Of a DNA stretch of 64,000 nt, positions 1 to 64,000 are shown piece after piece. Positions within the stretch are counted from its first letter, which is position 1, and each line of letters opens with the position of its first letter. Where the stretch lies: the IMG/VR virus record IMGVR_UViG_3300035698_006513. One strand, given 5' to 3'. A model generated the notes under the pieces. The model ran no database searches, was not told the DNA's origin, and saw nothing but the letters and a program-made list of their open reading frames with translations. A program made the translations under genes and the position numbers. This stretch comes from a virus.

Positions 1-228
1 GAGGGGTAATCGCACACGATGCCTTACACCTTTGGGACACTCCGATAAAGAACGGGGTTGATCTCATGGCGTTCAAACCTACACGGATGAGGATACACAA
101 AAAAGAAGGGGTGTGCATAAAACCTTATCATAAGCTGAAAGCAGAGGCACAAGTTCCATTCATTATATTAACTGATGGAAATAAGCGTGCGGAGAAAACC
201 GCTTATGGGGTGGGTACACACAGTGACG

Positions 229-636
229 TTAGTTATCTCCACGGGACGTGGGTGTTCCATCCCACTGCGTTACCTCTTCAAGTGCGAAACGATCCTCAGC
301 AGATAGTTCCTCTTCTAACGCGTCAGCATCAGTCGTAATACTGATACCTAGTATAGCTACTCCTGCATGTTGCGCGGCTTCGACATTATCAGCAATATCT
401 GACATGCTGATAATTTCTTTGTCCACTAACGCACGCAACGCAGCTATAGCTAGTACGTTAGTGTCAGAGTTTAAAGAAATAACACGCAGTAACTCCTGAA
501 TGGAGGTTTGAAACGCAGCAAGTGTCTCATCCTTCCATTCAGAGTAAGCCTGCGTTTTATTAGGTATTGTAGTAATATACGGCTCAGAATCTACATCTAC
601 AATATCAGCAGGTAGGGGTGGTAGTTCTAGCAACAT
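229..636 (-). CDS. hypothetical acidic protein
   Basis: 135-aa ORF with AAGGAG RBS, in a packed minus-strand operon. Confidence 0.7.
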   Translation of the reverse strand: MLLELPPLPADIVDVDSEPYITTIPNKTQAYSEWKDETLAAFQTSIQELLRVISLNSDTNVLAIAALRALVDKEIISMSDIADNVEAAQHAGVAILGISITTDADALEEELSAEDRFALEEVTQWDGTPTSRGDN

Positions 637-645
637 ATCATCTCC

Positions 646-894
646 TTACAAAGGTTCTTGCATAAGATCATCAAGCTCTTGCTCAACCGTATCTATTCTT
701 GTACGTAAACTGCCTAGAAACTCTTCAATAGTATCAGTGGACACGACGCCTTTTTGTTCCTCTACCCAAATAACATTATCGGGGGATTCTCCCTCTACGG
801 GGATAAACGGGTCCAGTAGCTCGATAACAGTGAGCATAAGTTGCCGTTTCTCTGACAGTAACGTATACCTCTCTAACGCCTCGCGGAATTCCAT
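646..894 (-). CDS. hypothetical helical/coiled-coil protein
   Basis: 82-aa ORF whose start overlaps the upstream stop. Confidence 0.7.
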   Translation of the reverse strand: MEFREALERYTLLSEKRQLMLTVIELLDPFIPVEGESPDNVIWVEEQKGVVSTDTIEEFLGSLRTRIDTVEQELDDLMQEPL

Positions 895-1565
895 TAGCCT
901 AAAAACTCCTTCAGACGCTTATCAATGTCCTGCCCATGCATCGTATCTTCTATGATTCGCCACCAAGGGTACACAACTCTCTCGTACTCTCGCATCTCGA
1001 ACTCACGAAACTCGTCCATGTGCTGAGCTTCGGAAAGAATACGTATGTCTCTTTTGTGCCATAGGGATACTATGTCACACTCACCCTTGAGACACTGCAT
1101 CAGTTGTATAATGAGGCTACGAATCTCCCACATCTCTCTCCGGAAAGGACCCAAAGCAGTGACTGTGTTTTCTCGTAGACAAGTTTTCATACAGTGTGGG
1201 CAGTTTACAATGTCACCACTAAAGTATTGAGCAGAGAACGGCTTATAACATTGGGGATGGGCACAGAAGTGCATAGACACATCCCCTTCTCCAGATAAGC
1301 GCTTACCACTTTCCCATACACGTATCTTTGCGTGAGTAACATGTCTCGTGGATCGCGTAGAACCAAACGTGATTTCGATACGAAAGGGTGCCATTTTGTG
1401 TTTGGCTTTATCCGCAGCTCTACTATCACTGTCCTCTTTTAGGATACGATCTCGCTGTTCTCTAGAGAACCTCAAGTCCTTTGGAAGACCGTCAACTACT
1501 TTCTGTAGTGCTTTCTTAGTACTCAGCTCCTCCCTAGAAGGAGGTTTAGAGAAAGAGAAGTTCAT
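894..1565 (-). CDS. Zn-ribbon-containing hypothetical protein
   Basis: CAHPQC...CPHC cysteine pairs; start moved to ATG 1565, which follows an AGGAGG RBS. Confidence 0.65.
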   Translation of the reverse strand: MNFSFSKPPSREELSTKKALQKVVDGLPKDLRFSREQRDRILKEDSDSRAADKAKHKMAPFRIEITFGSTRSTRHVTHAKIRVWESGKRLSGEGDVSMHFCAHPQCYKPFSAQYFSGDIVNCPHCMKTCLRENTVTALGPFRREMWEIRSLIIQLMQCLKGECDIVSLWHKRDIRILSEAQHMDEFREFEMREYERVVYPWWRIIEDTMHGQDIDKRLKEFLG

Positions 1566-1566
1566 A

Positions 1567-2097
1567 TCATCCTCCTGACGAACTTGAGTACGCACCCCGC
1601 ATACCACGCTCACCATCTGGGGTACCAGCGCCGGATTGGGGTACATTACGTGGACCAGATAAAACTGCGTTTCCTTGGCCATCGTTCACGTAAAAAAATG
1701 CAGTGTCTACTTGGTCAGACGCACTCTCATACACAGATAAGTCCAACGCTTCAAATATCCTAGATGCATCATCGTTGTTACGAATTGAACCTGCAATAGT
1801 ATATCCCTGCACCAGCTTACTAGGCATGGATCCTTCAGCAGGCTTTAACCTGTAGGTACGACTGCAATGTATGCGCATACTGTCCGGCCAATCTTGCGTA
1901 GCCATCAATAAACGCAGAAACACGTCTAATATGAGTTGCCTATTGGCAGGACCTGCTCCGAAAACTCTGAAACTTGCGGGTCCTGTAACGGTACCATCAC
2001 CCTCCATCTCCATGACACGCATAACACGGTATCTCTGTAGTAGATCTCGTACAGCGTCTACTAGACGAGGTTGTGCTTCATTATTTTGTGTAGTCAT
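1567..2097 (-). CDS. hypothetical protein
   Basis: 176-aa ORF coupled to its neighbours. Confidence 0.65.
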   Translation of the reverse strand: MTTQNNEAQPRLVDAVRDLLQRYRVMRVMEMEGDGTVTGPASFRVFGAGPANRQLILDVFLRLLMATQDWPDSMRIHCSRTYRLKPAEGSMPSKLVQGYTIAGSIRNNDDASRIFEALDLSVYESASDQVDTAFFYVNDGQGNAVLSGPRNVPQSGAGTPDGERGMRGAYSSSSGG

Positions 2098-2360
2098 TTA
2101 CCTTTCACCATCAATTTAAACTCCCCGTCGTTAAAACTAGCCCGCGCATAAAACTCTTCGGGTACGTTCAAAACGGCGCGAAATGTTTGTGTTTTAGCTT
2201 GTACTGCCAATATAGGTTCATTTTTAGCCACAGGTACGCAAAACTCGCAGTAATGCTTACCTTCTATCAGCTCTAGTGCAGAGTCCTTACAAGGACTTCC
2301 ACACATTGAACACGAATTGACTTCTACTACGTCAGCTACAGGAGTTTCTGTGGAACACAT
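2094..2360 (-). CDS. small Zn-finger protein
   Basis: CSMC...CEFC motif; ATGA overlap with the next gene. Confidence 0.65.
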   Translation of the reverse strand: MCSTETPVADVVEVNSCSMCGSPCKDSALELIEGKHYCEFCVPVAKNEPILAVQAKTQTFRAVLNVPEEFYARASFNDGEFKLMVKGK

Positions 2361-2839
2361 TGTCTCACCCTAATACAATAAGATTTAGTGATCCCTGAGA
2401 TAGGTGCATAAGGAGATTTAGACCCGGTCACAATAATAATATCATCCGGATAGGTCTTTAGCTCACCCACACGTAATCCAAAGAACACAGGAGATACAGG
2501 CAACCCCACACCAGAGAAGAACGTAGTTACCTTGCCTACTAAAATATAAGTAGGATGCAGCCCTTCTGCTATCAGTTTGGATACCTGTGCGTGCAGACCA
2601 ACCAACATAGAGGAGTAACTCCCGCTAACCTCCTCTATGTCGCCAGTCTTAGCCATTTCTTCTACGGAAGAAGTGTATGTGTCTAGTTCCGCGCCCGGTT
2701 GTACTGACTCCTCTATCACAATGAGGTCACCCTCTACATCAAACAGTACAGACTTAGTGTCCTCACAGAACAACTCCCTATGATGGGCGGATATTTCTGT
2801 AGGAGGTATCATACCAAAACGCTTTACTACAGTACTCAT
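2336..2839 (-). CDS. hypothetical protein
   Basis: 167-aa ORF in operon. Confidence 0.65.
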   Translation of the reverse strand: MSTVVKRFGMIPPTEISAHHRELFCEDTKSVLFDVEGDLIVIEESVQPGAELDTYTSSVEEMAKTGDIEEVSGSYSSMLVGLHAQVSKLIAEGLHPTYILVGKVTTFFSGVGLPVSPVFFGLRVGELKTYPDDIIIVTGSKSPYAPISGITKSYCIRVRQCVPQKLL

Positions 2840-2842
2840 AAG

Positions 2843-3151
2843 TTAATCTTCCTGTAATTCTACACCAAAGATGTCGCCCTCGTGGAATATCCAATACTCC
2901 AGCCCGTCTTTGTCGTGAGATCGTACCAGATTAATAAGGTTTACGCTCTCAATAAGAGCGATTGACCCTACTACGAGAAACTCATCTCTAACATCAGGGC
3001 CGATAGATACAACATTCATGGGAATCGTAGTATTTATTGTAGACTGCTGTTCCGCATAAACATTGAGAATTGGGCTGATGTCGCGAATAGGTGCGCGAGT
3101 ACAGAGTACTCTATCCTTTATCGGACGTATCCACGGTTGTGGGTTTGTCAC
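2843..3151 (-). CDS. groES: GroES/Cpn10-like co-chaperonin
   Basis: IRPIKDRVL...VVSIGPDV...VGSIAL...IFHEGDIFGVE matches the GroES pattern (IRPLHDRVI...VLAVG...VGDIV...IMSESDILAIVE); GTG 3151 follows AAGGAG and gives 102 aa. Confidence 0.75.
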   Translation of the reverse strand: MTNPQPWIRPIKDRVLCTRAPIRDISPILNVYAEQQSTINTTIPMNVVSIGPDVRDEFLVVGSIALIESVNLINLVRSHDKDGLEYWIFHEGDIFGVELQED

Positions 3152-3524
3152 GTTTTGGTCTCCTTTGTCTCTTTTTCTTTGGAGCTGAGGATGCCTCCAC
3201 CAACGCAACGACGCCGGTGCGGTATGACAGAGCATAGTCAGACTCTCCGGATCCTTCGTAGTAGAAGACATATCCGTCATCTCCAAATTTAGCCATCTGC
3301 ACTAATGACACTAAAGTACCGTCGACAGTGAATAAGAAGCTCTTACCGACGCCTTCTACATTTGGGATAGTAGACTGCCCCGCTACAAAGTCTGCCTCAG
3401 ACATAATCTGAGGCAGTAGTAGCTGCTTGCGCTCAGACTCCAACCGTGTGAGGTCTGCTGCGGATACTTCGTCAAACTCTACGCCCTTATGATACATCTT
3501 TGGTATCCTCAGAGCCCATGACAT
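3111..3524 (-). CDS. hypothetical protein with basic C-terminus
   Basis: 137-aa ORF; start uncertain. Confidence 0.6.
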   Translation of the reverse strand: MSWALRIPKMYHKGVEFDEVSAADLTRLESERKQLLLPQIMSEADFVAGQSTIPNVEGVGKSFLFTVDGTLVSLVQMAKFGDDGYVFYYEGSGESDYALSYRTGVVALVEASSAPKKKRQRRPKRDKPTTVDTSDKG

Positions 3525-3813
3525 AGAGCTCTACGTTGCCAGCTGTCAGTATAAATCTCATATTAGCAGGCGTATCATCAGGTTGAGGTAGCGATAGTTG
3601 TAGTACCCAACCGTCCGAGCCTTTTTTATATGCCTGCACCATACCCATAGCCGTATCATTAAGTAGCACGTACGTTTTATCCTGCTCAGGGTCTCTGCCG
3701 TACAGAAAATCAGCACTTTCCACTATTTCATGGAAGTTACTAGGATGCTGATTTTCGATGTGTTCCTTTATTCCCACAACAGTGGAACTTTCGCACGCTA
3801 TTTTTGTACTCAT
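3487..3813 (-). CDS. hypothetical protein
   Basis: 108-aa ORF with ATGA coupling. Confidence 0.65.
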   Translation of the reverse strand: MSTKIACESSTVVGIKEHIENQHPSNFHEIVESADFLYGRDPEQDKTYVLLNDTAMGMVQAYKKGSDGWVLQLSLPQPDDTPANMRFILTAGNVELYVMGSEDTKDVS

Positions 3814-4181
3814 GATGCTTCTTCTAACCCCAGGGCTAACTCAACGTTGTCGTTAATGTGAGTTTCGGGTGTAGGGGCGATCTCTTCCGTAGGATACATA
3901 CGTGTTCCTGGCTCAGGAAGAACCTCGCCATTTCTGCTACGGTACGCGAGGAAGTCTTTACGAAACTTATCTGAGGGTGCAGCTGGTGACGCGTTCTCTC
4001 TAGTTAAGCACATCAACCGCATAGGCTTCTGGCCAGAGTCAGTGTACCAAATGAGGTAACTGTGCGTTTCTTTTTGACCACGACCGTTATCCTCAGTAAC
4101 GTTTACGAACCAGGTTTCGGCAGAGACCATACCTTGGATACCGTAAGGAGTATTCTCTTCGGATCTAATATCTTCGGACAT
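3810..4181 (-). CDS. hypothetical protein
   Basis: 123-aa ORF in operon. Confidence 0.65.
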   Translation of the reverse strand: MSEDIRSEENTPYGIQGMVSAETWFVNVTEDNGRGQKETHSYLIWYTDSGQKPMRLMCLTRENASPAAPSDKFRKDFLAYRSRNGEVLPEPGTRMYPTEEIAPTPETHINDNVELALGLEEAS

Positions 4182-4184
4182 ATC

Positions 4185-4577
4185 TTATTCTTCCTTTCTA
4201 ACTGTTCTGGTTACATATGGCCCATATCTAGATATACCTAACTCTAGTATTAAGCCGTTTTCTAATTCTAGCGCTTGTATACCGTCCCCCTGCATCTGAA
4301 CTCTGGAGATACGGTAAGTACACAACATAGCCGCAATCGCTTCCGGTGGGAGTCTTTCGTCTATACTTTCTCCGCCTTTACACACAGCGTAATACTTGTC
4401 AGGAGTTACTGTTCTAGCTGGCAGTGTTGGTGTTTCCTGTAACCACGAAGTTTCTCCCGGGCATCTGGGGCATGGGTACAGTTTAGACAGCTCCATATAC
4501 AACACAGGCGTAACTTCACCTATTACATGTAGCAATAATCCGCATGTGTCACATGTGCTGTATATATCTATATGCAT
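4185..4577 (-). CDS. Zn-ribbon protein
   Basis: CDTC...CPRC motif. Confidence 0.65.
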   Translation of the reverse strand: MHIDIYSTCDTCGLLLHVIGEVTPVLYMELSKLYPCPRCPGETSWLQETPTLPARTVTPDKYYAVCKGGESIDERLPPEAIAAMLCTYRISRVQMQGDGIQALELENGLILELGISRYGPYVTRTVRKEE

Positions 4578-4579
4578 AC

Positions 4580-5149
4580 TTATACAGAGCTCACACCATC
4601 TTCATCCGCATCAGCAGATGTAGGTGCTTTGGGTATGCTAGGGAATGCGGGTCTAAATGCAGCAGGACTATGTGACTGCACACTAACCACTTCTTTTTTT
4701 ACTGTCTCGTACAGCAAGCTAATACTCTGCTCACTCATTTCCTCCAGCTTAATTCCCTGCTTCGCTGTGCGTTCCTGCATGATATTTATAACAATGTTAT
4801 CCAGCGCAGACAACTCAGGTGCATCCGTGTCTGCTGGAGGCTCTACTATAGCGGCTGCAGATTGTGTGGCAATTTGTTGCTGTGCTAGTGCTGCCTCTTG
4901 GAGCATACCATCCAGGTTTTTCTCACCAACATCGTATGGAGTATCTGGTCCTACCGGAGGTATAGATACAGATACTGGAACAGGAGCTTGCGCTCTTGCT
5001 TGAACAGGTGCGTTTAGATTAGACAGTACTGTGAACGTCTCCTCGGAGATAGGGACAGTGTGCTCAGTACCCCCAGACAGAACCACTAATGTCGTACGCT
5101 CTTCATTTGTACCGATTGCTGTGAATTTACCGAATCCTAATATACGCAT
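4580..5149 (-). CDS. hypothetical protein
   Basis: 189-aa ORF with GAGGA RBS. Confidence 0.65.
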   Translation of the reverse strand: MRILGFGKFTAIGTNEERTTLVVLSGGTEHTVPISEETFTVLSNLNAPVQARAQAPVPVSVSIPPVGPDTPYDVGEKNLDGMLQEAALAQQQIATQSAAAIVEPPADTDAPELSALDNIVINIMQERTAKQGIKLEEMSEQSISLLYETVKKEVVSVQSHSPAAFRPAFPSIPKAPTSADADEDGVSSV

Positions 5150-5169
5150 TGCGTAATTCCTCTTATAAG

Positions 5170-5727
5170 TTAGAAGCCTAGTACAAGATTAGGTATTCCT
5201 ATACAAGGGACACAATGTACGCCTTGAGTAGTGACTTCAGGCTGTTTATGACATATACACAATTCACCTTCGTCTAGAATCCCCCCAGTATCTCCATTTA
5301 TAACGCGGAACACCTCACCAACCTCAACATCCATAAAGGATTTTGGTGCTTTAAATGCACCTGCTGTCCACACTTGTACTTTTTTGAAGTTCCTAATCGT
5401 ACTTTCAAGTTTCTGGGGCTTGCGTACTTCTTCTCCTTCTTGTACTACGCGGACAAAGTTAGTATGGGCTCCTACTTCCCTGTACTCAAGGAGGATAGAT
5501 CTGTCGCTACGCTCTTTTGTGTTTAACTCTTCCAATACATCTGCGGTAATTGTCTCGTACTCCACCCCTGTAGGGATAGCAGCGCGGGACATGTTAACTG
5601 CGGATACGTAGAGTCTCGTACCATCTCGCCATAAACTCTCTCCTGTGCACACTTCAACAAAGAATTCCATAAAACTGCTCCTACCATATTTAGGTCCGTC
5701 TAAGGGTAATCCATCAGCAGACATCAT
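5170..5727 (-). CDS. hypothetical protein
   Basis: 185-aa ORF with ATGA coupling. Confidence 0.65.
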   Translation of the reverse strand: MMSADGLPLDGPKYGRSSFMEFFVEVCTGESLWRDGTRLYVSAVNMSRAAIPTGVEYETITADVLEELNTKERSDRSILLEYREVGAHTNFVRVVQEGEEVRKPQKLESTIRNFKKVQVWTAGAFKAPKSFMDVEVGEVFRVINGDTGGILDEGELCICHKQPEVTTQGVHCVPCIGIPNLVLGF

Positions 5728-6227
5728 TTATCTCCTGCAACAGGGGTCACGTATGGGAGATTATGCGTATTAGCAAGATACTCAGGTACCTCTATAACAA
5801 GATTCTCCCACGCACCTTCTTCTTGACTAATAGAGTCTATATGTACTACGCGGTACGATCCTCTCTGTAGGGATATTTTGCGTCTACTGAAATAAGCAGT
5901 ATCGGCTCCACGGGTCTCTATGTATAATTTAGAGCAAGTAACGCGTACAAACGCTGCCTCATCGCCGCCACCAGATAGATCTAATGGAATGTTGACGTCA
6001 TCCAACTCAGGCTGATACGTCGACGAAGACTTGCTTTCTTTCTTTATGACTATTTCCGCGGGATCGGACTTAACATACTCAACAACTTCATTGACATCAA
6101 ATCTAATCTTAGACCCAACTCGGAAGAAGGGGTAACCATACGTCTGTACGCATCTATCCAGGGTACGAACTGAGATGCCAAGTATCCCGGACATTCCCTT
6201 ACGGTCCACTATATGTAAACCACTCAT
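5724..6227 (-). CDS. excisionase/MerR-type (HTH_17-like) DNA-binding protein
   Basis: N-terminal MSGILGISVRTLDRCV...YPFFRVGSKIRFDVNEV is a winged-HTH pattern. Confidence 0.7.
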   Translation of the reverse strand: MSGLHIVDRKGMSGILGISVRTLDRCVQTYGYPFFRVGSKIRFDVNEVVEYVKSDPAEIVIKKESKSSSTYQPELDDVNIPLDLSGGGDEAAFVRVTCSKLYIETRGADTAYFSRRKISLQRGSYRVVHIDSISQEEGAWENLVIEVPEYLANTHNLPYVTPVAGDK

Positions 6228-6239
6228 ATCAACCTCACG

Positions 6240-6262
6240 TTTGGCAAAGCCACTTTGCCAAA
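6240..6262. promoter_or_regulatory. palindrome upstream of HTH gene (candidate operator)
   Basis: TTTGGCAAAG-CCA-CTTTGCCAAA, a perfect 10-bp inverted repeat 13 nt upstream of the start codon. Confidence 0.45.
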
Positions 6263-6352
6263 ATTCTTCGCTTTTGGGTCAGCTACTACAATTAAAATAT
6301 TATATCGGGGGGAGTGACGTCATATACCCGCACCTCTGAATATTGCACGGTA

Positions 6353-6742
6353 CTACTCTGCCTCGAGGAAGTCTGTATGCAACTCACTGATAATAATGGG
6401 GGGGGTATTGGATCGATGGTCGTCGTATACTAGGCGTATATTACCTTTGGGTATACGTTCTTCATAAAAAATGTTTGCGCCTAGGAGTGTGTCATGTACC
6501 CATTTTCCTTCGCGGTACAACTCTTCTAAGACTAATTCAGATAGCTCATCCACATCCCACGACAGCATGTGCCTAGCTAAGGCTTCTGGGCTGTGTGCCG
6601 CAAATAAAACATGCTCCCTGATTCCCTGTTCCAGTGTAGGGTTCAATGATATTAGCTCAAGTGCAACTCCGTGCAGCGCTACTACATCCGCTTTCTTAGC
6701 AAATGTCTCACCATTTCCCTTACGGTTGATAATAAGACTCAT
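6353..6742 (-). CDS. hypothetical protein
   Basis: 129-aa ORF with AAGGA RBS. Confidence 0.6.
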   Translation of the reverse strand: MSLIINRKGNGETFAKKADVVALHGVALELISLNPTLEQGIREHVLFAAHSPEALARHMLSWDVDELSELVLEELYREGKWVHDTLLGANIFYEERIPKGNIRLVYDDHRSNTPPIIISELHTDFLEAE

Positions 6743-6772
6743 AGTAATTCTTCCTTGTGTATTAGAGGTTAA

Positions 6773-7267
6773 TTATTTAGGGGTTGTATGAATGGTATAG
6801 GTAAAAAAGGAGGGTGTAAATAAGAAACGGGGTGAGCACTTATCATAATCATCAAAGTGCTCGGTGTACCAGGCTCGAGAAAAGTTATTAGATGCCCTAG
6901 TGCTGACGCAGACCCTTTTTCTGCAGCTGTCCTTAGGGCAGCTGGTGTTCGATGATTCCGTGTAGGGCGTAACTTTAGGTTTATTTGCCTGGTACGGGCA
7001 ATACCTGCGCACTGTGAACTTTGTGCGCTCCTCTCTAGGTTTTATAATCTTGTCTTTACCCTTAAGATCTAATGTGTAGGCGTAATGTCGCCAATAAGGG
7101 GCTAAATCTAATATATTCGTCTGCGGTACCTTCACTACCTTTGGTATGGACGCACCAACAAGTATACTGTGAAAATCGATTACTAAAGCCACCGATAATG
7201 TAAATGATACCAGCACGAATAAACATGCGTGGAAGTCAGTCATAGGTTTTCGGGGTTCCAGTTTCAT
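6773..7267 (-). CDS. membrane-anchored basic protein
   Basis: N-terminal hydrophobic helix and Cys-containing basic C-terminal domain; ATG 7267 follows AAGGAG. Confidence 0.55.
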   Translation of the reverse strand: MKLEPRKPMTDFHACLFVLVSFTLSVALVIDFHSILVGASIPKVVKVPQTNILDLAPYWRHYAYTLDLKGKDKIIKPREERTKFTVRRYCPYQANKPKVTPYTESSNTSCPKDSCRKRVCVSTRASNNFSRAWYTEHFDDYDKCSPRFLFTPSFFTYTIHTTPK

Positions 7268-7577
7268 TAGATTTAGCTCCTTATTGAGGACACTAATATA
7301 AATGTTGTGCAAAGGGTGAGTTGAGGACTGCTTCTTTCCTCACCACGGCAAGTATCCCAGTGCGATTCTGAGTCTGGTCCGCCGCACAACACTATACGGG
7401 AGTGCAAATCCCGTCAACAGCCCAAACCTAGAGGGAATAAGGGCTGGGTTTTTAGTAAGACAATCCCAAGTTTTGACTACTGACACAGCAAAAACTTTAG
7501 TTTATAGGGGGATAATCCCACAAACATAGGAGTGCCCAGTTTCATGTACGAAGCTGATTAGGGGGATGACTCGTACA

Positions 7578-7657
7578 TGGTGGATACGACAGGAATTGAA
7601 CCTGTGACCGACTATGACCAACTGACCATAGCTGCTCACCAATTGAGCTACGTGCCC
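7578..7657 (-). tRNA. tRNA-like gene with expanded anticodon arm (G3:U70, encoded CCA)
   Basis: GGGCACG-TA-GCTC AATTGGT GAGC-A-GCTATG GTCAGTTGGT CATAGT-CGGTC-ACAGG TTCAATT CCTGT-CGTATCC-A-CCA. Confidence 0.7.
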
Positions 7658-7667
7658 ATTAAGATGC

Positions 7668-7732
7668 GTGTCCCGTTTAGGGAATTGAGCCCTAACATAG
7701 TCCTGACTGCCACCACCCGTGTAATGAGGACA
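7668..7732 (-). pseudogene. degenerate tRNA-like element
   Basis: T-arm-like TAGGG CTCAATT CCCTA plus TGTCCT/GGGACA acceptor-like pairing; no clear D or anticodon arm. Confidence 0.3.
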
Positions 7733-7815
7733 GTGTAAGCAGACTACCTAGATAAAGCCTTCAGTATATAACGCTACACGGCGGTACATAAAGATGACTC
7801 ACCTCGGAACATAAG

Positions 7816-7889
7816 TTGCGGAAGCGGGATTTGAACCCACGACCTCGTGGTTATGAGCCACACGCGCTACCAGACTGCGCTATTCCGCA
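7816..7889 (-). tRNA. tRNA-Met(CAU), initiator-like
   Basis: Full cloverleaf with loop CTCATAA; body resembles bacterial tRNA-fMet; no encoded CCA. Confidence 0.9.
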
Positions 7890-7895
7890 AAAAAA

Positions 7896-7959
7896 CGTCT
7901 CGATATAGGATTTGAACCTACCTTCACCGGTATTCTAAGCCCGATTGAACTACCGAGAC
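7896..7959 (-). tRNA. 64-nt truncated tRNA-like gene
   Basis: Acceptor GTCTCGG/TCGAGAC and T-arm GTAGG TTCAAAT CCTAT intact; room for only one of the D and anticodon arms. Confidence 0.55.
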
Positions 7960-7969
7960 ATATAAAAAG

Positions 7970-8043
7970 TACCTAGGGTGGGAATCGAACCCACACTTTT
8001 AGGATTTTAAATCCTATACGTCTACCGCTTGCGTGACCTAGGT
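7970..8043 (-). tRNA. tRNA-Leu(UAA) with short variable loop
   Basis: ACCTAGG/CCTAGGT acceptor, Leu-type D region GCGGTAGACG, TAGGA TTTAAAA TCCTA anticodon arm, GTGGG TTCGATT CCCAC T-arm, A73. Confidence 0.85.
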
Positions 8044-8459
8044 GTGCGACGTGAGACATAACGTCGACTTTCCTTCAATCCGAAACTATAGTCTCGTAAG
8101 ATGGCGGACAAGGTCCATCAGTTTAAGTAAGCCCAATCCTAAATATGGTGCGCTGAGTTCGGCATACTCACCTTCAGCCTAGTAACACAGGCACGCATCA
8201 TTTCTTAAAAACTCTTATTCTATTACTCAGTGTATGTGTTGTTTATATACACTGGTGTAGTTAGGTGAATCCTGTTGTAAAGTTGGGGCGCATCGGGAAT
8301 ACTCCTTGTTCTGTCACAACTGGGGGCACTGCATGTCAAACTCAATATACGCGGTTAGGACAATCTTCCAAAAAGTCTAATCTGTCTACGAAATGACATG
8401 CGATGTCTACAAGATGACACACTGTGACTACTTGTGTCAACTATTTTTTGGATCTTTTT

Positions 8460-8990
8460 TTATTTTGTTCTGAACAGGCTACCCAGTAAGGTCCATTCGT
8501 ACGAGGATATGTTCCCCGAATGGATAGGTACCGCATCAACCGATTTCTTCACAGTAATCGTAATGTTATCGCTAGTAACCCTGACTACACACCAATGGCA
8601 CTCTTGCTCCAAACCTTCCGGAGTGAATTGCAGTAGCATGTCATGTGGGCGAGACGCGTTGTCTGAGTCATCACAGTCTATAAGAGACAGTCGTCTATAC
8701 TGATCCTTATCCACTTCTACCAGCGCATATGGCTGATGCTCACCATCATGAACCAGATCACTAGGCTCATCACCGCTGGTAGTAGCGTCCTCTATAATGT
8801 AGGAGGGTATACTATCAAAACGTGCGTTGGCTACGTCCCTCCTTACCTCTTGAGCCACCTGTAGCCACATTCGTTTACTTATGCGTATCCCAATCTTCAC
8901 ATCGATATTGTCGTAATCCTCTCGCAGTGGAGCTACTAATACAAAGTACGGTTCGTTGTCTGTGTCTCTGGGTAGTGTGACTTTTCTCAT
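8460..8990 (-). CDS. hypothetical protein (possible member of the shared-termini family)
   Basis: 176-aa ORF; N-terminal FVLVAPL motif, but no clear C-terminal tail motif. Confidence 0.65.
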   Translation of the reverse strand: MRKVTLPRDTDNEPYFVLVAPLREDYDNIDVKIGIRISKRMWLQVAQEVRRDVANARFDSIPSYIIEDATTSGDEPSDLVHDGEHQPYALVEVDKDQYRRLSLIDCDDSDNASRPHDMLLQFTPEGLEQECHWCVVRVTSDNITITVKKSVDAVPIHSGNISSYEWTLLGSLFRTK

Positions 8991-9340
8991 TATGATGATT
9001 CCTTATTGAGGTTCTCTGTTTTGAGTGCACGATCAAACTTACCATTAAGGAAGGTGATGACTTTTCCTCGCTCACCTTGACGCTTAACCCACTCACACAT
9101 AGGTACGAACATCTCTTTACAGATGATCCAGTACTTCTTGCCTAATGCTTCCTTAGCGTTTTCTTCTGGTACAACTTCAGACAATGCACGACTCAGCCAC
9201 CCAAGTTCTGTATGAGAGACTACTCCATTGAAAAAGGTTCTCACCAATTCGCGCGAGCTGCGCATAGGTGTATCGCCATTATTGTAGGTATCTTCTGGGA
9301 GTACCGTGTCTGGTCCCAAACCAAAAATTAGTGTACTCAT
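8990..9340 (-). CDS. hypothetical protein
   Basis: ATG 9340 follows AGGAG; TAATG coupling with the downstream gene. Confidence 0.65.
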   Translation of the reverse strand: MSTLIFGLGPDTVLPEDTYNNGDTPMRSSRELVRTFFNGVVSHTELGWLSRALSEVVPEENAKEALGKKYWIICKEMFVPMCEWVKRQGERGKVITFLNGKFDRALKTENLNKESS

Positions 9341-9409
9341 AGTATCTCCTAACAAGTTGAAATATAAGGCTTCTCCTACAGACGCCTCTTACTCACTTAT
9401 TACGTATTC

Positions 9410-9829
9410 CTACAGTAGTATACTCATAGGTAATGAAGGTGGTGCGTATGTAGGAGAAAAAGTACTCTCTCCGAAAGTTAGGATGCACTCCACCGAATAA
9501 TAACGACTTGCAGTCGCAGCGCCGTGCCATGCAATGTACGGGATACCACGGTGCAATATTACTCTCCTCGATAAATATTTGTTAGGTAGCACCGTGGTAC
9601 TCCACCTATCTGATGAATCCTTTATTACTATAGTGAGAGTGTCTACTTGCATATGTGGGTAGATACAGACCCTGTCAACCGTAGGAAACATGGATATTTC
9701 AGGTCTAGCCGTATCTATATCGCTCTTTATACACCGCCAGGTGTGTATATCTAGTCCTACTCCTATAGTACCTTTACCTGTCGCAGGAACGAGTATTACG
9801 TGCTCCCCGTTTCTAGGCATAACATTCAT
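9410..9829 (-). CDS. shared-termini family protein
   Basis: Start 9829 by ATGA overlap; VILVPA... and C-terminal PSLPMSILL. Confidence 0.6.
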   Translation of the reverse strand: MNVMPRNGEHVILVPATGKGTIGVGLDIHTWRCIKSDIDTARPEISMFPTVDRVCIYPHMQVDTLTIVIKDSSDRWSTTVLPNKYLSRRVILHRGIPYIAWHGAATASRYYSVECILTFGESTFSPTYAPPSLPMSILL

Positions 9830-10317
9830 AGTAACCTCGTTGCTGGCAGTTGAATACGGGATGGTTCTTCTCGTGTCTGCATATATTCGTTCCATATAAG
9901 TTGCATATCGCCTATATCTATCCTCTTCGATATATGACCCCCGCACGAAATACTCCACTGGTTGCGCTGAAAGCATATTTGTTTAGGCGCTCTGTGCTGA
10001 GATAGACTTCTTATCTTAGATATGTCTTTCATCTTGTATAATGTGTTAGTACATAAGCCGTAGAAACCTAGATTACCGCTAATATGAAACGCGGAGTTGA
10101 AGTCTAAATCATAATGACCGTAGTATCCCGCTTCCATGCCCTCTGTAATAATGGTCATTATGGTATCCCACACGAAGGGAAGGAACTTAATAACGAACAC
10201 AGGGTCATGTGACAGACCCTGTGTTAGTACAACCAAGTCATTTCTCTTTGGGAGTGTCCATACTTCTTTTATGGACTTCGTCAGACTGTGCCTATATTCA
10301 GGGTACTCTCGATTCAT
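9826..10317 (-). CDS. shared-termini family protein
   Basis: C-terminal IQLPATRLL. Confidence 0.6.
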   Translation of the reverse strand: MNREYPEYRHSLTKSIKEVWTLPKRNDLVVLTQGLSHDPVFVIKFLPFVWDTIMTIITEGMEAGYYGHYDLDFNSAFHISGNLGFYGLCTNTLYKMKDISKIRSLSQHRAPKQICFQRNQWSISCGGHISKRIDIGDMQLIWNEYMQTREEPSRIQLPATRLL

Positions 10318-11183
10318 ATGAGACCTCCTATATTACGAGGTAATTTAACCTCGCCTAAGTCTTCCGCTTCTTTGTCATCTTCGGGACCATCTTCCCCACC
10401 GTATATAGTTATCCTTCCAGCGTTCTCCATAGCGGATAGTTGGTTGAGTCTACCCATATTTATATGGGCCATAGTTCTCCACAGAGATCCGAGCTCATCT
10501 GCGGTAGCTCGGATCTCTCCACTTGCAGCGTCTAGGCTAGGTACAACTGCTACATTTTCTTCTACATAGCTACAAAAAGAGTCGAAAATAGAACTATTGC
10601 TAAGCTCACCTATGACCGGTGTGGGTGGCGTAAGCCGTGCTGGTCCGCGATGTAGAAACTCCCCCGGTACCTGCATAGCTGCCATGATTGCGTCCGAAGT
10701 GTAAATGTCGTTATCGGGACCTGACGCCCTAACATTAGATAGATCTACAGTGGCACCGATATGCGGTGCATTTACCCGCTCAAAGTCTACTACTCCACGC
10801 GAAGGTACTGTAAGGAATGTCTCATAGCTGTGTGGTGTGGTGGAGTATAACTCGCCCCCAACTCGCACCTCCCACACCAAGTACCGTGTATGAAACACAC
10901 AGTGCAATTTCTCCAGTACATATGATACGCGAGGCGCTCCCGGATTTCTGGTAACTACACTAACCGGAACATCTAAAGTACTGCAGTCATCCTCAATCCT
11001 CACTGTTCCAAGATCACTATGTTCTGCAGATAGCGTGGATAGAAACGTTTCTATTATGTTGAAGCTATTAAATTGTACATCAGATATTCTTACACGTAGA
11101 CTGAAATCCGCAACACTCCCATCCTCAGTACGTACAGGCATCAATATGCTTCTACATAGCCCTGACACTCTAAATACACTCAT
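10314..11183 (-). CDS. shared-termini family protein
   Basis: SILMPV... and C-terminal VKLPRNIGGLI; AAGGAG RBS. Confidence 0.65.
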   Translation of the reverse strand: MSVFRVSGLCRSILMPVRTEDGSVADFSLRVRISDVQFNSFNIIETFLSTLSAEHSDLGTVRIEDDCSTLDVPVSVVTRNPGAPRVSYVLEKLHCVFHTRYLVWEVRVGGELYSTTPHSYETFLTVPSRGVVDFERVNAPHIGATVDLSNVRASGPDNDIYTSDAIMAAMQVPGEFLHRGPARLTPPTPVIGELSNSSIFDSFCSYVEENVAVVPSLDAASGEIRATADELGSLWRTMAHINMGRLNQLSAMENAGRITIYGGEDGPEDDKEAEDLGEVKLPRNIGGLI

Positions 11184-11281
11184 GCCATCTCCTTACTTTT
11201 ATGTAAAACACAAACATCTCGAAAAGAACATTGATCTAAATGTTTGTTATCTACCTCTTCTGCCCATTTCACCGTACGTAA

Positions 11282-11836
11282 TTATAGTGTTACGTGAGGA
11301 ATGTGTAATTGGTGTGGTACTTGCTCCATAAGGCAAGACATCTCAGGTAATGCCAGGACAACACTGCGAGAATGTCTCGCAGTGTTTACTACACATCCGT
11401 GTAGCAGAACTGACCACCAAAGTTCTCCCTCTTTTCCGAAATGCAGGTAAGCACTTGTGTGATTCACTACAGTTCTAACGCGAATACTTGCCCATTCAAA
11501 TGCACTAGACGATGCGCTACTACCCGCCTCGCCACATAGGTACTCAAGAGATGTACCAGAGTACATATCCAGTATCATATTATGTTCAACGCTACCGAAC
11601 TTAACCACAAAACCTTGTTTGTTTACATTATACGCGTGTGTCAGGCTCGTAAACGGTATATTCTGATGATGAGATTTACTCTCTTTACTCATACGTGCAG
11701 CAGCATCACTCATTTCAACTAAATACATGATCTTGTCGAGTGTCAACTTTACGTACACAGCGTATTCCACTCTATTACCCCGTCTTTGTGGCCCATCACT
11801 TTCTGCTCTCAAACCCAACCTGATATACTTAGCCAT
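11282..11836 (-). CDS. shared-termini family protein
   Basis: C-terminal LHIPHVTL; AAGGAG RBS. Confidence 0.65.
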   Translation of the reverse strand: MAKYIRLGLRAESDGPQRRGNRVEYAVYVKLTLDKIMYLVEMSDAAARMSKESKSHHQNIPFTSLTHAYNVNKQGFVVKFGSVEHNMILDMYSGTSLEYLCGEAGSSASSSAFEWASIRVRTVVNHTSAYLHFGKEGELWWSVLLHGCVVNTARHSRSVVLALPEMSCLMEQVPHQLHIPHVTL

Positions 11837-11901
11837 ATCATCTCCTTGCGAAACACCTATCCTAGTGTTTTTGTTAATCTATAGCACAAAGCGAAACTTC
11901 T

Positions 11902-12420
11902 CTAAACTACCACAATGGGAATATGAGGCTCTTGGAGTATCTCCTGTACCTCTTGCTCTATGTGCTCTACTAATTTTAGTAGAAAATCTAGAGCCGTCCT
12001 CGTAAGTCCCGCGGATACACCTTTATCTATAGAGACGCGTAAACTATTTTCTAAGGAACGTACGCGTAATATAGGAATGACGATATCACCCCTCTTAGGG
12101 TCGTACTCAGTATAAGCGGCGTAAGAAGAGTTGTACTTTATCTCTAATGTTCCCGATCTATCTATAGCTACCACCGTTCGTAACGGAGTATTGTTAAATA
12201 GACCAGGGCAGAATACCCCGTCTGAGTGGCAATTACGCATCCTGCCTTGCATTACAAGATCCACAAACATCTCCGCGCGCCTCATATCACTGCCCGAACC
12301 GCGCATGAAGTTATAAGATGCGTCCATGATACTTAGTAGACCACGTACCCCATCCGCAGTAAGGTCTAATATCAGTGTACGCTGTCCTCTAGTAGGTATA
12401 CATACTCTCACGGTGTTCAT
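11902..12420 (-). CDS. shared-termini family protein
   Basis: VRVCIPTRGQRTLILDLTA... and C-terminal PHIPIVVV. Confidence 0.65.
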   Translation of the reverse strand: MNTVRVCIPTRGQRTLILDLTADGVRGLLSIMDASYNFMRGSGSDMRRAEMFVDLVMQGRMRNCHSDGVFCPGLFNNTPLRTVVAIDRSGTLEIKYNSSYAAYTEYDPKRGDIVIPILRVRSLENSLRVSIDKGVSAGLTRTALDFLLKLVEHIEQEVQEILQEPHIPIVVV

Positions 12421-12426
12421 AATAAC

Positions 12427-12954
12427 TCATGGCCTCACTAACGGTAATTGTACTGTGGGTACAATATTATCTCGTTCAAGTCTCAGGCAAGACAGGACTA
12501 TAGCTATCTCTTCTGGAAATATCTGCTCCGATTTTCCTAAACCATCCACCTCCCAGTGCACACACTCACTAGAGAACACTATAGATGAGTTAGTATCTTC
12601 GTACTCCTCTACACCATCACACACATTACCCTGCGTCACTCCAACTACATCGCCATTGGTACCTGTATCCACACCTACGGATATAGAGTACAATGACCTA
12701 TTTTGCATATACCCAGGCAGGTATATATAAGGAGCACGTCTAATTATCACTCCGCTATTTTCGTACTTTGTTGCGTACAGACGCAACTGACGTAATGCGT
12801 AGTTATAATATATATCTATCATATTCGTTATCATGTGCGTCCACATAGTCAGCTGTGGCTTATCTACCCTGTGCAATAGAGTGTGCTCTGTGCCTATAGG
12901 AACTGCCATCATCATTGTAGGAAAGTTATCACTATCTTGTGGCAAATCAGTCAT
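12427..12954 (-). CDS. shared-termini family protein
   Basis: MMMAVPIG... and C-terminal VQLPLVRP. Confidence 0.65.
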   Translation of the reverse strand: MTDLPQDSDNFPTMMMAVPIGTEHTLLHRVDKPQLTMWTHMITNMIDIYYNYALRQLRLYATKYENSGVIIRRAPYIYLPGYMQNRSLYSISVGVDTGTNGDVVGVTQGNVCDGVEEYEDTNSSIVFSSECVHWEVDGLGKSEQIFPEEIAIVLSCLRLERDNIVPTVQLPLVRP

Positions 12955-13585
12955 ACTTATAATCCTCTACACCCTGCAGTACAGCAAACCTGTGTATACG
13001 AATCCACTGTTCGTCTAGTCTTGCGTCTGATGCGTCCAGATTATATGGACCAGTAAACGCACTCTCTACGAAATCTCGTAAAAACTCCCCTCCTACGATA
13101 GGCTGAGGTGTGTTTGTGTGCTTCAACATCAGATTTATTGTGGATGACGCTGTATTATCTGCGTGCGGATATGAGTAATCTAGGTCTACGCGTTTCATAC
13201 CCATACCTGCGTACCACTTTGCCTGTCTGTCCTTTGCCTCCAATACAATCCAATCAAATTGCGGATGGTTTGCGTACGAGTTTACTACATACGAAAACAC
13301 CTCTGACCCATATCCACGTCCTTGTACGGTTGTGCACATAGACAGGTATGACAGCAGTACGTATTTGTGTTTGATGTTCTCGTGCACTACGTAAAAACCT
13401 ATTATACCCGTCTTCATTCGCACAATATACACTTTATACACTTTCTTGCGGACAGATTCTGTCATACTGCGGATAGATTCACGTTCCCGTGCAGGAAAGA
13501 CGTCTCCGTACATAGAAATAAACGTTGACCATGTGAATCCGTACGCTTTATGTAGCTGTTTTATCGTTAAACGTCCCATACTCAT
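12947..13585 (-). CDS. GNAT-family acetyltransferase
   Basis: Acetyl-CoA motif A YLSMCTTVQGRGYGS and motif B KWYAGMGM. Confidence 0.75.
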   Translation of the reverse strand: MSMGRLTIKQLHKAYGFTWSTFISMYGDVFPARERESIRSMTESVRKKVYKVYIVRMKTGIIGFYVVHENIKHKYVLLSYLSMCTTVQGRGYGSEVFSYVVNSYANHPQFDWIVLEAKDRQAKWYAGMGMKRVDLDYSYPHADNTASSTINLMLKHTNTPQPIVGGEFLRDFVESAFTGPYNLDASDARLDEQWIRIHRFAVLQGVEDYKYD

Positions 13586-13676
13586 CCCCTATTGGTTATA
13601 GTTGTACGACATCTTGTACCTGTTACGTCCCGCAATATTATTCTCTATTGCTTATAATTAAGGTAGCGGATATTAT

Positions 13677-16600
13677 ATGGGTAACTCAGTTCGCTACCCC
13701 AAAACTACGTTAACGGAGAAAGATATGCCTACATACCCAATTTCATGGCCCGAGGAACTCACTCACCACATAGCTACGCATTGGTTTAATGAGGAATTTT
13801 CTATCCTAAGAGAGAGTCTGAGGGGAGCATTTCTTTCTGTTGAGGGTAAAATCGCAGGTATGCCTATTAAAGGCACAGTAGATGTAGCAACAGTATCTGT
13901 ATTAACTGATACACCTGTTTACGACAATACTGCAGGTACGCTGACTGCTGCAGGAACAGCCACAATAACACCCATAGACGGAATCACACTCGTTGTAGGA
14001 AGCCGCATACTGGTTAAAGATCAGGTAGACGCAAAACACAACGGATTATACGTAGTTTCTGTTCTGGGGGATGGCGCTACTGTAGGTTATGTACTCACTC
14101 GCTCTGTAGACGCAGATGAGTCCGTAGAACTGACAAACAATATGATTGTTGGTGTTAGAGTAGGGACTATCAACGATGACAAGAGATTCCAACTCACAAC
14201 CGACGACGCTCCTATAGTGATAGGGACTACCGACTTGGTATTTGAAGAGTATACCGGCGGCGGGACTATGTGGGTAGACATAGGATCTGATACTGCAGCG
14301 GTCACAGGGTCCGGGTATCTAATATCTGCTGCTAGTAATCCCGTAGACCTGACTTTACCCTTGGCACCTAATGTCGGTGACCAAGTAAAGGTCAAAGTTT
14401 ACGACGTTACGAATCCTGTAAACGTATTAAGGAACTTCGCGAACATACAGGGAGCAGCCAGTGACTACCCTGTAACAAATCTATCTGGATTCTCACTTGT
14501 CTACGCAGGCGCAACAGAAGGATGGACAATAACAGACAATATTATTGTACCTCCGATACTAACTGCAGACCAGATAGCGTCATTCCCTGTAGGGGCTAGT
14601 GCTATCAATCCATTAGCACTTGCGTCAGACGCACGATTCCCTACTACGGATGAAAAAGCGTCATTTCCTGCAACAGCCAGTGCAGCATTACCTTTGGCAC
14701 TGGAGTCTGATACGCGTTTCCCCACTGCTAACGAGAAAGCATCATTCCCTGCTGGAGCAACAGCAATAAATCCTCTGGCGCTACTATCAGACATTGAGGG
14801 GTTAGAGTGGACGGTCATATCTGCAGATACGCTCGCTGTCAATAAAATCGGGTACATGATAGACGGATCTACTTCTACCGTAGACCTAACTCTCCCACTA
14901 GGACCTTCTGTGGGAGACATTGTTGGTGTCGCCGCTTTCAATGTAACTAACACAGTTCGGGTTATGCGAAACGGCAGCAACATCAAGAGTATAGCAGACG
15001 ATATAGAGTTGGATGTGGAATCTGGGTTTACCTTGGCCTACACTGGAGCTACTGCAGGTTGGATTTTAGTTACTGAGATTTCGGGTGGTGAAACAATAGC
15101 TACGGTATTTGACGGTATATACTGCGTTAAAGGCACAGTCACCACTAAGCATGACACGATTGCCGCCGCCTTAGTCGTCGCTGGTGGGTCCGGTCTCGTG
15201 TTAGTAGGACCGGGGTCCTACGCAGAATCTATTACTATAGATGGAGATGAGACTGTTAAGTCGTTAGGTGGCGCTAACGTAACTTCAATTACAGGCGCTG
15301 CTGCTACTGGAGCTCGGGTAACATTTGCGGGGACTAATTCCAAGATAAATGGTTTTAGTATACTTCAACCCACAGATGCTACTCCTGCTATTCTTCATAA
15401 TCATGCAGGTGTTAGTACCGCTAAAGACTGCTTCCTTGCAGGATCCGGGGCAAGCGGTAAAGGTGTATCCTTAACCGGTGCAGGGACTATGATTGGTTCT
15501 GGCATCACTTACGTTTCTGGTACATGCGATACAATATTTGAAGTAGACGGTGTCGGACACATGACAATCAACAACTTCTCTGTCATAGGGGCAACTGCTG
15601 CTGCAGCATTTAGTGCTAGTGGTGGAGGTAAACTATCAGCCCAGACAGGAAGTATTTCCTCTTCTACACTTACTGATGGATTCTTAGTTGCAGATGGGGA
15701 TGTTACTATTGGCGAAGTCAATTTCCTAGACACAGGAACAACTGTCAATGGTATTCACGCTACACACGCAGATTCACATATTGACGCTCACGGTATCAAT
15801 ATGGAGACAAATGTAGATAACCACATTTTAGTAGACCCTGCAATCATTCCTACAGCAGTTCATGTTTCGTCTGCGGATCTTATACGAGATAGAATTAGTT
15901 ACGATGCAGCTGCAGCAGTAAGCGTCGCGATCCAATTCTCTGATTCTACAGAAGGAGATGTTGGAACCTGTTTTCATGGTGAAGTAGCTGTGGGTAGACC
16001 TGAAAATGGAAATGAGTTAATCGCAGGTGAGGGCGATTCCTATACCAGAGGTATGCAGGTACTAACGACAGACGGAACGGCTGACGCCACTACAGATGGT
16101 GGAAATCTTACAGACGTTTCCGCTGCCGCAGCTTCAGCTAGTGGGTCTACATTCACGTTCCAAGATGTAACCGCAGGTCATGCCATTATCGTAGGGTCAT
16201 CTCTTTCGGGGGATACTGACGTACTCAAGCACTGGGGACTGAAGACCTCACAAACGACTGCTGCGGTTGAAGTTACTAAACGCTCATTCTTGGTAGAGAA
16301 GTCGACAACAGCTGGATGGACTCCCGTCGGAGTTATGACCACACACTCCAGTAATTTTTATCGGTACGCGAATGAGCTCTTTATTCGCACGAACACCTCC
16401 GAGCACCTACGATATGGTCTGTCTGCTGAGTCGACATGGAATAAGCGGACTATTAACGGCGATAATCTGTACTGGATGCGTATACGCATTCTTACTACGG
16501 TAACTACCGCTCCTGTGTTCGAGCAGTTCAAGTTATCCTCCAACCGTTTTGAAGCAAATGGGGACGGAACCAACACGTATCACGGTAATAGTCGCTACAT

Positions 16601-17171
16601 TACTACCCTCCAAGGAATCGGTAATATATTTGCAGAATCAGGTGGAGTTGTTAATGGTAATATAGCTGTTGGATCAGGCGGTCTACCCACTGGTTGGAAT
16701 CATGAATACCTAAACGCAGAACTGAATGCAGATGGCGATGCCACATATATGCAATTCAACCTACCTCGCGGTATAGACACGTCATTCCCCCTAGAAGTCG
16801 ACCTGACTTACGGATTAGATGTCCAGAGTGCCACACCAGCAAGTCTGATTATGTCCCTTATTCCTGTAGAGGTGGCCGGTGTGATTGAGGCGGACCCAAG
16901 TGGAGGGACGGCACCAATCGCAAGAACTCTAGGCGAAACAGAAACACTCACAGGCAAAGTTGGCTATAGCGACACTCAGTCTATCGATGTTTCAGACTCA
17001 GACAAACTCCAGAAGACCACCTTCACAGGTTTTGACGTTTCCTCTTACTATGAGGGGGATATGTGTTTCGTCCGACTAGAGGGGGATAACATCAATACAT
17101 CTGATATTATTATATTCTCCTTGGGTTTCCGTACGGTGTTCTGGACCAACGGTGAGCATCTAAACCTCTAG
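13677..17171 (+). CDS. tail fibre / receptor-binding protein (1164 aa)
   Basis: N-terminal IDGITL..GSRILVKDQ...NGLYVV fibre domain; two T4 gp34-like repeats (GY.I....VDLTLPL.P.VGD.V); beta-rich middle. Confidence 0.8.
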   Translation: MGNSVRYPKTTLTEKDMPTYPISWPEELTHHIATHWFNEEFSILRESLRGAFLSVEGKIAGMPIKGTVDVATVSVLTDTPVYDNTAGTLTAAGTATITPIDGITLVVGSRILVKDQVDAKHNGLYVVSVLGDGATVGYVLTRSVDADESVELTNNMIVGVRVGTINDDKRFQLTTDDAPIVIGTTDLVFEEYTGGGTMWVDIGSDTAAVTGSGYLISAASNPVDLTLPLAPNVGDQVKVKVYDVTNPVNVLRNFANIQGAASDYPVTNLSGFSLVYAGATEGWTITDNIIVPPILTADQIASFPVGASAINPLALASDARFPTTDEKASFPATASAALPLALESDTRFPTANEKASFPAGATAINPLALLSDIEGLEWTVISADTLAVNKIGYMIDGSTSTVDLTLPLGPSVGDIVGVAAFNVTNTVRVMRNGSNIKSIADDIELDVESGFTLAYTGATAGWILVTEISGGETIATVFDGIYCVKGTVTTKHDTIAAALVVAGGSGLVLVGPGSYAESITIDGDETVKSLGGANVTSITGAAATGARVTFAGTNSKINGFSILQPTDATPAILHNHAGVSTAKDCFLAGSGASGKGVSLTGAGTMIGSGITYVSGTCDTIFEVDGVGHMTINNFSVIGATAAAAFSASGGGKLSAQTGSISSSTLTDGFLVADGDVTIGEVNFLDTGTTVNGIHATHADSHIDAHGINMETNVDNHILVDPAIIPTAVHVSSADLIRDRISYDAAAAVSVAIQFSDSTEGDVGTCFHGEVAVGRPENGNELIAGEGDSYTRGMQVLTTDGTADATTDGGNLTDVSAAAASASGSTFTFQDVTAGHAIIVGSSLSGDTDVLKHWGLKTSQTTAAVEVTKRSFLVEKSTTAGWTPVGVMTTHSSNFYRYANELFIRTNTSEHLRYGLSAESTWNKRTINGDNLYWMRIRILTTVTTAPVFEQFKLSSNRFEANGDGTNTYHGNSRYITTLQGIGNIFAESGGVVNGNIAVGSGGLPTGWNHEYLNAELNADGDATYMQFNLPRGIDTSFPLEVDLTYGLDVQSATPASLIMSLIPVEVAGVIEADPSGGTAPIARTLGETETLTGKVGYSDTQSIDVSDSDKLQKTTFTGFDVSSYYEGDMCFVRLEGDNINTSDIIIFSLGFRTVFWTNGEHLNL
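14578..14795 (+). repeat. three 81-bp (27-aa) tandem repeats inside the fibre gene
   Basis: ASFP....A..PLAL.SD.RFPT..EK units start at 14578, 14659 and 14740. Confidence 0.85.
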
Positions 17172-17180
17172 GAGAATACA

Positions 17181-17600
17181 ATGGTCTTGAAAATAAGCGA
17201 ACTCTACCCTAAGTCTGTACTAGCTGCGAATGCTAGCACGGTGACGAGCAGTTTTAATAGCAATTTATCTGCTGCTGATCCCGTTGTGCAATCAGCACTT
17301 GAAACTCTAGATGATAAACCTATCATCACTTCTGATCAGGCAGCTGCATTTCCAACTGGTGCTGACGCAAGCAATCAGCTTTTAACAAGTGGCAGATATG
17401 AGAACGACCTATCGGCTGTCGTTGATGCTACCAGACTTCAAAGTGCTACCTTTACTGGCTTTGACATTTCTAAATACTATGAAGGAGATATGTGTCTTGT
17501 TCGTGTAGATGGGAATAGCATTGGTTCTGCCGATATTATTATTATGTCACTTGGGTTCCGTGCTGCCCATTGGACACATGGCGAACACCTAAACGCATAG
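17181..17600 (+). CDS. chimeric fibre-associated protein
   Basis: N-terminus paralogous to 17610..18437; C-terminus paralogous to 13677..17171; AGGAG RBS. Confidence 0.75.
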   Translation: MVLKISELYPKSVLAANASTVTSSFNSNLSAADPVVQSALETLDDKPIITSDQAAAFPTGADASNQLLTSGRYENDLSAVVDATRLQSATFTGFDISKYYEGDMCLVRVDGNSIGSADIIIMSLGFRAAHWTHGEHLNA

Positions 17601-17609
17601 GAGATTATT

Positions 17610-18437
17610 ATGGCTCAGAAAATTAGTGAACTTTTCCCAAACTCTGTTCTTGCGGCTAATGCCAACACAGATACTAGTAACTTTGATACCAAACTTTCGG
17701 TAGCAGACACAACGGTACAAGCTGCACTTGAAACTCTTGATGCCCATGTTGGTGTAGCTCTTAAAGGTTTTTACGATGTTACTGGCTCAGCAGGTAGTGA
17801 TCAAGATATAGCTGTTCCTGCTGGCTCAACCTCTTTTAAATTCAGAGGAGTGGCAGCAGGTGGTGGTGGAGGTGGAGTAGGTGCTTTCTACGATAAAGGA
17901 GGCGGTGGAGGCGCTGGAGAGTATGGTGAAGGATATCTGCTGGGTTTGACAGGAGTAACTCATGTTCGTATAAATCTTGGAACAGGTGGAGTAAAAGCTG
18001 CAGCTACTAATCAGCGTGGAGGGACTGGCGGAGATACCGTAATTTCTAAAGTGATAGCAGCTACTCCTACTTTACTGGCAACTTTGAAAGGAGGCACTGG
18101 TGGGGCATCTGGTGATGACTATGGCGTAGCAGGCCCTGGTGGTACCGGTGGTACTGTACCAATTAACTCTTTTCTTGTTGATGGGCCAAATGGTAATGAC
18201 GGACGGAATTCAGGAACGACAGTGAATCATCACTATTACTTAGGAAATGGAGGTAATAGTAAATTAGGTAGTGGTGGGAAATCAGGATCAGATCGAATAG
18301 GAGCGGGGGCAGGTACTGGAGATGTAGCGACTGTTGGTAAATATGGTGGTGGAGGCGCTGGCGGGATATACGATACAGTTGTTTTTGATCCATCTGCTGC
18401 TGGAGATGGCCGAGTTATTCTAGAATTCTTTGGGTAA
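17610..18437 (+). CDS. glycine-rich tail fibre/virion protein
   Basis: AAGGGGGG...GGGGGAG...G.GG...GDGRVILEF glycine-rich domain typical of phage fibres. Confidence 0.75.
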   Translation: MAQKISELFPNSVLAANANTDTSNFDTKLSVADTTVQAALETLDAHVGVALKGFYDVTGSAGSDQDIAVPAGSTSFKFRGVAAGGGGGGVGAFYDKGGGGGAGEYGEGYLLGLTGVTHVRINLGTGGVKAAATNQRGGTGGDTVISKVIAATPTLLATLKGGTGGASGDDYGVAGPGGTGGTVPINSFLVDGPNGNDGRNSGTTVNHHYYLGNGGNSKLGSGGKSGSDRIGAGAGTGDVATVGKYGGGGAGGIYDTVVFDPSAAGDGRVILEFFG

Positions 18438-18593
18438 AATGAGGTGTAATGATGAGTCAGAGTTGATCCTTTCTTTAGTTATCTTCCATCCTCAGTTCAA
18501 GTTTATGTCTCGTATCCAAACTCTACTGTCCGAGCAAACTCTACCATCCAGCACGGTGTCGAATACGTCGCGTAGCAGACACGCGTACCCAAT

Positions 18594-18640
18594 CAGCTAA
18601 AAAGAAGACGATCCCTCCTCCGTACTCGTCTTTTTAGCTG
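18594..18640. terminator. bidirectional hairpin terminator
   Basis: CAGCTAAAAAGAAGACGA...TCGTCTTTTTAGCTG between convergent genes. Confidence 0.55.
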
Positions 18641-18937
18641 TTATACGCGAACCGGAGGCAGACTCACTTCCCCTTGTCTAGGTCCGCATAGGATACGCCA
18701 AGCCTCAAGCAAGCATTCTCCTTTATCCACAAACATATTCCCCGTAATCTCTTGGTATCTCAAGAAAGATAGCCATTTACCTTCCACAGGGAAATACGTA
18801 CAGAAATAATCAGGTCGCACTTTCTGGATAGCCCTGAGTATTCTCTCCTTGCTGTTTACCTCTCTCTGAAGATCTGAGCAACAGGATCCGTTGTAGCATC
18901 GCCTATCCGTGGCGTAGTGTAGTCTCGGTTCTTTCAT
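18641..18937 (-). CDS. hypothetical protein with family C-terminal tail
   Basis: C-terminal VSLPPVRV; GGAG RBS. Confidence 0.6.
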   Translation of the reverse strand: MKEPRLHYATDRRCYNGSCCSDLQREVNSKERILRAIQKVRPDYFCTYFPVEGKWLSFLRYQEITGNMFVDKGECLLEAWRILCGPRQGEVSLPPVRV

Positions 18938-18971
18938 TGTACATCTCCATTCGTTCTACTAGTGAGTATCC

Positions 18972-19124
18972 TTATATAAACACCTGCGGCATTTGAGCCA
19001 CTCTCAACCTAGAATCTTCCTCCTCTACGATTAAGTTGTGAAGGTAACGTATGTCATCCGCACTCAAATTCAGTATCAAAGACACTTCCTCGCGCACAGG
19101 TATGACTAATTTCATTGTGTCCAT
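18972..19124 (-). CDS. minimal shared-termini family protein (50 aa, not in ORF track)
   Basis: MDTMKLVIPVREEVSLILNLSADDIRYLHNLIVEEEDSRLRVAQMPQVFI; fills the intergenic gap. Confidence 0.6.
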   Translation of the reverse strand: MDTMKLVIPVREEVSLILNLSADDIRYLHNLIVEEEDSRLRVAQMPQVFI

Positions 19125-19126
19125 GC

Positions 19127-19645
19127 TTATATCCTTACCTGCGGTACGCGCAATGTACCTATATTCTCCACGTCATCCAGTGACTGCAGCAGTTCGCACA
19201 AAAAGCGTAATACCGACATACCGATAGTATGAGATACTTCACTTCCCTGTCTCCATACCATAAAAGTTCCATGCATCCGTACACGCACATCTCTAATTCC
19301 TGCGTATATAGTATTGTTCTCGTAATATTCTGCCGTACGCTCTGCTGCTATATTGTGTATTACGTAATCAGACTCTGGTAATCCCCGTGATACACTGCGG
19401 ATGTCCGCATGACCAAACATACCCATCACATGTGTGTACGGAGACCACCTATTCAGTCCACAGTAGGTATTAACTTCAGGGGAAGCCTCTACCAATACAC
19501 GCGAAACGCCATTACATGGCTGCGATTTTATTTCAGCCGCATAGCGTATTAAACGCAGCCATGTTTTCAGTGTAGATGCGTTTATGTCCTGTATTATAGA
19601 AAAGCAGTCACTGACGGGTATGATTAGTTTACGTGTTACAGACAT
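19127..19645 (-). CDS. shared-termini family protein
   Basis: RKLIIPVS... and C-terminal LRVPQVRI. Confidence 0.65.
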   Translation of the reverse strand: MSVTRKLIIPVSDCFSIIQDINASTLKTWLRLIRYAAEIKSQPCNGVSRVLVEASPEVNTYCGLNRWSPYTHVMGMFGHADIRSVSRGLPESDYVIHNIAAERTAEYYENNTIYAGIRDVRVRMHGTFMVWRQGSEVSHTIGMSVLRFLCELLQSLDDVENIGTLRVPQVRI

Positions 19646-19917
19646 TATATCACCACCTGTGGTAATTGTACGTCTGCATTACTGTGTTCCGCGTCTAATC
19701 CTGTTAGTATATCTAGCAACAGTACCCATACGCACGCGGGTATACGCCGAGACGCAACGTCTAGACGCATATAACGCAACCTCGTACCCACAACAGCCGC
19801 ACGTGTACACACATGATCCATCTCTGTTAACAGCATCGCCACCAGCTCTGCTGTAAGATTTATTACTAAGGTCTGTACCGTACCAACAGGTATTACCAGA
19901 CGCATAGGTTCAGTCAT
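19645..19917 (-). CDS. shared-termini family protein (short)
   Basis: MRLVIPVGTVQTLVINLTA... and C-terminal VQLPQVVI. Confidence 0.65.
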   Translation of the reverse strand: MTEPMRLVIPVGTVQTLVINLTAELVAMLLTEMDHVCTRAAVVGTRLRYMRLDVASRRIPACVWVLLLDILTGLDAEHSNADVQLPQVVI

Positions 19918-20543
19918 ATTATCACCATCGGTATACTGGGTTTGTGTATTATATCCGGCTCAGACGCAGATGGTATACGTTGGTACAAATAATCCAATTC
20001 ATTCTTACTCATACACATTGTTCTGTGCTTCTCTGGATACCCATTCGCCGTGCTTACTATACCCATACCCAGCATAATACCCGATTGACCCGATTGACTC
20101 GTTAGCGTTACAGATGAAAGACGTCGTACTAGTACACTATCCGCATCAGAGTGTCCGTCTCGGTATGTCTGTAACGTGGGCGCGGTTAACTCTGAGTTCA
20201 GATGCAAATACGTGTAATCTTCCATTGACTGCAGATACGCATCATTTAAATTTATATCCATACGTGGGTCTGTATGCAGTACGCGTGAGTACGATAATGG
20301 TATTTCTGTCATCATATAAGTAGACAGGTCAGTACACCGTACGCTTAATTCCGGCCTAACTAAGTCCCTGCCTCCCAGTGTATCCGCAGCTACTTTAGTA
20401 GCAATCATAAGCTCTTGCCAACTGCTTATTACGCTATGTGTAACAGCCACCAACAAAGACAAATCATCTCGGTCATCCATCGCCATTGCTGCATACAAAA
20501 CCGGCTCTTTGTAATCAAACACATCTTTCTCCTTTATGCGCAC
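19914..20543 (-). CDS. shared-termini family protein
   Basis: C-terminal PSIPMVII; start uncertain. Confidence 0.6.
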   Translation of the reverse strand: MRIKEKDVFDYKEPVLYAAMAMDDRDDLSLLVAVTHSVISSWQELMIATKVAADTLGGRDLVRPELSVRCTDLSTYMMTEIPLSYSRVLHTDPRMDINLNDAYLQSMEDYTYLHLNSELTAPTLQTYRDGHSDADSVLVRRLSSVTLTSQSGQSGIMLGMGIVSTANGYPEKHRTMCMSKNELDYLYQRIPSASEPDIIHKPSIPMVII

Positions 20544-20616
20544 AAACGCAAATCCGCGCGTTTCATCCGCACACTCTACATGAAATGCGTTTATATGACT
20601 TTAGGTACATACGCAT

Positions 20617-21147
20617 CTATCCGCACATAAACGGTGGTATCTGTATCCGCTCTATTGGCTCAGCGCAGTCCTCTTCCTCCATTACATCAAGTAGGTAGTC
20701 TAGATTATCTCGCCACAGTACATACGTGTTCTGTGGTGGGTTAGCGTTATATGAGATTGACCAGACTATTCCATCCTTTGCTTCGTCAGACACATACTTT
20801 ATCTCGTACTTACAAGAAAGAGACTGGTTAAGACTTTTCAACACATACGCGTCTAGTGTAGGTATACCAGGTATATCCTGTGGGTCATTTAAGTCTACCG
20901 TCTTATTGTCAGTAAGATATAGAATACCGGGCGTACCTATACCTGCGAACCTATACTTGGTGCGCTATACATCAGTTATAGAACAGTTAGTACAACTAGA
21001 CCATGCGATTCCATCCGTCAACTCCTCTAGCAAGTCTATAATACGGATACACTCTTTTACAAACGCAGTGTCTATATCTATCAACAGCGACTCCGCAACG
21101 TAAAAGTAATCGTCCAGGTTTAACATTAACTTTCTACGCATAGACAT
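20617..21147 (-). pseudogene. family gene interrupted by one in-frame TAG
   Basis: ORFs 20965..21147 and 20617..20844 share a frame; the only stop between them is TAG at 20965-20967; C-terminal IQIPPFMCG. Confidence 0.6.
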
Positions 21148-21155
21148 CTCCTTCC

Positions 21156-21335
21156 TTATAATAAGTTACCTACATTAGGTAGCTGTACGGCTCCTACCAC
21201 TTCACTTCCAGTCTCCGGAGACTCTTGCATGTTCCGCACTATCATATCGTGTACAGCCATTAACTCATACAGATTTAAACTGTATGATGCATAATCGCTC
21301 AAACCTAACATCGGTAACAATAGGTTATAATCCAC
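21156..21335 (-). CDS. minimal shared-termini family protein (59 aa, not in ORF track)
   Basis: GGAGG RBS and GTG start; MDYNLLLPMLG...AVQLPNVGNLL. Confidence 0.55.
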   Translation of the reverse strand: MDYNLLLPMLGLSDYASYSLNLYELMAVHDMIVRNMQESPETGSEVVGAVQLPNVGNLL

Positions 21336-21349
21336 AGCTCACTACCTCC

Positions 21350-21901
21350 TTATAGCAACAGTATGTTAGGTAAGACGGGAGTCTGTATTGTCTCAGTAGT
21401 CCTTTGCGATGTGGGACCGTACTCTTCAAATCTACATATCGTGCTATATATCAATTCTAGTGTACCCATATACATGTGTATAGATTTGAAGATTGTGCCA
21501 TTGAACAAGGAGCACCAATACAATACGCAATTACCTTCCCACCTTGAACAGGTAATACTCATGCCGTCTAATGCACTTACTGTTACAGGAGGCATTATAT
21601 TGAACATACCAGGCACACTGCGTAGGTGTGCTCCAGCAAGATCATACGTAGAATCACCATCACCAGAAAATATTGAAGCTGTAGGTAGACACATAGAGGA
21701 AATCGAGTACGCATTCAGCGTATTATCAACACAGTAGAGGTCTTTCTGCGTCAAATTATGTGTAGTTTGTGTGTCTATCAGCGACGTGTACGCACCAATC
21801 ATAGATTTTAAGTAGTTCATGTACGAGGAAGAAAGTTTGATACAGATAGTACTTCCGGTTGACCATCTTGTTGGGACAGCAAGATAATATTGCATAGGCA
21901 C
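21350..21901 (-). CDS. shared-termini family protein
   Basis: YYLAVPT... and C-terminal PVLPNILLL. Confidence 0.6.
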   Translation of the reverse strand: MPMQYYLAVPTRWSTGSTICIKLSSSYMNYLKSMIGAYTSLIDTQTTHNLTQKDLYCVDNTLNAYSISSMCLPTASIFSGDGDSTYDLAGAHLRSVPGMFNIMPPVTVSALDGMSITCSRWEGNCVLYWCSLFNGTIFKSIHMYMGTLELIYSTICRFEEYGPTSQRTTETIQTPVLPNILLL

Positions 21902-21903
21902 TC

Positions 21904-22179
21904 CTATATAATAGGTACAGATGGCATCGAAACACTACTATATGGTGCCGACGCATTCATCTTTCTCCGAATACCCATGAGTGTAGATATATATACAATA
22001 CACGTAGTTACATGTACCAGCCTACCTTCTCCAAGGTCTGCTCCATCATCTCCCGCCAGTCCGCTATCTCCTCCATAGTAACTGGTAGTAGAATATTCTT
22101 GTGCATAGGATCTTGCGTACCTAGCAAAACATGTATCTTTTCCATTACTTACTCCTTTATGCAAAAAAATACCCCTCAT
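21904..22179 (-). CDS. hypothetical protein with family C-terminal tail
   Basis: C-terminal VSMPSVPII. Confidence 0.5.
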   Translation of the reverse strand: MRGIFLHKGVSNGKDTCFARYARSYAQEYSTTSYYGGDSGLAGDDGADLGEGRLVHVTTCIVYISTLMGIRRKMNASAPYSSVSMPSVPII

Positions 22180-22243
22180 ACCATTGCTTACCTGTGATTA
22201 TAGGTATGAGGGGTCTACTCACTCTCTTGTTACACATATGACA

Positions 22244-23503
22244 CTAACACTTCTCCACTCCACCACTTTCAATGACACGGAGTATCTTCGACATATCATC
22301 CTCATTGTAGGAGTCGGCCCTGCGTTCTATGATACTAACCGCAAGTACCGCGGCCTCGCTCATATTGTGAAGCCGGTTTTCGTACAGTTCTGCATCTACT
22401 ATCAGTGATTTTATGTCTCTACTTGCAGAGGCAGCCAACTCCTCTACTCGCCCTAACATACCCATATCTGCCAATGCTGCATCGACTGCCTCAATAGGCA
22501 TATTCACGGCGTCATCAAGATCTTTGTCCTCTTCTGCATCGAAGAAGTCTATAATGTCTGCCTCCTTCACATATAGATCCTCGATCGATCTCACCTTCTT
22601 CTGGCTGCGTACGGGGATCTCCGTATTTATAGCAGATCTTAACCATGACTTCAGGAACGGCATTGCGTATCGAAATACGACATCACCTTCACTCTTCGAG
22701 GTGAACTGTATCTGGAGAAGTGGTATGGCATCATTGTAGTCAGGTATCTTGGTAAGAAGAACAGTAGATATTTCTACCCCATCACCTTTATTAGGGGGTG
22801 ACCCTACGAGGAAGTAGTTGACTTCTTTAGAATCGGAGGGTAACGACACGGATCTTTCGATATGTTTGTAGTCTTGTCTACTGTGGGTACAGTAAGACAT
22901 GATTACGTCGCATACTCGCACTTGAGACGCACACAACGAAACTGTATTCCCTCGCGGACAGCGTCCGGGGTCCACTAATGCGCCCAATGCGTCTACATCT
23001 AACTCTGCCCATATAGACTTGTTCTCCCCTTCGATGGGAGCCCACACTTGTATGAACTTGTTCGCTACCTCTTTCTCGTGGTCCAGAATAGTCTGTAACA
23101 AGTACGAGAATGGTACGAACACACTCTCTACTACGACTGCGTTTAGTAGTACGACATACACATATGCACCTAGCTCACCCATCACCAAGAAACTTGACGA
23201 AGGAATCTCTTCTCCTTTATAAGGAGAAATACCATCTCGCCATTTTCCCAGGTCGGCTGACGACATAATGTCCGCAGACACCATGCTATCAAGCATTCTT
23301 CTGAATTTTCTATCTGAGAGCGGTAGTCTCAGAACAGAAGGAACCTTCACACCACTTACCACACAAGACGATAGTGAGAGATTAGCGCAGGCAATCTCTC
23401 CACTCAGCATTCCCTTAGCCAAGGGCAGATGCTCAAAGGGAATCGAGCACTGAATTGATTTATTATCATTCGTAGGTAGCCACACTCTTAGATCTTTACT
23501 CAT
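22244..23503 (-). CDS. hypothetical protein (about 420 aa)
   Basis: ATG 23503 follows GGAG; two internal V-W-x-P-starting units and a helical acidic C-terminus. Confidence 0.65.
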   Translation of the reverse strand: MSKDLRVWLPTNDNKSIQCSIPFEHLPLAKGMLSGEIACANLSLSSCVVSGVKVPSVLRLPLSDRKFRRMLDSMVSADIMSSADLGKWRDGISPYKGEEIPSSSFLVMGELGAYVYVVLLNAVVVESVFVPFSYLLQTILDHEKEVANKFIQVWAPIEGENKSIWAELDVDALGALVDPGRCPRGNTVSLCASQVRVCDVIMSYCTHSRQDYKHIERSVSLPSDSKEVNYFLVGSPPNKGDGVEISTVLLTKIPDYNDAIPLLQIQFTSKSEGDVVFRYAMPFLKSWLRSAINTEIPVRSQKKVRSIEDLYVKEADIIDFFDAEEDKDLDDAVNMPIEAVDAALADMGMLGRVEELAASASRDIKSLIVDAELYENRLHNMSEAAVLAVSIIERRADSYNEDDMSKILRVIESGGVEKC

Positions 23504-24170
23504 AACTTTTTCTCCATACCAAACTGTTTTCTCCATCTAACACTACTCCGCGCTCTGCCTCTATAGCAGTTTCGCGTATGACTTTAACCGGGTGCTTACA
23601 CAACCACAACCTCAGCAGTAATGCTGGGATAATACCTGTGTGCACCTCATCCGCCCCCATCCGTGTACGAAAGTACATTGCTGTCCTCAACAATGCAACT
23701 TGTGGTCTCTTCATCTCATACATGTAATTTGGGATGTCCATCTCTTTGAGACCATTCTCCATTATAGATCTCTTAGATTTCCTCATTATCTTCCTACCTT
23801 CGGTAGACTCATACATATCCAGGAGGCATGTACTTAATTTATCCGAACCCGGTGTAAGATCCTCCAGTAATACACGGCCATTTCCTTTCATGGAGAGCTT
23901 CTTTGCAGTAGCGTTGCATAACCCCAGCGGCACCACGTGGGGACTATCATCCTCAAAGGAGGACTCTATTCCATTAAGCCAATCCATTGCTACATCCGCT
24001 GTAAATGCCACGCACATGCACGATTCCGTTGGAGATCCTATTATCCGCAATAGGACGTGGTACTCATACCACTGGTGCATCACTAGGTTTTCGTACTCAT
24101 CTACGTCAATGTCCTGTCGGGGGCTGCGTAAATACGCGATGAATTCATCGGTATGCACTATTTTACTCAT
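23496..24170 (-). CDS. hypothetical protein
   Basis: 224-aa ORF with GGGAG RBS; first gene of a leftward unit. Confidence 0.7.
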   Translation of the reverse strand: MSKIVHTDEFIAYLRSPRQDIDVDEYENLVMHQWYEYHVLLRIIGSPTESCMCVAFTADVAMDWLNGIESSFEDDSPHVVPLGLCNATAKKLSMKGNGRVLLEDLTPGSDKLSTCLLDMYESTEGRKIMRKSKRSIMENGLKEMDIPNYMYEMKRPQVALLRTAMYFRTRMGADEVHTGIIPALLLRLWLCKHPVKVIRETAIEAERGVVLDGENSLVWRKSYE

Positions 24171-24300
24171 TTTACTCTCCCGTCATAAGTAATAATGGGA
24201 ACCTGTATCTAATCTCTTATGCCAGTTAACGCTATATTTTGTGGAATAAGGACGTAAGGACCAAATACTTAATATTTCTACATTGATAAGGAGTAAGTCA

Positions 24301-25266
24301 ATGAGCTATTACCCACATGAGATGTTTTCTAGAGTAGAGGATTGGACCAAATTCGTACAGGAACGGCAATCATACGTGATAAGCCTAGAACAGATGACTC
24401 GTCAAAATATGGACTTATCTGATACAGAATTTGTATGTGCTTACGGACGAGATGCCTGGGACAGTATCAATAACTTTTATGCTGTGAAAGGTAGGGATGG
24501 CCATAACTATCTAGAGCATGATATTGCTCTAATATACTTCATGGAGCAGTATAACCAGGTGTTTGACCTGTCGAACTGGGAATTTGGTAGTATGCTGAGA
24601 GACACAGAATTGCCTGATAACTGGAGAGATGACTTCATGCTGCCATACAAGTCATTCTATATACATGCCCCATTAGGCAAGTACATAAATGGTGTGGATC
24701 TCAGCGGCGCTCTGGTATGGGACATAGAAAGTGACCTATGTATCATGCCTACCAGCACGCTGCACAATGGGAACGTAGAGTTCTGCCATACATTCAAAGT
24801 TAGTGATGTAGAGAATTCTAAGGCAGATGACCTATTAAAACAGATCCTACCTGGATCTGTTTCTCGCAGAGAAATAATGAATTTGGTAATAAATCTTGTG
24901 CTGTATATAAATAGCAGCAAGCCTATGGCTGAGGTAACACAGCCTAACCAATCCAAACAAAAGATGGCCGAAGATAGACTCGGACGTGTGAAGTCCGAGG
25001 GAAAGAAGACTAAAGCAAGGAGGAAGGTAGCACAGTCGTGCAGCACAGTGACCACACTATTCTCGGAGAAATCCATCGCTAGATCGTGTAGTGATGGTAT
25101 AGAAACACGTGTGCGTGGACACTTTGTTCGTGCGCACTGGCACCACTACTGGAAAGGGAGTGGTGATGAACGAAAGTTAGTGCGTAAGTGGCTATTCCCT
25201 TACGCGAAGGGAGACTGGAGTAACCCAGTCAGTAGAAGCAAGTACGTATTCAAAACGGAGAAGTAG
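24301..25266 (+). CDS. conserved phage hypothetical protein with C-terminal H-x-V-R-x-H-W motif
   Basis: HFVRAHWHHYWKG...RKWLFP motif; ATG 24301 follows AAGGAG. Confidence 0.7.
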   Translation: MSYYPHEMFSRVEDWTKFVQERQSYVISLEQMTRQNMDLSDTEFVCAYGRDAWDSINNFYAVKGRDGHNYLEHDIALIYFMEQYNQVFDLSNWEFGSMLRDTELPDNWRDDFMLPYKSFYIHAPLGKYINGVDLSGALVWDIESDLCIMPTSTLHNGNVEFCHTFKVSDVENSKADDLLKQILPGSVSRREIMNLVINLVLYINSSKPMAEVTQPNQSKQKMAEDRLGRVKSEGKKTKARRKVAQSCSTVTTLFSEKSIARSCSDGIETRVRGHFVRAHWHHYWKGSGDERKLVRKWLFPYAKGDWSNPVSRSKYVFKTEK

Positions 25267-25267
25267 T

Positions 25268-25432
25268 ATGACACAGACACAGACAGTAGCAAGACCTAAC
25301 TACAAATTGCTTATCAAACCACAGGCTCCTGCCAACATGGTAAAAGTGCGTAGACCTCCTTTCAGATGGGTACGGTTCACTCACAATATGGACACACGAC
25401 GTGTGCAAGTATGGAGACTAGAAAAAGTATGA
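25268..25432 (+). CDS. small basic protein (54 aa, not in ORF track)
   Basis: MTQTQTVARPNYKLLIKP...WRLEKV; GGAG RBS; ATGA overlap with the next gene. Confidence 0.55.
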   Translation: MTQTQTVARPNYKLLIKPQAPANMVKVRRPPFRWVRFTHNMDTRRVQVWRLEKV

Positions 25433-25845
25433 AGCTATTGATAGTAGTGGACACCTTACGCCGCATGTTCGATTATGTGATGGTCAACACACAGGACATC
25501 ATACCATTAGAAGATGTGGATAAGCTAAGCAGTATAAGAAAGCGAATGGAGACAACTGTGTACGCCCTAGGGATAAGAGGTATCCCTGTAGACATAGTCC
25601 ATGCCAACTCCCCATTTAAGGGGATGATACAAGTGATAGAAGGAAAATTCTTCGTAACTGCGTTCGTCAAGCAGTGTGCGGCTACTATAGCTATCCCCAT
25701 ATCTATAGATGAGGTAGGACATATCATAGATAATATGGGGATAGGTCCGGAGGGGCGTACAGACGCAATGTTCAAATTCGTCCAACAGGACGATGGAGTC
25801 TTTACTCTAACCTCTTCTGCATCACCCACATGGAGTCGTATATAA
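25429..25845 (+). CDS. hypothetical protein
   Basis: Start MKLLIVVD by ATGA coupling. Confidence 0.6.
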   Translation: MKLLIVVDTLRRMFDYVMVNTQDIIPLEDVDKLSSIRKRMETTVYALGIRGIPVDIVHANSPFKGMIQVIEGKFFVTAFVKQCAATIAIPISIDEVGHIIDNMGIGPEGRTDAMFKFVQQDDGVFTLTSSASPTWSRI

Positions 25846-26204
25846 TGACACAACAATACGCAAAAGCATATGTGTGCTGGTATATCGAAGGTTCTACTAT
25901 GCCAGAGATGACCCGCCCAAAGAACAGAGTCAGATCCACACCAACCACTACAAAAAAGGTCCTGATACCTTCATTCCTAACAGGATGGACACGTGGACAC
26001 CTCACACCATCAGGTGAGGTGTTCAACGATGAGCAAGTGAGCGAGTACGGTCACGTACATAAAGGGGAAATAACCAAGTACGTGACACGATGGTTACAAG
26101 ACGGTGAAAGCGGTGGTAAAGCGCTATGTGTTATGAGAGTAGAGAACATGCGCACAGCAGTGCGGCTCGACATAGCAGAAAGATACCATAACCTCAACCC
26201 TTAA
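25845..26204 (+). CDS. hypothetical protein
   Basis: TAATG coupling and GGAG RBS. Confidence 0.6.
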   Translation: MTQQYAKAYVCWYIEGSTMPEMTRPKNRVRSTPTTTKKVLIPSFLTGWTRGHLTPSGEVFNDEQVSEYGHVHKGEITKYVTRWLQDGESGGKALCVMRVENMRTAVRLDIAERYHNLNP

Positions 26205-26403
26205 ATAACGGAGACCATATCGGCATAAGAGGCTGAACAGTATTTACCAAAGGAGTCAGTATGGAATCAGAGGAATAAGCGCCTCTCATGTTAACTAAAA
26301 CAAAATGGATAAAAGCTTGTTTTTGGTTGGGATTGAGACCCCTCTTTGTAGAGAAGCGCTTATTTCTTACCTATAACCACAGGTTATTACTAATATATTG
26401 GGT

Positions 26404-26598
26404 ATAAGAACACAGTAGAAAGAGCCTCGGCCCGTGCTCTGCTAGAAGCAGAGTGGGGTCATAAGTGCAACAAAGAAATAGTGGCTCATCTGATAACTTG
26501 TAGTGAGATGGGTGTTAGTATTAGTAAAAAATAGCGATGGGTAGGTAAGTCACCATCGCTACACTGAAAATAGGAGAGTACATAGGTACCCTATTTTC
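26404..26598 (+). ncRNA. candidate structured RNA (four consecutive hairpins)
   Basis: No obvious ORF; follows ATAAG; hairpins at 26429-26460, 26484-26513, 26532-26561 and 26566-26598. Confidence 0.3.
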
Positions 26599-26604
26599 TT
26601 AGTA

Positions 26605-26952
26605 TCACTTATATTTAGCCATCACCTTTTTCCACTTTATAGGTAACTTACGATATTTACGTGCGCTACTCTTACAGACGATATTTTGCGTACGCCTATT
26701 TATACAAACCTCCCAAAGCATACCGTACAACAGTGCGTGGTCCCTACGTACAATATCTCCGTAGAACACATACCCACGCGGACCATACTTCTCTAGGTGC
26801 TCTAGTACACTGTATTCACACTCGTTTTTAATCTTACGGAAATTCTTATAACTCACAGTGGTAACACAGGTAGAGAAGTGGTGCGTATACGTTTTTTGTG
26901 CACAACTCGAAAATATACACAATATCAAGGTAAAGTATAAGCTATTCCTCAC
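26605..26952 (-). CDS. putative lipoprotein
   Basis: Signal peptide with lipobox-like FSSC at residue 17; very basic. Confidence 0.55.
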   Translation of the reverse strand: MRNSLYFTLILCIFSSCAQKTYTHHFSTCVTTVSYKNFRKIKNECEYSVLEHLEKYGPRGYVFYGDIVRRDHALLYGMLWEVCINRRTQNIVCKSSARKYRKLPIKWKKVMAKYK

Positions 26953-27820
26953 GGAGACACCTCATCATCTTAGTTAGAATGCGGCTGGTAATCTTGTTAG
27001 CATACCAAGGACCGTAGCTGAACTTCACAGCCAAGGTGATATATATGTGCCCTTTCTTATAAGGTATAGCAATGTTGTCTAACCTAGAATATTTAGGTAC
27101 CGTGCCTGACTTGTTGTAAAAGATACTGCCTGGAAAGAATTTGCGCATAGCTTTACAGGTATGAGGATGCTTCCTAGCCAAAGAGTGTCGTAACGCAGAC
27201 AGACTTTTTATAGGTACCCCAAGAGTAGGGTCTAGGTTGACTATTCTGTGCATGATGCTCTGCAGCTCATACAAAGATACACAGTTTGATGCGCATAGTG
27301 TACGTCTCCAAGGGTTTTGTCTAGCAGGTATTCCGTGTGAGGTAATGGCCGGCCTATTCCATATGCGTCTGTTAGGTCCTCCGAACAGAGTGCGTATAGT
27401 TAGGTACATATACTTGAGATCCTTACGCATACGATCTATCCCATCTACTGTGGCCAGCCTTACCATTCTATCGTAGTCTATGTTCTCCATACGGAACAAA
27501 GTGCTGACCTTACCGTTGAACACCCCGTACGCATCTTTGAATTTAATGCGTGTATCTGCGTGTATGTTGTACTTCTTCATCTCTCTCAGCATAGCAACAG
27601 CTGCGATTATTTTTACTGTGCTAGCGGGCCAGAATAGACCACGAGAATTGTCGTACCCCTTACGTCGTATGTGGCACAGACCTTTGGGGTTGTCCGAGTC
27701 CACGTACTTGGCGACATAATATACGTGTTTTCTTGACTTGACTTTCATAGGCTTACCAAAAACAAACGCAACCGCTAGTAATAAACCCATCGATAGAATT
27801 ACGTAATGTCTGATCTTCAT
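26942..27820 (-). CDS. secreted serine hydrolase of PBP/class A beta-lactamase fold
   Basis: FWPASTVK (SxxK) and NKSGT (KSG) motifs plus an N-terminal signal sequence. Confidence 0.7.
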   Translation of the reverse strand: MKIRHYVILSMGLLLAVAFVFGKPMKVKSRKHVYYVAKYVDSDNPKGLCHIRRKGYDNSRGLFWPASTVKIIAAVAMLREMKKYNIHADTRIKFKDAYGVFNGKVSTLFRMENIDYDRMVRLATVDGIDRMRKDLKYMYLTIRTLFGGPNRRIWNRPAITSHGIPARQNPWRRTLCASNCVSLYELQSIMHRIVNLDPTLGVPIKSLSALRHSLARKHPHTCKAMRKFFPGSIFYNKSGTVPKYSRLDNIAIPYKKGHIYITLAVKFSYGPWYANKITSRILTKMMRCLREE

Positions 27821-27850
27821 CCTCATCTCCTTAAGCTGGTACACTAATTT

Positions 27851-27874
27851 TCGTAGATAGTGTATTATCTACGA
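27851..27874. promoter_or_regulatory. palindrome between divergent genes
   Basis: TCGTAGATA-N6-TATCTACGA. Confidence 0.35.
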
Positions 27875-27932
27875 CGTCATATCCTTATACGGCAAATGTG
27901 TACGTAATTACAAATAAGGCAGGAGGCGAATA

Positions 27933-28271
27933 ATGCCAACACAACAAGTAGCACCCAGTGCAACACAATATCATTTATCTCAACTAGACGGTTCAGTTGG
28001 CAGGGGTCTGGTGACCTTTATGTCCGCAAGGGAAATAACAGGCGTATACCTGAAGTCAGCACTGTCTACTAACTGGACGGTGGAGATTGGTGTGATGACA
28101 GACACAGGGGTTGTATTCTTTCCTTGGTTATCTCACTCAGCTAAAACATACGCGGTTGACCTTACTCAGTTTAAGCTCCCTCCCCAATCACAGATAAGAG
28201 TCACGACACCGGTTCTAACCAACTCTGCGCCCACTGCTATTGTCGTCAGCAGACAAATAGCCTGGAGCTAG
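27933..28271 (+). CDS. small beta-rich hypothetical protein (possibly virion)
   Basis: 112 aa with strong AGGAGG RBS. Confidence 0.7.
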   Translation: MPTQQVAPSATQYHLSQLDGSVGRGLVTFMSAREITGVYLKSALSTNWTVEIGVMTDTGVVFFPWLSHSAKTYAVDLTQFKLPPQSQIRVTTPVLTNSAPTAIVVSRQIAWS

Positions 28272-28307
28272 TACAGCACTGTTACCTCGCCTTACTCACT
28301 ACACATA

Positions 28308-28345
28308 ATAAATAATGCACCCTATTTACGTAGTGCATTATTTAT
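28308..28345. terminator. hairpin between convergent genes
   Basis: Perfect 13-bp inverted repeat ATAAATAATGCAC...GTGCATTATTTAT. Confidence 0.5.
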
Positions 28346-28360
28346 GTATCACTCACTTCA

Positions 28361-28507
28361 CTATTCACTCAGTTTCAGTACTACCTTCTTGATATACCCT
28401 ATTTCAATATAGCAGTGTATTGCTATCATCATCAATCCAATATCGACACTGTTGGTATAGTAATAGGAAGCCCCTAATACAATAACCGCACCAATAGCTC
28501 GTAACAT
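28361..28507 (-). CDS. small two-TM membrane protein (48 aa)
   Basis: ATG 28507 follows GGGAG; two hydrophobic segments and a basic tail. Confidence 0.5.
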   Translation of the reverse strand: MLRAIGAVIVLGASYYYTNSVDIGLMMIAIHCYIEIGYIKKVVLKLSE

Positions 28508-28523
28508 GTGACTACTCCCTCGC

Positions 28524-29348
28524 TTATCTAGATGTAAAGCCACCACCCGCACCCAACCCCTGCAACCCCTGCAACCCTTGCAATATTGAGTGATGCTCAT
28601 CCCTTCTGCTAACACCTTCCGCTGGGTCTGCGTACATATTACGCATAGCTGCTTCTATAGTAGAAGACCCGGCACCTTCGGAAGGTACTCTGCCCATAAG
28701 GGCTCCTCGATCAACTGCAACTTTACTCATGTACTCTGGTGCTGGAGAATCAATATTAGTTATCCACCCATTCGCGTCTTTGACCTGCACAGAGGTATCT
28801 GTCTCCTCTTCCAAAGAAGGAACGATACCATTTTCTATCAGCTTGTGCGCAGCTTGAGGTGACCGTGCATTTATCCCGAACTTTTGCTCATGTGTGCGAC
28901 TCACTGTCACGATATAGGGAGCGAACTCGGGACAGCTATCTGCAACTAATTTTACCTTGATGGCCAGATCTTCACCTACACATACCATAACCTCGTGTGC
29001 TGGTTGTAGTAGTGCTGCTAGAGCAGGTATCCTTGTTGTATCCTCATCCGCAGTATGCTCGTTCACCAACCTCCCCATAGCATCTTGAAAATCAACACAA
29101 GGAAGGTCGCTCGTATCTTCCGGTAGTTCAACATCAAGCATAGTATATGCCTCTTCCCATTGAGGCTCAGGTCGTCTTTCGCTACGTGCGACAACAGACA
29201 CTACCCCCTTGAATACCACTTCAGCTACAGTCTCCAACGCGGATACTATGGCAGTCTCCATGTCATCTTCATTAACTGTGATGACTTTAGACGACATCCT
29301 TCCGTTTTCCATATAATGTACTGTCACGTTTGTCATATCTATCTCCAT
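28524..29348 (-). CDS. hypothetical acidic protein
   Basis: 274-aa ORF in operon. Confidence 0.7.
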   Translation of the reverse strand: MEIDMTNVTVHYMENGRMSSKVITVNEDDMETAIVSALETVAEVVFKGVVSVVARSERRPEPQWEEAYTMLDVELPEDTSDLPCVDFQDAMGRLVNEHTADEDTTRIPALAALLQPAHEVMVCVGEDLAIKVKLVADSCPEFAPYIVTVSRTHEQKFGINARSPQAAHKLIENGIVPSLEEETDTSVQVKDANGWITNIDSPAPEYMSKVAVDRGALMGRVPSEGAGSSTIEAAMRNMYADPAEGVSRRDEHHSILQGLQGLQGLGAGGGFTSR

Positions 29349-29351
29349 ACG

Positions 29352-29780
29352 TTAAGGGAATACCACCATCATAGGCGGTAGTAAAATTCCTGCACCAGCA
29401 TCACCTACTACACGATATTGGTACTCTAGGTCTCCGTTATATCTACACAGCTCGGCTAAAGATCTCTCCATCACCTCGTGTGTTTGACTTGTAAGCATCG
29501 CCCATCTACTATCATCTGATGATGTAGCAGGATTAGGCGGTCTATCGGCGCTTCTAACTATAAGCGATCTCTCTACCCATAGCTTTGAATCTTTCAGGCC
29601 CCAACCCGTGAGTATCCTTACAATTTTGATAGTTCGTATCTTATGGTAGTAAGACCTCATATAGAGGTGATACCCCATACCTTTTTCTTCCCGTAGTATG
29701 TTTAGTACCTCATCTATAGACACGCCGCTATCCTGCTTACTTCTCGCCCGCATATGATTGTATAGCTCTTCATAAGTCAT
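29352..29780 (-). CDS. protein with ribosomal L7/L12 C-terminal-like domain
   Basis: HKIRTIKIVRILTGWGLKDSKLWVE resembles the bL12 motif KIAVIKAVR..TGLGLKEAKDLVE. Confidence 0.65.
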   Translation of the reverse strand: MTYEELYNHMRARSKQDSGVSIDEVLNILREEKGMGYHLYMRSYYHKIRTIKIVRILTGWGLKDSKLWVERSLIVRSADRPPNPATSSDDSRWAMLTSQTHEVMERSLAELCRYNGDLEYQYRVVGDAGAGILLPPMMVVFP

Positions 29781-30054
29781 CTTCTTCCTCTGCCTCGCTG
29801 AATGTTTGTATTAAAGTTACCTCTTCCTCGCTAGGTATGCTGCCTTGTGCGTCTGTTTACTTCCGTCCTGTTCGTCGACTCTCTGGAGGTATGATCCGCT
29901 CTTCTGGGAGCCCTCGCAGCTACATCAGCTTGTATACCTATATCATTGCCTGTCCAAGACTCAATGTGAACCGTACTAGTACCGCCAGTAGAAGCTGTAT
30001 AACACCGCCTAAGCATATACTCCTTATTAAGTATATCCACTAGCAAATTATCCA

Positions 30055-30291
30055 TCATACGCACACAATTCCCTCACCATGTGTGTCTGTAACAGCATTC
30101 ATGCGAGAATTGGCAAATTCTGACGCCTCTACCTCAGCATATACGACCTCGTCATTGGGACCATCCAGCAGCAGAGACAATGTATGCGGCTCTACGAATA
30201 AATCCTTTGTGTGCTGAGGTGTACCTTCGGGCCAACCTTTATAATTACGTCCTACAATCTCCCTTAACTTGTAAATTTTGTTTTCTTTCAT
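30055..30291 (-). CDS. hypothetical protein
   Basis: 78 aa with AAGGAG RBS. Confidence 0.6.
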   Translation of the reverse strand: MKENKIYKLREIVGRNYKGWPEGTPQHTKDLFVEPHTLSLLLDGPNDEVVYAEVEASEFANSRMNAVTDTHGEGIVCV

Positions 30292-30301
30292 ACCTACTCC
30301 T

Positions 30302-30648
30302 TTACCGTCTCTTTCGAGCTATTGAGTCCACTTTAAAAGCGGTACCCGACATATTATCCATTACCTTCCTCATGCGTACGCTCTCTCGTTCTTTCTGCTC
30401 TTCTATATAAGGATAGGAAGCAACTTGGAATGCTTCCATTGTCTTCTGCAAGTTTTTACCTGCGGACTCCGATTCGGAAGATGCAGCAATCGAGGCACTG
30501 GCTTGTACCATAGCGGCTTGGAATAATCTATCTTCACGCATACTGTAAAGAAGTGCAAACGCTGTATGTTGTAATGTCCCCGCTTTGGGCGTGCGACTAG
30601 TAGTTTCGTACATCATATTGCACAGCACCCACCCGTACGGGGTGCTTA
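30302..30648 (-). CDS. tail assembly chaperone, -1 frameshift extension (gpT-like)
   Basis: Open -1 frame continues from TCT TTT TAA of the upstream gene; no convincing RBS of its own. Confidence 0.55.
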
Positions 30649-31356
30649 AAAAGACCGCACGCTCTCCGGTGCATGGAGATAAACTACTCTATCCAAGAAT
30701 AGGTGAAGTAGCACTTGAAAGTCATTAGTCAGTGCATCTGGCAATTGAGACAGCGCTGCTTTTTTCTTCTTGGCATTGGCCAGCTGAGGTACTTCTATAC
30801 CCAGTTTTTCGTTCAACACGTAAACATCTGCTACTCCAGCTAAGGGTTCGCCATTGACGCGTACAATACTGAGGGCTAGGTCGTTGAGTACTTGTGATGC
30901 ATTAGTAGCATTGAGTAGTACAATCATATCATCATCAGTAATATCCTGACTCTTCTTAACCTTATCGTATGCTTCGGCCTCGAGAGAGGACCACGCGGAC
31001 AAGAACTCACCGTCCATATTACGCGCCGAACGGAACGTGACATTCACATGCTCATTTAGAAACACTGTCTGTTCTACATACCCACGATTTAGGTATTGCC
31101 CTACAGTCATTACCTCGGGGTCCAGGCGCATTGCAACTGTACGAGCTTTGTCGTTAATAGGGGACCAAGGCATGTGCTCCACGGCAGGTTGCTGAAAGTC
31201 TGGGTCGAAAGAATTGATACTTTGGGTGATTTCTTGTACACAGGAACTTAACACATCTCCATCAAATTTCTGAAGAGTCGTGCGTATGTTATCAATGGCA
31301 GTATTGATAACACCGGCTACGTTGACTTCTTTCTTTGCTGCTTCTTGATCAGGCAT
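30646..31356 (-). CDS. tail assembly chaperone (gpG-like)
   Basis: ATG 31356 follows GGAG; ends in slippery TTTTTAA followed by a hairpin. Confidence 0.55.
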   Translation of the reverse strand: MPDQEAAKKEVNVAGVINTAIDNIRTTLQKFDGDVLSSCVQEITQSINSFDPDFQQPAVEHMPWSPINDKARTVAMRLDPEVMTVGQYLNRGYVEQTVFLNEHVNVTFRSARNMDGEFLSAWSSLEAEAYDKVKKSQDITDDDMIVLLNATNASQVLNDLALSIVRVNGEPLAGVADVYVLNEKLGIEVPQLANAKKKKAALSQLPDALTNDFQVLLHLFLDRVVYLHAPESVRSF

Positions 31357-31406
31357 ATTTATTCTCCAAGTTAAAGTCACGAACTGCAATATAAACTAAC
31401 CCGACC

Positions 31407-31436
31407 ATCCTATGTGCATTGTGTATGTTTTGTCAA
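31407..31436 (-). promoter_or_regulatory. sigma70-type promoter
   Basis: TTGACA-N18-TAGGAT about 50 nt upstream of start 31356. Confidence 0.5.
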
Positions 31437-31523
31437 GTTACCATGTGGTATAGGAAGACAGAGTGTGTACAGGAGACGACACACTGTGACAACAGTACAC
31501 TAAACGTAGACAGGAGAGGACAA

Positions 31524-31956
31524 ATGACTAAAAAGTTGGAATCTTATGAGAACGACTATCCCAGGTCAAGTGCGATTTATCTAATATGGATATGTCGCAG
31601 GGCTATGGCTAGTACGCAAGGACATCACAGTTGAGTTTTCTCCCAGCAACTGTGAATGGGTCACCCCTAAAGTTGCCTGCTCACGGCGCAAAAACTGTGA
31701 GCGTGTTACTGCGTGGGGAGAGAAGAAGCATCTAAAAGAATGGGCAGAGGATCCAAGATGTACGGTCACATACACCGGACTAGTACAGAGACTGGCCCGT
31801 ATGCGTGCTAAATACGACGGTGTTTGGAACGAGCGAGACGTAGAGTACTCAATATCCACACCGCTACGTAGAGGTGTGAAGCTGGAGTACCCCTGCAGTG
31901 CACCAGCTCCCATCTCAATGATACACCCTAAATCACGACTAGCTAGATCTAGTTGA
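31524..31956 (+). pseudogene. frameshifted, degenerate HNH homing-endonuclease-like gene
   Basis: AGGAGAGG RBS and ATG 31524; startless frame 31585-31956 reads GYVAGLWLVRKD...FSPSNCEWVT...VTAWGEKKHLKEWAEDPRC. Confidence 0.6.
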
Positions 31957-32037
31957 TATGTAAGGAGACTGCACATCTCTTTATTTATTAGCTAAGAAAA
32001 TTGCCTCGGACGAGGCGGGGAAGTTAGTTGGCAAGTA

Positions 32038-32481
32038 TTACTGTTGGGAGTAGAAGTCATCGCGGGTGAGGTCAACAGTAGATCCACCGGTCTTAGTAAT
32101 TCCGGAGCTGGATGGTCCAGAATCTTGGTCGGAGGTATCTACGGTTCTTTGAGGAACAGCCTGTTGTGGGGCTGCGGATGCAGCAGCTGCAGCTGCTGCT
32201 ACACTGACAATGTCCCCCGTGGACAAGTCCACGGCCATTGTGGGGTCGAGTTCATACCGACTATTTTCTTCATTGTACTTGTACACACCGGCAGGGTTGG
32301 AGGTAAAGTCCAAAGAATAAGTAGCAACTCCTTGGGTATTAGCCCCCATGTCAGGTCGTGGGATCAGTACATCCTGGTCGATGCTTTGTTGAAGACTTTC
32401 TATCACAGGGTCAGCGGCTACTTCGACCTCGGCTACTTCGACGGCGATTCCGGGGGCGGTATTCTCTGTAGTCATTCTCAT
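32038..32481 (-). CDS. low-complexity acidic hypothetical protein
   Basis: AAGGAG RBS; poly-Ala tract. Confidence 0.7.
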   Translation of the reverse strand: MRMTTENTAPGIAVEVAEVEVAADPVIESLQQSIDQDVLIPRPDMGANTQGVATYSLDFTSNPAGVYKYNEENSRYELDPTMAVDLSTGDIVSVAAAAAAASAAPQQAVPQRTVDTSDQDSGPSSSGITKTGGSTVDLTRDDFYSQQ

Positions 32482-32551
32482 TCTCCTTACGGGTTAGATT
32501 TGCTAATGCAAATATTGTTCATACGCTTATAGCTGAAAACACCTGGGTTTT

Positions 32552-32764
32552 TTACTCCTGCAATTCAGCCATAAACTCTACTACTTCTTGATAGACGGCA
32601 GAGTTCGATGTCTCAGACTTTGCCTGTAACCACCCGAGCAACATGAACCACCTCTCACCATAACCATCTTCTGTAGGTTTAGCTAGGTATCTGGCTATGA
32701 GCCGCCTTAAATCTGGAGGTATGGATTTTATGTTTACGTCAATTGCCTGGGTGGGGAAGTTCAT
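32552..32764 (-). CDS. hypothetical protein
   Basis: 70 aa with TAATG coupling. Confidence 0.6.
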   Translation of the reverse strand: MNFPTQAIDVNIKSIPPDLRRLIARYLAKPTEDGYGERWFMLLGWLQAKSETSNSAVYQEVVEFMAELQE

Positions 32765-33369
32765 TAGTATAGAGCCTTTATTATGGCTGTGAGCTTATCA
32801 CATAACTCATCCTCAGGAAGATCTGCGCCCACAATAATTCTGTGTTTATTGAACATACTATGTGCAAACACTGTGTCATACGCACGAATTAGTTCCTTTG
32901 TGGGTATCCGGTCAAAGTGATCCTTTCCTCCTCTTGCCTCTTTTCTCCTCTCCGCCTCTTCCGCAGAAGGTCGCAGGTATATGTACGCATCTGGTGTAGG
33001 CATAAGATGATGCATAGTAGTGATGAACTCTTCTCGTATACCTAACTCATGCGCCTGATACACAGCTGTACTGATCCAAGACCTATCTTGGATCGCCACT
33101 CTCCTAATAAGCTCATTTTGAACACTTATAAATGGGAGTATCTTGGTGGAAAACTGGTTAAGTCTGTCCAGCGTGAATAGATACATCAGGTCTCGGGCAG
33201 ATAGATTTGCAGAATGTTCCCTTATTGTAGCACCATGTCCTTCTGTTGTAGGCTCGATATACCTTGATACAAAAGAACAGTCGTCCAATAGAGCCGCTCC
33301 CAATTTCTTGGCCTGCGTACTCTTTCCGCATCCGTCTGGACCTTCTAGGACGATCCATATATTATGCAT
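32764..33369 (-). CDS. tmk: thymidylate (dTMP) kinase
   Basis: P-loop LEGPDGCGKST, EP motif, QDRSWISTAVYQ, PDAYIYL. Confidence 0.9.
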   Translation of the reverse strand: MHNIWIVLEGPDGCGKSTQAKKLGAALLDDCSFVSRYIEPTTEGHGATIREHSANLSARDLMYLFTLDRLNQFSTKILPFISVQNELIRRVAIQDRSWISTAVYQAHELGIREEFITTMHHLMPTPDAYIYLRPSAEEAERRKEARGGKDHFDRIPTKELIRAYDTVFAHSMFNKHRIIVGADLPEDELCDKLTAIIKALY

Positions 33370-34228
33370 TGTTCTTAGTCCATTCCTGAACGGTTTCTGT
33401 GTAGAACTTACGGAACTTTTCGTTTGTGTCCCGATTCTTCTTCCCCATTATGTTGAAGATTGAGTGGAAATCTTGGTTATGGCTGTCCATCCAATCTTGG
33501 AAGGTAGCCCATTTACCTGCCGCTTTAATATCAGAGAAAGCGGTGTCTATAATAAACCGAGACACGACACGTTGTTTGATGCAATCATGTGTGAGAATGC
33601 GGTTGCGTGCATTCGTGTATTGACAGAGCATTTGCCCATTACCCTGACGCCCGTACACATGGTCAATGGGGATGTCTAAAAGTTTCCAGAATGCGTTAGG
33701 TACCCATACCCAAGGTTGGGCGCGTCTAGGATCTATCCAATGCCTACGATCCGCAGTGTCACCAGCACTGTACCCATAACTCACGCGAATAGGGACCATC
33801 AACATCATCCCCTCTTTCGGGTTGTTATGAAACCACTTGTTTACACGACGGGCTAAGGAACGGTCCATTGTTTTCAGTCTTTTGGCAGCAAGACTTAACA
33901 AAGGACGACCATTCACAGGAATGGGTACACTCCCAACGAACATGGGATTGTGCTCTCTTCTCTCCTCTTTCTCCCCTGTAATGGGGTTGGCCACACCATC
34001 TGCGGTGTAAATGTAAGGTACGCCGTTATCTTCCATCACTTCACTGGTGCTCGTACTTGCTACCATTGCGAAGAATGGGAACGCAGTGGCCATTCCGCGT
34101 ACAGACTCTCTCCAAAAGTCTCGACCATCCTCTTCGTACACCAGTGATGCGGTGTCCGCATAAGGGTATTCTAACTTTTGGACTTCCCCGTTAACTTCGA
34201 TGACTTTCGTGTATTTGATGTTTTCCAT
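33362..34228 (-). CDS. hypothetical protein
   Basis: 288 aa with AGGAG RBS. Confidence 0.75.
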   Translation of the reverse strand: MENIKYTKVIEVNGEVQKLEYPYADTASLVYEEDGRDFWRESVRGMATAFPFFAMVASTSTSEVMEDNGVPYIYTADGVANPITGEKEERREHNPMFVGSVPIPVNGRPLLSLAAKRLKTMDRSLARRVNKWFHNNPKEGMMLMVPIRVSYGYSAGDTADRRHWIDPRRAQPWVWVPNAFWKLLDIPIDHVYGRQGNGQMLCQYTNARNRILTHDCIKQRVVSRFIIDTAFSDIKAAGKWATFQDWMDSHNQDFHSIFNIMGKKNRDTNEKFRKFYTETVQEWTKNNA

Positions 34229-34230
34229 AC

Positions 34231-34956
34231 TTACTCCTGTAAGATATTATAAGTCCTCTCTGAACCTGAGCCACGTATAATAGTGGCTTCTCGTGTACCA
34301 GATTCCAACAACACCAAAACCTCAGATGGAGAGGACGCTCCTTCAAACTCGTTACGTGCGTAGTTCTCTGCTGTTGGCATTGGCTTATGTCGATACTCCT
34401 CCTGAGAATTCACATATTGCTGCGAGTAAGGAGCAGCTAACACAAAGTGCCTACGTAGCTTAAGTCCTATAATATCTCCCCAAGAATCTAGGTTGTAGTT
34501 GGCCATGTTTACACGTTCGTACGCATCATCATTAAGATACGGATGAACAGAGTCAGCCCAAGCTAATCCTGATCTGTTGATACCTAGCAACGACCCAGGC
34601 ACATGAGGCATCATAGACATGAAGAAGAAAGGTTTGCCTGACAATTGTCCGTAGTACACTTGCACTTTGTCATCAACGTCAAACTTGTAGGTACAGGCCA
34701 ACATGTTTCCGCCTAAGCAGCGAATACGTCCAGTAGGCTTGTGCTGAGCTGCTATCATAGTAGAGTACAGCTCAGGAATTTCTATACCAGTCACTTCACG
34801 CAGACCGCGAAAGAACTTATATAAAAAAGCACTACCTTGAAAGTTGTGTGTGAAGTGCTCTTGATGGTTTTCCTCGAAATACCAAGAAAACGTCTCACCA
34901 AAATCTCTACCTAGTTCTTCAATGTCCCCATCAAAATGCGTAACGTTGAGTTCCAT
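34231..34956 (-). CDS. possible peptidase C45/Ntn-hydrolase-like protein
   Basis: N-terminal GDIEELGRDFG and internal PGSLLGINRSGLA motifs. Confidence 0.4.
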   Translation of the reverse strand: MELNVTHFDGDIEELGRDFGETFSWYFEENHQEHFTHNFQGSAFLYKFFRGLREVTGIEIPELYSTMIAAQHKPTGRIRCLGGNMLACTYKFDVDDKVQVYYGQLSGKPFFFMSMMPHVPGSLLGINRSGLAWADSVHPYLNDDAYERVNMANYNLDSWGDIIGLKLRRHFVLAAPYSQQYVNSQEEYRHKPMPTAENYARNEFEGASSPSEVLVLLESGTREATIIRGSGSERTYNILQE

Positions 34957-34959
34957 AAC

Positions 34960-35571
34960 CTACTCCATAGTCATCCATGTCAATTCAGGAAGACCTTCGT
35001 AATTTTTTTGCCATACGAACCATGCGTACTCAGAGTTGTCCGTTTTATTACTGCCTGCAATAAAAGACGGACGCACCGGAAGTATGTGTATCCTGCGTAA
35101 TGGCGTCTTCATTGTTGTGCCACCATCAACAGACCACAATGCCTTCGTACGTGCTTGCGTAGAGATAAAACCGAGACGCAGTAATAATACTAAACACCCA
35201 TCATCTGTCAACATAGGCAAAGAGTGTTCGACGAACTTCTTTGCCTGAGAAAACGGTGGGTTGGTAATAATCATATCACACTGTACGGTAGACTCCCAAC
35301 GCATAAAATCTGTGCGTGTGAATGAAGCAATGCTAATATCATCACCCCAATCTTCATTGCGCGTATAAGCAGGCTCATCATGTATCTCTACTCCCATCAT
35401 GAGTGCCTTGTCTAAGACATCCCCAATTGAGTACAGAATCCTACCATCACCTGCCGCAGGATCTAATATAATGGGTGTGCAGGTAGGGTCTGTGGGTAAG
35501 TACTTCTGAAGATGCGTCTTCACGAACGCATCTATGTAAGCAGGACGGGTAGCATAGTAATCTACGGTCAT
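34960..35571 (-). CDS. DNA amino-methyltransferase (m6A/m4C)
   Basis: SAM motif ILDPAAGDG and catalytic ITNPPFS; start MTVDYYAT by ATGA overlap. Confidence 0.85.
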   Translation of the reverse strand: MTVDYYATRPAYIDAFVKTHLQKYLPTDPTCTPIILDPAAGDGRILYSIGDVLDKALMMGVEIHDEPAYTRNEDWGDDISIASFTRTDFMRWESTVQCDMIITNPPFSQAKKFVEHSLPMLTDDGCLVLLLRLGFISTQARTKALWSVDGGTTMKTPLRRIHILPVRPSFIAGSNKTDNSEYAWFVWQKNYEGLPELTWMTME

Positions 35572-35930
35572 TTGGAGCCTCCTACAACAACATCGTGTAT
35601 ATTGGGTTGAGTCTCCCCATCCCAATCCTCAGAACCTACACTCCAACACAGGACGGAACCATTGAGTACTTCTGCAACAGCTTCTGCCTCTTCAATAGAA
35701 GTAAAATCATACTCATTGATCCTTTCCTGCTTCGCATCAACTACCATATATAATGATAGTTCGCGCAGCTGTATCGCACGAGATACATGGTCCTCTGTAG
35801 GCACCATATCTATCTCTGTACGAGTCCAGCCACACAGCATACAGGCGAAGGTAGCAGATATTAGTCCACTACCTTTACCTTCTTCTACTATATCCAACTT
35901 GGCGTTGGAGCAGTGTGGGCATTCTTTCAT
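35568..35930 (-). CDS. Zn-ribbon protein
   Basis: CPHC...CMLC. Confidence 0.65.
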   Translation of the reverse strand: MKECPHCSNAKLDIVEEGKGSGLISATFACMLCGWTRTEIDMVPTEDHVSRAIQLRELSLYMVVDAKQERINEYDFTSIEEAEAVAEVLNGSVLCWSVGSEDWDGETQPNIHDVVVGGSK

Positions 35931-35932
35931 GC

Positions 35933-36121
35933 CTAACCTCCTATAAGCATTCCGGTAGACGTATTTACAATTTCCTCTGTCTCACCTACGTCAATATCAC
36001 CAGGCTCAGAAACGAAGATGTCGTCAGTATCATCCAACTCCACCACTTCTTCCTGTACTAGCGGAGTTTGGCCATTGGCGCTAATGATAAGACTCGGCCC
36101 TCGGAGTTTATGGCTGTCCAT
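35933..36121 (-). CDS. small acidic protein
   Basis: 62-aa ORF that fills the gap. Confidence 0.5.
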   Translation of the reverse strand: MDSHKLRGPSLIISANGQTPLVQEEVVELDDTDDIFVSEPGDIDVGETEEIVNTSTGMLIGG

Positions 36122-36255
36122 TTCTGCTCATTCTCTCCTTCGCCTGTAACGAAGATTATTGCGTTTTTGTGGGGGAATGGGTCTAGGTCGTTACTTGTAT
36201 CTATATACATACGTGTGACCTTGAGACCTTCGGGCTTCACTTCTTTATCAGCCAT
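36058..36255 (-). CDS. small hypothetical protein
   Basis: 65 aa with AGGTG RBS. Confidence 0.5.
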   Translation of the reverse strand: MADKEVKPEGLKVTRMYIDTSNDLDPFPHKNAIIFVTGEGENEQKWTAINSEGRVLSLAPMAKLR

Positions 36256-36547
36256 CTGTGTTCACCTTTTCCATCTTCATTTCTGCTAATTCTTTCGCTG
36301 ATTCTAGGTGTGCTCTAACACGTTCCAGTGCAATCTTCATCACGTCATAATAGTCGGACTCCTTTGTGAGTGCGTACAGCGTCAGATGATTCATCAAGGA
36401 ATCATAAAGTGCGTACATCCCCGTATTTCGATTGAGGTACAAACCTCCTTCTGCAGGTTTGTGAGGTTTCAACACTACAACTTGGTCTACGTTCATGGAG
36501 TCGAACGTAGGTTTTGCCAACTCTTCGGGAATGAGGATAGAAATCAT
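36248..36547 (-). CDS. hypothetical protein
   Basis: 99 aa with ATGA coupling. Confidence 0.6.
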   Translation of the reverse strand: MISILIPEELAKPTFDSMNVDQVVVLKPHKPAEGGLYLNRNTGMYALYDSLMNHLTLYALTKESDYYDVMKIALERVRAHLESAKELAEMKMEKVNTDG

Positions 36548-37329
36548 GAAACACCTCGTAATGAGTTAATAATGTCTTCGCGGAATGCGTGCAGACCGTC
36601 TGCAGCATTATCTCTACCTTGCCCCAAACGCGTGTCGCCGTAGTAATACCAACTACCCCTAGTACTAACTACACCAATAGATACGCATAGCCACAGCAGC
36701 TCTAATTTAGGGCGTAACTTACCCTGATCTACGGGAATATAGCACCACTGACCGGGACGTGTATATGGGTCTTGCTCTATCGTAAGTTTTATACCTTTAA
36801 CAGATCGATACATGGATATGTGGAACGAGGCTCCTTGCCATACAGCTGCGTTTGCTGTAGTCGTTTTGCCTCGTCCGCGTACTTGCGCTGTACACAATAC
36901 CACAGAGTTTGTACGTACCGCAGTATGGTTTAGGTGACTTAGTAAATGGCGTGTTGCGGGGGTGATGGAGTCAGTATCACTCAACATACTACCATTGTCC
37001 CAGTCAGAACGTATCATAGATAACGAATCCACAACAATAAGACTTGGGTGATTTATGCGGGTGAGTATATCTATAATGTTACCTACACGATTCTCCCTAA
37101 AAACCGTAATATTCTCCGCACACTCTTCCGAAGCGCGAAGGAAGTCACGATCAAACATCTCTGCGGCGAATAGTATTGGAAGCAGCTCAGAGTTCTGCGT
37201 AGCTACAAGTGAGGCGTTGCATAATAATGTCTTGCCTACGCTCTCTGGTCCACGTAGCACATACACATGCCCTGGACGATACCCTCCGCCCACCAGTACG
37301 TCCAAACTAGATGATCCAGAATCGTACAT
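36544..37329 (-). CDS. RecA/UvsX-like ATPase (shortened)
   Basis: Walker A GPESVGKT, Walker B IVVDSL and RecA C-domain GSWYYYGDTRLGQGRDNA. Confidence 0.85.
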   Translation of the reverse strand: MYDSGSSSLDVLVGGGYRPGHVYVLRGPESVGKTLLCNASLVATQNSELLPILFAAEMFDRDFLRASEECAENITVFRENRVGNIIDILTRINHPSLIVVDSLSMIRSDWDNGSMLSDTDSITPATRHLLSHLNHTAVRTNSVVLCTAQVRGRGKTTTANAAVWQGASFHISMYRSVKGIKLTIEQDPYTRPGQWCYIPVDQGKLRPKLELLWLCVSIGVVSTRGSWYYYGDTRLGQGRDNAADGLHAFREDIINSLRGVS

Positions 37330-37391
37330 AATACCTCCATATTTTTCTGCTATAAGTGAATAACCCCTTATATCATAACCGGAGGTGTTTC

Positions 37392-37577
37392 ATGCGTGTG
37401 TGTATAGACCTGTCTGAGCAGGACACGCAAATCATAGAGAATTTAAGAAAAGTTGTAGCGCAAAAACTGCGTGTTCGATTGACAAAAGAAGACGTAATAG
37501 AGTCAATACTCCACATCAGTATTGTAAACATGGAGAAGGAGATAACAGATGATCCTCCTAATGAAGAACCCGGATGA
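37392..37577 (+). CDS. small ribbon-helix-helix-like regulator
   Basis: GGAGGT RBS; strand-helix-helix pattern MRVCIDLSEQD...LTKEDVIESIL. Confidence 0.45.
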   Translation: MRVCIDLSEQDTQIIENLRKVVAQKLRVRLTKEDVIESILHISIVNMEKEITDDPPNEEPG

Positions 37578-40314
37578 AGCAGGAGAAATGTACATACAGA
37601 ATTGTATGGATTGGTCCGAGTACGCAGTCTACCTGGATAGAATGAAGAAGTTGGTACACACTGACCTCAGAGGATTACATATTTTCGGACGTAGAGGCCG
37701 ACTTGAGAGACGTAGGATTACTCTACATGGGGACGGTGTGTACATAGCTGCAATCTTAGCATTGTCTATGCATATACCTGTGGGTATTCAAGAAAACAAC
37801 TCCTGGGATAACGAATTCATATTATCCACGACAAGTAAGCAGCTTATGGATAATAGTCGTGTGTTCGAGAGTGTGAATTTTTATACTCCCCCAGAAACAG
37901 TAGTCCTAAATAGATCTAGGGAATCAATAAAAGCCTCTGCGCTATACGGTATACTGAGGCAGGGTGCTATCCGTGTTCCAGGAGAGTATATTAGGTTGTA
38001 CGACACGGTATCTAAAATAGATACCAACACATATGAAACACTCCGCAAGAGTTCATTCTGGTTATATGACCCTCATATACAAGTCGTGTCTGCAGCAATG
38101 GAAGCCTCCAGCAATATGCTGGGTTCAGAAGACTCTAGTGACAAACTTACTGCCACACATAATCCTGGAGTTCTCGTAACCTGTAGAGAGGCTGCTACAC
38201 TTATAGGCGAGCACACAGCAGCCGGACTCAGTACATTGGCCGAGAGTCATACAAGATTCGCAGCAGAAAAGCACAAAGTACTTAATGCACTGTTCCCTAA
38301 CAGTAGTAGGGTACGTATGTCTGAGCGGGAATTTCCCTTGGGATTCTGCTACATCAACTACAACGATAACGAGTACGATGCTGCACGAGGCAGTATGACA
38401 CCTCTTTGGGGAGTATCCTCATACGCGGAAGGAGAAATTACAACTGAGTATGGTCTTTCTGCAGAAGCAGCAGAAGAAAAAAATCTGCGTACCATAATGG
38501 TGCTAAACGACACTAAATATGGGTATTCACGTGTAAGGCCTGCGAATCCCCCTATGCGGTCTGCTAGATGGGACAGCGAAAGAAGGGTTTACATATTGCC
38601 GAGACACAGTGCCACTACCCGGTCAAATCAGCAGGAGATCATAGACTCAACACAACTGAGTACAGTTTCTGGAGAAGTAGTCAGTGAAATATTAGGAGGA
38701 GTCATGGAAGATGTAGGAGGTCGAACCATGATTCTCACTCAACTAACAAGTATGGGTGAGAATTGGGACGACATAAAATTGAAAGAAACAGGAGATTTGG
38801 TGGATATGTTAGCCGCCCGCAATCGCGTGGAAGATCCTCCAGCAGATAATAATGAGTACCTGCTGGAAGTGTTTGGAGACATGAGAATAGGACAAATCCC
38901 TACCCCGCAGGGAAGACAGATGTGGCAGAGTTTTTGGACTAAGTCATATGAACTCGCAGAGGAGATTACCGTGAGTGTATTAACCAGCACGCAAGACGTG
39001 CAGGACACAATATCCAGGGCGCTCAACGCTGTTAACAGTATGAATATGCAGCCTGCACAAGTGTTCGGAATAAACGGTACTGCGGAACTTGGACTTGCTA
39101 CTACCGAAGGGTGGGGAGCAGTGTCTCAAAAAATGTTAGAGAAGGTGGCGTGGCTAATACGTATAGATAAGCACCTACCCAAACATTACGACTCGTCTCC
39201 AACACCGCTCAAGAAGGTCCTCCTAGCTAAATTGCTACTAGGGCACGCCTTCGGGTCTGCTCCTAGAAGAGGGATACAGGATTTCGATTGGATGGATACT
39301 CGCCCCGATATAAATGAGTGGCACGCCGCTCTGGGTAAGCGGCTAGCAAGCCTAATGATTCGCGGTGATGTGTCTAGTATCAATGCAGAAGACTGTCTGG
39401 AGTTTAGCCTCAGAAGAAGCATGTCTCAGTATGGAGAGGTGGCAATACGGTTACTACGTGAGAACAAGCTCAACATGGTGAGCAGCGGTTTCCGCAGCAT
39501 CTACGAAGCTATGGGTATTACTGACATGCGGAGTCACAGAGCATCAATGATGTACAGAGGAGGCATGTTTAGTGTCTACACACCGGTAGAAACTATCGCC
39601 TGGGTAGAAGTGGTACCCGACAGCGTTCCTGTGACTTCCAGCGTCAAAGCAATACTTGCTACTGTGATAGGTACTAACTTGATGCGTTCGGGAAGACTTG
39701 ACTGGGACTTGAATGCCAAGCTGCGGGGGCACGACGAGTTTATCTTCACGAAGGTAGGACAACATCCCAAACGCATTGGGGAGTTATACCTAGCCGAAGG
39801 ACACATACAAGAAGCCGTAGCTAACTCTGCACCTATTCTCCGGATGCTTAAGGATGGAGCAAGACAGTTAGGGGTATCTGTGTCCCGAAACAGTTGCCAA
39901 GAACTGATCAACTGGCCTCCAGAACTTCGTACGGTCGAGAAGCAACGCTTCGCTGGGTTATTGAATGTAGAGATGGTCGATGACAAAGAGGGGTGGCGAG
40001 GTAAACTCGGACTCAACCAGTTAATACCACTCTACCTCATATCCACAATCATGTGTGTCAAGCCCGAACTCATACCAGAAGAGGAGATAGGTATATTACG
40101 CACAGTGCTACTCAAAATGGGCGGAGGAACGGAAGAGTCTGCCAACGAGGTAGATCGTGAAGCAGACGCAGACGTATGGAGAAATCTACTTAAGAATATT
40201 GGCAACATCCGTATCCGCACGAACGTAATAAACGATGCGCCGGAAGATGTGGTGTCTGCTCTCCTCATGGGAGAGATGTCTGTGTGTAACAATGGACTTG
40301 TCGACCTAGACTAA
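37549..40314 (+). CDS. large hypothetical protein (921 aa)
   Basis: Long ORF with AGGAG RBS; no motif recognised. Confidence 0.8.
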   Translation: MILLMKNPDEAGEMYIQNCMDWSEYAVYLDRMKKLVHTDLRGLHIFGRRGRLERRRITLHGDGVYIAAILALSMHIPVGIQENNSWDNEFILSTTSKQLMDNSRVFESVNFYTPPETVVLNRSRESIKASALYGILRQGAIRVPGEYIRLYDTVSKIDTNTYETLRKSSFWLYDPHIQVVSAAMEASSNMLGSEDSSDKLTATHNPGVLVTCREAATLIGEHTAAGLSTLAESHTRFAAEKHKVLNALFPNSSRVRMSEREFPLGFCYINYNDNEYDAARGSMTPLWGVSSYAEGEITTEYGLSAEAAEEKNLRTIMVLNDTKYGYSRVRPANPPMRSARWDSERRVYILPRHSATTRSNQQEIIDSTQLSTVSGEVVSEILGGVMEDVGGRTMILTQLTSMGENWDDIKLKETGDLVDMLAARNRVEDPPADNNEYLLEVFGDMRIGQIPTPQGRQMWQSFWTKSYELAEEITVSVLTSTQDVQDTISRALNAVNSMNMQPAQVFGINGTAELGLATTEGWGAVSQKMLEKVAWLIRIDKHLPKHYDSSPTPLKKVLLAKLLLGHAFGSAPRRGIQDFDWMDTRPDINEWHAALGKRLASLMIRGDVSSINAEDCLEFSLRRSMSQYGEVAIRLLRENKLNMVSSGFRSIYEAMGITDMRSHRASMMYRGGMFSVYTPVETIAWVEVVPDSVPVTSSVKAILATVIGTNLMRSGRLDWDLNAKLRGHDEFIFTKVGQHPKRIGELYLAEGHIQEAVANSAPILRMLKDGARQLGVSVSRNSCQELINWPPELRTVEKQRFAGLLNVEMVDDKEGWRGKLGLNQLIPLYLISTIMCVKPELIPEEEIGILRTVLLKMGGGTEESANEVDREADADVWRNLLKNIGNIRIRTNVINDAPEDVVSALLMGEMSVCNNGLVDLD

Positions 40315-40372
40315 CAGAATATACAGCCCTGTACTAAAACACTCCGTACAGGGTCGTACTCAGGATATAATC

Positions 40373-40858
40373 ATGATTCGTAAATTCATACGCAAACTCG
40401 CAGCCCGCATAATGCGCACAAAAAAAGACCTAAGAACAAAAACAGTGAAACTTGCTACTACAGTCACTCAAGACGACTGGAAGAGAATACTCGTCGCGTG
40501 GAAAGGGGCTGTAAAGCCTGAGCCACATGAGAGTCTCAACAAGTCCGCACTGTTACGAGAACTGCTGTTCTTGTTCCGTGACTACGGAGATGAACTCACA
40601 CATGTGTGTCTCCCTCTTATTGGCCCAGACGCCCCAATTGTATGGGAGGACGAGCTATATAAGGCATTGGTAGGTTCTATGAAAGACGCAGACGACGCAG
40701 ACGAGATGTGGAATAATAGTGACGATGAGTTCTACGCAGGGTTCGCTTCTGCACTCTCTACATTAGAAGAGTACGAAAAAGCGAATAACCTGGAGCTACA
40801 ATTTCCAGAATTGTATAAAACGTTACACGCAACACTTGTAGTAGCAGGGGAAGAATAG
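40373..40858 (+). CDS. hypothetical protein
   Basis: 161 aa; basic N-terminus and acidic C-terminus. Confidence 0.7.
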   Translation: MIRKFIRKLAARIMRTKKDLRTKTVKLATTVTQDDWKRILVAWKGAVKPEPHESLNKSALLRELLFLFRDYGDELTHVCLPLIGPDAPIVWEDELYKALVGSMKDADDADEMWNNSDDEFYAGFASALSTLEEYEKANNLELQFPELYKTLHATLVVAGEE

Positions 40859-40880
40859 GTGTAGTTGGGGGAGGGGGAAG

Positions 40881-40915
40881 AAATAGCCGCACATATCTGC
40901 TGCGGCTATTTTTTT
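40881..40915. terminator. intrinsic terminator (likely bidirectional)
   Basis: AAATAGCCGCA-loop-TGCGGCTATTTTTTT between convergent genes. Confidence 0.75.
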
Positions 40916-41648
40916 AGTCAGACCCGCGGAGGAGTTCTAGTTCTGAGGCTTCCTTAGCAGTCATGAGCTTGAGAGCTTTAACGCGGACGGGAACAATTCT
41001 CTCGAATTGAAGTGCCACAGTTTCTTGAATCATAACACCTTGTGCGTCTGTACCGAGGTTATGTGTAGGCACATAAGCCTGCTCACAGTAACAGGAGCCT
41101 AGCGTATCCATGTTTGAGTCTTTGAAAATCAACAGCAACCCGATAGGCTGAGTAAACAAATCACTCAACAAGTTGATGTAGAAGTTCTCATACCCAGGAG
41201 ACTGGATGACGTCGTGTTTGTTGGCGACATTGAGGATACCCACGTTGGGGAACACACTGTCGATTTTCACGGGGCCGATACCATCTTCGTAGTACGAGTA
41301 GAGCATACGAAGGAGGGAAGGTCCGTGATACATGACGCGACTGAGAGACATCTGGTTGATGTTACGCGCACGAAGGAAGAACCCACGCACAGAGCCGATC
41401 TCAAATATCTCAATGAACTGCCCGTTCTGAGAGATGTTGAGTTGCTGGGTGAGGCCGATAGGATATGCGAGCTCATCCCCTCCACCCGGCTGACTCAGAG
41501 CGGCAGCTGCTTGGAGCTGTCCACCTAAGTTAGCCAAGCGGGGAGGACCGGCAGCGATCATGGTGTACGCTGCATTAGCGAATTGACCATCTTTGAAGCC
41601 ACCTTGTACATACCTATCGTACGGAGACCACTGCGAAAGATAAGACAT
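40914..41648 (-). CDS. tail tube protein
   Basis: Directly follows the sheath; beta-rich with IFEIGS and IQETVALQFE motifs typical of myovirus tubes. Confidence 0.7.
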   Translation of the reverse strand: MSYLSQWSPYDRYVQGGFKDGQFANAAYTMIAAGPPRLANLGGQLQAAAALSQPGGGDELAYPIGLTQQLNISQNGQFIEIFEIGSVRGFFLRARNINQMSLSRVMYHGPSLLRMLYSYYEDGIGPVKIDSVFPNVGILNVANKHDVIQSPGYENFYINLLSDLFTQPIGLLLIFKDSNMDTLGSCYCEQAYVPTHNLGTDAQGVMIQETVALQFERIVPVRVKALKLMTAKEASELELLRGSD

Positions 41649-41659
41649 AATGCAGCTCC

Positions 41660-44443
41660 TTAGAGTACGATTTGAATGTCAGCCAGGTTACACGGGTACG
41701 TGAGAGTAGGCTGGATACGGAGAATAACCCCAGTTTTGGAACCGGGCTTACGTTTGTATTCGATGACCTCTGCACCACGCCACGCACTATTACCCACGAT
41801 GAATCGGACTAACCCTTCAAACGCAGCTAAAAAGAGATCGTCGAAGTTGTCGCCAAGACCCTGCACACCAATGAACTCGGTGAGCCCACGTTTGAGTACA
41901 ATACTTCCCCAGTCAAGCTGAGTAGTAATGGACTCTTCCCGGGTATCTTCGCTGGTGGGGTCGGTGGTAGCCTGATGCCAACGCTTAACAGGAATACCTG
42001 CTTCTCCAGGGGGTTCCTGAACGAAGAGGTAGTTGTTGTAACCTATCACCTTAAGGTTACGCTCATCAAACACATCGTTAGCGTCCCAGATCTGACTGAA
42101 ACCGTCCAACTTGTAATTGGTCTTACCTTGTGCAGGACCGATGTAACAGAGTTGGGCTGCTGCTGCAGCAGAGGCGTAGTAACCAGCGACAGTAATAGTC
42201 TTGCTATCACCATCGACCATCGACCATCTGTTAGGGACCACACTGCGGGTACGACGATTCTTGTAGTTAGTTGCACCTAACTGATAGGTTTCAGCAACAG
42301 TATCCCAATCAGTAACATTACCGGACAAAGCTACAATGGCCACACCTCGTACTGACAGAGTCCAAGACTTAGCCAAGTAGTTAGCAGGGATATGGGAAGC
42401 TGAGTAGAACCCATCAGTATTCTGACCGGGGGTGAATGTGGTGTTACTAGTGCACTGCATACCAGCCACAGCGGCAATGTTGTAGCGCTTGGTGTCGCCT
42501 ACAAACATTATATAAACACCTTCCGCTACCGTTGGGTTGTTGGGGTCAACAACTAAACCTGTGGCGAGGAGTGCGGATACGATGTCTGTCTCCACCTGAA
42601 TGGTGTTGGACCCTGTGGATGAGGCGTCTGTACCAGTGGCAGCAACTGTGGTTGATTTGCGATCTGGGAGGGAAGGTGTGATGTATGTTACTCGAAAACG
42701 GCTGTTTTCTTTCTTAGACATCTCTTCCACATGGAGGTTGAAATCAACATGTACATCTTCTTGATTGGTCAGAGGTACAGGGCAGTAGACATCTTGCGCT
42801 TTGAGGAAGTCCAACGCACGAAGATAAGCAGCTCTATCGCCCTCTTCATTAGCAGTAACAGAATCTACACCAAAACCAGCAATGTAGAGGTCAGGGGCCG
42901 CTGTCATCATAGCTAGCATGGACAACCCTAATGGGTTCTCAGTAGTGAATGGGCCAATGTCTGCTTCTAAGGTAGTGGGGTCACTACCTCTAGCTAACTT
43001 GGGAGTAGATGCTAACACAGTAACATCTTTACGTAGTGCTCTGTACTGAACATACGCAGTAGCTAATGCAGGGTTGATTACAGCACTGCTGTACTTATCT
43101 CTAAGAAAGTCACCTTCAATAACGAGGTCACCAGTAGAGACGCCTTCCACAGAATCGTTAGTCACGAAACCTAGATCGGCGTTGGAGGTACCTGCTCCGA
43201 TGTAAACTCTACTCGTATTCCCAGTAGTGGGGGACGAGATTAGTACGCTAGTACCAGATGGTGCAGCAACAGCTGCACCATAAGCGAGGTTGATTTCGCT
43301 CAAGATGGTAGCAAGGTTGATTGTTCCTGAGAACGTACAAGTAGTCCAACCAGTTTCCTCATCCAGTTTGAAGATGAGCGTCTTGTTCAACAGAGCAACA
43401 GTACCGCCGATTGCGACTATACCTAAGATGACTGCTTTAGTGGAGGAGGGGTACTTGTAAAGTTCTGGTGTAGGTCGGTCTCCTACTGCAGGTACGGTTA
43501 GACTCTTGGCCCTAATATACCAACGCTTTGCGTCCAGCTCACCTGGGTTAGACCCTGTGTACACAACGTGTTCGGTGTCCAACGTGACTTGAGTAGCTCC
43601 GTCAACACTGACGATGTCCCCAAGGTATTGGCCATCTGCGTACATTTCGTCGCCAGCCACTGGAGGGTGTGCCCCACCGTAACTAGGAGTAGCAGCAGCA
43701 CCCATTAAGGTTGTGTATGCTGTAGAAGCGCTGGTGTCAAACTCAATGGAGGAAGTCTCACCAGTTGTTTGGGATGTAAACACAAGGAAGTTACCCGGAG
43801 CAGCGGCTATGGCACCGGAATTGTGTGCAGCTACCCAAGCTAAATTGATCTCTGCAAATAGTGCTGCAAGACTAGCAGGGCTAATTGTCCAAGAGATACT
43901 TACCCACGATCCTTTGTCTACACGGAACTTGAGGCCAAGTCCCACAAGGGATGGAACTGCTGCAGAGAGATCCACAAGACCTGTAATCACAGCAGCAGTA
44001 GATGGTGTAGTAAATACAGGAAGAGGTAATCCACCTGTAATAGAGATAACCGGACTACGGAGAAGACCTACACCAACAGCGCGTACAGAAGTTGCTGCGG
44101 TTGTATAGTTTCCACTAAGCCATCTTTCGTCGTCCTTAACTTCACGAACATCCGCACCTGATTGTAAGAAGGCGCGAGTCTCGTCTACTAAGAAGGTAAG
44201 ATACGCGAGGTTACTACGGGGGTCTGGGAAGTCATACGATTTAATAACCGCATCTGCGTTGTTGTACGACCCTGCGCTGGAAGCACTCACGGGAGAACCC
44301 TGCGAGTCAAGGGCTTTGACGACCTGATAACAGGGACCAACTGCTACAGGCGTCAGCGTCGGGTTAATGCGAACACCAGGGATAGGTTCGATAATCTGTT
44401 CGACCTGCACTCCCGCGCGTTCTATGGTGTTAATTGTGGTCAT
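41660..44443 (-). CDS. contractile tail sheath protein
   Basis: 927 aa; N-terminal RAGVQVEQ and C-terminal HQATTD...REESI...LTYPCNLADIQIVL sheath signature. Confidence 0.8.
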   Translation of the reverse strand: MTTINTIERAGVQVEQIIEPIPGVRINPTLTPVAVGPCYQVVKALDSQGSPVSASSAGSYNNADAVIKSYDFPDPRSNLAYLTFLVDETRAFLQSGADVREVKDDERWLSGNYTTAATSVRAVGVGLLRSPVISITGGLPLPVFTTPSTAAVITGLVDLSAAVPSLVGLGLKFRVDKGSWVSISWTISPASLAALFAEINLAWVAAHNSGAIAAAPGNFLVFTSQTTGETSSIEFDTSASTAYTTLMGAAATPSYGGAHPPVAGDEMYADGQYLGDIVSVDGATQVTLDTEHVVYTGSNPGELDAKRWYIRAKSLTVPAVGDRPTPELYKYPSSTKAVILGIVAIGGTVALLNKTLIFKLDEETGWTTCTFSGTINLATILSEINLAYGAAVAAPSGTSVLISSPTTGNTSRVYIGAGTSNADLGFVTNDSVEGVSTGDLVIEGDFLRDKYSSAVINPALATAYVQYRALRKDVTVLASTPKLARGSDPTTLEADIGPFTTENPLGLSMLAMMTAAPDLYIAGFGVDSVTANEEGDRAAYLRALDFLKAQDVYCPVPLTNQEDVHVDFNLHVEEMSKKENSRFRVTYITPSLPDRKSTTVAATGTDASSTGSNTIQVETDIVSALLATGLVVDPNNPTVAEGVYIMFVGDTKRYNIAAVAGMQCTSNTTFTPGQNTDGFYSASHIPANYLAKSWTLSVRGVAIVALSGNVTDWDTVAETYQLGATNYKNRRTRSVVPNRWSMVDGDSKTITVAGYYASAAAAAQLCYIGPAQGKTNYKLDGFSQIWDANDVFDERNLKVIGYNNYLFVQEPPGEAGIPVKRWHQATTDPTSEDTREESITTQLDWGSIVLKRGLTEFIGVQGLGDNFDDLFLAAFEGLVRFIVGNSAWRGAEVIEYKRKPGSKTGVILRIQPTLTYPCNLADIQIVL

Positions 44444-45162
44444 CAGGATTCTCCTCTTTCATGTAAGAATGTCTGGATGACAGTTTCTACCTCATCAACG
44501 AGCTCTACTTCGATACTTTCCAACTTTGCTTGTAGTTTGTCAGTAGATTCCCATGAGTATTGGAAGCTGTAGTTAAAAGACACAGGACAAAATACCCACT
44601 CGGGTTCTGTCGTAGATACTAATGCATCAGGAGCGGGGGTGACTGCTCCAATTACAGGCTCACCCAATGAGTGGAAACCTAAGCCTGTGATCAATGTTTT
44701 ACATTCCTGCAGCCAGAACCAAGTCAGCCATGCTATATGCTCTGCTTCGTCGGGGGTACGGGAACAACAATTCAGGGTTATACCGCCTGAAAGTAAGTGT
44801 GTTTTTTGTTGGTAATTATTGGATAGAGTGGCCGTCTGCACATTTGCACCAGCCCCCATACCCCTGTAATTACCTGCAGTGTTCTCCCTACTATATATAA
44901 TAGCAGGACGCAGTTCTGCCGTATCAGGTTTGAATGGGGCCTTGCCTGATATTATGAGACCACTGTCCACATGTACCTGTTTGTTCTCACCCTCCAGGTA
45001 CACATAAGATGGGTCATCCGAAGCAGCATACACTTCTTTGAGCCATCTAATCATAACTCTACGTAAAAAACGAAAGGGTGAGTATTGAAACGCATGTATC
45101 ATCATACGACGCTTTTCAATAATCTCCCTATTACTTAGTTGAGTCATCTTGGTTGGCCCCAT
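44443..45162 (-). CDS. tail completion/terminator-like neck protein
   Basis: Lies before the sheath; RPAIIYSR and ITLNCCSR...EAEHIA pattern. Confidence 0.5.
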   Translation of the reverse strand: MGPTKMTQLSNREIIEKRRMMIHAFQYSPFRFLRRVMIRWLKEVYAASDDPSYVYLEGENKQVHVDSGLIISGKAPFKPDTAELRPAIIYSRENTAGNYRGMGAGANVQTATLSNNYQQKTHLLSGGITLNCCSRTPDEAEHIAWLTWFWLQECKTLITGLGFHSLGEPVIGAVTPAPDALVSTTEPEWVFCPVSFNYSFQYSWESTDKLQAKLESIEVELVDEVETVIQTFLHERGES

Positions 45163-45659
45163 ACCACATCGGCAATATCTTCCGGTGTAGCGCCTTGGTT
45201 AACTAATACTTCTCTGCGAAATTCTGGGCTTATTGTACCTGATTCCGAAGTCATATGCACGGAAAAACCTCTGCGCTTAGGTTGTATTGCCTTTACTACT
45301 TTACGTACGCGGGCGTAGTCTTCATCAGGAACACGCAGTAAAACCTTACTGGCCATAGCACTCTGTACTGCAGCATCCCGCTGACGATCACGTTCACCCT
45401 TCAACCAAGTAAGAGCACCCGCAGTTAAACCTAAACCAACAGGTACCAATTTACTTTTTAATGCGTCTGGTATTTGGGGTATGAGTTTACCCGCAGCGAA
45501 TGTACCTGCAGCTGCACCCAAACCCACACCAGCTGCAATTGTCCCCGCTGCGGCAAGACGTCTACCCATAGAGGGCTGCTCCGTGTCACCGTAATTAGCC
45601 GACACAACCTCTTCAGCTGCGGACAATTTAGCTAATGTGTCTAAATATGAGTCAATCAT
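45144..45659 (-). CDS. glycine-zipper membrane protein
   Basis: Two Gly/Ala-rich hydrophobic helices; N-terminal AKLSAA. Confidence 0.6.
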   Translation of the reverse strand: MIDSYLDTLAKLSAAEEVVSANYGDTEQPSMGRRLAAAGTIAAGVGLGAAAGTFAAGKLIPQIPDALKSKLVPVGLGLTAGALTWLKGERDRQRDAAVQSAMASKVLLRVPDEDYARVRKVVKAIQPKRRGFSVHMTSESGTISPEFRREVLVNQGATPEDIADVVWGQPR

Positions 45660-46546
45660 ATCAACTTAACTCCTCCGAACATCCCCAAAAGTTCCCTAAC
45701 ATCATCATCAGAAAGTACATCATCACTAGTGGGGTTAGTAAGAACCCTTGTGTCTACTTCCGTATCGTACCGTGTTAGGTCACCTACGTCTATGGGTATC
45801 TTGTATTCTACATCCCCCCTGGGGATCTCATGTAGAATGATGTTCTGCTCGAAAGGTGACGCACGGTGCTCGGTTGTGACAACTTTCTCTACACGGAATC
45901 TTTTATTCTCAGAGGTAACTACAATGTCGCCCTGTTTTGCAGGAGGGAAATTAGACATACGACCCGATGTATTATTCTGTGTGAGTTTGGCTGTATCTGT
46001 ACTCCGAGTATCACTATCCACCTCTGCTACATCAATCTCAGTGCGTATGGGACTTAGGTATCCTCCCGCACGTTCTGTATCAAAACAATCTTCGCACCTA
46101 CTGCGGAATTTCGTACCAGATTCCATGTCCACGCAAGATATACAAGGCATACCTATTGTACGAATAGGTACCAAGAACGCCATACGTCCCGAGTACATCA
46201 GTTCCATCCGCACCTGACGAATAAGCTCCATACCAACTAAACCTGGTGCTGCGCGTAGACTACCTGGACCTAGCCTGTTTACTTCGGAAGGATTAGTGAT
46301 TGCACGTACTTCAACACAGTAATACAATGTGCGTGTGCGGCTAATCATAGAGGTGATATTATCTCTAAGATAATGCACACCTTGTATCCAACCTGTTAAC
46401 GCGCTCCAAGGACCTGCTGCTGATTCAGATCTTACTACACGCCACTCATGGTCACGCTCGTCGTAATCGCTGTCAGAGAATTCCCAGAATATATCTAACC
46501 AGTTGTACTCGAAGGATCTGACGGTTATGTTTGCAGATGAAATCAT
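45656..46546 (-). CDS. head closure/neck protein with FN3-like N-terminal domain
   Basis: W...WRVVRSES..GPW...LYYCV beta domain; CxxC...CxxC; GDIVVTSENKRFRV. Confidence 0.5.
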   Translation of the reverse strand: MISSANITVRSFEYNWLDIFWEFSDSDYDERDHEWRVVRSESAAGPWSALTGWIQGVHYLRDNITSMISRTRTLYYCVEVRAITNPSEVNRLGPGSLRAAPGLVGMELIRQVRMELMYSGRMAFLVPIRTIGMPCISCVDMESGTKFRSRCEDCFDTERAGGYLSPIRTEIDVAEVDSDTRSTDTAKLTQNNTSGRMSNFPPAKQGDIVVTSENKRFRVEKVVTTEHRASPFEQNIILHEIPRGDVEYKIPIDVGDLTRYDTEVDTRVLTNPTSDDVLSDDDVRELLGMFGGVKLI

Positions 46547-46606
46547 GATACTCTGCCTAAGTTAGGGTATAAGAGTACAGAAACTATAAACTAAAAGGAG
46601 TCTATC

Positions 46607-46711
46607 ATGTTGCGCTGCCTAGTTACTGCGCTAGTGCTATTATTACTCGGTGATTGGCGAGGGTGTATATTCGTACTAAAGACTGCGTGCGGCATATCTA
46701 AATTCCGCTAA
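46607..46711 (+). CDS. 34-aa hydrophobic peptide (not in ORF track)
   Basis: AAAAGGAG RBS; MLRCLVTALVLLLLGDWRGCIFVLKTACGISKFR. Confidence 0.45.
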   Translation: MLRCLVTALVLLLLGDWRGCIFVLKTACGISKFR

Positions 46712-49700
46712 TTGCCCTACGCCCGACATCTAGGTAACCTTTACCTAGATTACCGTCACCTCTAGATGGAGCATTTTTTAGTATTCTACGCCATACGGGA
46801 ACACCTGCTACTTTTGTTGTATCAACACCATCAGTGGGGTCGCGATACAACACGCCTTTCAGCATGATACTCGCCATAGTATCGCCTACAGGAATATCTT
46901 CATTGACCTTTGCCAACGTAGCTTCCTTCAAGCGCGTACCATAACTGTTAGCGTGGTCCAAGTCGTCAGGTGTAACTTCGTCCATAGGCTCGTTTTCTTG
47001 CTCGTGGTATCGATCATCTATTTCTTTATGTGCGCCAATAGCAGCACGCACTAGTATAGAGGATAGTTCCCCGTAATCTTTTCTGCCGACTACAACATCA
47101 CAAAGGTCCGACGCCACATCTTCAATACTGCTTGAAGGTTTATGTAAATCGTCTGGTACCCAGATACCTGCACCAACTAGGACTTCTTGTGCACCTGGAC
47201 CTACACCGAGACCCTCTGCCACACTACGCATTAGCTGCGTATGTACGCGGTCACTGTAGGCGAACTTACCAAAGTTCACAGGAGGTGGTGCTGCCATACT
47301 ACTCATATCGGCAGGCTTACTTCCTGAACCGGACATAATCCTCTGCATGACCAACGCACGCATAGAGGGGTCCATCTCGTCGAGAGAGTCAGCAACGTTA
47401 CCTGCAAAAGAGCGAGCCACCATCATACGATTTTGTACTGGTGCCATCGCAGCCATGTTCTCGATACCTTTTGCGGCTTGAGGAGACATGGCCTGCATAG
47501 CAGATACACGCTCTAGAAGACTAACTGCTTCTTTGGTCAACGCAGATGACGTTTTTTTTAAGTTATTATTGACAAACATCTCCATTTTAGCGTCTGACCT
47601 ACTAGCCGGACCTGAGTGTAAGCGATTCATCATATTCTCTGCTTCCCACGGCTTAGACGTACCAAAATTCTGCTCTAAGTACTTCCCTCCGGGATGTACT
47701 GTGTTTGCAGCAGTATCTGCTACCCTATTACCACCTCTCGACACAAGATTACCCACACGAGTACGTATGTTACTAAACATGCCTTCAGGTTTACCCTTCA
47801 CAGCCGAGCTTACTCTTTCAGTGACGTCTCCTATTTTAGAGCGCACCTTACCGGCGGCTTCATGTAACTTATCTGCGTAGGCATCACCCAAGCTATCTAC
47901 GTTGGGACGGGCTAACATCGCTATAGATCGGTTATTAACTCCTGTAGGAGGCTTAATTCCGAACTGTCTATACGGAAACTCACCTACTTCCTTATATCGT
48001 TCGTGGGCAACTCTCTCTAACTTTCTAGATGCTCTACTATTTTGTTGAACCGGCCTATGTCTAGTTCCACCAAACTGTGTAATAGCATCCTCTATATTAG
48101 GCTCTCCTGCAAAACTTGTATCCCCCATAAAAGTGCCACCTATACCGCGCTTCATCGCCTTACCCCCAAACCTAGCAGAGGACTCAATCTCTGCTAGTAT
48201 AGGGTCTACACCCATGTGAGATCCTACTCCTAGTGTGGATATACCTCCCAGTGTACCGCCGGATAATATGTCTTTACCTTGTCTCGCCGCGCGATTCATG
48301 GTGTTATATTCACCGAGCTCATGATTTAGTACGCCCGCTTTAAGACTAGGAGGATGGTTCCCCATAGTACCCATAGCTACGGTACGTGCTTCTGGTGCAC
48401 CTTGGTACGCGGGATTAGTACGAAGCATGAGTTTATGCACCAAGTCATCAGCCACAGGTTTAACTATATTGGGTACAGACTGTGTTGCAGAGTTGACAAA
48501 ATCAGGACGAGAAAACTGGGTCATTGACCTCGACAAATCCTGATTTGCCTGGACCACATTTGGAGCATTTTCATAAGATTTAACTAGTCTCTCTGCTTGC
48601 GCTTCTTGCGCAGCAGTGCTAGGTGCACTGCTTATTAAACTACCTCCCCTAGAAACCTCTTTGGCCTTACGTAATGCTACTATCTCACTAGGTAGTCTAG
48701 TTGATGCTTCCAAACCGCGAGCACCCTTACCCGAAACACCTAAAGATCCTTTAACCAATGTCTCCAATTCATGTATGGGGGTGGACATAGATTCAGCAAG
48801 TCGCAATTTAGAGGCGTTACCTAGGTTCTTCCAGTTAAGCATCCAAGAAGGTATAGCGGACTTCTCTAATGTATCTTCGTGTAACTGCTTCATCTTGGAC
48901 CAGAACGGTGATGCTGACTTACTCATGTCTTTTCTCCTGCGTACAACTTTACGTAAATCGGTGTTCAATCTATCTTTCTCTATGGCCACAGAGTCAATCC
49001 AACTATCTATGCCCTTCTCACTAGTACCGAATAACCGTTGTGTAAGAGTAGGCAGTGGATTAGAGAAGTACCTCTTTACTTCCAACTTACGGTCTTCAGG
49101 TTTTCTATGCGCCTGCCCACCCATACGTCTTCCTCGAGCTATTGCTTGCTCGTTACGTTCTGGGTTGTAGTGCCTGTCCACCTGAAAAAATGCAGTCGCA
49201 TTGTTTAGGGATATACCTTCGCCTGCGGCTGGAGTTAAGATTATAACTTTTTTCTTACCTTTATTAAAGTCAGCAACTGCTTTACTACGCGTTTCCTTTG
49301 TTACAGTACCACCAAGTGCGCCGCCTCCAGCAAAAATACCAGGAGTTATTCCTCTGTTCTTGAATCCCGCCTGCAATACATCCGCACCACCCTGCACGAG
49401 ATTAGAGTACACAACGGCTTGCCCATCTGGGGTACGCTTTAGATGTGCCTCAACATCATCCATGACTCGTCTGATCTTAGGAGTTTCTTCTGAGGACTGC
49501 TCCAACGTCATGTCTTTTTTGTGTGTAGATATGGAGTTGGAGACTTGTCGTGCTTTTGTGATGGCTGCAAATATATGTTGTGCTTCGGATTGATTCGTAG
49601 GTAGACCTAGGCGTATGGCTCTACGCTGTTTACGGGACAATTTACCTAACGTATACTTGTACAACCTGGTCTGTTCCGGTGACATCTCCACGTGTATGTC

Positions 49701-50444
49701 TTCTTTGTGTATAGCAGGCATGTCATTTACTAGGTCTTCGTGTCCTAAGAAGTGAAGGTACTTAGACAACTCTGGTGCGAGTACTTTTTTCTTCTGTAAC
49801 TCAGTCCTAGTCCTGGGGCCTTTTAGAAATCCACCCTTGATCTGCTCTTGTTTGGTATATGTTTTTTTGAATCCACGCTCAGACCCCATACTGTGTTCGG
49901 GACTTATAGCATCTAGTAGCGGTACAACTTCTTTTGGGTGGTTAGATACGAAAGAGCCTGTCATACCAATAAAGTTTTTCACGTCCATAGTGACTTCGCG
50001 CAAGGCTTTATTGGTTACTGATTGTTTGTTCTTGGCTCTGTGTATCTCGTCTACAATGATTGTATCTGCTTTTGCGTCTTGCAGAGCCTTATGTGGATCT
50101 CTGCGAAACTTAGATAGGGACATGATTTGATAATCAGACTTCCCATCCGCGCCCATAGACACAGAGCTGTTAGTAAATTTCTTCACGCCTTCTTGCTCAA
50201 AGTTCTCTTGTAAAGACGCGGGGGTAATTACTAATGCTCTCTCTGCTTTGTTATCTTCCCTCAAAGTCTCGAATGCAGCTATACCTGATAAGGTTTTACC
50301 TGAACCGGTTCCATGTGCGAGTAAACCACGGCCATCATTCTCTTGGATGAATTGTATTGCCTCTTCTTGGTGAGGACGTAGTTTAACAAATGGTTTGAGT
50401 GCGGATACTTTCGCAAAACAGGGGGTAGCTAACTTACTAAACAT
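46698..50444 (-). CDS. SNF2/SF2 helicase fused to long C-terminal modules
   Basis: LRPHQ, AHGTGSGKT, IIVDEIH, GMTGS, GEGISL and NPERNEQAIARGRR motifs; ATG 50444 follows AGAGGT. Confidence 0.85.
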   Translation of the reverse strand: MFSKLATPCFAKVSALKPFVKLRPHQEEAIQFIQENDGRGLLAHGTGSGKTLSGIAAFETLREDNKAERALVITPASLQENFEQEGVKKFTNSSVSMGADGKSDYQIMSLSKFRRDPHKALQDAKADTIIVDEIHRAKNKQSVTNKALREVTMDVKNFIGMTGSFVSNHPKEVVPLLDAISPEHSMGSERGFKKTYTKQEQIKGGFLKGPRTRTELQKKKVLAPELSKYLHFLGHEDLVNDMPAIHKEDIHVEMSPEQTRLYKYTLGKLSRKQRRAIRLGLPTNQSEAQHIFAAITKARQVSNSISTHKKDMTLEQSSEETPKIRRVMDDVEAHLKRTPDGQAVVYSNLVQGGADVLQAGFKNRGITPGIFAGGGALGGTVTKETRSKAVADFNKGKKKVIILTPAAGEGISLNNATAFFQVDRHYNPERNEQAIARGRRMGGQAHRKPEDRKLEVKRYFSNPLPTLTQRLFGTSEKGIDSWIDSVAIEKDRLNTDLRKVVRRRKDMSKSASPFWSKMKQLHEDTLEKSAIPSWMLNWKNLGNASKLRLAESMSTPIHELETLVKGSLGVSGKGARGLEASTRLPSEIVALRKAKEVSRGGSLISSAPSTAAQEAQAERLVKSYENAPNVVQANQDLSRSMTQFSRPDFVNSATQSVPNIVKPVADDLVHKLMLRTNPAYQGAPEARTVAMGTMGNHPPSLKAGVLNHELGEYNTMNRAARQGKDILSGGTLGGISTLGVGSHMGVDPILAEIESSARFGGKAMKRGIGGTFMGDTSFAGEPNIEDAITQFGGTRHRPVQQNSRASRKLERVAHERYKEVGEFPYRQFGIKPPTGVNNRSIAMLARPNVDSLGDAYADKLHEAAGKVRSKIGDVTERVSSAVKGKPEGMFSNIRTRVGNLVSRGGNRVADTAANTVHPGGKYLEQNFGTSKPWEAENMMNRLHSGPASRSDAKMEMFVNNNLKKTSSALTKEAVSLLERVSAMQAMSPQAAKGIENMAAMAPVQNRMMVARSFAGNVADSLDEMDPSMRALVMQRIMSGSGSKPADMSSMAAPPPVNFGKFAYSDRVHTQLMRSVAEGLGVGPGAQEVLVGAGIWVPDDLHKPSSSIEDVASDLCDVVVGRKDYGELSSILVRAAIGAHKEIDDRYHEQENEPMDEVTPDDLDHANSYGTRLKEATLAKVNEDIPVGDTMASIMLKGVLYRDPTDGVDTTKVAGVPVWRRILKNAPSRGDGNLGKGYLDVGRRAISGI

Positions 50445-50454
50445 GAGTACACCT

Positions 50455-53130
50455 CTACAAATCGTAGCAACCATCGTCCGCACGAACACTAGCAGTTTTT
50501 TCTGGAATTTCGTACACGTATAAGTCACGCATGATGTTGTCTTGTTGGTCTAAGTCCTGTCTACGCCAACGCATACTCAGATTGATATTTTTTGCAAAAC
50601 CTTTAGATGCGTGTTTGCTCTCTACCGTATGGTTATTCTCACATGTAAAGGACTCGCCTGTCTGTGCCTGCGACAAACCCCCACAAATAGGGCAGTTTAG
50701 CTTTGTCCCTGCTGTAGGTTCATCCACAGAAAAACCCATATCCCTCATTCTATCACGAGTCTTTTTTTGACGGGTATTCCAAACAACCATACGGGGGTCG
50801 TCTTCAGGAATATCTGCCCACTCTTCGCCTGCTCTTCTTTCTTGTTTATCTTGCCAAGCTACATCATAACCACAGTCATCACAATGTGTATGGTATCGAG
50901 GACCATCATGTAAGATACCTTGGCAATCGGGGCAATGTGCAATTACGTCATACTCAGACTCTTTAGATATAGAAGCAACCTTACCTAAACCCACAATAAC
51001 CTCTGTATCGTCAGACTTAGCCAAGTCACCAGGACGTACTGCATTACGGGACTTGCCTTTACGAAAGTCCATATCATGATAGGCATGTGCGATAATACCG
51101 GAACAATGTAACACAGTAAATGCATCGTCTTTATCGGAACGTTTCTGAGGGATAAATGCTCCAACGACATTGGACATCCAAGATGGGTAGTCTACACCTA
51201 TCAGATCCTTAACACGGGAAATTGCTTTGCTCTTTTCTTTATCCGAAACTTTAGGTCTGAGTAGTAATGCGTCTCTGTCCGCTAATACAGACTCTACTGT
51301 AGATTTTCTGGCGGCAGCTTCACCGCTGTCCCCTCTTCTAGGTATTTTGAATGGTGTACCATGTACAACATCACCCTTACCGACGCACATACTTGTGTGC
51401 GTCCAAGGGGAGTTAGTACCTATTTGTATACCTATGTTAGTGAGCCGTTTGTGTATTGGGTATACTTCCTCTTTGGGTTTGGTAACGATGATGTCACCGT
51501 CGCGGATTGACTTAATAAACTCTTTCTCGCTAGAAGCGGCCTCTGCTCCCATGAGATGTCGGGGCTTCAGTTCTGCGACTTTATCTAGCCAGTGAGGTAT
51601 ACCTGACACAACGTCATCAGACACAGAATCCCAGTCGCCATTGAAAGGCACAGCTCTATCATCTATATAATGATGTGCGATAACTTTTCCAGATGCACCT
51701 TCAGGTTGGTCGGGGTTCTCGTTAATGAAATCGTACGGAATATCGTACTTGGCCATGAACTCTTCCACGGGACCCTTGTCGCCACGTACTGTAAATACAA
51801 TTACGCGGTACCCCGCGTCCTTGAACTTAAGCATCGCATCACGTGCACCATTAACAGGTTCTCCTGTAGGAAGACTCAAAGTGCTATCGAAGTCTACGGC
51901 GATAGTCTTCTGTGCCTCAGACACTTTAACCTCACCCAGTAACTGCTGTGCATCTTCCATCTCTTCTGGGTCCAGGTCGGACAGACTGTCTACCCCTAAG
52001 TTTTCCTGCACAAACTCACGGGCACGCATAGGGTCAGAGAGAAGACCTTTATCGTACAGCTGCTCCTCAAATTCTTCTGCATCTGCAGACTTAGTGAGTG
52101 CTTCCCACGCAATGTCTAACTGGGAAGCAGTCTTCTCAGACACTACCTTACCTAGACCACTACCAGCCGCCGCCCCTACAGCAGCAACTGCGGGAGCGAG
52201 TAAGAAACCCATACCATCTCCAGTAGACGCGGCAAGTGCTCCTGTGCCAGCAGTGGCACCCAGAGCAGCACCTATCATTTCCTGTGGGGTGAGTTCTGTG
52301 TCGTACGTACTGTTGTAAAGCTTCTGTCCAAGTAACGCACCGCCAGCCCCACCAACTAATGCTCCACCAATAGCTCCGGCAGCATTAGCTGCACGACCTA
52401 GACGAAGTTTATGTGCCAACATAGCCAGTCCATAAGATCCTGCGAATGCGCCACCCATACCACCTACGCCAGCACCAACTGCGTTAGCAGCTGCGTCGGA
52501 TGCGAGTTTGACCGCTTTCTTTCCCCTACGTTCCAACTTCTTCTGCAGATCATAGATAGTCATTGGAGTGTCAGATAAGTAAAACTCGCGCCAGTTGTTG
52601 TAATGCTGGGTGAATATCTTAAACGCTTCGTCGCGACTCTTGCACCCGAGAATAACTTTGTCTTCGTCGTGCGTGCTTTTTGTGCCCTTCTTTTTAAGAT
52701 GCACGACTAATACAAAATCTGAACTCTTATCTGGTCCAATAAAGCAGTCAACAGGATCCCCATCGGTACCCACTGTACCTAAGATTTCTCCGTACGGGTG
52801 CTTCATCTCAGTTTCCCAGGACTTACCATCAGGGTCAACGCCTCTGCGTTTAGAACCTCTGCGGTTTTCTATAGCAATGCGTAAGTCTTTGACTTTAGTC
52901 ATGTAATGGACGGGGTACGATTCTCTGCCCTTCGCTTCCTTCACTACCTCCGGCGCAGGAGCAGGGTAAGCAGTATCTGGTACGGAAGATGTATCAGGAT
53001 GTAACTCAGAGTAGACGTGAAGCCGCTGCAGTATTTCAGGACCCCTAGTAGGGTCTTGTAGGTAAGCACCTGTACCTCTAACACCACGTCTAATTAACCT
53101 AGAAATAAGTCGCTGTGCTTCACTATCCAT
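50455..53130 (-). CDS. polyvalent protein: InPase + Gly-zipper + HAD phosphatase + permuted NlpC/P60 + Zn ribbons
   Basis: IENRRGSKR...YGEILGTVGTDGDPVDCFIG; IAVDFDSTL...FTVR...YIDDRA; GDIIV...WTHTSM...HCSGIIAHAY; CPDC/CDDC/CPIC. Confidence 0.8.
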   Translation of the reverse strand: MDSEAQRLISRLIRRGVRGTGAYLQDPTRGPEILQRLHVYSELHPDTSSVPDTAYPAPAPEVVKEAKGRESYPVHYMTKVKDLRIAIENRRGSKRRGVDPDGKSWETEMKHPYGEILGTVGTDGDPVDCFIGPDKSSDFVLVVHLKKKGTKSTHDEDKVILGCKSRDEAFKIFTQHYNNWREFYLSDTPMTIYDLQKKLERRGKKAVKLASDAAANAVGAGVGGMGGAFAGSYGLAMLAHKLRLGRAANAAGAIGGALVGGAGGALLGQKLYNSTYDTELTPQEMIGAALGATAGTGALAASTGDGMGFLLAPAVAAVGAAAGSGLGKVVSEKTASQLDIAWEALTKSADAEEFEEQLYDKGLLSDPMRAREFVQENLGVDSLSDLDPEEMEDAQQLLGEVKVSEAQKTIAVDFDSTLSLPTGEPVNGARDAMLKFKDAGYRVIVFTVRGDKGPVEEFMAKYDIPYDFINENPDQPEGASGKVIAHHYIDDRAVPFNGDWDSVSDDVVSGIPHWLDKVAELKPRHLMGAEAASSEKEFIKSIRDGDIIVTKPKEEVYPIHKRLTNIGIQIGTNSPWTHTSMCVGKGDVVHGTPFKIPRRGDSGEAAARKSTVESVLADRDALLLRPKVSDKEKSKAISRVKDLIGVDYPSWMSNVVGAFIPQKRSDKDDAFTVLHCSGIIAHAYHDMDFRKGKSRNAVRPGDLAKSDDTEVIVGLGKVASISKESEYDVIAHCPDCQGILHDGPRYHTHCDDCGYDVAWQDKQERRAGEEWADIPEDDPRMVVWNTRQKKTRDRMRDMGFSVDEPTAGTKLNCPICGGLSQAQTGESFTCENNHTVESKHASKGFAKNINLSMRWRRQDLDQQDNIMRDLYVYEIPEKTASVRADDGCYDL

Positions 53131-53143
53131 AATAAGTACTCTC

Positions 53144-55726
53144 TTATGCTAAGGCGGCGATTTGCTCTTGTGTTCCAGAGCTACCTAAATCCTGAAGCGT
53201 CTGAATCAATTCTTTGGCATTAGAACTAGGGGCTTCGCTTTTATGCGAAATCAAGTTGGACACGAGGGGGGATTTTTGGGCGGATTGTTCTGCACCCTTT
53301 GCTATTACTTCAGCGGCATGATTAGGTCCGTATTTATTATACAAACCGCCTGCAAGTAATCCGCCAGCACCCATGATGGGAAACTTGTATTTATCCCAAA
53401 AAGATTGGTCCTCTGCTATCTTGGGCTCGGCCACAGGTATGGGAGTTTCGACAGGAGCATCTTTCATCTGCTCAAATTCACGTAAGGCGAGCTGCTTCTC
53501 TAGTGGCAGAGTTGCTCTACCAATAGCACCGCCGCCTAAGTAACCAGCAGCAGCACCTATAATTGGCGCTATCACTCCGGGGTGGACAGCTTTACCTGCA
53601 GCACCACCGGCTACCATACCACCAACACCAGAATAGTAAGGACGTAAAGTTTGCTCCAGTGTAAGGGATTCCGGAGCTATAGCTGCTAAGTCAACTTCTG
53701 CAGTTTTTCTAAGCACAGACTTAATGTGTCTCATGGCAGACTCTTCTGATGCACCATGTAGATTAAGCGCTGCTGGGGACATCTTGTCTAAATCATGTGT
53801 AGATAGATGCGTGGATAAAACTTTCCATCCTGCGCGTACATCATCAGACTGGGTACCAAATGCTTTGATCGCCTCATTCGGGTGCACATTAAGTGCTCGA
53901 CTTGCAATCGTCTGTAGTTTCTCGCCGCCGTTACGGAACCCATTCCACATTTTATTGCCCATGACACCTGCAGCAAAACCGCCACCTGCTAGTAATGCAG
54001 GCTTAATCCAAGGCTTGATCTTATCCATAACAGATGGTTTTGTATCACCTTCTTGTGGAGGTGATTCTGGGCTTGCGGGAGGTGACACAAGATTCTCAGC
54101 ACCTTGTGCAAACTCACCATAATGTGGGCGCGTTAGTGTGCGGTAATCGGGAGCTGCGGTTTTTTTGTTGGCGTAAGCAGAGTCCATAAGTGCCTTTGAC
54201 AGATTAGCTCCTTGTATAGAGCCAACACCTGTACCAAGACCTGCACCTACTGCTGACCCCAAAGCGCCACCTACACCTGCAGCCATTTCAGACTTAAGGA
54301 GTGCTCCAGGGAGAGCCCCGATGAGAAACCCGCCAGGTGTGCCGACTGTATTACCCACAACAGAACCGGCTAAACTGCCAGCACCGCCAGCAATACCACG
54401 CAGGACTTGTTCCGATACCGCGTCGGATTTAGATTCTCCTACACCGCGGGCTACACCATATGCAGTGGCAAGTGTAGGTACGACATAATTGAGCAGTGAC
54501 GCTGTTTTTTCTGGGACCTCTTCGGGTAACTCTTCAGGCACAACATCCACTTCTTTTGGCTCTTCTTCTGCGTACGCTTTATCCATCAGATTTTTAGCTA
54601 CGCCCGTCAATGACCGTGCTCCAATGACACCGCCTATACCAGTACCCAAACCCCCACTGATATCCATAGCCATGCCTACAGGCACTTCAGGTACGTTACT
54701 TGAGAGTAAGCCTCCGCCTACCACACCACCCAATGCACCAATAGTACCACCTAGAGCAGATCCAGCTGCACCGGAAACTCCGCCTGCTAAACTTCGCAGT
54801 AGGGCTTCGGGGATATTACCGGACTCCGCCTCGGACAACCCTCTTGCTGCTCCGTACACTCCACCCACAATAGGTACAGCATATTCTAACAGCGCTTCTT
54901 TAACTGCAGCAGTTTTCTCCACAGATCCAGGTGCCTTTATTGGGGAACCTAGAGAACCAGATGCCATACTAGCGGTACCATAACCTACTGCAGCATTAGC
55001 AAGAGTGTTGAGTGCCGCCGTAAGATGCGGGTGACCTTTTTGTATCTTGTCCATCTTCAGTGAGATCTCTGACGTAAACAATCTGGCCTTATCAATGACG
55101 TTGAAATCACCGCCGTCCTTACGACCCTTAAGGTCTTGGACTTGCGCCTCAATCATCTCTGTACGCGCTTTATCTTTGGATGCGTTATAGCTGTTCAGAG
55201 CACCCAAGCCGCCAGAAGCTGCTGCTACTGTGGTGTTGAATAATGTAGGCTTGAACACCTGCATAATAGATGCAGACTTCTCTTCTCCTGTCAGCACAGG
55301 CCCGTTAGGTCTCTTCAGGGCAAGAGCGCCTACACTTCCTGCTACTCCACCTATACCTGTAGCTAAAGCTCGTGATGTTGCTGTATGGTCTCGCATCATA
55401 CCTGGGGTATCCCCTGCGATTATCATTCTGTCACCACCACTATGAAGAAAGTAAGGACCCTTACTGTGAGTAACGTCTGGGTAATCTTTTCTCAGCGTGT
55501 TTAAAGCACTTTCTATGGAGGACTTAGGTATATCGAGTGCTAGATTATGATCTATCGCTCTATTGATAAACGTCTTTCGGAGCATTCCAGCAGATAAACC
55601 GCCTACACCTGCTCCGATACCTGCACCCACTAAAGGGTTACTATCAGTGATACTTGCACCAATAGCGCCGATACCTGCACCTAGCCCACCACTGATGAGT
55701 ATATCCTTCAATCGATCGCTGTTCAT
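53144..55726 (-). CDS. large glycine-zipper multi-module membrane/virion protein
   Basis: More than 10 GxxxG-rich hydrophobic helices in modules separated by KxA motifs; start by TAATG overlap. Confidence 0.75.
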   Translation of the reverse strand: MNSDRLKDILISGGLGAGIGAIGASITDSNPLVGAGIGAGVGGLSAGMLRKTFINRAIDHNLALDIPKSSIESALNTLRKDYPDVTHSKGPYFLHSGGDRMIIAGDTPGMMRDHTATSRALATGIGGVAGSVGALALKRPNGPVLTGEEKSASIMQVFKPTLFNTTVAAASGGLGALNSYNASKDKARTEMIEAQVQDLKGRKDGGDFNVIDKARLFTSEISLKMDKIQKGHPHLTAALNTLANAAVGYGTASMASGSLGSPIKAPGSVEKTAAVKEALLEYAVPIVGGVYGAARGLSEAESGNIPEALLRSLAGGVSGAAGSALGGTIGALGGVVGGGLLSSNVPEVPVGMAMDISGGLGTGIGGVIGARSLTGVAKNLMDKAYAEEEPKEVDVVPEELPEEVPEKTASLLNYVVPTLATAYGVARGVGESKSDAVSEQVLRGIAGGAGSLAGSVVGNTVGTPGGFLIGALPGALLKSEMAAGVGGALGSAVGAGLGTGVGSIQGANLSKALMDSAYANKKTAAPDYRTLTRPHYGEFAQGAENLVSPPASPESPPQEGDTKPSVMDKIKPWIKPALLAGGGFAAGVMGNKMWNGFRNGGEKLQTIASRALNVHPNEAIKAFGTQSDDVRAGWKVLSTHLSTHDLDKMSPAALNLHGASEESAMRHIKSVLRKTAEVDLAAIAPESLTLEQTLRPYYSGVGGMVAGGAAGKAVHPGVIAPIIGAAAGYLGGGAIGRATLPLEKQLALREFEQMKDAPVETPIPVAEPKIAEDQSFWDKYKFPIMGAGGLLAGGLYNKYGPNHAAEVIAKGAEQSAQKSPLVSNLISHKSEAPSSNAKELIQTLQDLGSSGTQEQIAALA

Positions 55727-56205
55727 TATCCTAACCCCCAATACCCGTAAAGACCATTGATAAGTGCGTACTCAGAATGGAGAGTACTGCCGCCAAGTGC
55801 GCGTGCTAAGTTCTGAGAGATCTTCCACTCCTTGGCTGTCTCTTTGAAGTCAGCCTGTAACAGCTGTATCCAATTCATCAACTGGGGAATACGGTCACTC
55901 AAACCTATACCAGTACCTCTTCCTGTACGATAAGATATATGGTTACGTGTCATCAAGAGACCTACGGATTGGAGTAGGAAAATCACAGCGCCTGTACGCA
56001 AGATAGGAAGAGGTAAATCATCTACAGGTATAGGGGGGGACATCATCCGGACACGTTCCAACGTGTCAAATAAGGCCATAGCAATAAGTTTGTCGCTGTG
56101 CTCTTTACCCGCAACGAGGCGGTTGAGCTCCGGCTCATCGCGCATAAAGGAGCGCACATATTCTATGAGAAATCTAGCACGTTGAAGTTCTGTGTCCCGA
56201 CTCAT
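55726..56205 (-). CDS. head-tail adaptor/neck protein (putative)
   Basis: Helical 159-aa protein two genes after the capsid; VRSFMRDEPELNRL. Confidence 0.5.
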   Translation of the reverse strand: MSRDTELQRARFLIEYVRSFMRDEPELNRLVAGKEHSDKLIAMALFDTLERVRMMSPPIPVDDLPLPILRTGAVIFLLQSVGLLMTRNHISYRTGRGTGIGLSDRIPQLMNWIQLLQADFKETAKEWKISQNLARALGGSTLHSEYALINGLYGYWGLG

Positions 56206-56208
56206 GTC

Positions 56209-56985
56209 TTACTCCTCCTTGTCCAACATATGAGGAATGAGTTGCTCTTCTGGAATTGTAATTGGGCGTGCGCTATCTGCAGTAAAGACGTTCTTTTTCA
56301 GTGCATCTCTTACGCGCCGCTCTTTCCAATTCAAGAGTTCAGCAGCCTCTTTTACAGTCAGACTCTTTGCCTCATTGGTCAGTGTAGGCATATCTTTGGT
56401 TGAAGACTCTTCTTCTCTCATTCCGGTGGATGCTGCAGATACAATGAAGGCCAAGTCACCAAGGTCAACCTCGGTCTCTATGACTTCAGCGTCCTTAGCC
56501 TCATTGGGGTCATGTAGCATTAGTGCAGGAACACCGTCTTCGTCCACTTGCTCTGTTTGAATGGGCTCTATAGGAGGTGGTGTAGGTGGGCGTTTGTTTC
56601 GGATGAGCGCGGCTAGTTCACCTGGGTCAGCAATATATGATGTCTGGAACTTTGCTGCCCCCAATGTCTTAACATCACCATATATGATTTGGAGGCATTG
56701 GCTGATGGTGGTGTCTTTCCCTGAGAAGCGCATAACTATACGCCCCTCGTTTTCGAGGACACGCAAGTCATCTTTCAAGGTCTCCAGCTGACGACTGTTA
56801 ACATAGTGAGACCTTCCAGGTCTGATACTGATGCCACGAAGTCTAACCACACGTCCACGGAAAGTGCCTTGTATTTTAGCGAGTGTACTCTGCTCTCTAC
56901 AGCGGGAACTCTTCGTGTTACGAACTTCAAAATTATGGTTAACAAGCGCACGTTCCTGATTAGCTTGTATTTCTATTGTACTCAT
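56209..56985 (-). CDS. hypothetical protein with C-terminal HTH
   Basis: LTVKEAAELLNWKERRVRDALK; AAGGA RBS. Confidence 0.6.
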   Translation of the reverse strand: MSTIEIQANQERALVNHNFEVRNTKSSRCREQSTLAKIQGTFRGRVVRLRGISIRPGRSHYVNSRQLETLKDDLRVLENEGRIVMRFSGKDTTISQCLQIIYGDVKTLGAAKFQTSYIADPGELAALIRNKRPPTPPPIEPIQTEQVDEDGVPALMLHDPNEAKDAEVIETEVDLGDLAFIVSAASTGMREEESSTKDMPTLTNEAKSLTVKEAAELLNWKERRVRDALKKNVFTADSARPITIPEEQLIPHMLDKEE

Positions 56986-57098
56986 GTTTCCTTACCTCTT
57001 ACAAATAAGGGCATCCCAGTTTAACCAGGATGCCCTTCCTTGGAATACGAATATTCATCTCACACAATATCAAGGTGGGCTAGACCACCGAGTAGTGA

Positions 57099-58223
57099 CT
57101 AGAAAATCACCACTTTGGGTACGTAGATACCTTTGTATGCGAGAGCTTGGTACTCAAACGGAGCTTCTTCAGTATCGGGGATGACACTGGAGAGGATACT
57201 ATCAGTATCGTGAGACGTTGCGTCGCCCGAGTATAGTTCCAATTTCTTGACGCCAGCGACATTGAGAATCGCCATAGCGATGTCTTCCCAAGCCCACCAC
57301 ATCAAACGGTTGCCTTCCTTCTTAGCGAAGAATTGCATCTGCCCGAGTTGGTAACTGCGGCCCAAGTAATTGGGTTTGGCAAAAGAGTAAACGTTACCCG
57401 GTCGGAGCACTTTACCTTTAATGGTACGCACAACTGTGAGTCCCAAAAGGGTAGGAGATTTCCAACCAGTTTTGGCGGTTTCACCTTCGACCTGAGAACC
57501 GAGATCTTCAATAGTCCATGCATCGACGTGAGACAAGTCACTATCAGTGATGAGCAGCTTGTCGGCGCGGTTACGGGTATTGAAGTGGAGTCGCTTGAGA
57601 GCGGCGATGTCGGGACGCTCGAGGGGACGAGCAACGCCATCATCAGCAGCTGCATTACGAGCGCGTTCGCCTTTTACGACGGCCCACTCAGTAACAGAAC
57701 CTGCGGCCAAGGCACTCATGTTGAGGGCAGTGACGGTTCCGCCATTACCTTCTTGTTGCATGGCTTGGACAGCAGCTTCGACGTGCTGAATCCACTCGCG
57801 ATCTTCGATTTCTTCGATGTCGAGAGGAGTGTTGTCCTCAATAACCTTCGTAATTGGGTACGGATAGGTCATGAGTTCTTGGGTGGTGATCTCAAAACGT
57901 TCACTGGCGATCGAGAAGAAACCCATTGCGGCTTTGGGGCCACGGATAATTCGAGCAGATGGTCCACCACGGAAGTTGAAAACCATTGCGCGAGATTTGG
58001 GCTCGAGCCATTCGATCTTGGTGAAGGTATCGTGATCTAAAGAAACCTGAAGCCCTGGGGCTCCGGGACCAATGTTAACCATTGGGACAAGCTTGCGGTT
58101 GAAAGCGGCTTCGCGGATGTGGTCTCGTACAACCTTACTACCGTGAGCTGATGCTTCGCCGGGGTCAGCGGCAACCTTTTCGATGAACGCCGCATTAGCG
58201 AATTGCGCAGCAGTCATAGCCAT
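57099..58223 (-). CDS. major capsid protein
   Basis: 374 aa; strong AGGAGG RBS; position after protease, scaffold and decoration genes. Confidence 0.75.
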   Translation of the reverse strand: MAMTAAQFANAAFIEKVAADPGEASAHGSKVVRDHIREAAFNRKLVPMVNIGPGAPGLQVSLDHDTFTKIEWLEPKSRAMVFNFRGGPSARIIRGPKAAMGFFSIASERFEITTQELMTYPYPITKVIEDNTPLDIEEIEDREWIQHVEAAVQAMQQEGNGGTVTALNMSALAAGSVTEWAVVKGERARNAAADDGVARPLERPDIAALKRLHFNTRNRADKLLITDSDLSHVDAWTIEDLGSQVEGETAKTGWKSPTLLGLTVVRTIKGKVLRPGNVYSFAKPNYLGRSYQLGQMQFFAKKEGNRLMWWAWEDIAMAILNVAGVKKLELYSGDATSHDTDSILSSVIPDTEEAPFEYQALAYKGIYVPKVVIF

Positions 58224-58321
58224 TGATTCTTCCTCCTAATAAACAATGTTTACCGGGCTGCCGAGGCACGCCAATCAGCGCGTCCAGATCGTCACAGACC
58301 GATTAGAGCGTGATGGTCCGA

Positions 58322-58843
58322 TTAAGGAGTCAAACGAGGTTGGTTGTACAGTAGGACTTTCCACCAAGATCCGTCAGGATCTCCAGTGTTGGTACCTACT
58401 GAGATAACCTTGCCCACAACATAAACACCAGCACCGGTCATTTTTACAAGACCAGCGCGGGTTTGACTGTTGTAGGTAACATTACCGACCATGACTTCTT
58501 CACCAGCTGCCAGAGCGCTGGCACCAGAAATGACCTTGGTCTTGATGATGCGAGGGCGTTCGAGTGCGATGGGACCTTTTTTCTCTGCGGATGCTTGCAT
58601 GTCGGTCATGCCAAGTTCGCCAACAAAGAGCATGGGCTCAGCTTCGCCGGATGTGGCGCGAGAAAGTTTCTCAATCACGCCTCCGCCAAACATCGTGAGC
58701 CACTCACCGCCTACTAAGGGCACGGGTGTAATGCCTTTAGGGTTGGATACGAGACCTACGGTACCTTCTTGGAGGCTAAGGGTCTCAATGGATTGAAATG
58801 GGGGGTGGACAATTTCCAAAGGATTACTGAATACATCAGCCAT
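58322..58843 (-). CDS. capsid decoration/cement protein (putative)
   Basis: 173-aa Gly/Val beta-rich protein immediately before the capsid gene; AGGAGG RBS. Confidence 0.55.
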   Translation of the reverse strand: MADVFSNPLEIVHPPFQSIETLSLQEGTVGLVSNPKGITPVPLVGGEWLTMFGGGVIEKLSRATSGEAEPMLFVGELGMTDMQASAEKKGPIALERPRIIKTKVISGASALAAGEEVMVGNVTYNSQTRAGLVKMTGAGVYVVGKVISVGTNTGDPDGSWWKVLLYNQPRLTP

Positions 58844-58892
58844 TCTTCGTTCCCTCCTAGTGGAACAGGATTATCAAAAGAGGAGCAATGGG

Positions 58893-59321
58893 CTAAGAAA
58901 TAAACCCTGCGCCTTCCATACTTGAGGACATCAACCACTCATTCATATCAGCAGACGCACCGGTTTGCTGCGCAGAGGGGCTGTAATTTTCATCTTGTGC
59001 TGTAACATTGTGACTTCCCACGGATGCCAACTTGGGGTCGTTAGCTCGTAGGTCAACAGCTCGTTCAAGCACGTGAAGGTCTTCACCCGACTGGGCCAAT
59101 TTAATGGCATAGTCAAGGGGGTCAGAACCTTCCATGAAACGCGGGTCCACAGCCTTAGCAATCTTGATGGCATGGGTAAGGCGGTCATACGAAGATGATA
59201 CCTTTTCCAATTCAACAATTCTTTGGTACGACTGTCGATTGTCTTGTGCGGCTTCTTTTAAAAGGGTTGCCGCGTCGGTATAAGTCAACTTTTCCACGAC
59301 TAGCTCCTTAAGCGCCTGCAA
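58893..59321 (-). CDS. scaffold/core-like protein
   Basis: Helical; multiple KxA motifs; head module. Confidence 0.5.
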   Translation of the reverse strand: MQALKELVVEKLTYTDAATLLKEAAQDNRQSYQRIVELEKVSSSYDRLTHAIKIAKAVDPRFMEGSDPLDYAIKLAQSGEDLHVLERAVDLRANDPKLASVGSHNVTAQDENYSPSAQQTGASADMNEWLMSSSMEGAGFIS

Positions 59322-60303
59322 GTGATTGGCCGCCCATCATGTCGACGCCCATCATGCTTTCTTTTTCCTGAGAGTCTTCACTCTCATCTTCTTTCTCGTC
59401 TTCTTTCTCGTCTTCTTTCTCGTCTTCCTTTTCATCTTCTTTGGAACCTTCAGAGAATTGCTCCTCTTGTGCGTTCTTAATGAATGAAGCGAGGAATGAA
59501 CGGGCGTCAGAAGCGGTCTTGTGTACATCTGGGTGACCGGGACCCGCACCGGAACCGGAGTCAACGTTTGCTTTGTTTGACTGTGGTTCAGTAAGAGGGA
59601 ACTCTCGGCTCTTGTTATGATCTTCCAGCACGTTAGCCTCAGTCTTACCTACATCAACGGGACTACCGCTGGTGAAGGGTCCGCCTGTACCTGTTGCAGG
59701 AATCTTGGAACTTTCGTCGTCCTTGGGGCCGTCCCCAGGAGGTTGGACGCCTCTTCCAGAATCACCAACAGGAATGCTATCTGTGGCAGCAGATACTTTC
59801 TTCATCAAAAACATACGAGCGCTGGCTGCTTTCTCAGTGAGGGCAGAGCTGGAAGAAGTGTAGCTAAGACCTTCTTCATTGTTCTCGTCAGTCTTGATGT
59901 GGTTGGGTCCACGTTCATCTGTTTCCATGCCTTCGGTTCCAGTCTTATACTTACTGCCTTCTGCAGGAGTAAGATGTCCACTGGGAACGGCCATTGTTTC
60001 ATTGTCGGTGGGACCAATGGGAGAAGCAGGTTGCACTTTGGCAGGACCTGCGTCAGAGGGGTTCGTATTGACTGCGTCTTCAGCTTGCTTTGTGAGTAAC
60101 TCAGCAGCGATTTCGTATGCAGACGCAGATTTCAACAGACCATCATTAAGAGGTTGGGTGGGAGGTTCCACCTGAGAAGTTGACTGAGCTGTGGGAATAC
60201 GTCCCTGAGCACTGGCCTGCTTCACAATCTCTTTATTCTGGTTGTACGCATTAGTAATCGCATCGAAGATACCTAATGGCGCAGTATAGCTTTGATCTGC
60301 CAT
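59308..60303 (-). CDS. disordered acidic scaffold/core protein
   Basis: Low complexity; (EDEK)n repeat; seven KxA/KxS motifs. Confidence 0.55.
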   Translation of the reverse strand: MADQSYTAPLGIFDAITNAYNQNKEIVKQASAQGRIPTAQSTSQVEPPTQPLNDGLLKSASAYEIAAELLTKQAEDAVNTNPSDAGPAKVQPASPIGPTDNETMAVPSGHLTPAEGSKYKTGTEGMETDERGPNHIKTDENNEEGLSYTSSSSALTEKAASARMFLMKKVSAATDSIPVGDSGRGVQPPGDGPKDDESSKIPATGTGGPFTSGSPVDVGKTEANVLEDHNKSREFPLTEPQSNKANVDSGSGAGPGHPDVHKTASDARSFLASFIKNAQEEQFSEGSKEDEKEDEKEDEKEDEKEDESEDSQEKESMMGVDMMGGQSLAGA

Positions 60304-60355
60304 AACCTAATCCTTATTGTAAGGAGTTTCAGGAGTAGTACGCGGACATTGATAC

Positions 60356-61969
60356 CTACGACGTGAATTCCCAGCCCTTCTCAGCAAGAAGTCTGCGGGC
60401 ATCAGCATGAACTTGCTGAGGGTCGTACTTAGAAGTAGCAACATTGTTTGCGTTTAGAATAGACTGAGCAACTTTAATCACTTCTTCTGTGTAAGTGTCT
60501 TGGGCGGAAGCGGTGGCTTCTTTAGGTCCACCAGCTGCGGCTGCGCCTAGTCCAGCAGCACCACCTAGTCCAGCAGCACCAGCGAGGTATCCAGCGGCGG
60601 GGGCACCAGCGGTACCTGCAGCAGCGGGAATCAAGGTCTCACCTAAACCTGTAGCGCCTGCATGAGCGGAAGAGCCAACACCTTTAAGGTATTGTTGTAG
60701 TTTAGAGAGCCAGCCCTCTTGCATAGGTCCCATTGCACCCATTGCATGAGCTTGTTCACCAAGAGCCATACCTGCGCCCGGAGGACCCATTGCTTCTTTG
60801 GGAAGACCAAAGGCGATTTTGGCGAAGAGGTTGTCGACATACCCGATGTTGTCTTCACTCAGCTCATTGAGGTTTAGTTGACCTGTATGATAGGCAGTGT
60901 GAATTTGGGCAGCAGCAAGTTTCTCTTGCTCAGAGTAGGTGTATGCTTCCGCGGGAAGCGCAGAGGCAATCTTGGCCATTGCAGTTTTTTGTTCTTCTGG
61001 GGCAGGCATGTTGTCAGACATAAGATGCTTAATACCCATACCACCAAGAATGGCAGCGAGGGGAGCACCATAACCAGCAACACGATTAGCAATTGGATGA
61101 GAACCTCCACCGACAATGGCGTTACCAAGTTGAGAGGCTTTGCTGTCAACATACTTAGCAGCACCACCCAAGGCACCGGGTATTGCTTTAGCAGCATTAA
61201 CTGTTGCATCAGCAGCACTACGTCCGCCGCGGCGAACCTTGTCCATGAGAGTATTTGCGTCGGCTGCACTGGCAGCGAAGTTCTCAGCACCAGCAGCAAC
61301 TTCGGCAGCAGGAGCGATTCCTGACATACCGCCACCACTAGCTTGAGCAGCTTGTGCTGGGTTCAAAGGAGCTTGTGCAATGGGGACACCTCCCACATCT
61401 TTCAAGTACATTGAACCCCCAAAACCTCCAAGCATACTAGGATCTGCGTCTGGGCCATAAAGAGCCGAGTTAGCAATTTTTTGGAGAACGTAGGCAGATT
61501 CTTCTTGGCTGAGATTGGCTAGATCAACTTGACCACTCTTAACAGCATCAAACCATTGAGCGCCAGAGATCTTCATGAACTCGTCTTGAACTTCTTTGCT
61601 CTCTTGGTCAGCAGCAATCTTCTGCAACTCAGACCAATGAGAATGAGCAGTAATAACTCCACCCAACTTATGGCGAGCCATGAAAGCAGAAGCTTCCTTT
61701 TGACTCATACCTGTTTCTGTAAGCTGTTGATTTGCAGAGGCGAGCTTATCATTACCTGCTGCTTGCTGGTCTCCTCGGCTAACGATACTAGCAATCTTCA
61801 CAACTTCTTCATCAGTCATGGCGTCGAGGCTAAGTTCGCCTGACGAAATGGCGTCTAGAATTTGTGCAGCAGCTTGTTTCTCGTAGGCGTCTCGCTGAGA
61901 AGCGTCATCCCCGGTACCATTGGTACCAAACATGGCGGCAATCTCCGGATTCATATGTTCGGTGATCAT
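60356..61969 (-). CDS. Ala/Gly-rich internal head protein with repeats
   Basis: About 14 KxA motifs, three repeats of about 35 aa, and Gly-zipper segments. Confidence 0.6.
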   Translation of the reverse strand: MITEHMNPEIAAMFGTNGTGDDASQRDAYEKQAAAQILDAISSGELSLDAMTDEEVVKIASIVSRGDQQAAGNDKLASANQQLTETGMSQKEASAFMARHKLGGVITAHSHWSELQKIAADQESKEVQDEFMKISGAQWFDAVKSGQVDLANLSQEESAYVLQKIANSALYGPDADPSMLGGFGGSMYLKDVGGVPIAQAPLNPAQAAQASGGGMSGIAPAAEVAAGAENFAASAADANTLMDKVRRGGRSAADATVNAAKAIPGALGGAAKYVDSKASQLGNAIVGGGSHPIANRVAGYGAPLAAILGGMGIKHLMSDNMPAPEEQKTAMAKIASALPAEAYTYSEQEKLAAAQIHTAYHTGQLNLNELSEDNIGYVDNLFAKIAFGLPKEAMGPPGAGMALGEQAHAMGAMGPMQEGWLSKLQQYLKGVGSSAHAGATGLGETLIPAAAGTAGAPAAGYLAGAAGLGGAAGLGAAAAGGPKEATASAQDTYTEEVIKVAQSILNANNVATSKYDPQQVHADARRLLAEKGWEFTS

Positions 61970-62056
61970 ACGTCATTCTCCGATATTCAGAATTTTTTGG
62001 GGGTATCTCGTAAGGCGTGTCTACGGAAAAATAGTCCTCGACACCTACGGAAGGAA

Positions 62057-63640
62057 TTACTGGAGTGCCTGTGCCGCTCGCCGAAGAGTTGGGGTCACGA
62101 GTTCAGGACTTGATTGGATCATGTTTGAAATATTTGATCCGTATGCATGAACAGTATACGCAATAGTGGATCGAGACACAAGAGGTTCCGCTTGTTTGCT
62201 CAGACCTGAAGACAGGTCTGACAATTCGCCTGAGTACAACACATTGTATAACTCAGGGAAATCAGAGAACATTTCTGCACCAGACGCAATCTTTTCCAAC
62301 GCAGCCAAACGGTACCCGTTGTACAGTGCACTGAGTTTGCGCATGTCTGGAGTGTCGTTAAACCGATCCTCTGTGGATGGTTTTTTGATCGTGATGCGTA
62401 TGATGCGTTTGTTAATTGCAGGACCGTAGGATGATCTATTAGAAACCATCCCCAGAAGCATATTAGCCAAACCCTTCAAGAAGTGATCGTGTGCAAGTTG
62501 TTCATGACAGTTAGTAACTTTGTTTGTGTCTGGGAAACGCATACCCATGTTGTCCATAATATCAGCCAATCCGTGATTACCGCGACTAACTAATGCAACA
62601 CGTTGAAATTCTTTGGGTTTAAGAATCATACCCATACTTGATGTAGTAGCTAACGCTTGTGGTAAACCAGCCGAACCTAATGCGTTCAGCATATCAGTGG
62701 GTATAGATGGTTCATGTTGGGAGAATACTTTCATACTCTTACCAATGGGACCTGACTGATCACCATCTATGCGTTTGTGTATAGTAGCGTTTTTATCCGC
62801 AGCATCTTTATCCGCAGCATCTTTCATAAGGTACTCAGCAAGTTCTGCACTTGTACGCACTGATGTGTTTGCTACTTTTAGAAGCGTCTTCGCTTCATTA
62901 GCAGCACCAATCCATACGCGACTGAAGTCAAAGAACTTAGGTCGCGGGTTGTCGACACATATACGCAAACCCAATTTCTCTGGAGTAAGGTTCTCAAACC
63001 CCTTACGGCCATAAAAGTCTGCAGTAATGATTGTATTGGGGTAGCGTTTCATGTGTATGCAATACTCTTTACGAGTCTTTGCTTTGTTCCCACAGTAAGA
63101 GCATACGTCGTGCGGAACACGTGCGCCCATACTCCAAGCAGGAAACTCCCCACGTCCAATAGCTTCTATAACATCCTCAGCTCCAACCTTAGCCGCACGC
63201 TCTCTGTCTAACTTTACGATAGACTCGACGCGATCTAGGTATTTAGGTGCGGACGCGAACACAACGAAGTCGATGTCCCCATAAGACTTCTTAGGGTCTT
63301 TGTTAAGATGGTGCTTGTATATACCTGCAGTCTTGAAAGTTTCAATCCCCCAATCCTTACCTGTGTACGCAAGTACTGACCTGAGAAATCTATCAGCATT
63401 TACATTAGAACCCCATGTTTCGCCAGCACCCATATTCGAGCACAGTGCGTACATGTAACGGTCATTCATCGGATGGATGTTGAGCACGTGCGAGTAGATA
63501 TATTCGTACACATCGGGATGAACACCTGACGTAGCGACCTTCTCTAGCTCTCCGTGCCTTAAAGCGTAAGGATCTAATACGTCAAAAACGTCTAGACCCT
63601 CTCCACCAGTCCAGCCAGTCGGTTGGATAATCTTTTCCAT
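62057..63640 (-). CDS. prohead (maturation) serine protease with Zn ribbon
   Basis: N.NADRF, YKHHLNKD..KSYG and WSMGARVPHDVCSYCGN...YCIH pattern of large-phage prohead proteases; lies upstream of scaffold and capsid. Confidence 0.75.
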   Translation of the reverse strand: MEKIIQPTGWTGGEGLDVFDVLDPYALRHGELEKVATSGVHPDVYEYIYSHVLNIHPMNDRYMYALCSNMGAGETWGSNVNADRFLRSVLAYTGKDWGIETFKTAGIYKHHLNKDPKKSYGDIDFVVFASAPKYLDRVESIVKLDRERAAKVGAEDVIEAIGRGEFPAWSMGARVPHDVCSYCGNKAKTRKEYCIHMKRYPNTIITADFYGRKGFENLTPEKLGLRICVDNPRPKFFDFSRVWIGAANEAKTLLKVANTSVRTSAELAEYLMKDAADKDAADKNATIHKRIDGDQSGPIGKSMKVFSQHEPSIPTDMLNALGSAGLPQALATTSSMGMILKPKEFQRVALVSRGNHGLADIMDNMGMRFPDTNKVTNCHEQLAHDHFLKGLANMLLGMVSNRSSYGPAINKRIIRITIKKPSTEDRFNDTPDMRKLSALYNGYRLAALEKIASGAEMFSDFPELYNVLYSGELSDLSSGLSKQAEPLVSRSTIAYTVHAYGSNISNMIQSSPELVTPTLRRAAQALQ

Positions 63641-63655
63641 AAGAGGAGGCTCCTG

Positions 63656-63988
63656 CTATTGAGGGGACAGTTGCATTCTGCGCATACTTTCAAAACCAGG
63701 TGGTACTGAACCAGATCCACCTAAAGCGCGAGGGTCTAACTGTCCCCCTACTAATTGATGTCCCTGAGGTAGTTGTATCCTAGTTGCATAGTTTTCATCC
63801 ATACCACTATAAGGTGCAGGTTTCTTAACTGGACTTGATGGTGCAGGTTTCTTAACTGGACTTGCTTTTTGGGGAGGTAACCTAATGGGATTTACCCCTG
63901 TTGGAGCAAAACTCATATCAGACACGTTACCTGATATAGGAGCTGGTAATCCAGGTTGAACTCTAGTTTGTGCATTCGCCGATTCCAT
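63656..63988 (-). CDS. Pro-rich hypothetical protein
   Basis: 110 aa with an SPVKKPAP direct repeat (27-bp period). Confidence 0.55.
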   Translation of the reverse strand: MESANAQTRVQPGLPAPISGNVSDMSFAPTGVNPIRLPPQKASPVKKPAPSSPVKKPAPYSGMDENYATRIQLPQGHQLVGGQLDPRALGGSGSVPPGFESMRRMQLSPQ

Positions 63989-64000
63989 AAAGTTCCCCTC

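Follow-up and report, generated by a model that had tools for sequence, protein, structure and literature searches.

Why do about 15 small and very different proteins of one phage end in nearly the same eight residues? The question is raised by a sequence of 64,000 nt (IMG/VR virus record IMGVR_UViG_3300035698_006513; hereafter the window) from a large, uncultured phage, in which we studied positions 8,460-22,179 and candidates outside them. Two minus-strand arrays, at 12954-9410 and 22179-18641, encode 15 tail-bearing small proteins and represent an orphan gene family of about 15 very different small genes. Within each row the genes lie head-to-tail on the same strand, with overlaps or with gaps of at most 98 nt, except for 120 nt inside the split member at 20617-21147. 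A tail-fibre cassette separates the two arrays. The locus is listed below from its high to its low coordinates; bit scores are from leave-one-out profiles built without the tail.

22244..24170, minus strand: two leading genes of array 2 (23496-24170, 224 aa; 22244-23536, 430 aa), no tail, no family match
21904..22179, minus strand: tail-bearing member, 91 aa, tail VSMPSVPII
21350..21901, minus strand: family member, 183 aa, tail PVLPNILLL
21156..21335, minus strand: tail-bearing member, 59 aa, tail VQLPNVGNLL
20617..21147, minus strand: family member split by an in-frame TAG, downstream piece with tail IQIPPFMCG
19914..20543, minus strand: family member, 209 aa, tail PSIPMVII (17.0 bits)
19645..19917, minus strand: family member, 90 aa, tail VQLPQVVI (AlphaFold2 model)
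19127..19645, minus strand: family member, 172 aa, tail LRVPQVRI (AlphaFold2 model)
18972..19124, minus strand: smallest member, 50 aa, tail AQMPQVFI (25.2 bits)
18641..18937, minus strand: tail-bearing member that closes array 2, 98 aa, tail VSLPPVRV
18594..18640, minus strand: terminator-like hairpin immediately 3' of the last array 2 gene (fold energy -18.5 kcal/mol, z = -3.7)
13677..18437, plus strand: tail-fibre cassette of three genes, on the strand opposite to the arrays
12947..13585, minus strand: GNAT-like acetyltransferase, first gene of array 1, 212 aa, no tail motif at the C-terminus (Pfam GNAT matches below threshold, PF13673, E = 6.7e-4); 8-nt overlap with the next gene's start
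12427..12954, minus strand: family member, 175 aa, tail VQLPLVRP, with the N-terminal motif and mid P-G and E-Y motifs (30.6 bits)
11902..12420, minus strand: family member, 172 aa, tail PHIPIVVV, canonical N-terminal motif
11282..11836, minus strand: tail-bearing member, 184 aa, tail LHIPHVTL, homology outside the tail not significant
10314..11183, minus strand: tail-bearing member, 289 aa, tail VKLPRNIGGLI
9826..10317, minus strand: tail-bearing member, 163 aa, tail IQLPATRLL
9410..9829, minus strand: tail-bearing member, 139 aa with revised start ATG 9829, tail PSLPMSILL
8460..9355, minus strand: last two genes of array 1 (8990-9355, 8460-8990), both without the tail

All 15 tails named in an earlier note on this DNA were found at the gene ends given there. 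Their consensus, [VILAP]-[QSH]-[LIMV]-P-x-[VIF]-x-hydrophobic-COOH, spans eight residues, and the invariant proline is followed by exactly four residues in eight genes, by five in five genes, and by six or seven in one gene each. The motif is more common here than at control C-termini. A loose pattern ([LIVM]-P-x-hydrophobic within the last 12 aa) occurs in 13 of the 17 minus-strand array genes and in 6 of the 63 other genes (Fisher p = 1.4e-7), with an internal background of about 4% per 12-aa window. The strict pattern is present in 12 of 17 array genes versus 4 of 63 others, and 5000 shuffles of the last 30 aa gave a mean of 0.77 and a maximum of 5. The linkers ahead of the tails are acidic, with many P, G and S residues. 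One further protein had been credited with the tail:

29352..29780, minus strand: L7/L12-C-terminal-domain-like protein ending ILLPPMMVVFP (21.2 bits against PF00542, under the cut-off of 25.9)

Its likeness to the tail is within chance: four to six non-array genes match against an expectation of about 2.4, and none of them is tied to the family by a profile.

Are the proteins related beyond their ends? Leave-one-out profiles without the tail recovered 8 of the 15 members at 8-31 bits, with any other protein at or below 5.4 bits, and these eight are therefore real paralogs. The remaining seven have nothing significant in common except the tail; for them, position and tail suggest the same descent. 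The N-terminal strand-Pro-strand-helix previously ascribed to many of the genes is statistically real in seven; elsewhere it is a resemblance by eye only. The middles, said to lack any similarity, do have something in common in the 172-183-aa members, namely P-G, E/K-Y and V-x-W motifs with invariant columns. The idea of a split scaffold held up: this is one family, whose ends are fixed and whose middles vary. One gene model changed: the gene at 9410, read as 188 aa, was shortened to 139 aa with its start at ATG 9829, in an ATGA overlap with the stop of the gene at 9826, and its product now opens with the N-terminal motif.

The two pieces of the split member (genes 20965 and 20617) lie in the same frame on either side of a TAG at 20965-20967, codon 61, the upstream piece with the N-terminal motif only and the downstream piece with the tail. 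Read through with an X, they align collinearly with the 172-183-aa members, including P-G and Y columns located in the "intergenic" stretch. The two genes are thus a single family member broken by an in-frame TAG. TAG terminates 23 of the 80 genes and is therefore a normal stop in this phage.

AlphaFold2 predicted a beta-beta-alpha N-terminal region in both members modelled, although the models, built on 15-16 paralog sequences, are of modest quality (pLDDT 69.8 and 50.9). For the 90-aa member (19645..19917) the predicted elements are E5-10, E16-21, H23-43, E49-52, E57-60 and H61-74, followed by the tail (75-90) as coil with pLDDT below 50. For the 172-aa member (19127..19645), a helix at 143-157 precedes a tail that is again coil, with pLDDT 63-70. 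The two tandem arrays constitute one orphan, fast-diverging phage gene family, which probably grew through repeated local duplication of one orphan gene. In the protein plan, a small strand-Pro-strand-helix at the N-terminus is followed by a variable body (0 to about 200 residues), then by an acidic linker and the terminal peptide. The smallest member (18972..19124) runs directly from strand-Pro-strand-helix to acidic linker to tail. The peptide was probably inherited by descent, and protein-level selection has kept it more strictly than all other parts.

Outside the window, the searches agreed with the earlier impression that no described family is involved. Run against 1.84 billion representative proteins, the family profile matched nothing but proteins of the window itself and one spurious repeat protein, and the product of 11902..12420 matched only itself among 5.8 billion proteins. 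Pfam, PHROGs, NCBIfam and PDB sequences gave no family match with E <0.05. A fold search with the 90-aa model, itself of modest quality, returned E values of at least 3.9 (Foldseek, PDB) and at least 1.5 (BFVD), and a best Z of 4.4 with VIA-align. In the phage's distant relatives the family is absent, and no orthologues were found. Considerable portions of large-phage genomes are given over to rows of orphan paralogs, and the arrays fit this kind of tandem, lineage-specific paralog array, with a same-strand row, mutual homology and no outside relatives. The kind is not a sequence family, however, and the present array is small (15 genes) and interrupted by the tail-fibre cassette. Arrays in other large phages suggest, as an analogy, that the genes may act early or in host interaction.

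What keeps the tail constant? It could be a by-product of nucleotide constraint, imposed by ribosome-binding sites and stop-start overlaps of packed genes, or by a recombination or regulatory DNA site at the gene boundaries. In five to six genes, the next gene's Shine-Dalgarno sequence does lie in the last two to three tail codons (AGGTGGTGAT, GTAAGGA, GGTGAT, GAGGT, GGAGGT); for example, the tail Gly-Gly codons of 10314..11183 make up the GGAGGT of the next gene. There is also a slight excess of CCG at the proline (5 versus 1.8 expected, p = 0.048). However, only these five to six tails overlap a ribosome-binding site. In nine to ten genes the next start is 20-98 nt away or absent, and its distance from the proline varies from 14 to >35 nt. 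The tail is kept ahead of gaps of 34-98 nt (98 nt after 11282..11836) and ahead of the terminator, where that of 18641..18937, as the last gene of array 2, cannot serve any downstream gene. Moreover, synonymous codons vary freely at each conserved tail residue: all four proline codons are used (CCT 6, CCG 5, CCA 4, CCC 1), and seven codons serve the preceding aliphatic residue, with valine as GTG, GTA and GTT. The strict pattern occurs in just 2 of 110 spurious ORFs of the same DNA (13 of 471 elsewhere, 15 of 581 in all). Selection at the tail acts on the protein, not on the DNA, in line with the earlier claim of a protein-level motif. The nucleotide by-product is already contradicted by the codon, spacing and spurious-ORF data, and we consider it highly improbable.

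At the protein level, the tail is most likely a short docking peptide for one common partner, a reading that we favor tentatively. The tail would be a flexibly tethered hydrophobic strand in extended form, every member would plug into the same groove of one partner, phage or host, and the divergent bodies would do different things there. Because the tail is the only significant common element in seven members, it has held constant where the parts that it could pair with in cis have drifted, which is what contact with an invariant outside partner would lead one to expect. The coil state of the tail in both models, the acidic, P/G/S-rich linkers and the scarcity of charge in the last five residues also speak for docking. 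Against it weigh the pLDDT of 63-70 in the 172-aa model, which is above expectation for a free peptide, and the modest quality of both models, with their few paralog sequences. Furthermore, the constraint on the tail is not measurable across phages, since there are no orthologues. The candidate hubs at 22244-23536 and 37549-40314 contain no recognizable peptide-binding domain, and no internal repeat was found in the leading genes at 22244..24170. A more ambitious version, and a rather unlikely one, is a plug-in library: about 15 unrelated-looking bodies would dock through the C-terminal octapeptide, all in the one receptor groove that some phage or host machine offers, so that one hub is re-aimed at many targets or many activities are gathered at one site. 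The term "effector library" used for it earlier is an analogy.

Alternatively, the tail may act in cis, without any hub, as the final beta-strand of a small alpha/beta fold that is the family's own. It would pair either with the hairpin at the N-terminus or with the strand that precedes the last helix (beta-alpha-beta), closing a scaffold that displays the variable middle, and would be conserved simply because the genes are paralogs. Hairpin and tail occur together, both conserved, in eight members, the linker from helix to tail is typically 8-10 residues long, and the hydrophobic residues alternate around the proline as in a strand; the first two of these points, and the pLDDT of 63-70, fit a self-packing strand and count against docking. 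The split gene at 20617-21147, in addition, places N-terminal motif, mid motifs and tail on one chain. Yet AlphaFold2 pairs the tail with nothing in either model, seven members keep the tail although their N-terminal motif and pre-tail helix are no longer detectable, some linkers have 5, 14, 16 or about 38 residues (the last in 10314..11183), and every chain stops 4-7 residues past the proline. We therefore regard the cis strand as possible but somewhat doubtful. Still less probable is a C-terminal degradation signal, by which a non-polar end would target a host or phage protease and limit a short-lived set of proteins to early infection. Parsell, Silber and Sauer reportedly found in 1990 that non-polar C-terminal pentapeptides destabilise proteins in E. 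coli (ssrA-type tags), which supports this reading, and the last five residues of the tails are indeed unusually hydrophobic (mean 3.0 versus 2.0 hydrophobic residues, p = 9e-4) and nearly uncharged (0.27 versus 1.29 charged residues in other proteins). A generic non-polar signal, however, would need no invariant proline, no fixed aliphatic residue before it and no polar Q/S/H two before it, and no protease gene was found in or beside the arrays.

Several known terminal signals were compared with the tail. The sortase signal LPXTG (L-P-x-T-G, membrane span, basic end) does not fit: no T-G follows the L-P-x, and just 4-7 residues follow the proline. The sliding-clamp-binding motif (Q-L-[SD]-L-F or Q-L-x-L-x-L) would place glutamine in the tail, which only 6 of 15 have; tail position 3 is the invariant proline, position 4 is variable and polar, and hydrophobic residues stand at 5 and 7. 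The C-terminal Gly-Gly (or Gly) of ubiquitin-like modifiers is missing too: the members close with I, V, L, P or C-G, and none with Gly-Gly. As to the beta-grasp fold of such modifiers, the fold searches with the modest 90-aa model gave no significant match. Nine of the 15 tails, counted by hand, fit the class II PDZ ligand pattern (hydrophobic-x-hydrophobic-COOH); a scan of window proteins turned up no PDZ domain.

Closer in design are the FtsZ C-terminal peptide (D-I-P-x-F-L) and the SSB tip (D-D-D-I-P-F), hub-binding peptides on disordered linkers. Like these, the array proteins join a folded body through a variable linker, acidic or disordered, to a short conserved hydrophobic end peptide with an aliphatic-Pro core, and tails such as IQIPPFM, LPQVVI and IPMVII fit aliphatic-P-x-hydrophobic-hydrophobic. 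They depart from them, however, in the spacing of the residues and in how far these lie from the C-terminus, and whereas FtsZ and SSB are each one conserved host protein with many partners, the arrays put a single peptide on many proteins. The ASFV MGF families and the poxvirus ankyrin/F-box proteins are terminal multigene families of large eukaryotic DNA viruses; in the latter, a conserved C-terminal element recruits one host machine and the variable body selects targets. The arrays resemble them as a virus-specific paralog expansion, but show no sequence or fold relation, have much smaller proteins, and belong to a phage whose bacterial host is without F-box/SCF. If true, the plug-in library would be the bacterial-virus counterpart of these shared-adaptor effector families.

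As the one element kept by selection, the eight-residue tail offers a simple experimental handle on 15 proteins at once. A common partner, if it exists, would reveal which host or phage machine the lineage manipulates, and a portable docking tag would come with it. If the tail is instead only a strand of the fold, the family would still be a new small scaffold tolerating inserts of 0 to about 200 residues.

Among phage proteins, the T4-type internal proteins are unrelated or hypervariable, and a shared short terminal capsid targeting sequence sends all of them to one place (PMC3012670, PMC9026906). The array proteins are likewise diverse apart from a common terminal peptide, but in T4 the tag sits at the N-terminus and the prohead protease cuts it off, whereas the tag in the arrays is C-terminal. 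The T4 order of an N-terminal targeting peptide and then a prohead-protease site is not seen in the arrays, where the candidate head-protease motif L-x-K-x-A-[SA] is in no family member; this phage has it only in its head genes, at 50-64 kb.

The 15 proteins of the family are a tandem paralog expansion in two minus-strand arrays (array 1, 12954-9410; array 2, 22179-18641), and the part of them under the strongest constraint is an uncharged octapeptide at the C-terminus, centred on a Pro (the tail) and preceded by an acidic linker. All 15 tails quoted in the earlier note were recovered at the gene ends where it had placed them. Aligned on the invariant Pro, they read [VILAP]-[QSH]-[LIMV]-P-x-[VIF]-x-hydrophobic, with four residues after the Pro in eight genes, five in five genes, and six and seven in one gene each. 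A loose form of the pattern, with a chance rate within proteins of about 4% per 12-residue window, is present in 13 of the 17 genes that the minus strand carries from 9410 to 22179, compared with 6 of the 63 others (Fisher p = 1.4e-7). The strict form occurs in 12/17 array genes and 4/63 others, as well as in 2/110 spurious ORFs from the same DNA and 13/471 from elsewhere. When the last 30 residues were shuffled (5000 trials), the mean number of strict matches was 0.77 and the maximum five. The last five residues of the tails include 3.0 hydrophobic residues, versus 2.0 in the other proteins of the phage (p = 9e-4), and 0.27 charged residues versus 1.29. The linker is, besides acidic, rich in Pro, Gly and Ser.

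Outside the arrays, the count of tail-like endings is near chance. Among them, the major head protein (57099-58223, minus strand; phrog_2522) ends in Y-V-P-K-V-V-I-F and an orphan gene (5170-5727, minus strand) in I-G-I-P-N-L-V-L-G-F. Profiles gave no link of either to the family.

The earlier note had allowed that overlapping ribosome-binding and stop sequences could explain the motif. In five to six genes, the final two or three tail codons indeed double as the Shine-Dalgarno sequence of the next gene, and in gene 10314 (genes are named by their lower coordinate) the unusual Gly-Gly of the tail is exactly GGAGGT. This explanation fails on codons, spacing, gaps and terminator. The tail Pro is encoded by CCT (6), CCG (5), CCA (4) and CCC (1), the preceding aliphatic residue by seven different codons, and Val by GTG, GTA and GTT. 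Apart from a slight CCG excess, tail codon usage resembles that of the window overall. The Pro codon lies 14 nt to over 35 nt from the start codon that follows, and nine to ten genes have their next start 20-98 nt downstream. Gene 18641, at the end of its array, still has the tail V-S-L-P-P-V-R-V and is followed immediately by a terminator hairpin (-18.5 kcal/mol, z = -3.7). Because the codons are diverse, the start distance is variable, and tails also precede long gaps and a terminator, an origin of the tail at the nucleotide or ribosome-binding-site level was rejected, and a nucleotide artefact now has hardly any credibility. Where Leu precedes the invariant Pro, its codon is TTA in five of nine cases by our own count, versus 20% of Leu codons window-wide; a phage tRNA-Leu(UAA) gene (7969-8043) adjoins array 1. 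The TTA preference may reflect only the shared ancestry of the copies.

Similarity beyond the tail ties together part of the family. BLAST connects the N-termini of six genes, and a strand-Pro-turn-strand-helix motif (the N motif) emerges from a profile of seven N-termini (alignment A1). Leave-one-out profiles were built from the 15-gene alignment stripped of its tail columns, and each target was shortened by its last ten residues. The profiles recovered eight members at 8-31 bits, while the best unrelated protein reached at most 5.4 bits:

19645, 18972, 19127, 11902, 12427, 21350, 19914 and 20617, minus strand: members recovered without the tail, by leave-one-out profiles

Genes 9410, 9826, 10314, 11282, 18641, 21156 and 21904 are tied to the family by the tail and array position only; the start of gene 9410 was corrected to the ATG at 9829, which overlaps the stop of gene 9826. 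The middles of the proteins had been described as lacking obvious similarity, which does not hold for the four members of 172-183 aa. These share the invariant internal columns Pro10, Gly75 and Glu-Tyr 106-107, so the middles retain some relatedness. The alignments and both structural models show an amphipathic helix some ten residues ahead of the tail, yet it did not rise above background in the leave-one-out profiles and was dropped as a conserved family feature. Also rejected were an internal duplication relating the N-terminal and C-terminal units (hhalign probability 0.2%), and two N-motif-like stretches in the 430-aa protein that leads array 2 (22244-23536), which lacked BLAST support.

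Two neighboring genes represent a single member. The gene at 20965-21147 has the N motif and no tail, the gene at 20617-20844 has the tail and no N motif, and the two share a reading frame, with one TAG and 120 nt between them. Read through with an X, they give 176 residues that align collinearly with the 172-183-aa members, including the Tyr column and the P-G motif, whose invariant Gly lies within the supposed intergenic stretch. With 23 of 80 genes ending in TAG, this codon is a regular stop here. The stretch 20617-21147 is therefore one family member, either cut by a nonsense codon or expressed as two pieces. A further RNA gene was considered in this context:

7581-7657, minus strand: third tRNA-like gene (Rfam RF00005, 45 bits, E = 6e-8), missed by ARAGORN

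It has 12 nt in place of the 7-nt anticodon loop, leaving the anticodon ambiguous. The loop lacks CUA, so this tRNA does not obviously qualify as the amber suppressor of the split gene.

With the paralogs used as alignment, the AlphaFold2 model of the 90-aa member (19645-19917; mean pLDDT 69.8) has strands at 5-10, 16-21, 49-52 and 57-60 and helices at 23-43 and 61-74, followed by the tail as coil with pLDDT below 50. The model of a 172-aa member (19127-19645; mean pLDDT 50.9) has the same N-terminal beta-beta-alpha arrangement, an unmodelled middle, and a helix at 143-157 before a coil tail with pLDDT 63-70. Neither Foldseek, run on PDB and BFVD, nor an exhaustive wide VIA-align search found a significant fold match (best Z 4.4).

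That neither model packs the tail favors, at somewhat short of an even chance, a tail that would dock in trans on one common, putative partner. The same reading is favored by the fixation of the tail in seven members whose candidate partners in cis have drifted beyond detection, and by chains that always end four to seven residues past the Pro. Its main rival, which we consider somewhat less likely, is that the tail completes the family fold as its closing strand, as could be suggested by the co-conserved N-terminal hairpin, the common linker length of 8-10 residues and a tail pLDDT that is moderate in the 172-aa model. A C-terminal degron would suit the non-polar ending, but the invariant Pro speaks against it, and it is improbable. 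By analogy, we propose that the family members would be early or host-interaction proteins. The candidate head-protease motif of the phage is absent from the family, which argues against packaged head cargo.

The C-terminal peptides of FtsZ and SSB are hub-binding. The family resembles both, as well as the T4 capsid-targeting sequence (PMC3012670), in working principle, but lacks the defining features of each system. Likewise, the defining features of sortase signals, clamp-binding motifs and ubiquitin-like tails were not found in the family tails. The nearest kind are the lineage-specific arrays of hyper-diverged small paralogs in large phages, among which this is a new orphan family. Sequence profiles from Pfam, PHROGs, NCBIfam and PDB gave no match, and a word-indexed search of 5.8 billion proteins returned only the query itself. 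When 1.84 billion representatives were searched with the family profile, the only matches were proteins of the window itself and one spurious Ig-repeat protein; as no further proteins were found, the family is confined to the two arrays within this phage. ESM Atlas yielded only generic phage hypotheticals (0.89-0.91), and a degenerate DNA pattern for V-Q-L-P-Q-V-x-I-stop had six chance matches in IMG/VR. The family proteins were observed on four or five contigs. Their 90% clusters, in which the only differing entries are alternative-start forms of two members, contain no real variants in sequence and thus no usable microdiversity.

The window is a section of a large phage that is uncultured. 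The phage itself has no match in INPHARED, by DNA or capsid protein (megablast, tblastn). Its closest relatives by capsid protein, from IMG/VR and JGI metagenomes, have 41-46% identity, and a metagenome scan found no nearer phage. Three of these distant relatives, compared over whole sequences, have only structural genes at 40-64 kb in common with the window. In the first 40 kb, both arrays included, no gene is conserved in the nearest relatives, and the tail-motif frequency in the three is at background. The window also encodes a head-protease-like gene, a thymidylate kinase, a methyltransferase, a RecA-like gene and three tRNA genes. Between the arrays lies a further cassette:

13677-18437, plus strand: tail-fibre cassette, on the opposite strand to the two paralog arrays

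This cassette is modular. The end of the 1164-aa fibre (13677-17171) is 64% identical to the last 59 residues of a 139-aa protein (17181-17600; E = 5e-27), whose first ~45 residues match a 275-aa Gly-rich protein (17610-18437) with 49% identity over a 73-column alignment (E = 4e-16).

A 9-mer search of the intergenic regions revealed no signal specific to the arrays, and a sigma-70 promoter scan, with fewer sites than in shuffled sequence, was uninformative. The 10-mer TATAAACTAA is repeated in three intergenic regions (7500-7525, 31390-31580 and 46547-46697), at the first of which it is part of a terminator-like hairpin, and may be a phage-specific transcription signal.

Follow-up and report, generated by a model that had tools for sequence, protein, structure and literature searches.

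A short Lys-x-Ala tag runs through the predicted head proteins of a 64,000-nucleotide stretch of DNA from a large uncultured phage (IMG/VR record IMGVR_UViG_3300035698_006513; hereafter the window). Its conserved consensus, in head-assembly and putative head-packaged proteins, is Leu-(Glu)-Lys-x-Ala-(Ser/Ala). Judging from sequence comparison and structure models, Leu-x-Lys-x-Ala-(Ser/Ala) is most likely the cutting signal of the phage's own T4-like capsid protease. We assign a probability of about 0.7 to the whole explanation, in which a gp21-fold protease cuts itself, the scaffold, the capsid protein and the cargo at this signal. The gp21-type fold and short-motif head processing are known; the predicted code differs in being Lys-x-Ala instead of Glu. 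What we establish here are the motif statistics and conservation, where the sites lie with respect to folds and module edges, the fold of the protease, and its invariant His, Ser and Asp.

Enrichment of the Lys-x-Ala motif in head proteins

To measure enrichment, we used the 11 head-module proteins encoded on the minus strand between 46698 and 63640, with expected counts taken from 500 per-protein shuffles. In this head set, K-x-A occurred 65 times against 38.1 expected, and none of the 500 shuffles reached that number. Longer forms were also in excess: K-x-A-[SA] (28 vs 7.4 expected), K-x-A-S (18 vs about 2.8-2.9) and L-x-K-x-A (17 vs 2.95). When all 400 X.Y pairs were scanned without bias, K.A ranked at the top and L.K came next. 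The sequence-only reading had counted roughly 50 motifs; the actual number is 65, of which about 27 exceed expectation.

The enrichment is directional and specific to head proteins. In the head proteins the reversed motif stood at expectation (A.K, 40 observed and 38.4 expected; SA.K, 5 and 2.9), and R.A (25 and 27.2), K.S (25 and 26.5) and K..A (34 and 38) were not enriched. The Glu codes of T4 and phiKZ were likewise at expectation in these proteins ([LI].E, 41 and 45.2; [SAG].E, 89 and 99.8), and the herpesvirus code [VLI].AS showed no enrichment (4 vs 8.3 expected). Outside 45144-63640, using a greedy ORF call with the 891-aa ORF dropped, we counted one K.AS (3.1 expected) and seven K.A[SAT] (8.5 expected). 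A flank-only matrix, trained on four relatives only, matched the head proteins 22 times (1.5 expected) and the other window ORFs 0 times (1.5 expected). Thus, the claimed concentration in the head module was borne out, and the enrichment survives composition correction per ORF, both against shuffles and against non-head ORFs.

The motif had been described across the whole head module, and it is enriched over that range, but the 173-, 159-, 296- and 171-aa proteins have no site and the SNF2 helicase protein is not enriched. Modules repeated within a protein, such as EKTA[AS]...YG.ARG in the 865-aa protein, contribute some of the K-x-A excess, and the sites are therefore partly non-independent. 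Some K-x-A are no sites, as K437 and K103 lie inside folds; K103, a matrix match within the catalytic fold of the protease, is probably no true site.

A gp21-fold protease with sites around its catalytic domain

The 527-aa protein (62057..63640, minus strand) consists of a gp21-like domain, a linker and a helical C-terminal extension. We modelled its catalytic domain (residues 16-245; 62906-63595, minus strand) with AF2, and found that it aligns with T4 gp21 (5jbl_B) at Z 10.0 and an rmsd of 2.9 A over 143/164 residues. Foldseek gave the protease model a probability of 0.99. The next, unrelated rows of the structure comparison had Z of at most 5.4; HCMV assemblin, of related fold, scored about 5. 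The sole profile match was PHROG 18299 ('head maturation protease'), which covers residues 100-201 at E 5.9e-6; Pfam returned no protease family at E up to 0.01, and a sequence search of the PDB gave no match. All 17 homologues, down to those of 25% identity, share H111, S170 (in WSMG) and D238 without exception. A His-Ser-Asp triad order has been reported for gp21 and gp245 (PMC5694885), and by residue order we match H111-S170-D238 to this gp21-type triad. A Cys-rich insert (C180, C183, C194) lies between the catalytic Ser and Asp. On the basis of the model, we assign the 527-aa protein as a gp21-fold prohead protease.

The motif sites of the protease are K34, K255, K273/278/283, K450 and K482. 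The K255-V-A-N site (62867..62878, minus strand) directly follows the catalytic domain, within a segment of pLDDT below 50 (residues 243-269). The K482-Q-A-E site (62186..62197, minus strand) lies 45 residues before the C-terminus in another low-pLDDT segment (471-496), and K273-283 also falls in a low-pLDDT linker. Conservation in the homologues is at least 90% for K255/A257 and for K283, the K34, K255 and K283 sites are kept down to 25% identity, and K-x-[AS] recurs in most homologues in the alignment region of K482. The motif had been said to flank the protease's own catalytic domain, and the conserved sites confirm this.

Sites in scaffold-like and capsid proteins

Next to the protease gene lies that of a scaffold-like core protein of 537 aa (60356..61969, minus strand). 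It carries 13 K-x-A (5.3 expected) and eight matrix matches (0.19 expected), three of its sites are kept in 3/3 orthologues, and searches of Pfam and PHROGs found no family for it. A second scaffold-like protein of 331 aa (59308..60303, minus strand) has six K-x-A, four of them K-x-A-S; its HKTAS site is kept in 4/4 orthologues and others in 3/4. The small head protein of 142 aa (58893..59321, minus strand) has four K-x-A, all kept in 4/4 orthologues. Among the scaffold-like orthologues, the K and A of the sites are conserved while the flanks diverge. Upstream of the protease, the window end cuts a further motif-bearing head protein, whose C-terminal part (63656..64000, minus strand) has two K.A against 0.4 expected. 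In the relative L004, the protein at the same position, a counterpart by position alone, has 280 aa and eight K-x-A.

The major capsid protein (374 aa; 57099..58223, minus strand), identified by its PHROG major head protein match, has the site I-E-K16-V-A-A-D near its N-terminus (58167-58178, minus strand). This N-terminal motif had been predicted at K15; it is present, but the Lys is K16 counting Met1. In 117/120 capsid homologues, K-x-A stands at most 30 residues before the conserved IRDRLRE helix, and in 108 it stands exactly nine before. The capsid site could instead be conserved for structural reasons. Taken together, conservation in homologues held for the protease, the scaffold-like proteins and the capsid protein.

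Modular organization of the candidate cargo proteins

The 891-aa protein (50455..53130, minus strand) is a candidate polyvalent cargo protein by Pfam (InPase), AF2 and PHROG 1238. It begins with a leader (residues 1-63) and K64, followed by an InPase domain (68-210; PF18823, Pfam E 2.8e-31), K208, a Gly-zipper block (213-332), K333 and K347. The rest comprises a HAD-like module (405-512 plus 530-715; DFDST motif, PHROG 1238, E 1e-20), K717, a Zn-ribbon region with Cys-rich ribbons, K839 and K878. AF2 modelled 68-210 with a pLDDT above 94 and 405-512 with one of about 90, and the six strong sites avoid both confident folds. By count, 6/10 K-x-A lie outside folds against 4.5 expected, which is a weak test by itself since 45% of the model has pLDDT below 50. 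We also compared the module edges with L004 and with stand-alone homologues, of which P0148 spans 397-715 and InPase-only proteins span about 65-215. The edges lie a median of seven residues from a site (p about 0.002-0.003).

The 865-aa protein (53144..55741, minus strand; 860 aa with ATG 55726 as the start) contains hydrophobic GxxxG blocks at residues 11-55, 123-144, 277-382, 413-509 and 706-745. The sites K155, K276, K412 and K527 separate these blocks, and the protein has four matrix matches against 0.27 expected. K155 aligns with an N-terminal K-x-A-S (K22, K15 and K18) of three orthologues, which begin 14-21 residues before it; the window copy has about 150 extra N-terminal residues ahead. 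A weak Pfam match to adenovirus protein VI (E 0.075) was below any threshold, and we did not adopt that identity.

The third large protein is a SNF2-family helicase (1276-aa ORF; 46698..50528, minus strand; likely start M29 at 50444). Its Pfam matches (SNF2-rel_dom, ResIII and Helicase_C) define a helicase core at residues 45-476, and about 750 further residues accompany the SNF2 helicase. K537-S-A-S and K556-S-A-I come after the core, and in the L004 orthologue a K-x-A-S lies within eight residues of this post-core point, where homology decays. In this protein K.A was not enriched (10 vs 8.7 expected), and there was no matrix match.

The sequence-only reading had placed the motifs between the domains of the large proteins and proposed fused polyproteins. 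Sequence and models support this idea for the 891-aa and 865-aa proteins, where sites lie off the confident folds, bracket the Gly-zipper blocks of both proteins and stand at variable module edges; the SNF2 protein, unenriched and with a single site region, fits it weakly. The cargo proteins may lie inside the mature capsid and be ejected, as suggested by gene position, with the capsid gene on one side and conserved genes downstream on the other, and by the family context of InPase. The putative role of the modules as effector enzymes is read from domain names.

Proposed model of head maturation

We propose that the prohead is assembled around the gp21-fold serine protease, with its catalytic domain at the N-terminus and its helical extension at the C-terminus. 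Once the shell is assembled, this enzyme would recognise Leu-(Glu)-Lys-x-Ala-(Ser/Ala) and cut there in its own chain, on either side of the catalytic domain and close to the C-terminus, in three or four scaffold-like core proteins, and about 17 residues into the capsid protein. In head-internal cargo it would cut where the signal closes a short leader at the N-terminus, in the manner of the T4 capsid-targeting sequence, or joins modules. A single polypeptide may thus be packaged and then separated within the capsid into Gly-zipper pieces, which are probably membrane-active, and enzymatic modules, namely a pyrophosphatase of the InPase type, a HAD-like phosphatase and, possibly, the core of the SNF2 helicase. 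The freed modules would exit the capsid along with the DNA.

Cleavage at the sites, the 527-aa protein as the enzyme, packaging of the large proteins and the functions of the modules are what we infer. The indirect tests of Lys-x-Ala as a head-protease signal turned out positive, as the motif is head-specific, is conserved in linkers and flanks a gp21 fold, and the Glu and herpesvirus codes are not enriched; cleavage itself is predicted. As to the scissile bond, K-I-S or K-I-Q forms the natural end of two InPase homologues, a hint that the third residue may precede the cut. The parallel of L-x-K with the L-x-E of T4 hints at a cut after Lys, and by analogy with the herpesvirus A|S site the cut may fall after Ala.

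Alternative explanations

The motif may be a docking signal that is not cleaved, by which core and cargo proteins attach during assembly to the portal, the protease or the inside of the shell and stay intact. In cargo orthologues it lies close to the N-terminus, the expected place for a targeting tag; P1 DarB has an N-terminal targeting signal, with no sequence in common; and homologues of the motif-rich proteins in Salmonella phage Arash are detected in virion preparations. However, a motif on both sides of the catalytic domain is the autoprocessing pattern of gp21-type enzymes and assemblin (PMC5694885), and up to 13 copies per scaffold-like protein, together with copies at internal joints, are hard to explain by docking, which we consider unlikely. 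Common descent would make the motif a linker or helix cap copied with repeats or spread by recombination, with no link to a protease. The 865-aa and 537-aa proteins do contain paralogous repeats, but the motif recurs in unrelated contexts (the capsid N-arm, the protease flanks, and after the InPase, HAD-like and SNF2 core domains), K and A are kept amid diverging flanks, and non-head proteins are without it. We therefore regard such a by-product as quite improbable.

Modification of the Lys, for example by lysine-modifying enzymes or as capsid isopeptide cross-links, is a further conceivable reading, to which an invariant Lys in exposed linkers would be suited. We recognised no modifying enzyme in the head module, the invariant small residue two positions later, followed by Ser/Ala, better fits protease subsites, and the flanking of the protease domain is left unaccounted for; we see very little chance that it explains the motif. 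Chance or composition is scarcely credible. The head proteins are Ala- and Lys-rich, helical proteins with a baseline of 38 expected K.A, but the observed counts lie beyond all per-protein shuffles, the counts for the reversed motif and for other spacings match expectation, and the independent matrix agrees. The same reversed-motif and spacing controls ruled out helical periodicity or composition as the cause.

Relatives and implications

With the capsid protein as query, tblastn matched none of 50,697 phage records, and a protease-domain search of phage records found cultured relatives. The protease domain of Arash is 38% identical, and Arash has the same dense motif in gp220, gp223, gp225 and the capsid N-terminus; the virion detection cited above comes from its virion proteome list. 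In mycobacteriophage Cali, the protease domain forms the N-terminus of the 1286-aa gp93, where a [KR]-x-A-[AG] pattern is unclear at best. Literature searches on Lys/Ala-type protease codes of phages and on the capsid termini of phage G, Arash, P1 and actinophages yielded no experimental K-x-A cut; a Lys-x-Ala specificity of a prohead protease was not described in the literature searched.

We tentatively suggest, at somewhat less than even odds, that a large clade of big phages, most of them uncultured, uses Lys-x-Ala as a plug-in code, such that any module placed between two sites in a head-module gene is packaged within a polyprotein, freed in the capsid and injected. Named cultured members of the proposed clade are Arash, the Vibrio phages D181, D148 and D69 and, more distantly, phage G. 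If this is true, Gly-zipper membrane peptides and possibly anti-defence enzymes (pyrophosphatase, phosphatase, helicase) would be swappable at the joints. Were a deep and widespread branch to use Lys-x-Ala, the gp21-type fold would have switched its specificity, and head-internal and ejected proteins could be predicted from sequence across thousands of uncultured phage genomes.

Comparison with known systems

T4 gp21 (PDB 5jbl, MEROPS S77) shares the protease fold and the His-Ser-Asp order, and as in the T4 prohead core (gp21 with its substrates gp22, gp67, gp68 and gp23), the protease gene lies beside scaffold-like and capsid genes in the head module. In both, a short motif has many copies in core proteins and one near the capsid N-terminus, and has a hydrophobic residue two before the key charge (L-x-K here, L/I-x-E in T4). 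The motif ends the short N-terminal leaders of T4 internal proteins and may do so here: the 865-aa orthologues start shortly before a K-x-A-S, the window copy has its extra N-terminal residues ahead of that site, and the first site of the 891-aa protein is K64. In contrast, the signal here is Lys-x-Ala, whereas T4 uses x-x-Glu; the protease has 527 aa, a long helical C-terminal extension, the Cys-rich insert and no Pfam protease family; and sites also lie between the enzyme modules of large cargo proteins.

In the large phages phiKZ (gp175) and SPN3US (gp245; MEROPS S80), many head-internal proteins are trimmed at a short motif, with autoprocessing and multiple propeptide cuts (PMC5694885, PMC10052503). 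These enzymes cut after Glu (S/A/G-x-E or A-x-E), almost always removing N-terminal propeptides, whereas a different code and internal module joints are found here. In the literature consulted, the documented cuts by the gp21-type prohead proteases of T4, phiKZ and SPN3US, and of the P1 capsid protein, are after glutamate. The P1 cut, M-L-E|S, is a Glu code unlike Lys-x-Ala, and P1 gp23 was ruled out as a K-x-A precedent.

The herpesvirus assemblin-scaffold (pUL26/pUL80a, MEROPS S21) also has an N-terminal protease domain with a helical extension and a related fold. By position, K255 resembles its 'release' site and K482 its 'maturation' site, and the Ala-Ser pair resembles its A|S bond. However, the herpesvirus code is (V/L/I)-x-A|S, whereas here Lys stands two before Ala, and the third catalytic residue is probably Asp, unlike the His of assemblin.

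Polyvalent phage proteins, including P1 DarB and DdrB, are large late-region proteins in which unrelated enzyme domains are fused; packaging, delivery alongside the DNA and a need for processing into units have been predicted for them (Iyer et al. 2017, PMC5512222). The proteins here resemble them in InPase PF18823 and the SNF2 helicase, and at least two unrelated domains occur in one protein (891 aa). In polyvalent proteins, processing was assigned to an embedded zincin-like (MPTase) peptidase (PMC5512222); Pfam and PHROGs scans of our three large proteins found no zincin-like or other peptidase, even at E up to 5, and we propose processing in trans at K-x-A joints. If the joints are cut, packaged polyproteins would yield their enzymes and membrane-active peptides through the head protease, which would solve in trans the problem of how polyvalent proteins are processed.

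Gene content of the head module

This phage's head module occupies minus-strand positions 63640 to 46698 and encodes 11 head proteins. They include a 527-aa protease (62057-63640, matching the PHROG 'head maturation protease'), three proteins of 537, 331 and 142 aa without known family, a 173-aa protein, the major capsid protein (57099-58223, matching a PHROG major head protein), and proteins of 258 and 159 aa. Three large proteins complete the set: an 865-aa protein without family, an 891-aa protein with a Pfam InPase domain (E 2.8e-31) and a second module, and a 1276-aa ORF with an SNF2 helicase core (residues 45-476). The capsid protein has about 200 homologues in metagenomes, and a tblastn search of 50,697 phage records gave no match to it. 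The gene order is common to the window and three related contigs (capsid identity 63-86%); in the large-protein slot of these contigs, number, size and domain content vary.

Enrichment of the motif in head proteins

The sequence-only reading had reported a recurrent K-x-A(S/A) motif in the head module. We compared the 11 head proteins with 500 per-protein shuffles and found that the motif is real: K-x-A occurs 65 times (38.1 expected), K-x-A-[SA] 28 times (7.4), K-x-A-S 18 times (2.8) and L-x-K-x-A 17 times (2.95), and no shuffle was as high for any of the four. When all 400 residue pairs with a one-residue gap were scanned without bias, K.A ranked first and L.K second, and in a ranking of 8000 X.YZ patterns K.AS was the sole top-ten pattern seen more than three times. 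The position logo showed L (-2, 3.3-fold), E (-1, 2.8-fold), K, x, A and S (+3, 3.7-fold). Controls for order, spacing and residue were at expectation (A.K 40/38.4, SA.K 5/2.9, R.A 25/27.2, K.S 25/26.5, K..A 34/38, observed/expected). Thus the signal is directional and specific, which rules out Lys/Ala-rich helices as the source of the excess.

We also scored all window ORFs with a flank-only weight matrix trained on 122 motif sites in four relatives, namely Salmonella phage Arash and three contigs from metagenomes. The head proteins gave 22 matches against 1.5 expected; the other ORFs of the window, tail-fibre-like genes included, gave none against 1.5 expected. Known cleavage codes were not enriched in the head proteins, whether that of T4 ([LI].E, 41/45.2), phiKZ ([SAG].E, 89/99.8) or herpesviruses ([VLI].AS, 4/8.3).

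The protease and its motif sites

An AlphaFold model of the protease, built on 17 homologues, was confident over residues 20-242. In VIA-align it matched T4 gp21 (5jbl) with Z 10.0 and rmsd 2.9 A over 143/164 residues, and the rows that followed had Z of 5.4 or less; the HCMV, EBV and KSHV assemblins scored about 4-5. The WSMG serine singled out from the sequence is S170, which is invariant together with H111 and D238 down to 25% identity. The three residues follow the His-Ser-Asp order described for gp21-type enzymes (PMC5694885).

Between the catalytic Ser and Asp (residues 180-200, window 63041-63103), the gp21-like domain holds a Cys-rich insert with C180, C183 and C194, all invariant, and a His close by. 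This insert may be a zinc ribbon; T4 gp21 is not known to have such a feature.

Motif sites flank the domain. K34 is N-terminal to it; K255/A257 and K283, C-terminal to it, are at least 90% conserved, and most homologues also have a K-x-[AS] close to the C-terminus, where the window's protein has K482. The segments that contain K255, K273-283 and K482 have pLDDT <50.

The protease gene also appears to be a hotspot for selfish insertions. In L004, the closest related contig, it is split into 441-aa and 329-aa ORFs by an opposite-strand 180-aa ORF (L004:3451-6353), and three homologues of about 880-920 aa (P0125, P0127, P0143) carry intein/LAGLIDADG domains (PF14528, PF05203, PF14890).

Searches with the protease domain matched Arash gp222 (38% identity), Vibrio phages D181, D148 and D69, Bacillus phage G gp19, Rhodococcus phage Finch and cluster-C mycobacteriophages. 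Arash gp220, gp223 and gp225 have the same K-x-A density as the window's scaffold-like proteins, and GLVKEAGA occurs at residue 27 of the Arash capsid protein. The Arash paper detected homologues of the motif-rich proteins in virion preparations and gives no termini; the phage G multi-omics paper contains no cleavage data. Among the mycobacteriophages, Cali encodes, two genes upstream of its major head protein, gp93 (L007:8788-12648), which has 1286 aa, is annotated as 'tape measure' and matches the window's protease domain at its N-terminus (35% identity, residues 101-197). In about 200 cluster-C mycobacteriophages this annotation is probably incorrect.

Conservation in scaffold-like and capsid proteins

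Conservation in homologues, raised earlier as a check, was found in the protease, in the scaffold-like families and in the capsid protein. All four sites of the 142-aa family are kept in 4/4 orthologues. The 331-aa family retains HKTAS in 4/4 and three further sites in 3/4, and the 537-aa family keeps three sites in 3/3 despite strongly divergent flanks. The capsid protein was compared with 120 homologues, with identities as low as 44%; in 117 of them a K-x-A lies at most 30 residues ahead of the conserved IRDRLRE helix; the distance is exactly 9 residues in 108 of the 120, and 16 in the window's own subclade.

Motif sites in the large proteins

Residues 154-331 of the 865-aa protein align with three orthologues from their residues 14-21 onward. 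K155 (EEKSAS) therefore corresponds to the K-x-A-S that closes a 14-21-residue N-terminal leader in the relatives, a leader comparable to the T4 capsid-targeting sequence. The window's copy has about 150 additional N-terminal residues with two Gly-zipper segments. Further along, sites bracket hydrophobic GxxxGxxxG blocks (K276 / 277-382 / K412 / 413-509 / K527). The likelier start of this ORF (window 55724-55741) is ATG 55726, sharing one base with the TAA upstream.

The only confident folds in the 891-aa model are InPase (68-210, pLDDT >94) and, at about 90, a HAD-like module (405-512). All of the strong sites, K208, K333, K347, K717, K839 and K878, lie outside them, which alone is weak evidence because 45% of the model has pLDDT <50. 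A Gly-zipper block (213-332) lies exactly between K208 and K333. Blocks 4-51, 72-213, 357-519 and 813-891 are shared with the 1265-aa L004 orthologue, with different intervening material; residues 397-715 correspond to a stand-alone homologue of 334 aa, and the span of about 65-215 to many proteins made of InPase alone. For these 11 module edges the median distance to a K-x-A is 7 residues, with 7 of them within 10 residues (permutation p about 0.002-0.003, with edges not fully independent).

PHROGs names the 405-512 module (window 51595-51918) 'phosphoheptose isomerase' (phrog_1238). Both its DFDST motif and its model, which is confident and Rossmann-like, are typical of HAD-family phosphatases, and the label is probably misleading.

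Among the InPase homologues P0146-P0294, many unrelated metagenomic proteins carry a conserved basic run directly past the module, closing with K-[LIV]-[AS]-[SA] (KKLVKISS, HKKLAS, GEKVAS), and a few terminate at that point. In 54 of 148 a K.A[SATG] is found no more than about 20 residues from the end of the module. A related K-x-(A/S) signal may be in use far beyond the window's clade.

The SNF2 protein showed neither K-x-A enrichment (10/8.7) nor a matrix match. A K-x-A-S lies at most 8 residues from where homology stops past the helicase core, both in the window and in L004. The roughly 740 residues past the core (about 540-1276; window 46698-48900) show no recognisable family, with only sub-threshold CsbD-like and DUF4019 matches. 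The true start of the SNF2 protein (window 50442-50528) is probably M29 (50444), 11 bases past the stop of the 891-aa gene; GTG 50528, which would overlap that gene by 74 bases, is less likely.

Proposed processing and comparison with known systems

Taken together, we consider it likely (probability about 0.7) that L-x-K-x-A-(S/A) is the recognition signal of the phage's gp21-fold prohead protease. The signal would serve in protease autoprocessing, scaffold fragmentation and capsid N-terminal trimming. Less certain, with the odds about even, is that it also separates the modules of packaged cargo polyproteins. Packaging and ejection of the large proteins, membrane activity of their Gly-zippers and any anti-defence role are inferred.

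We found no description of a Lys-x-Ala phage protease code in the literature searched, an absence that does not prove there is none. The prohead proteases of SPN3US, phiKZ and T4 cut after Glu (PMC5694885, PMC10052503), and the P1 capsid protein is cut at MLE/SVAAEM. A polyvalent-protein paper (PMC5512222) predicts that InPase proteins are packaged and processed by an embedded metallopeptidase; in contrast, Pfam and PHROGs scans found no such domain in the window's large proteins.

The layout of sites around the protease domain resembles autoprocessing as seen in gp21-type proteases. It also resembles the arrangement of release and maturation sites in the protease-scaffold fusions of herpesviruses. 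The scissile bond may lie between Ala and Ser or after Lys, and its position matters to detection because cleavage after Lys would go unseen in tryptic digests. Cleavage between Ala and Ser would mirror that of assemblin, and agrees with the natural C-terminus, K-I-S or K-I-Q, of two InPase homologues. A cut after Lys, with a hydrophobic residue two positions before it, would mirror the L-x-E of T4.
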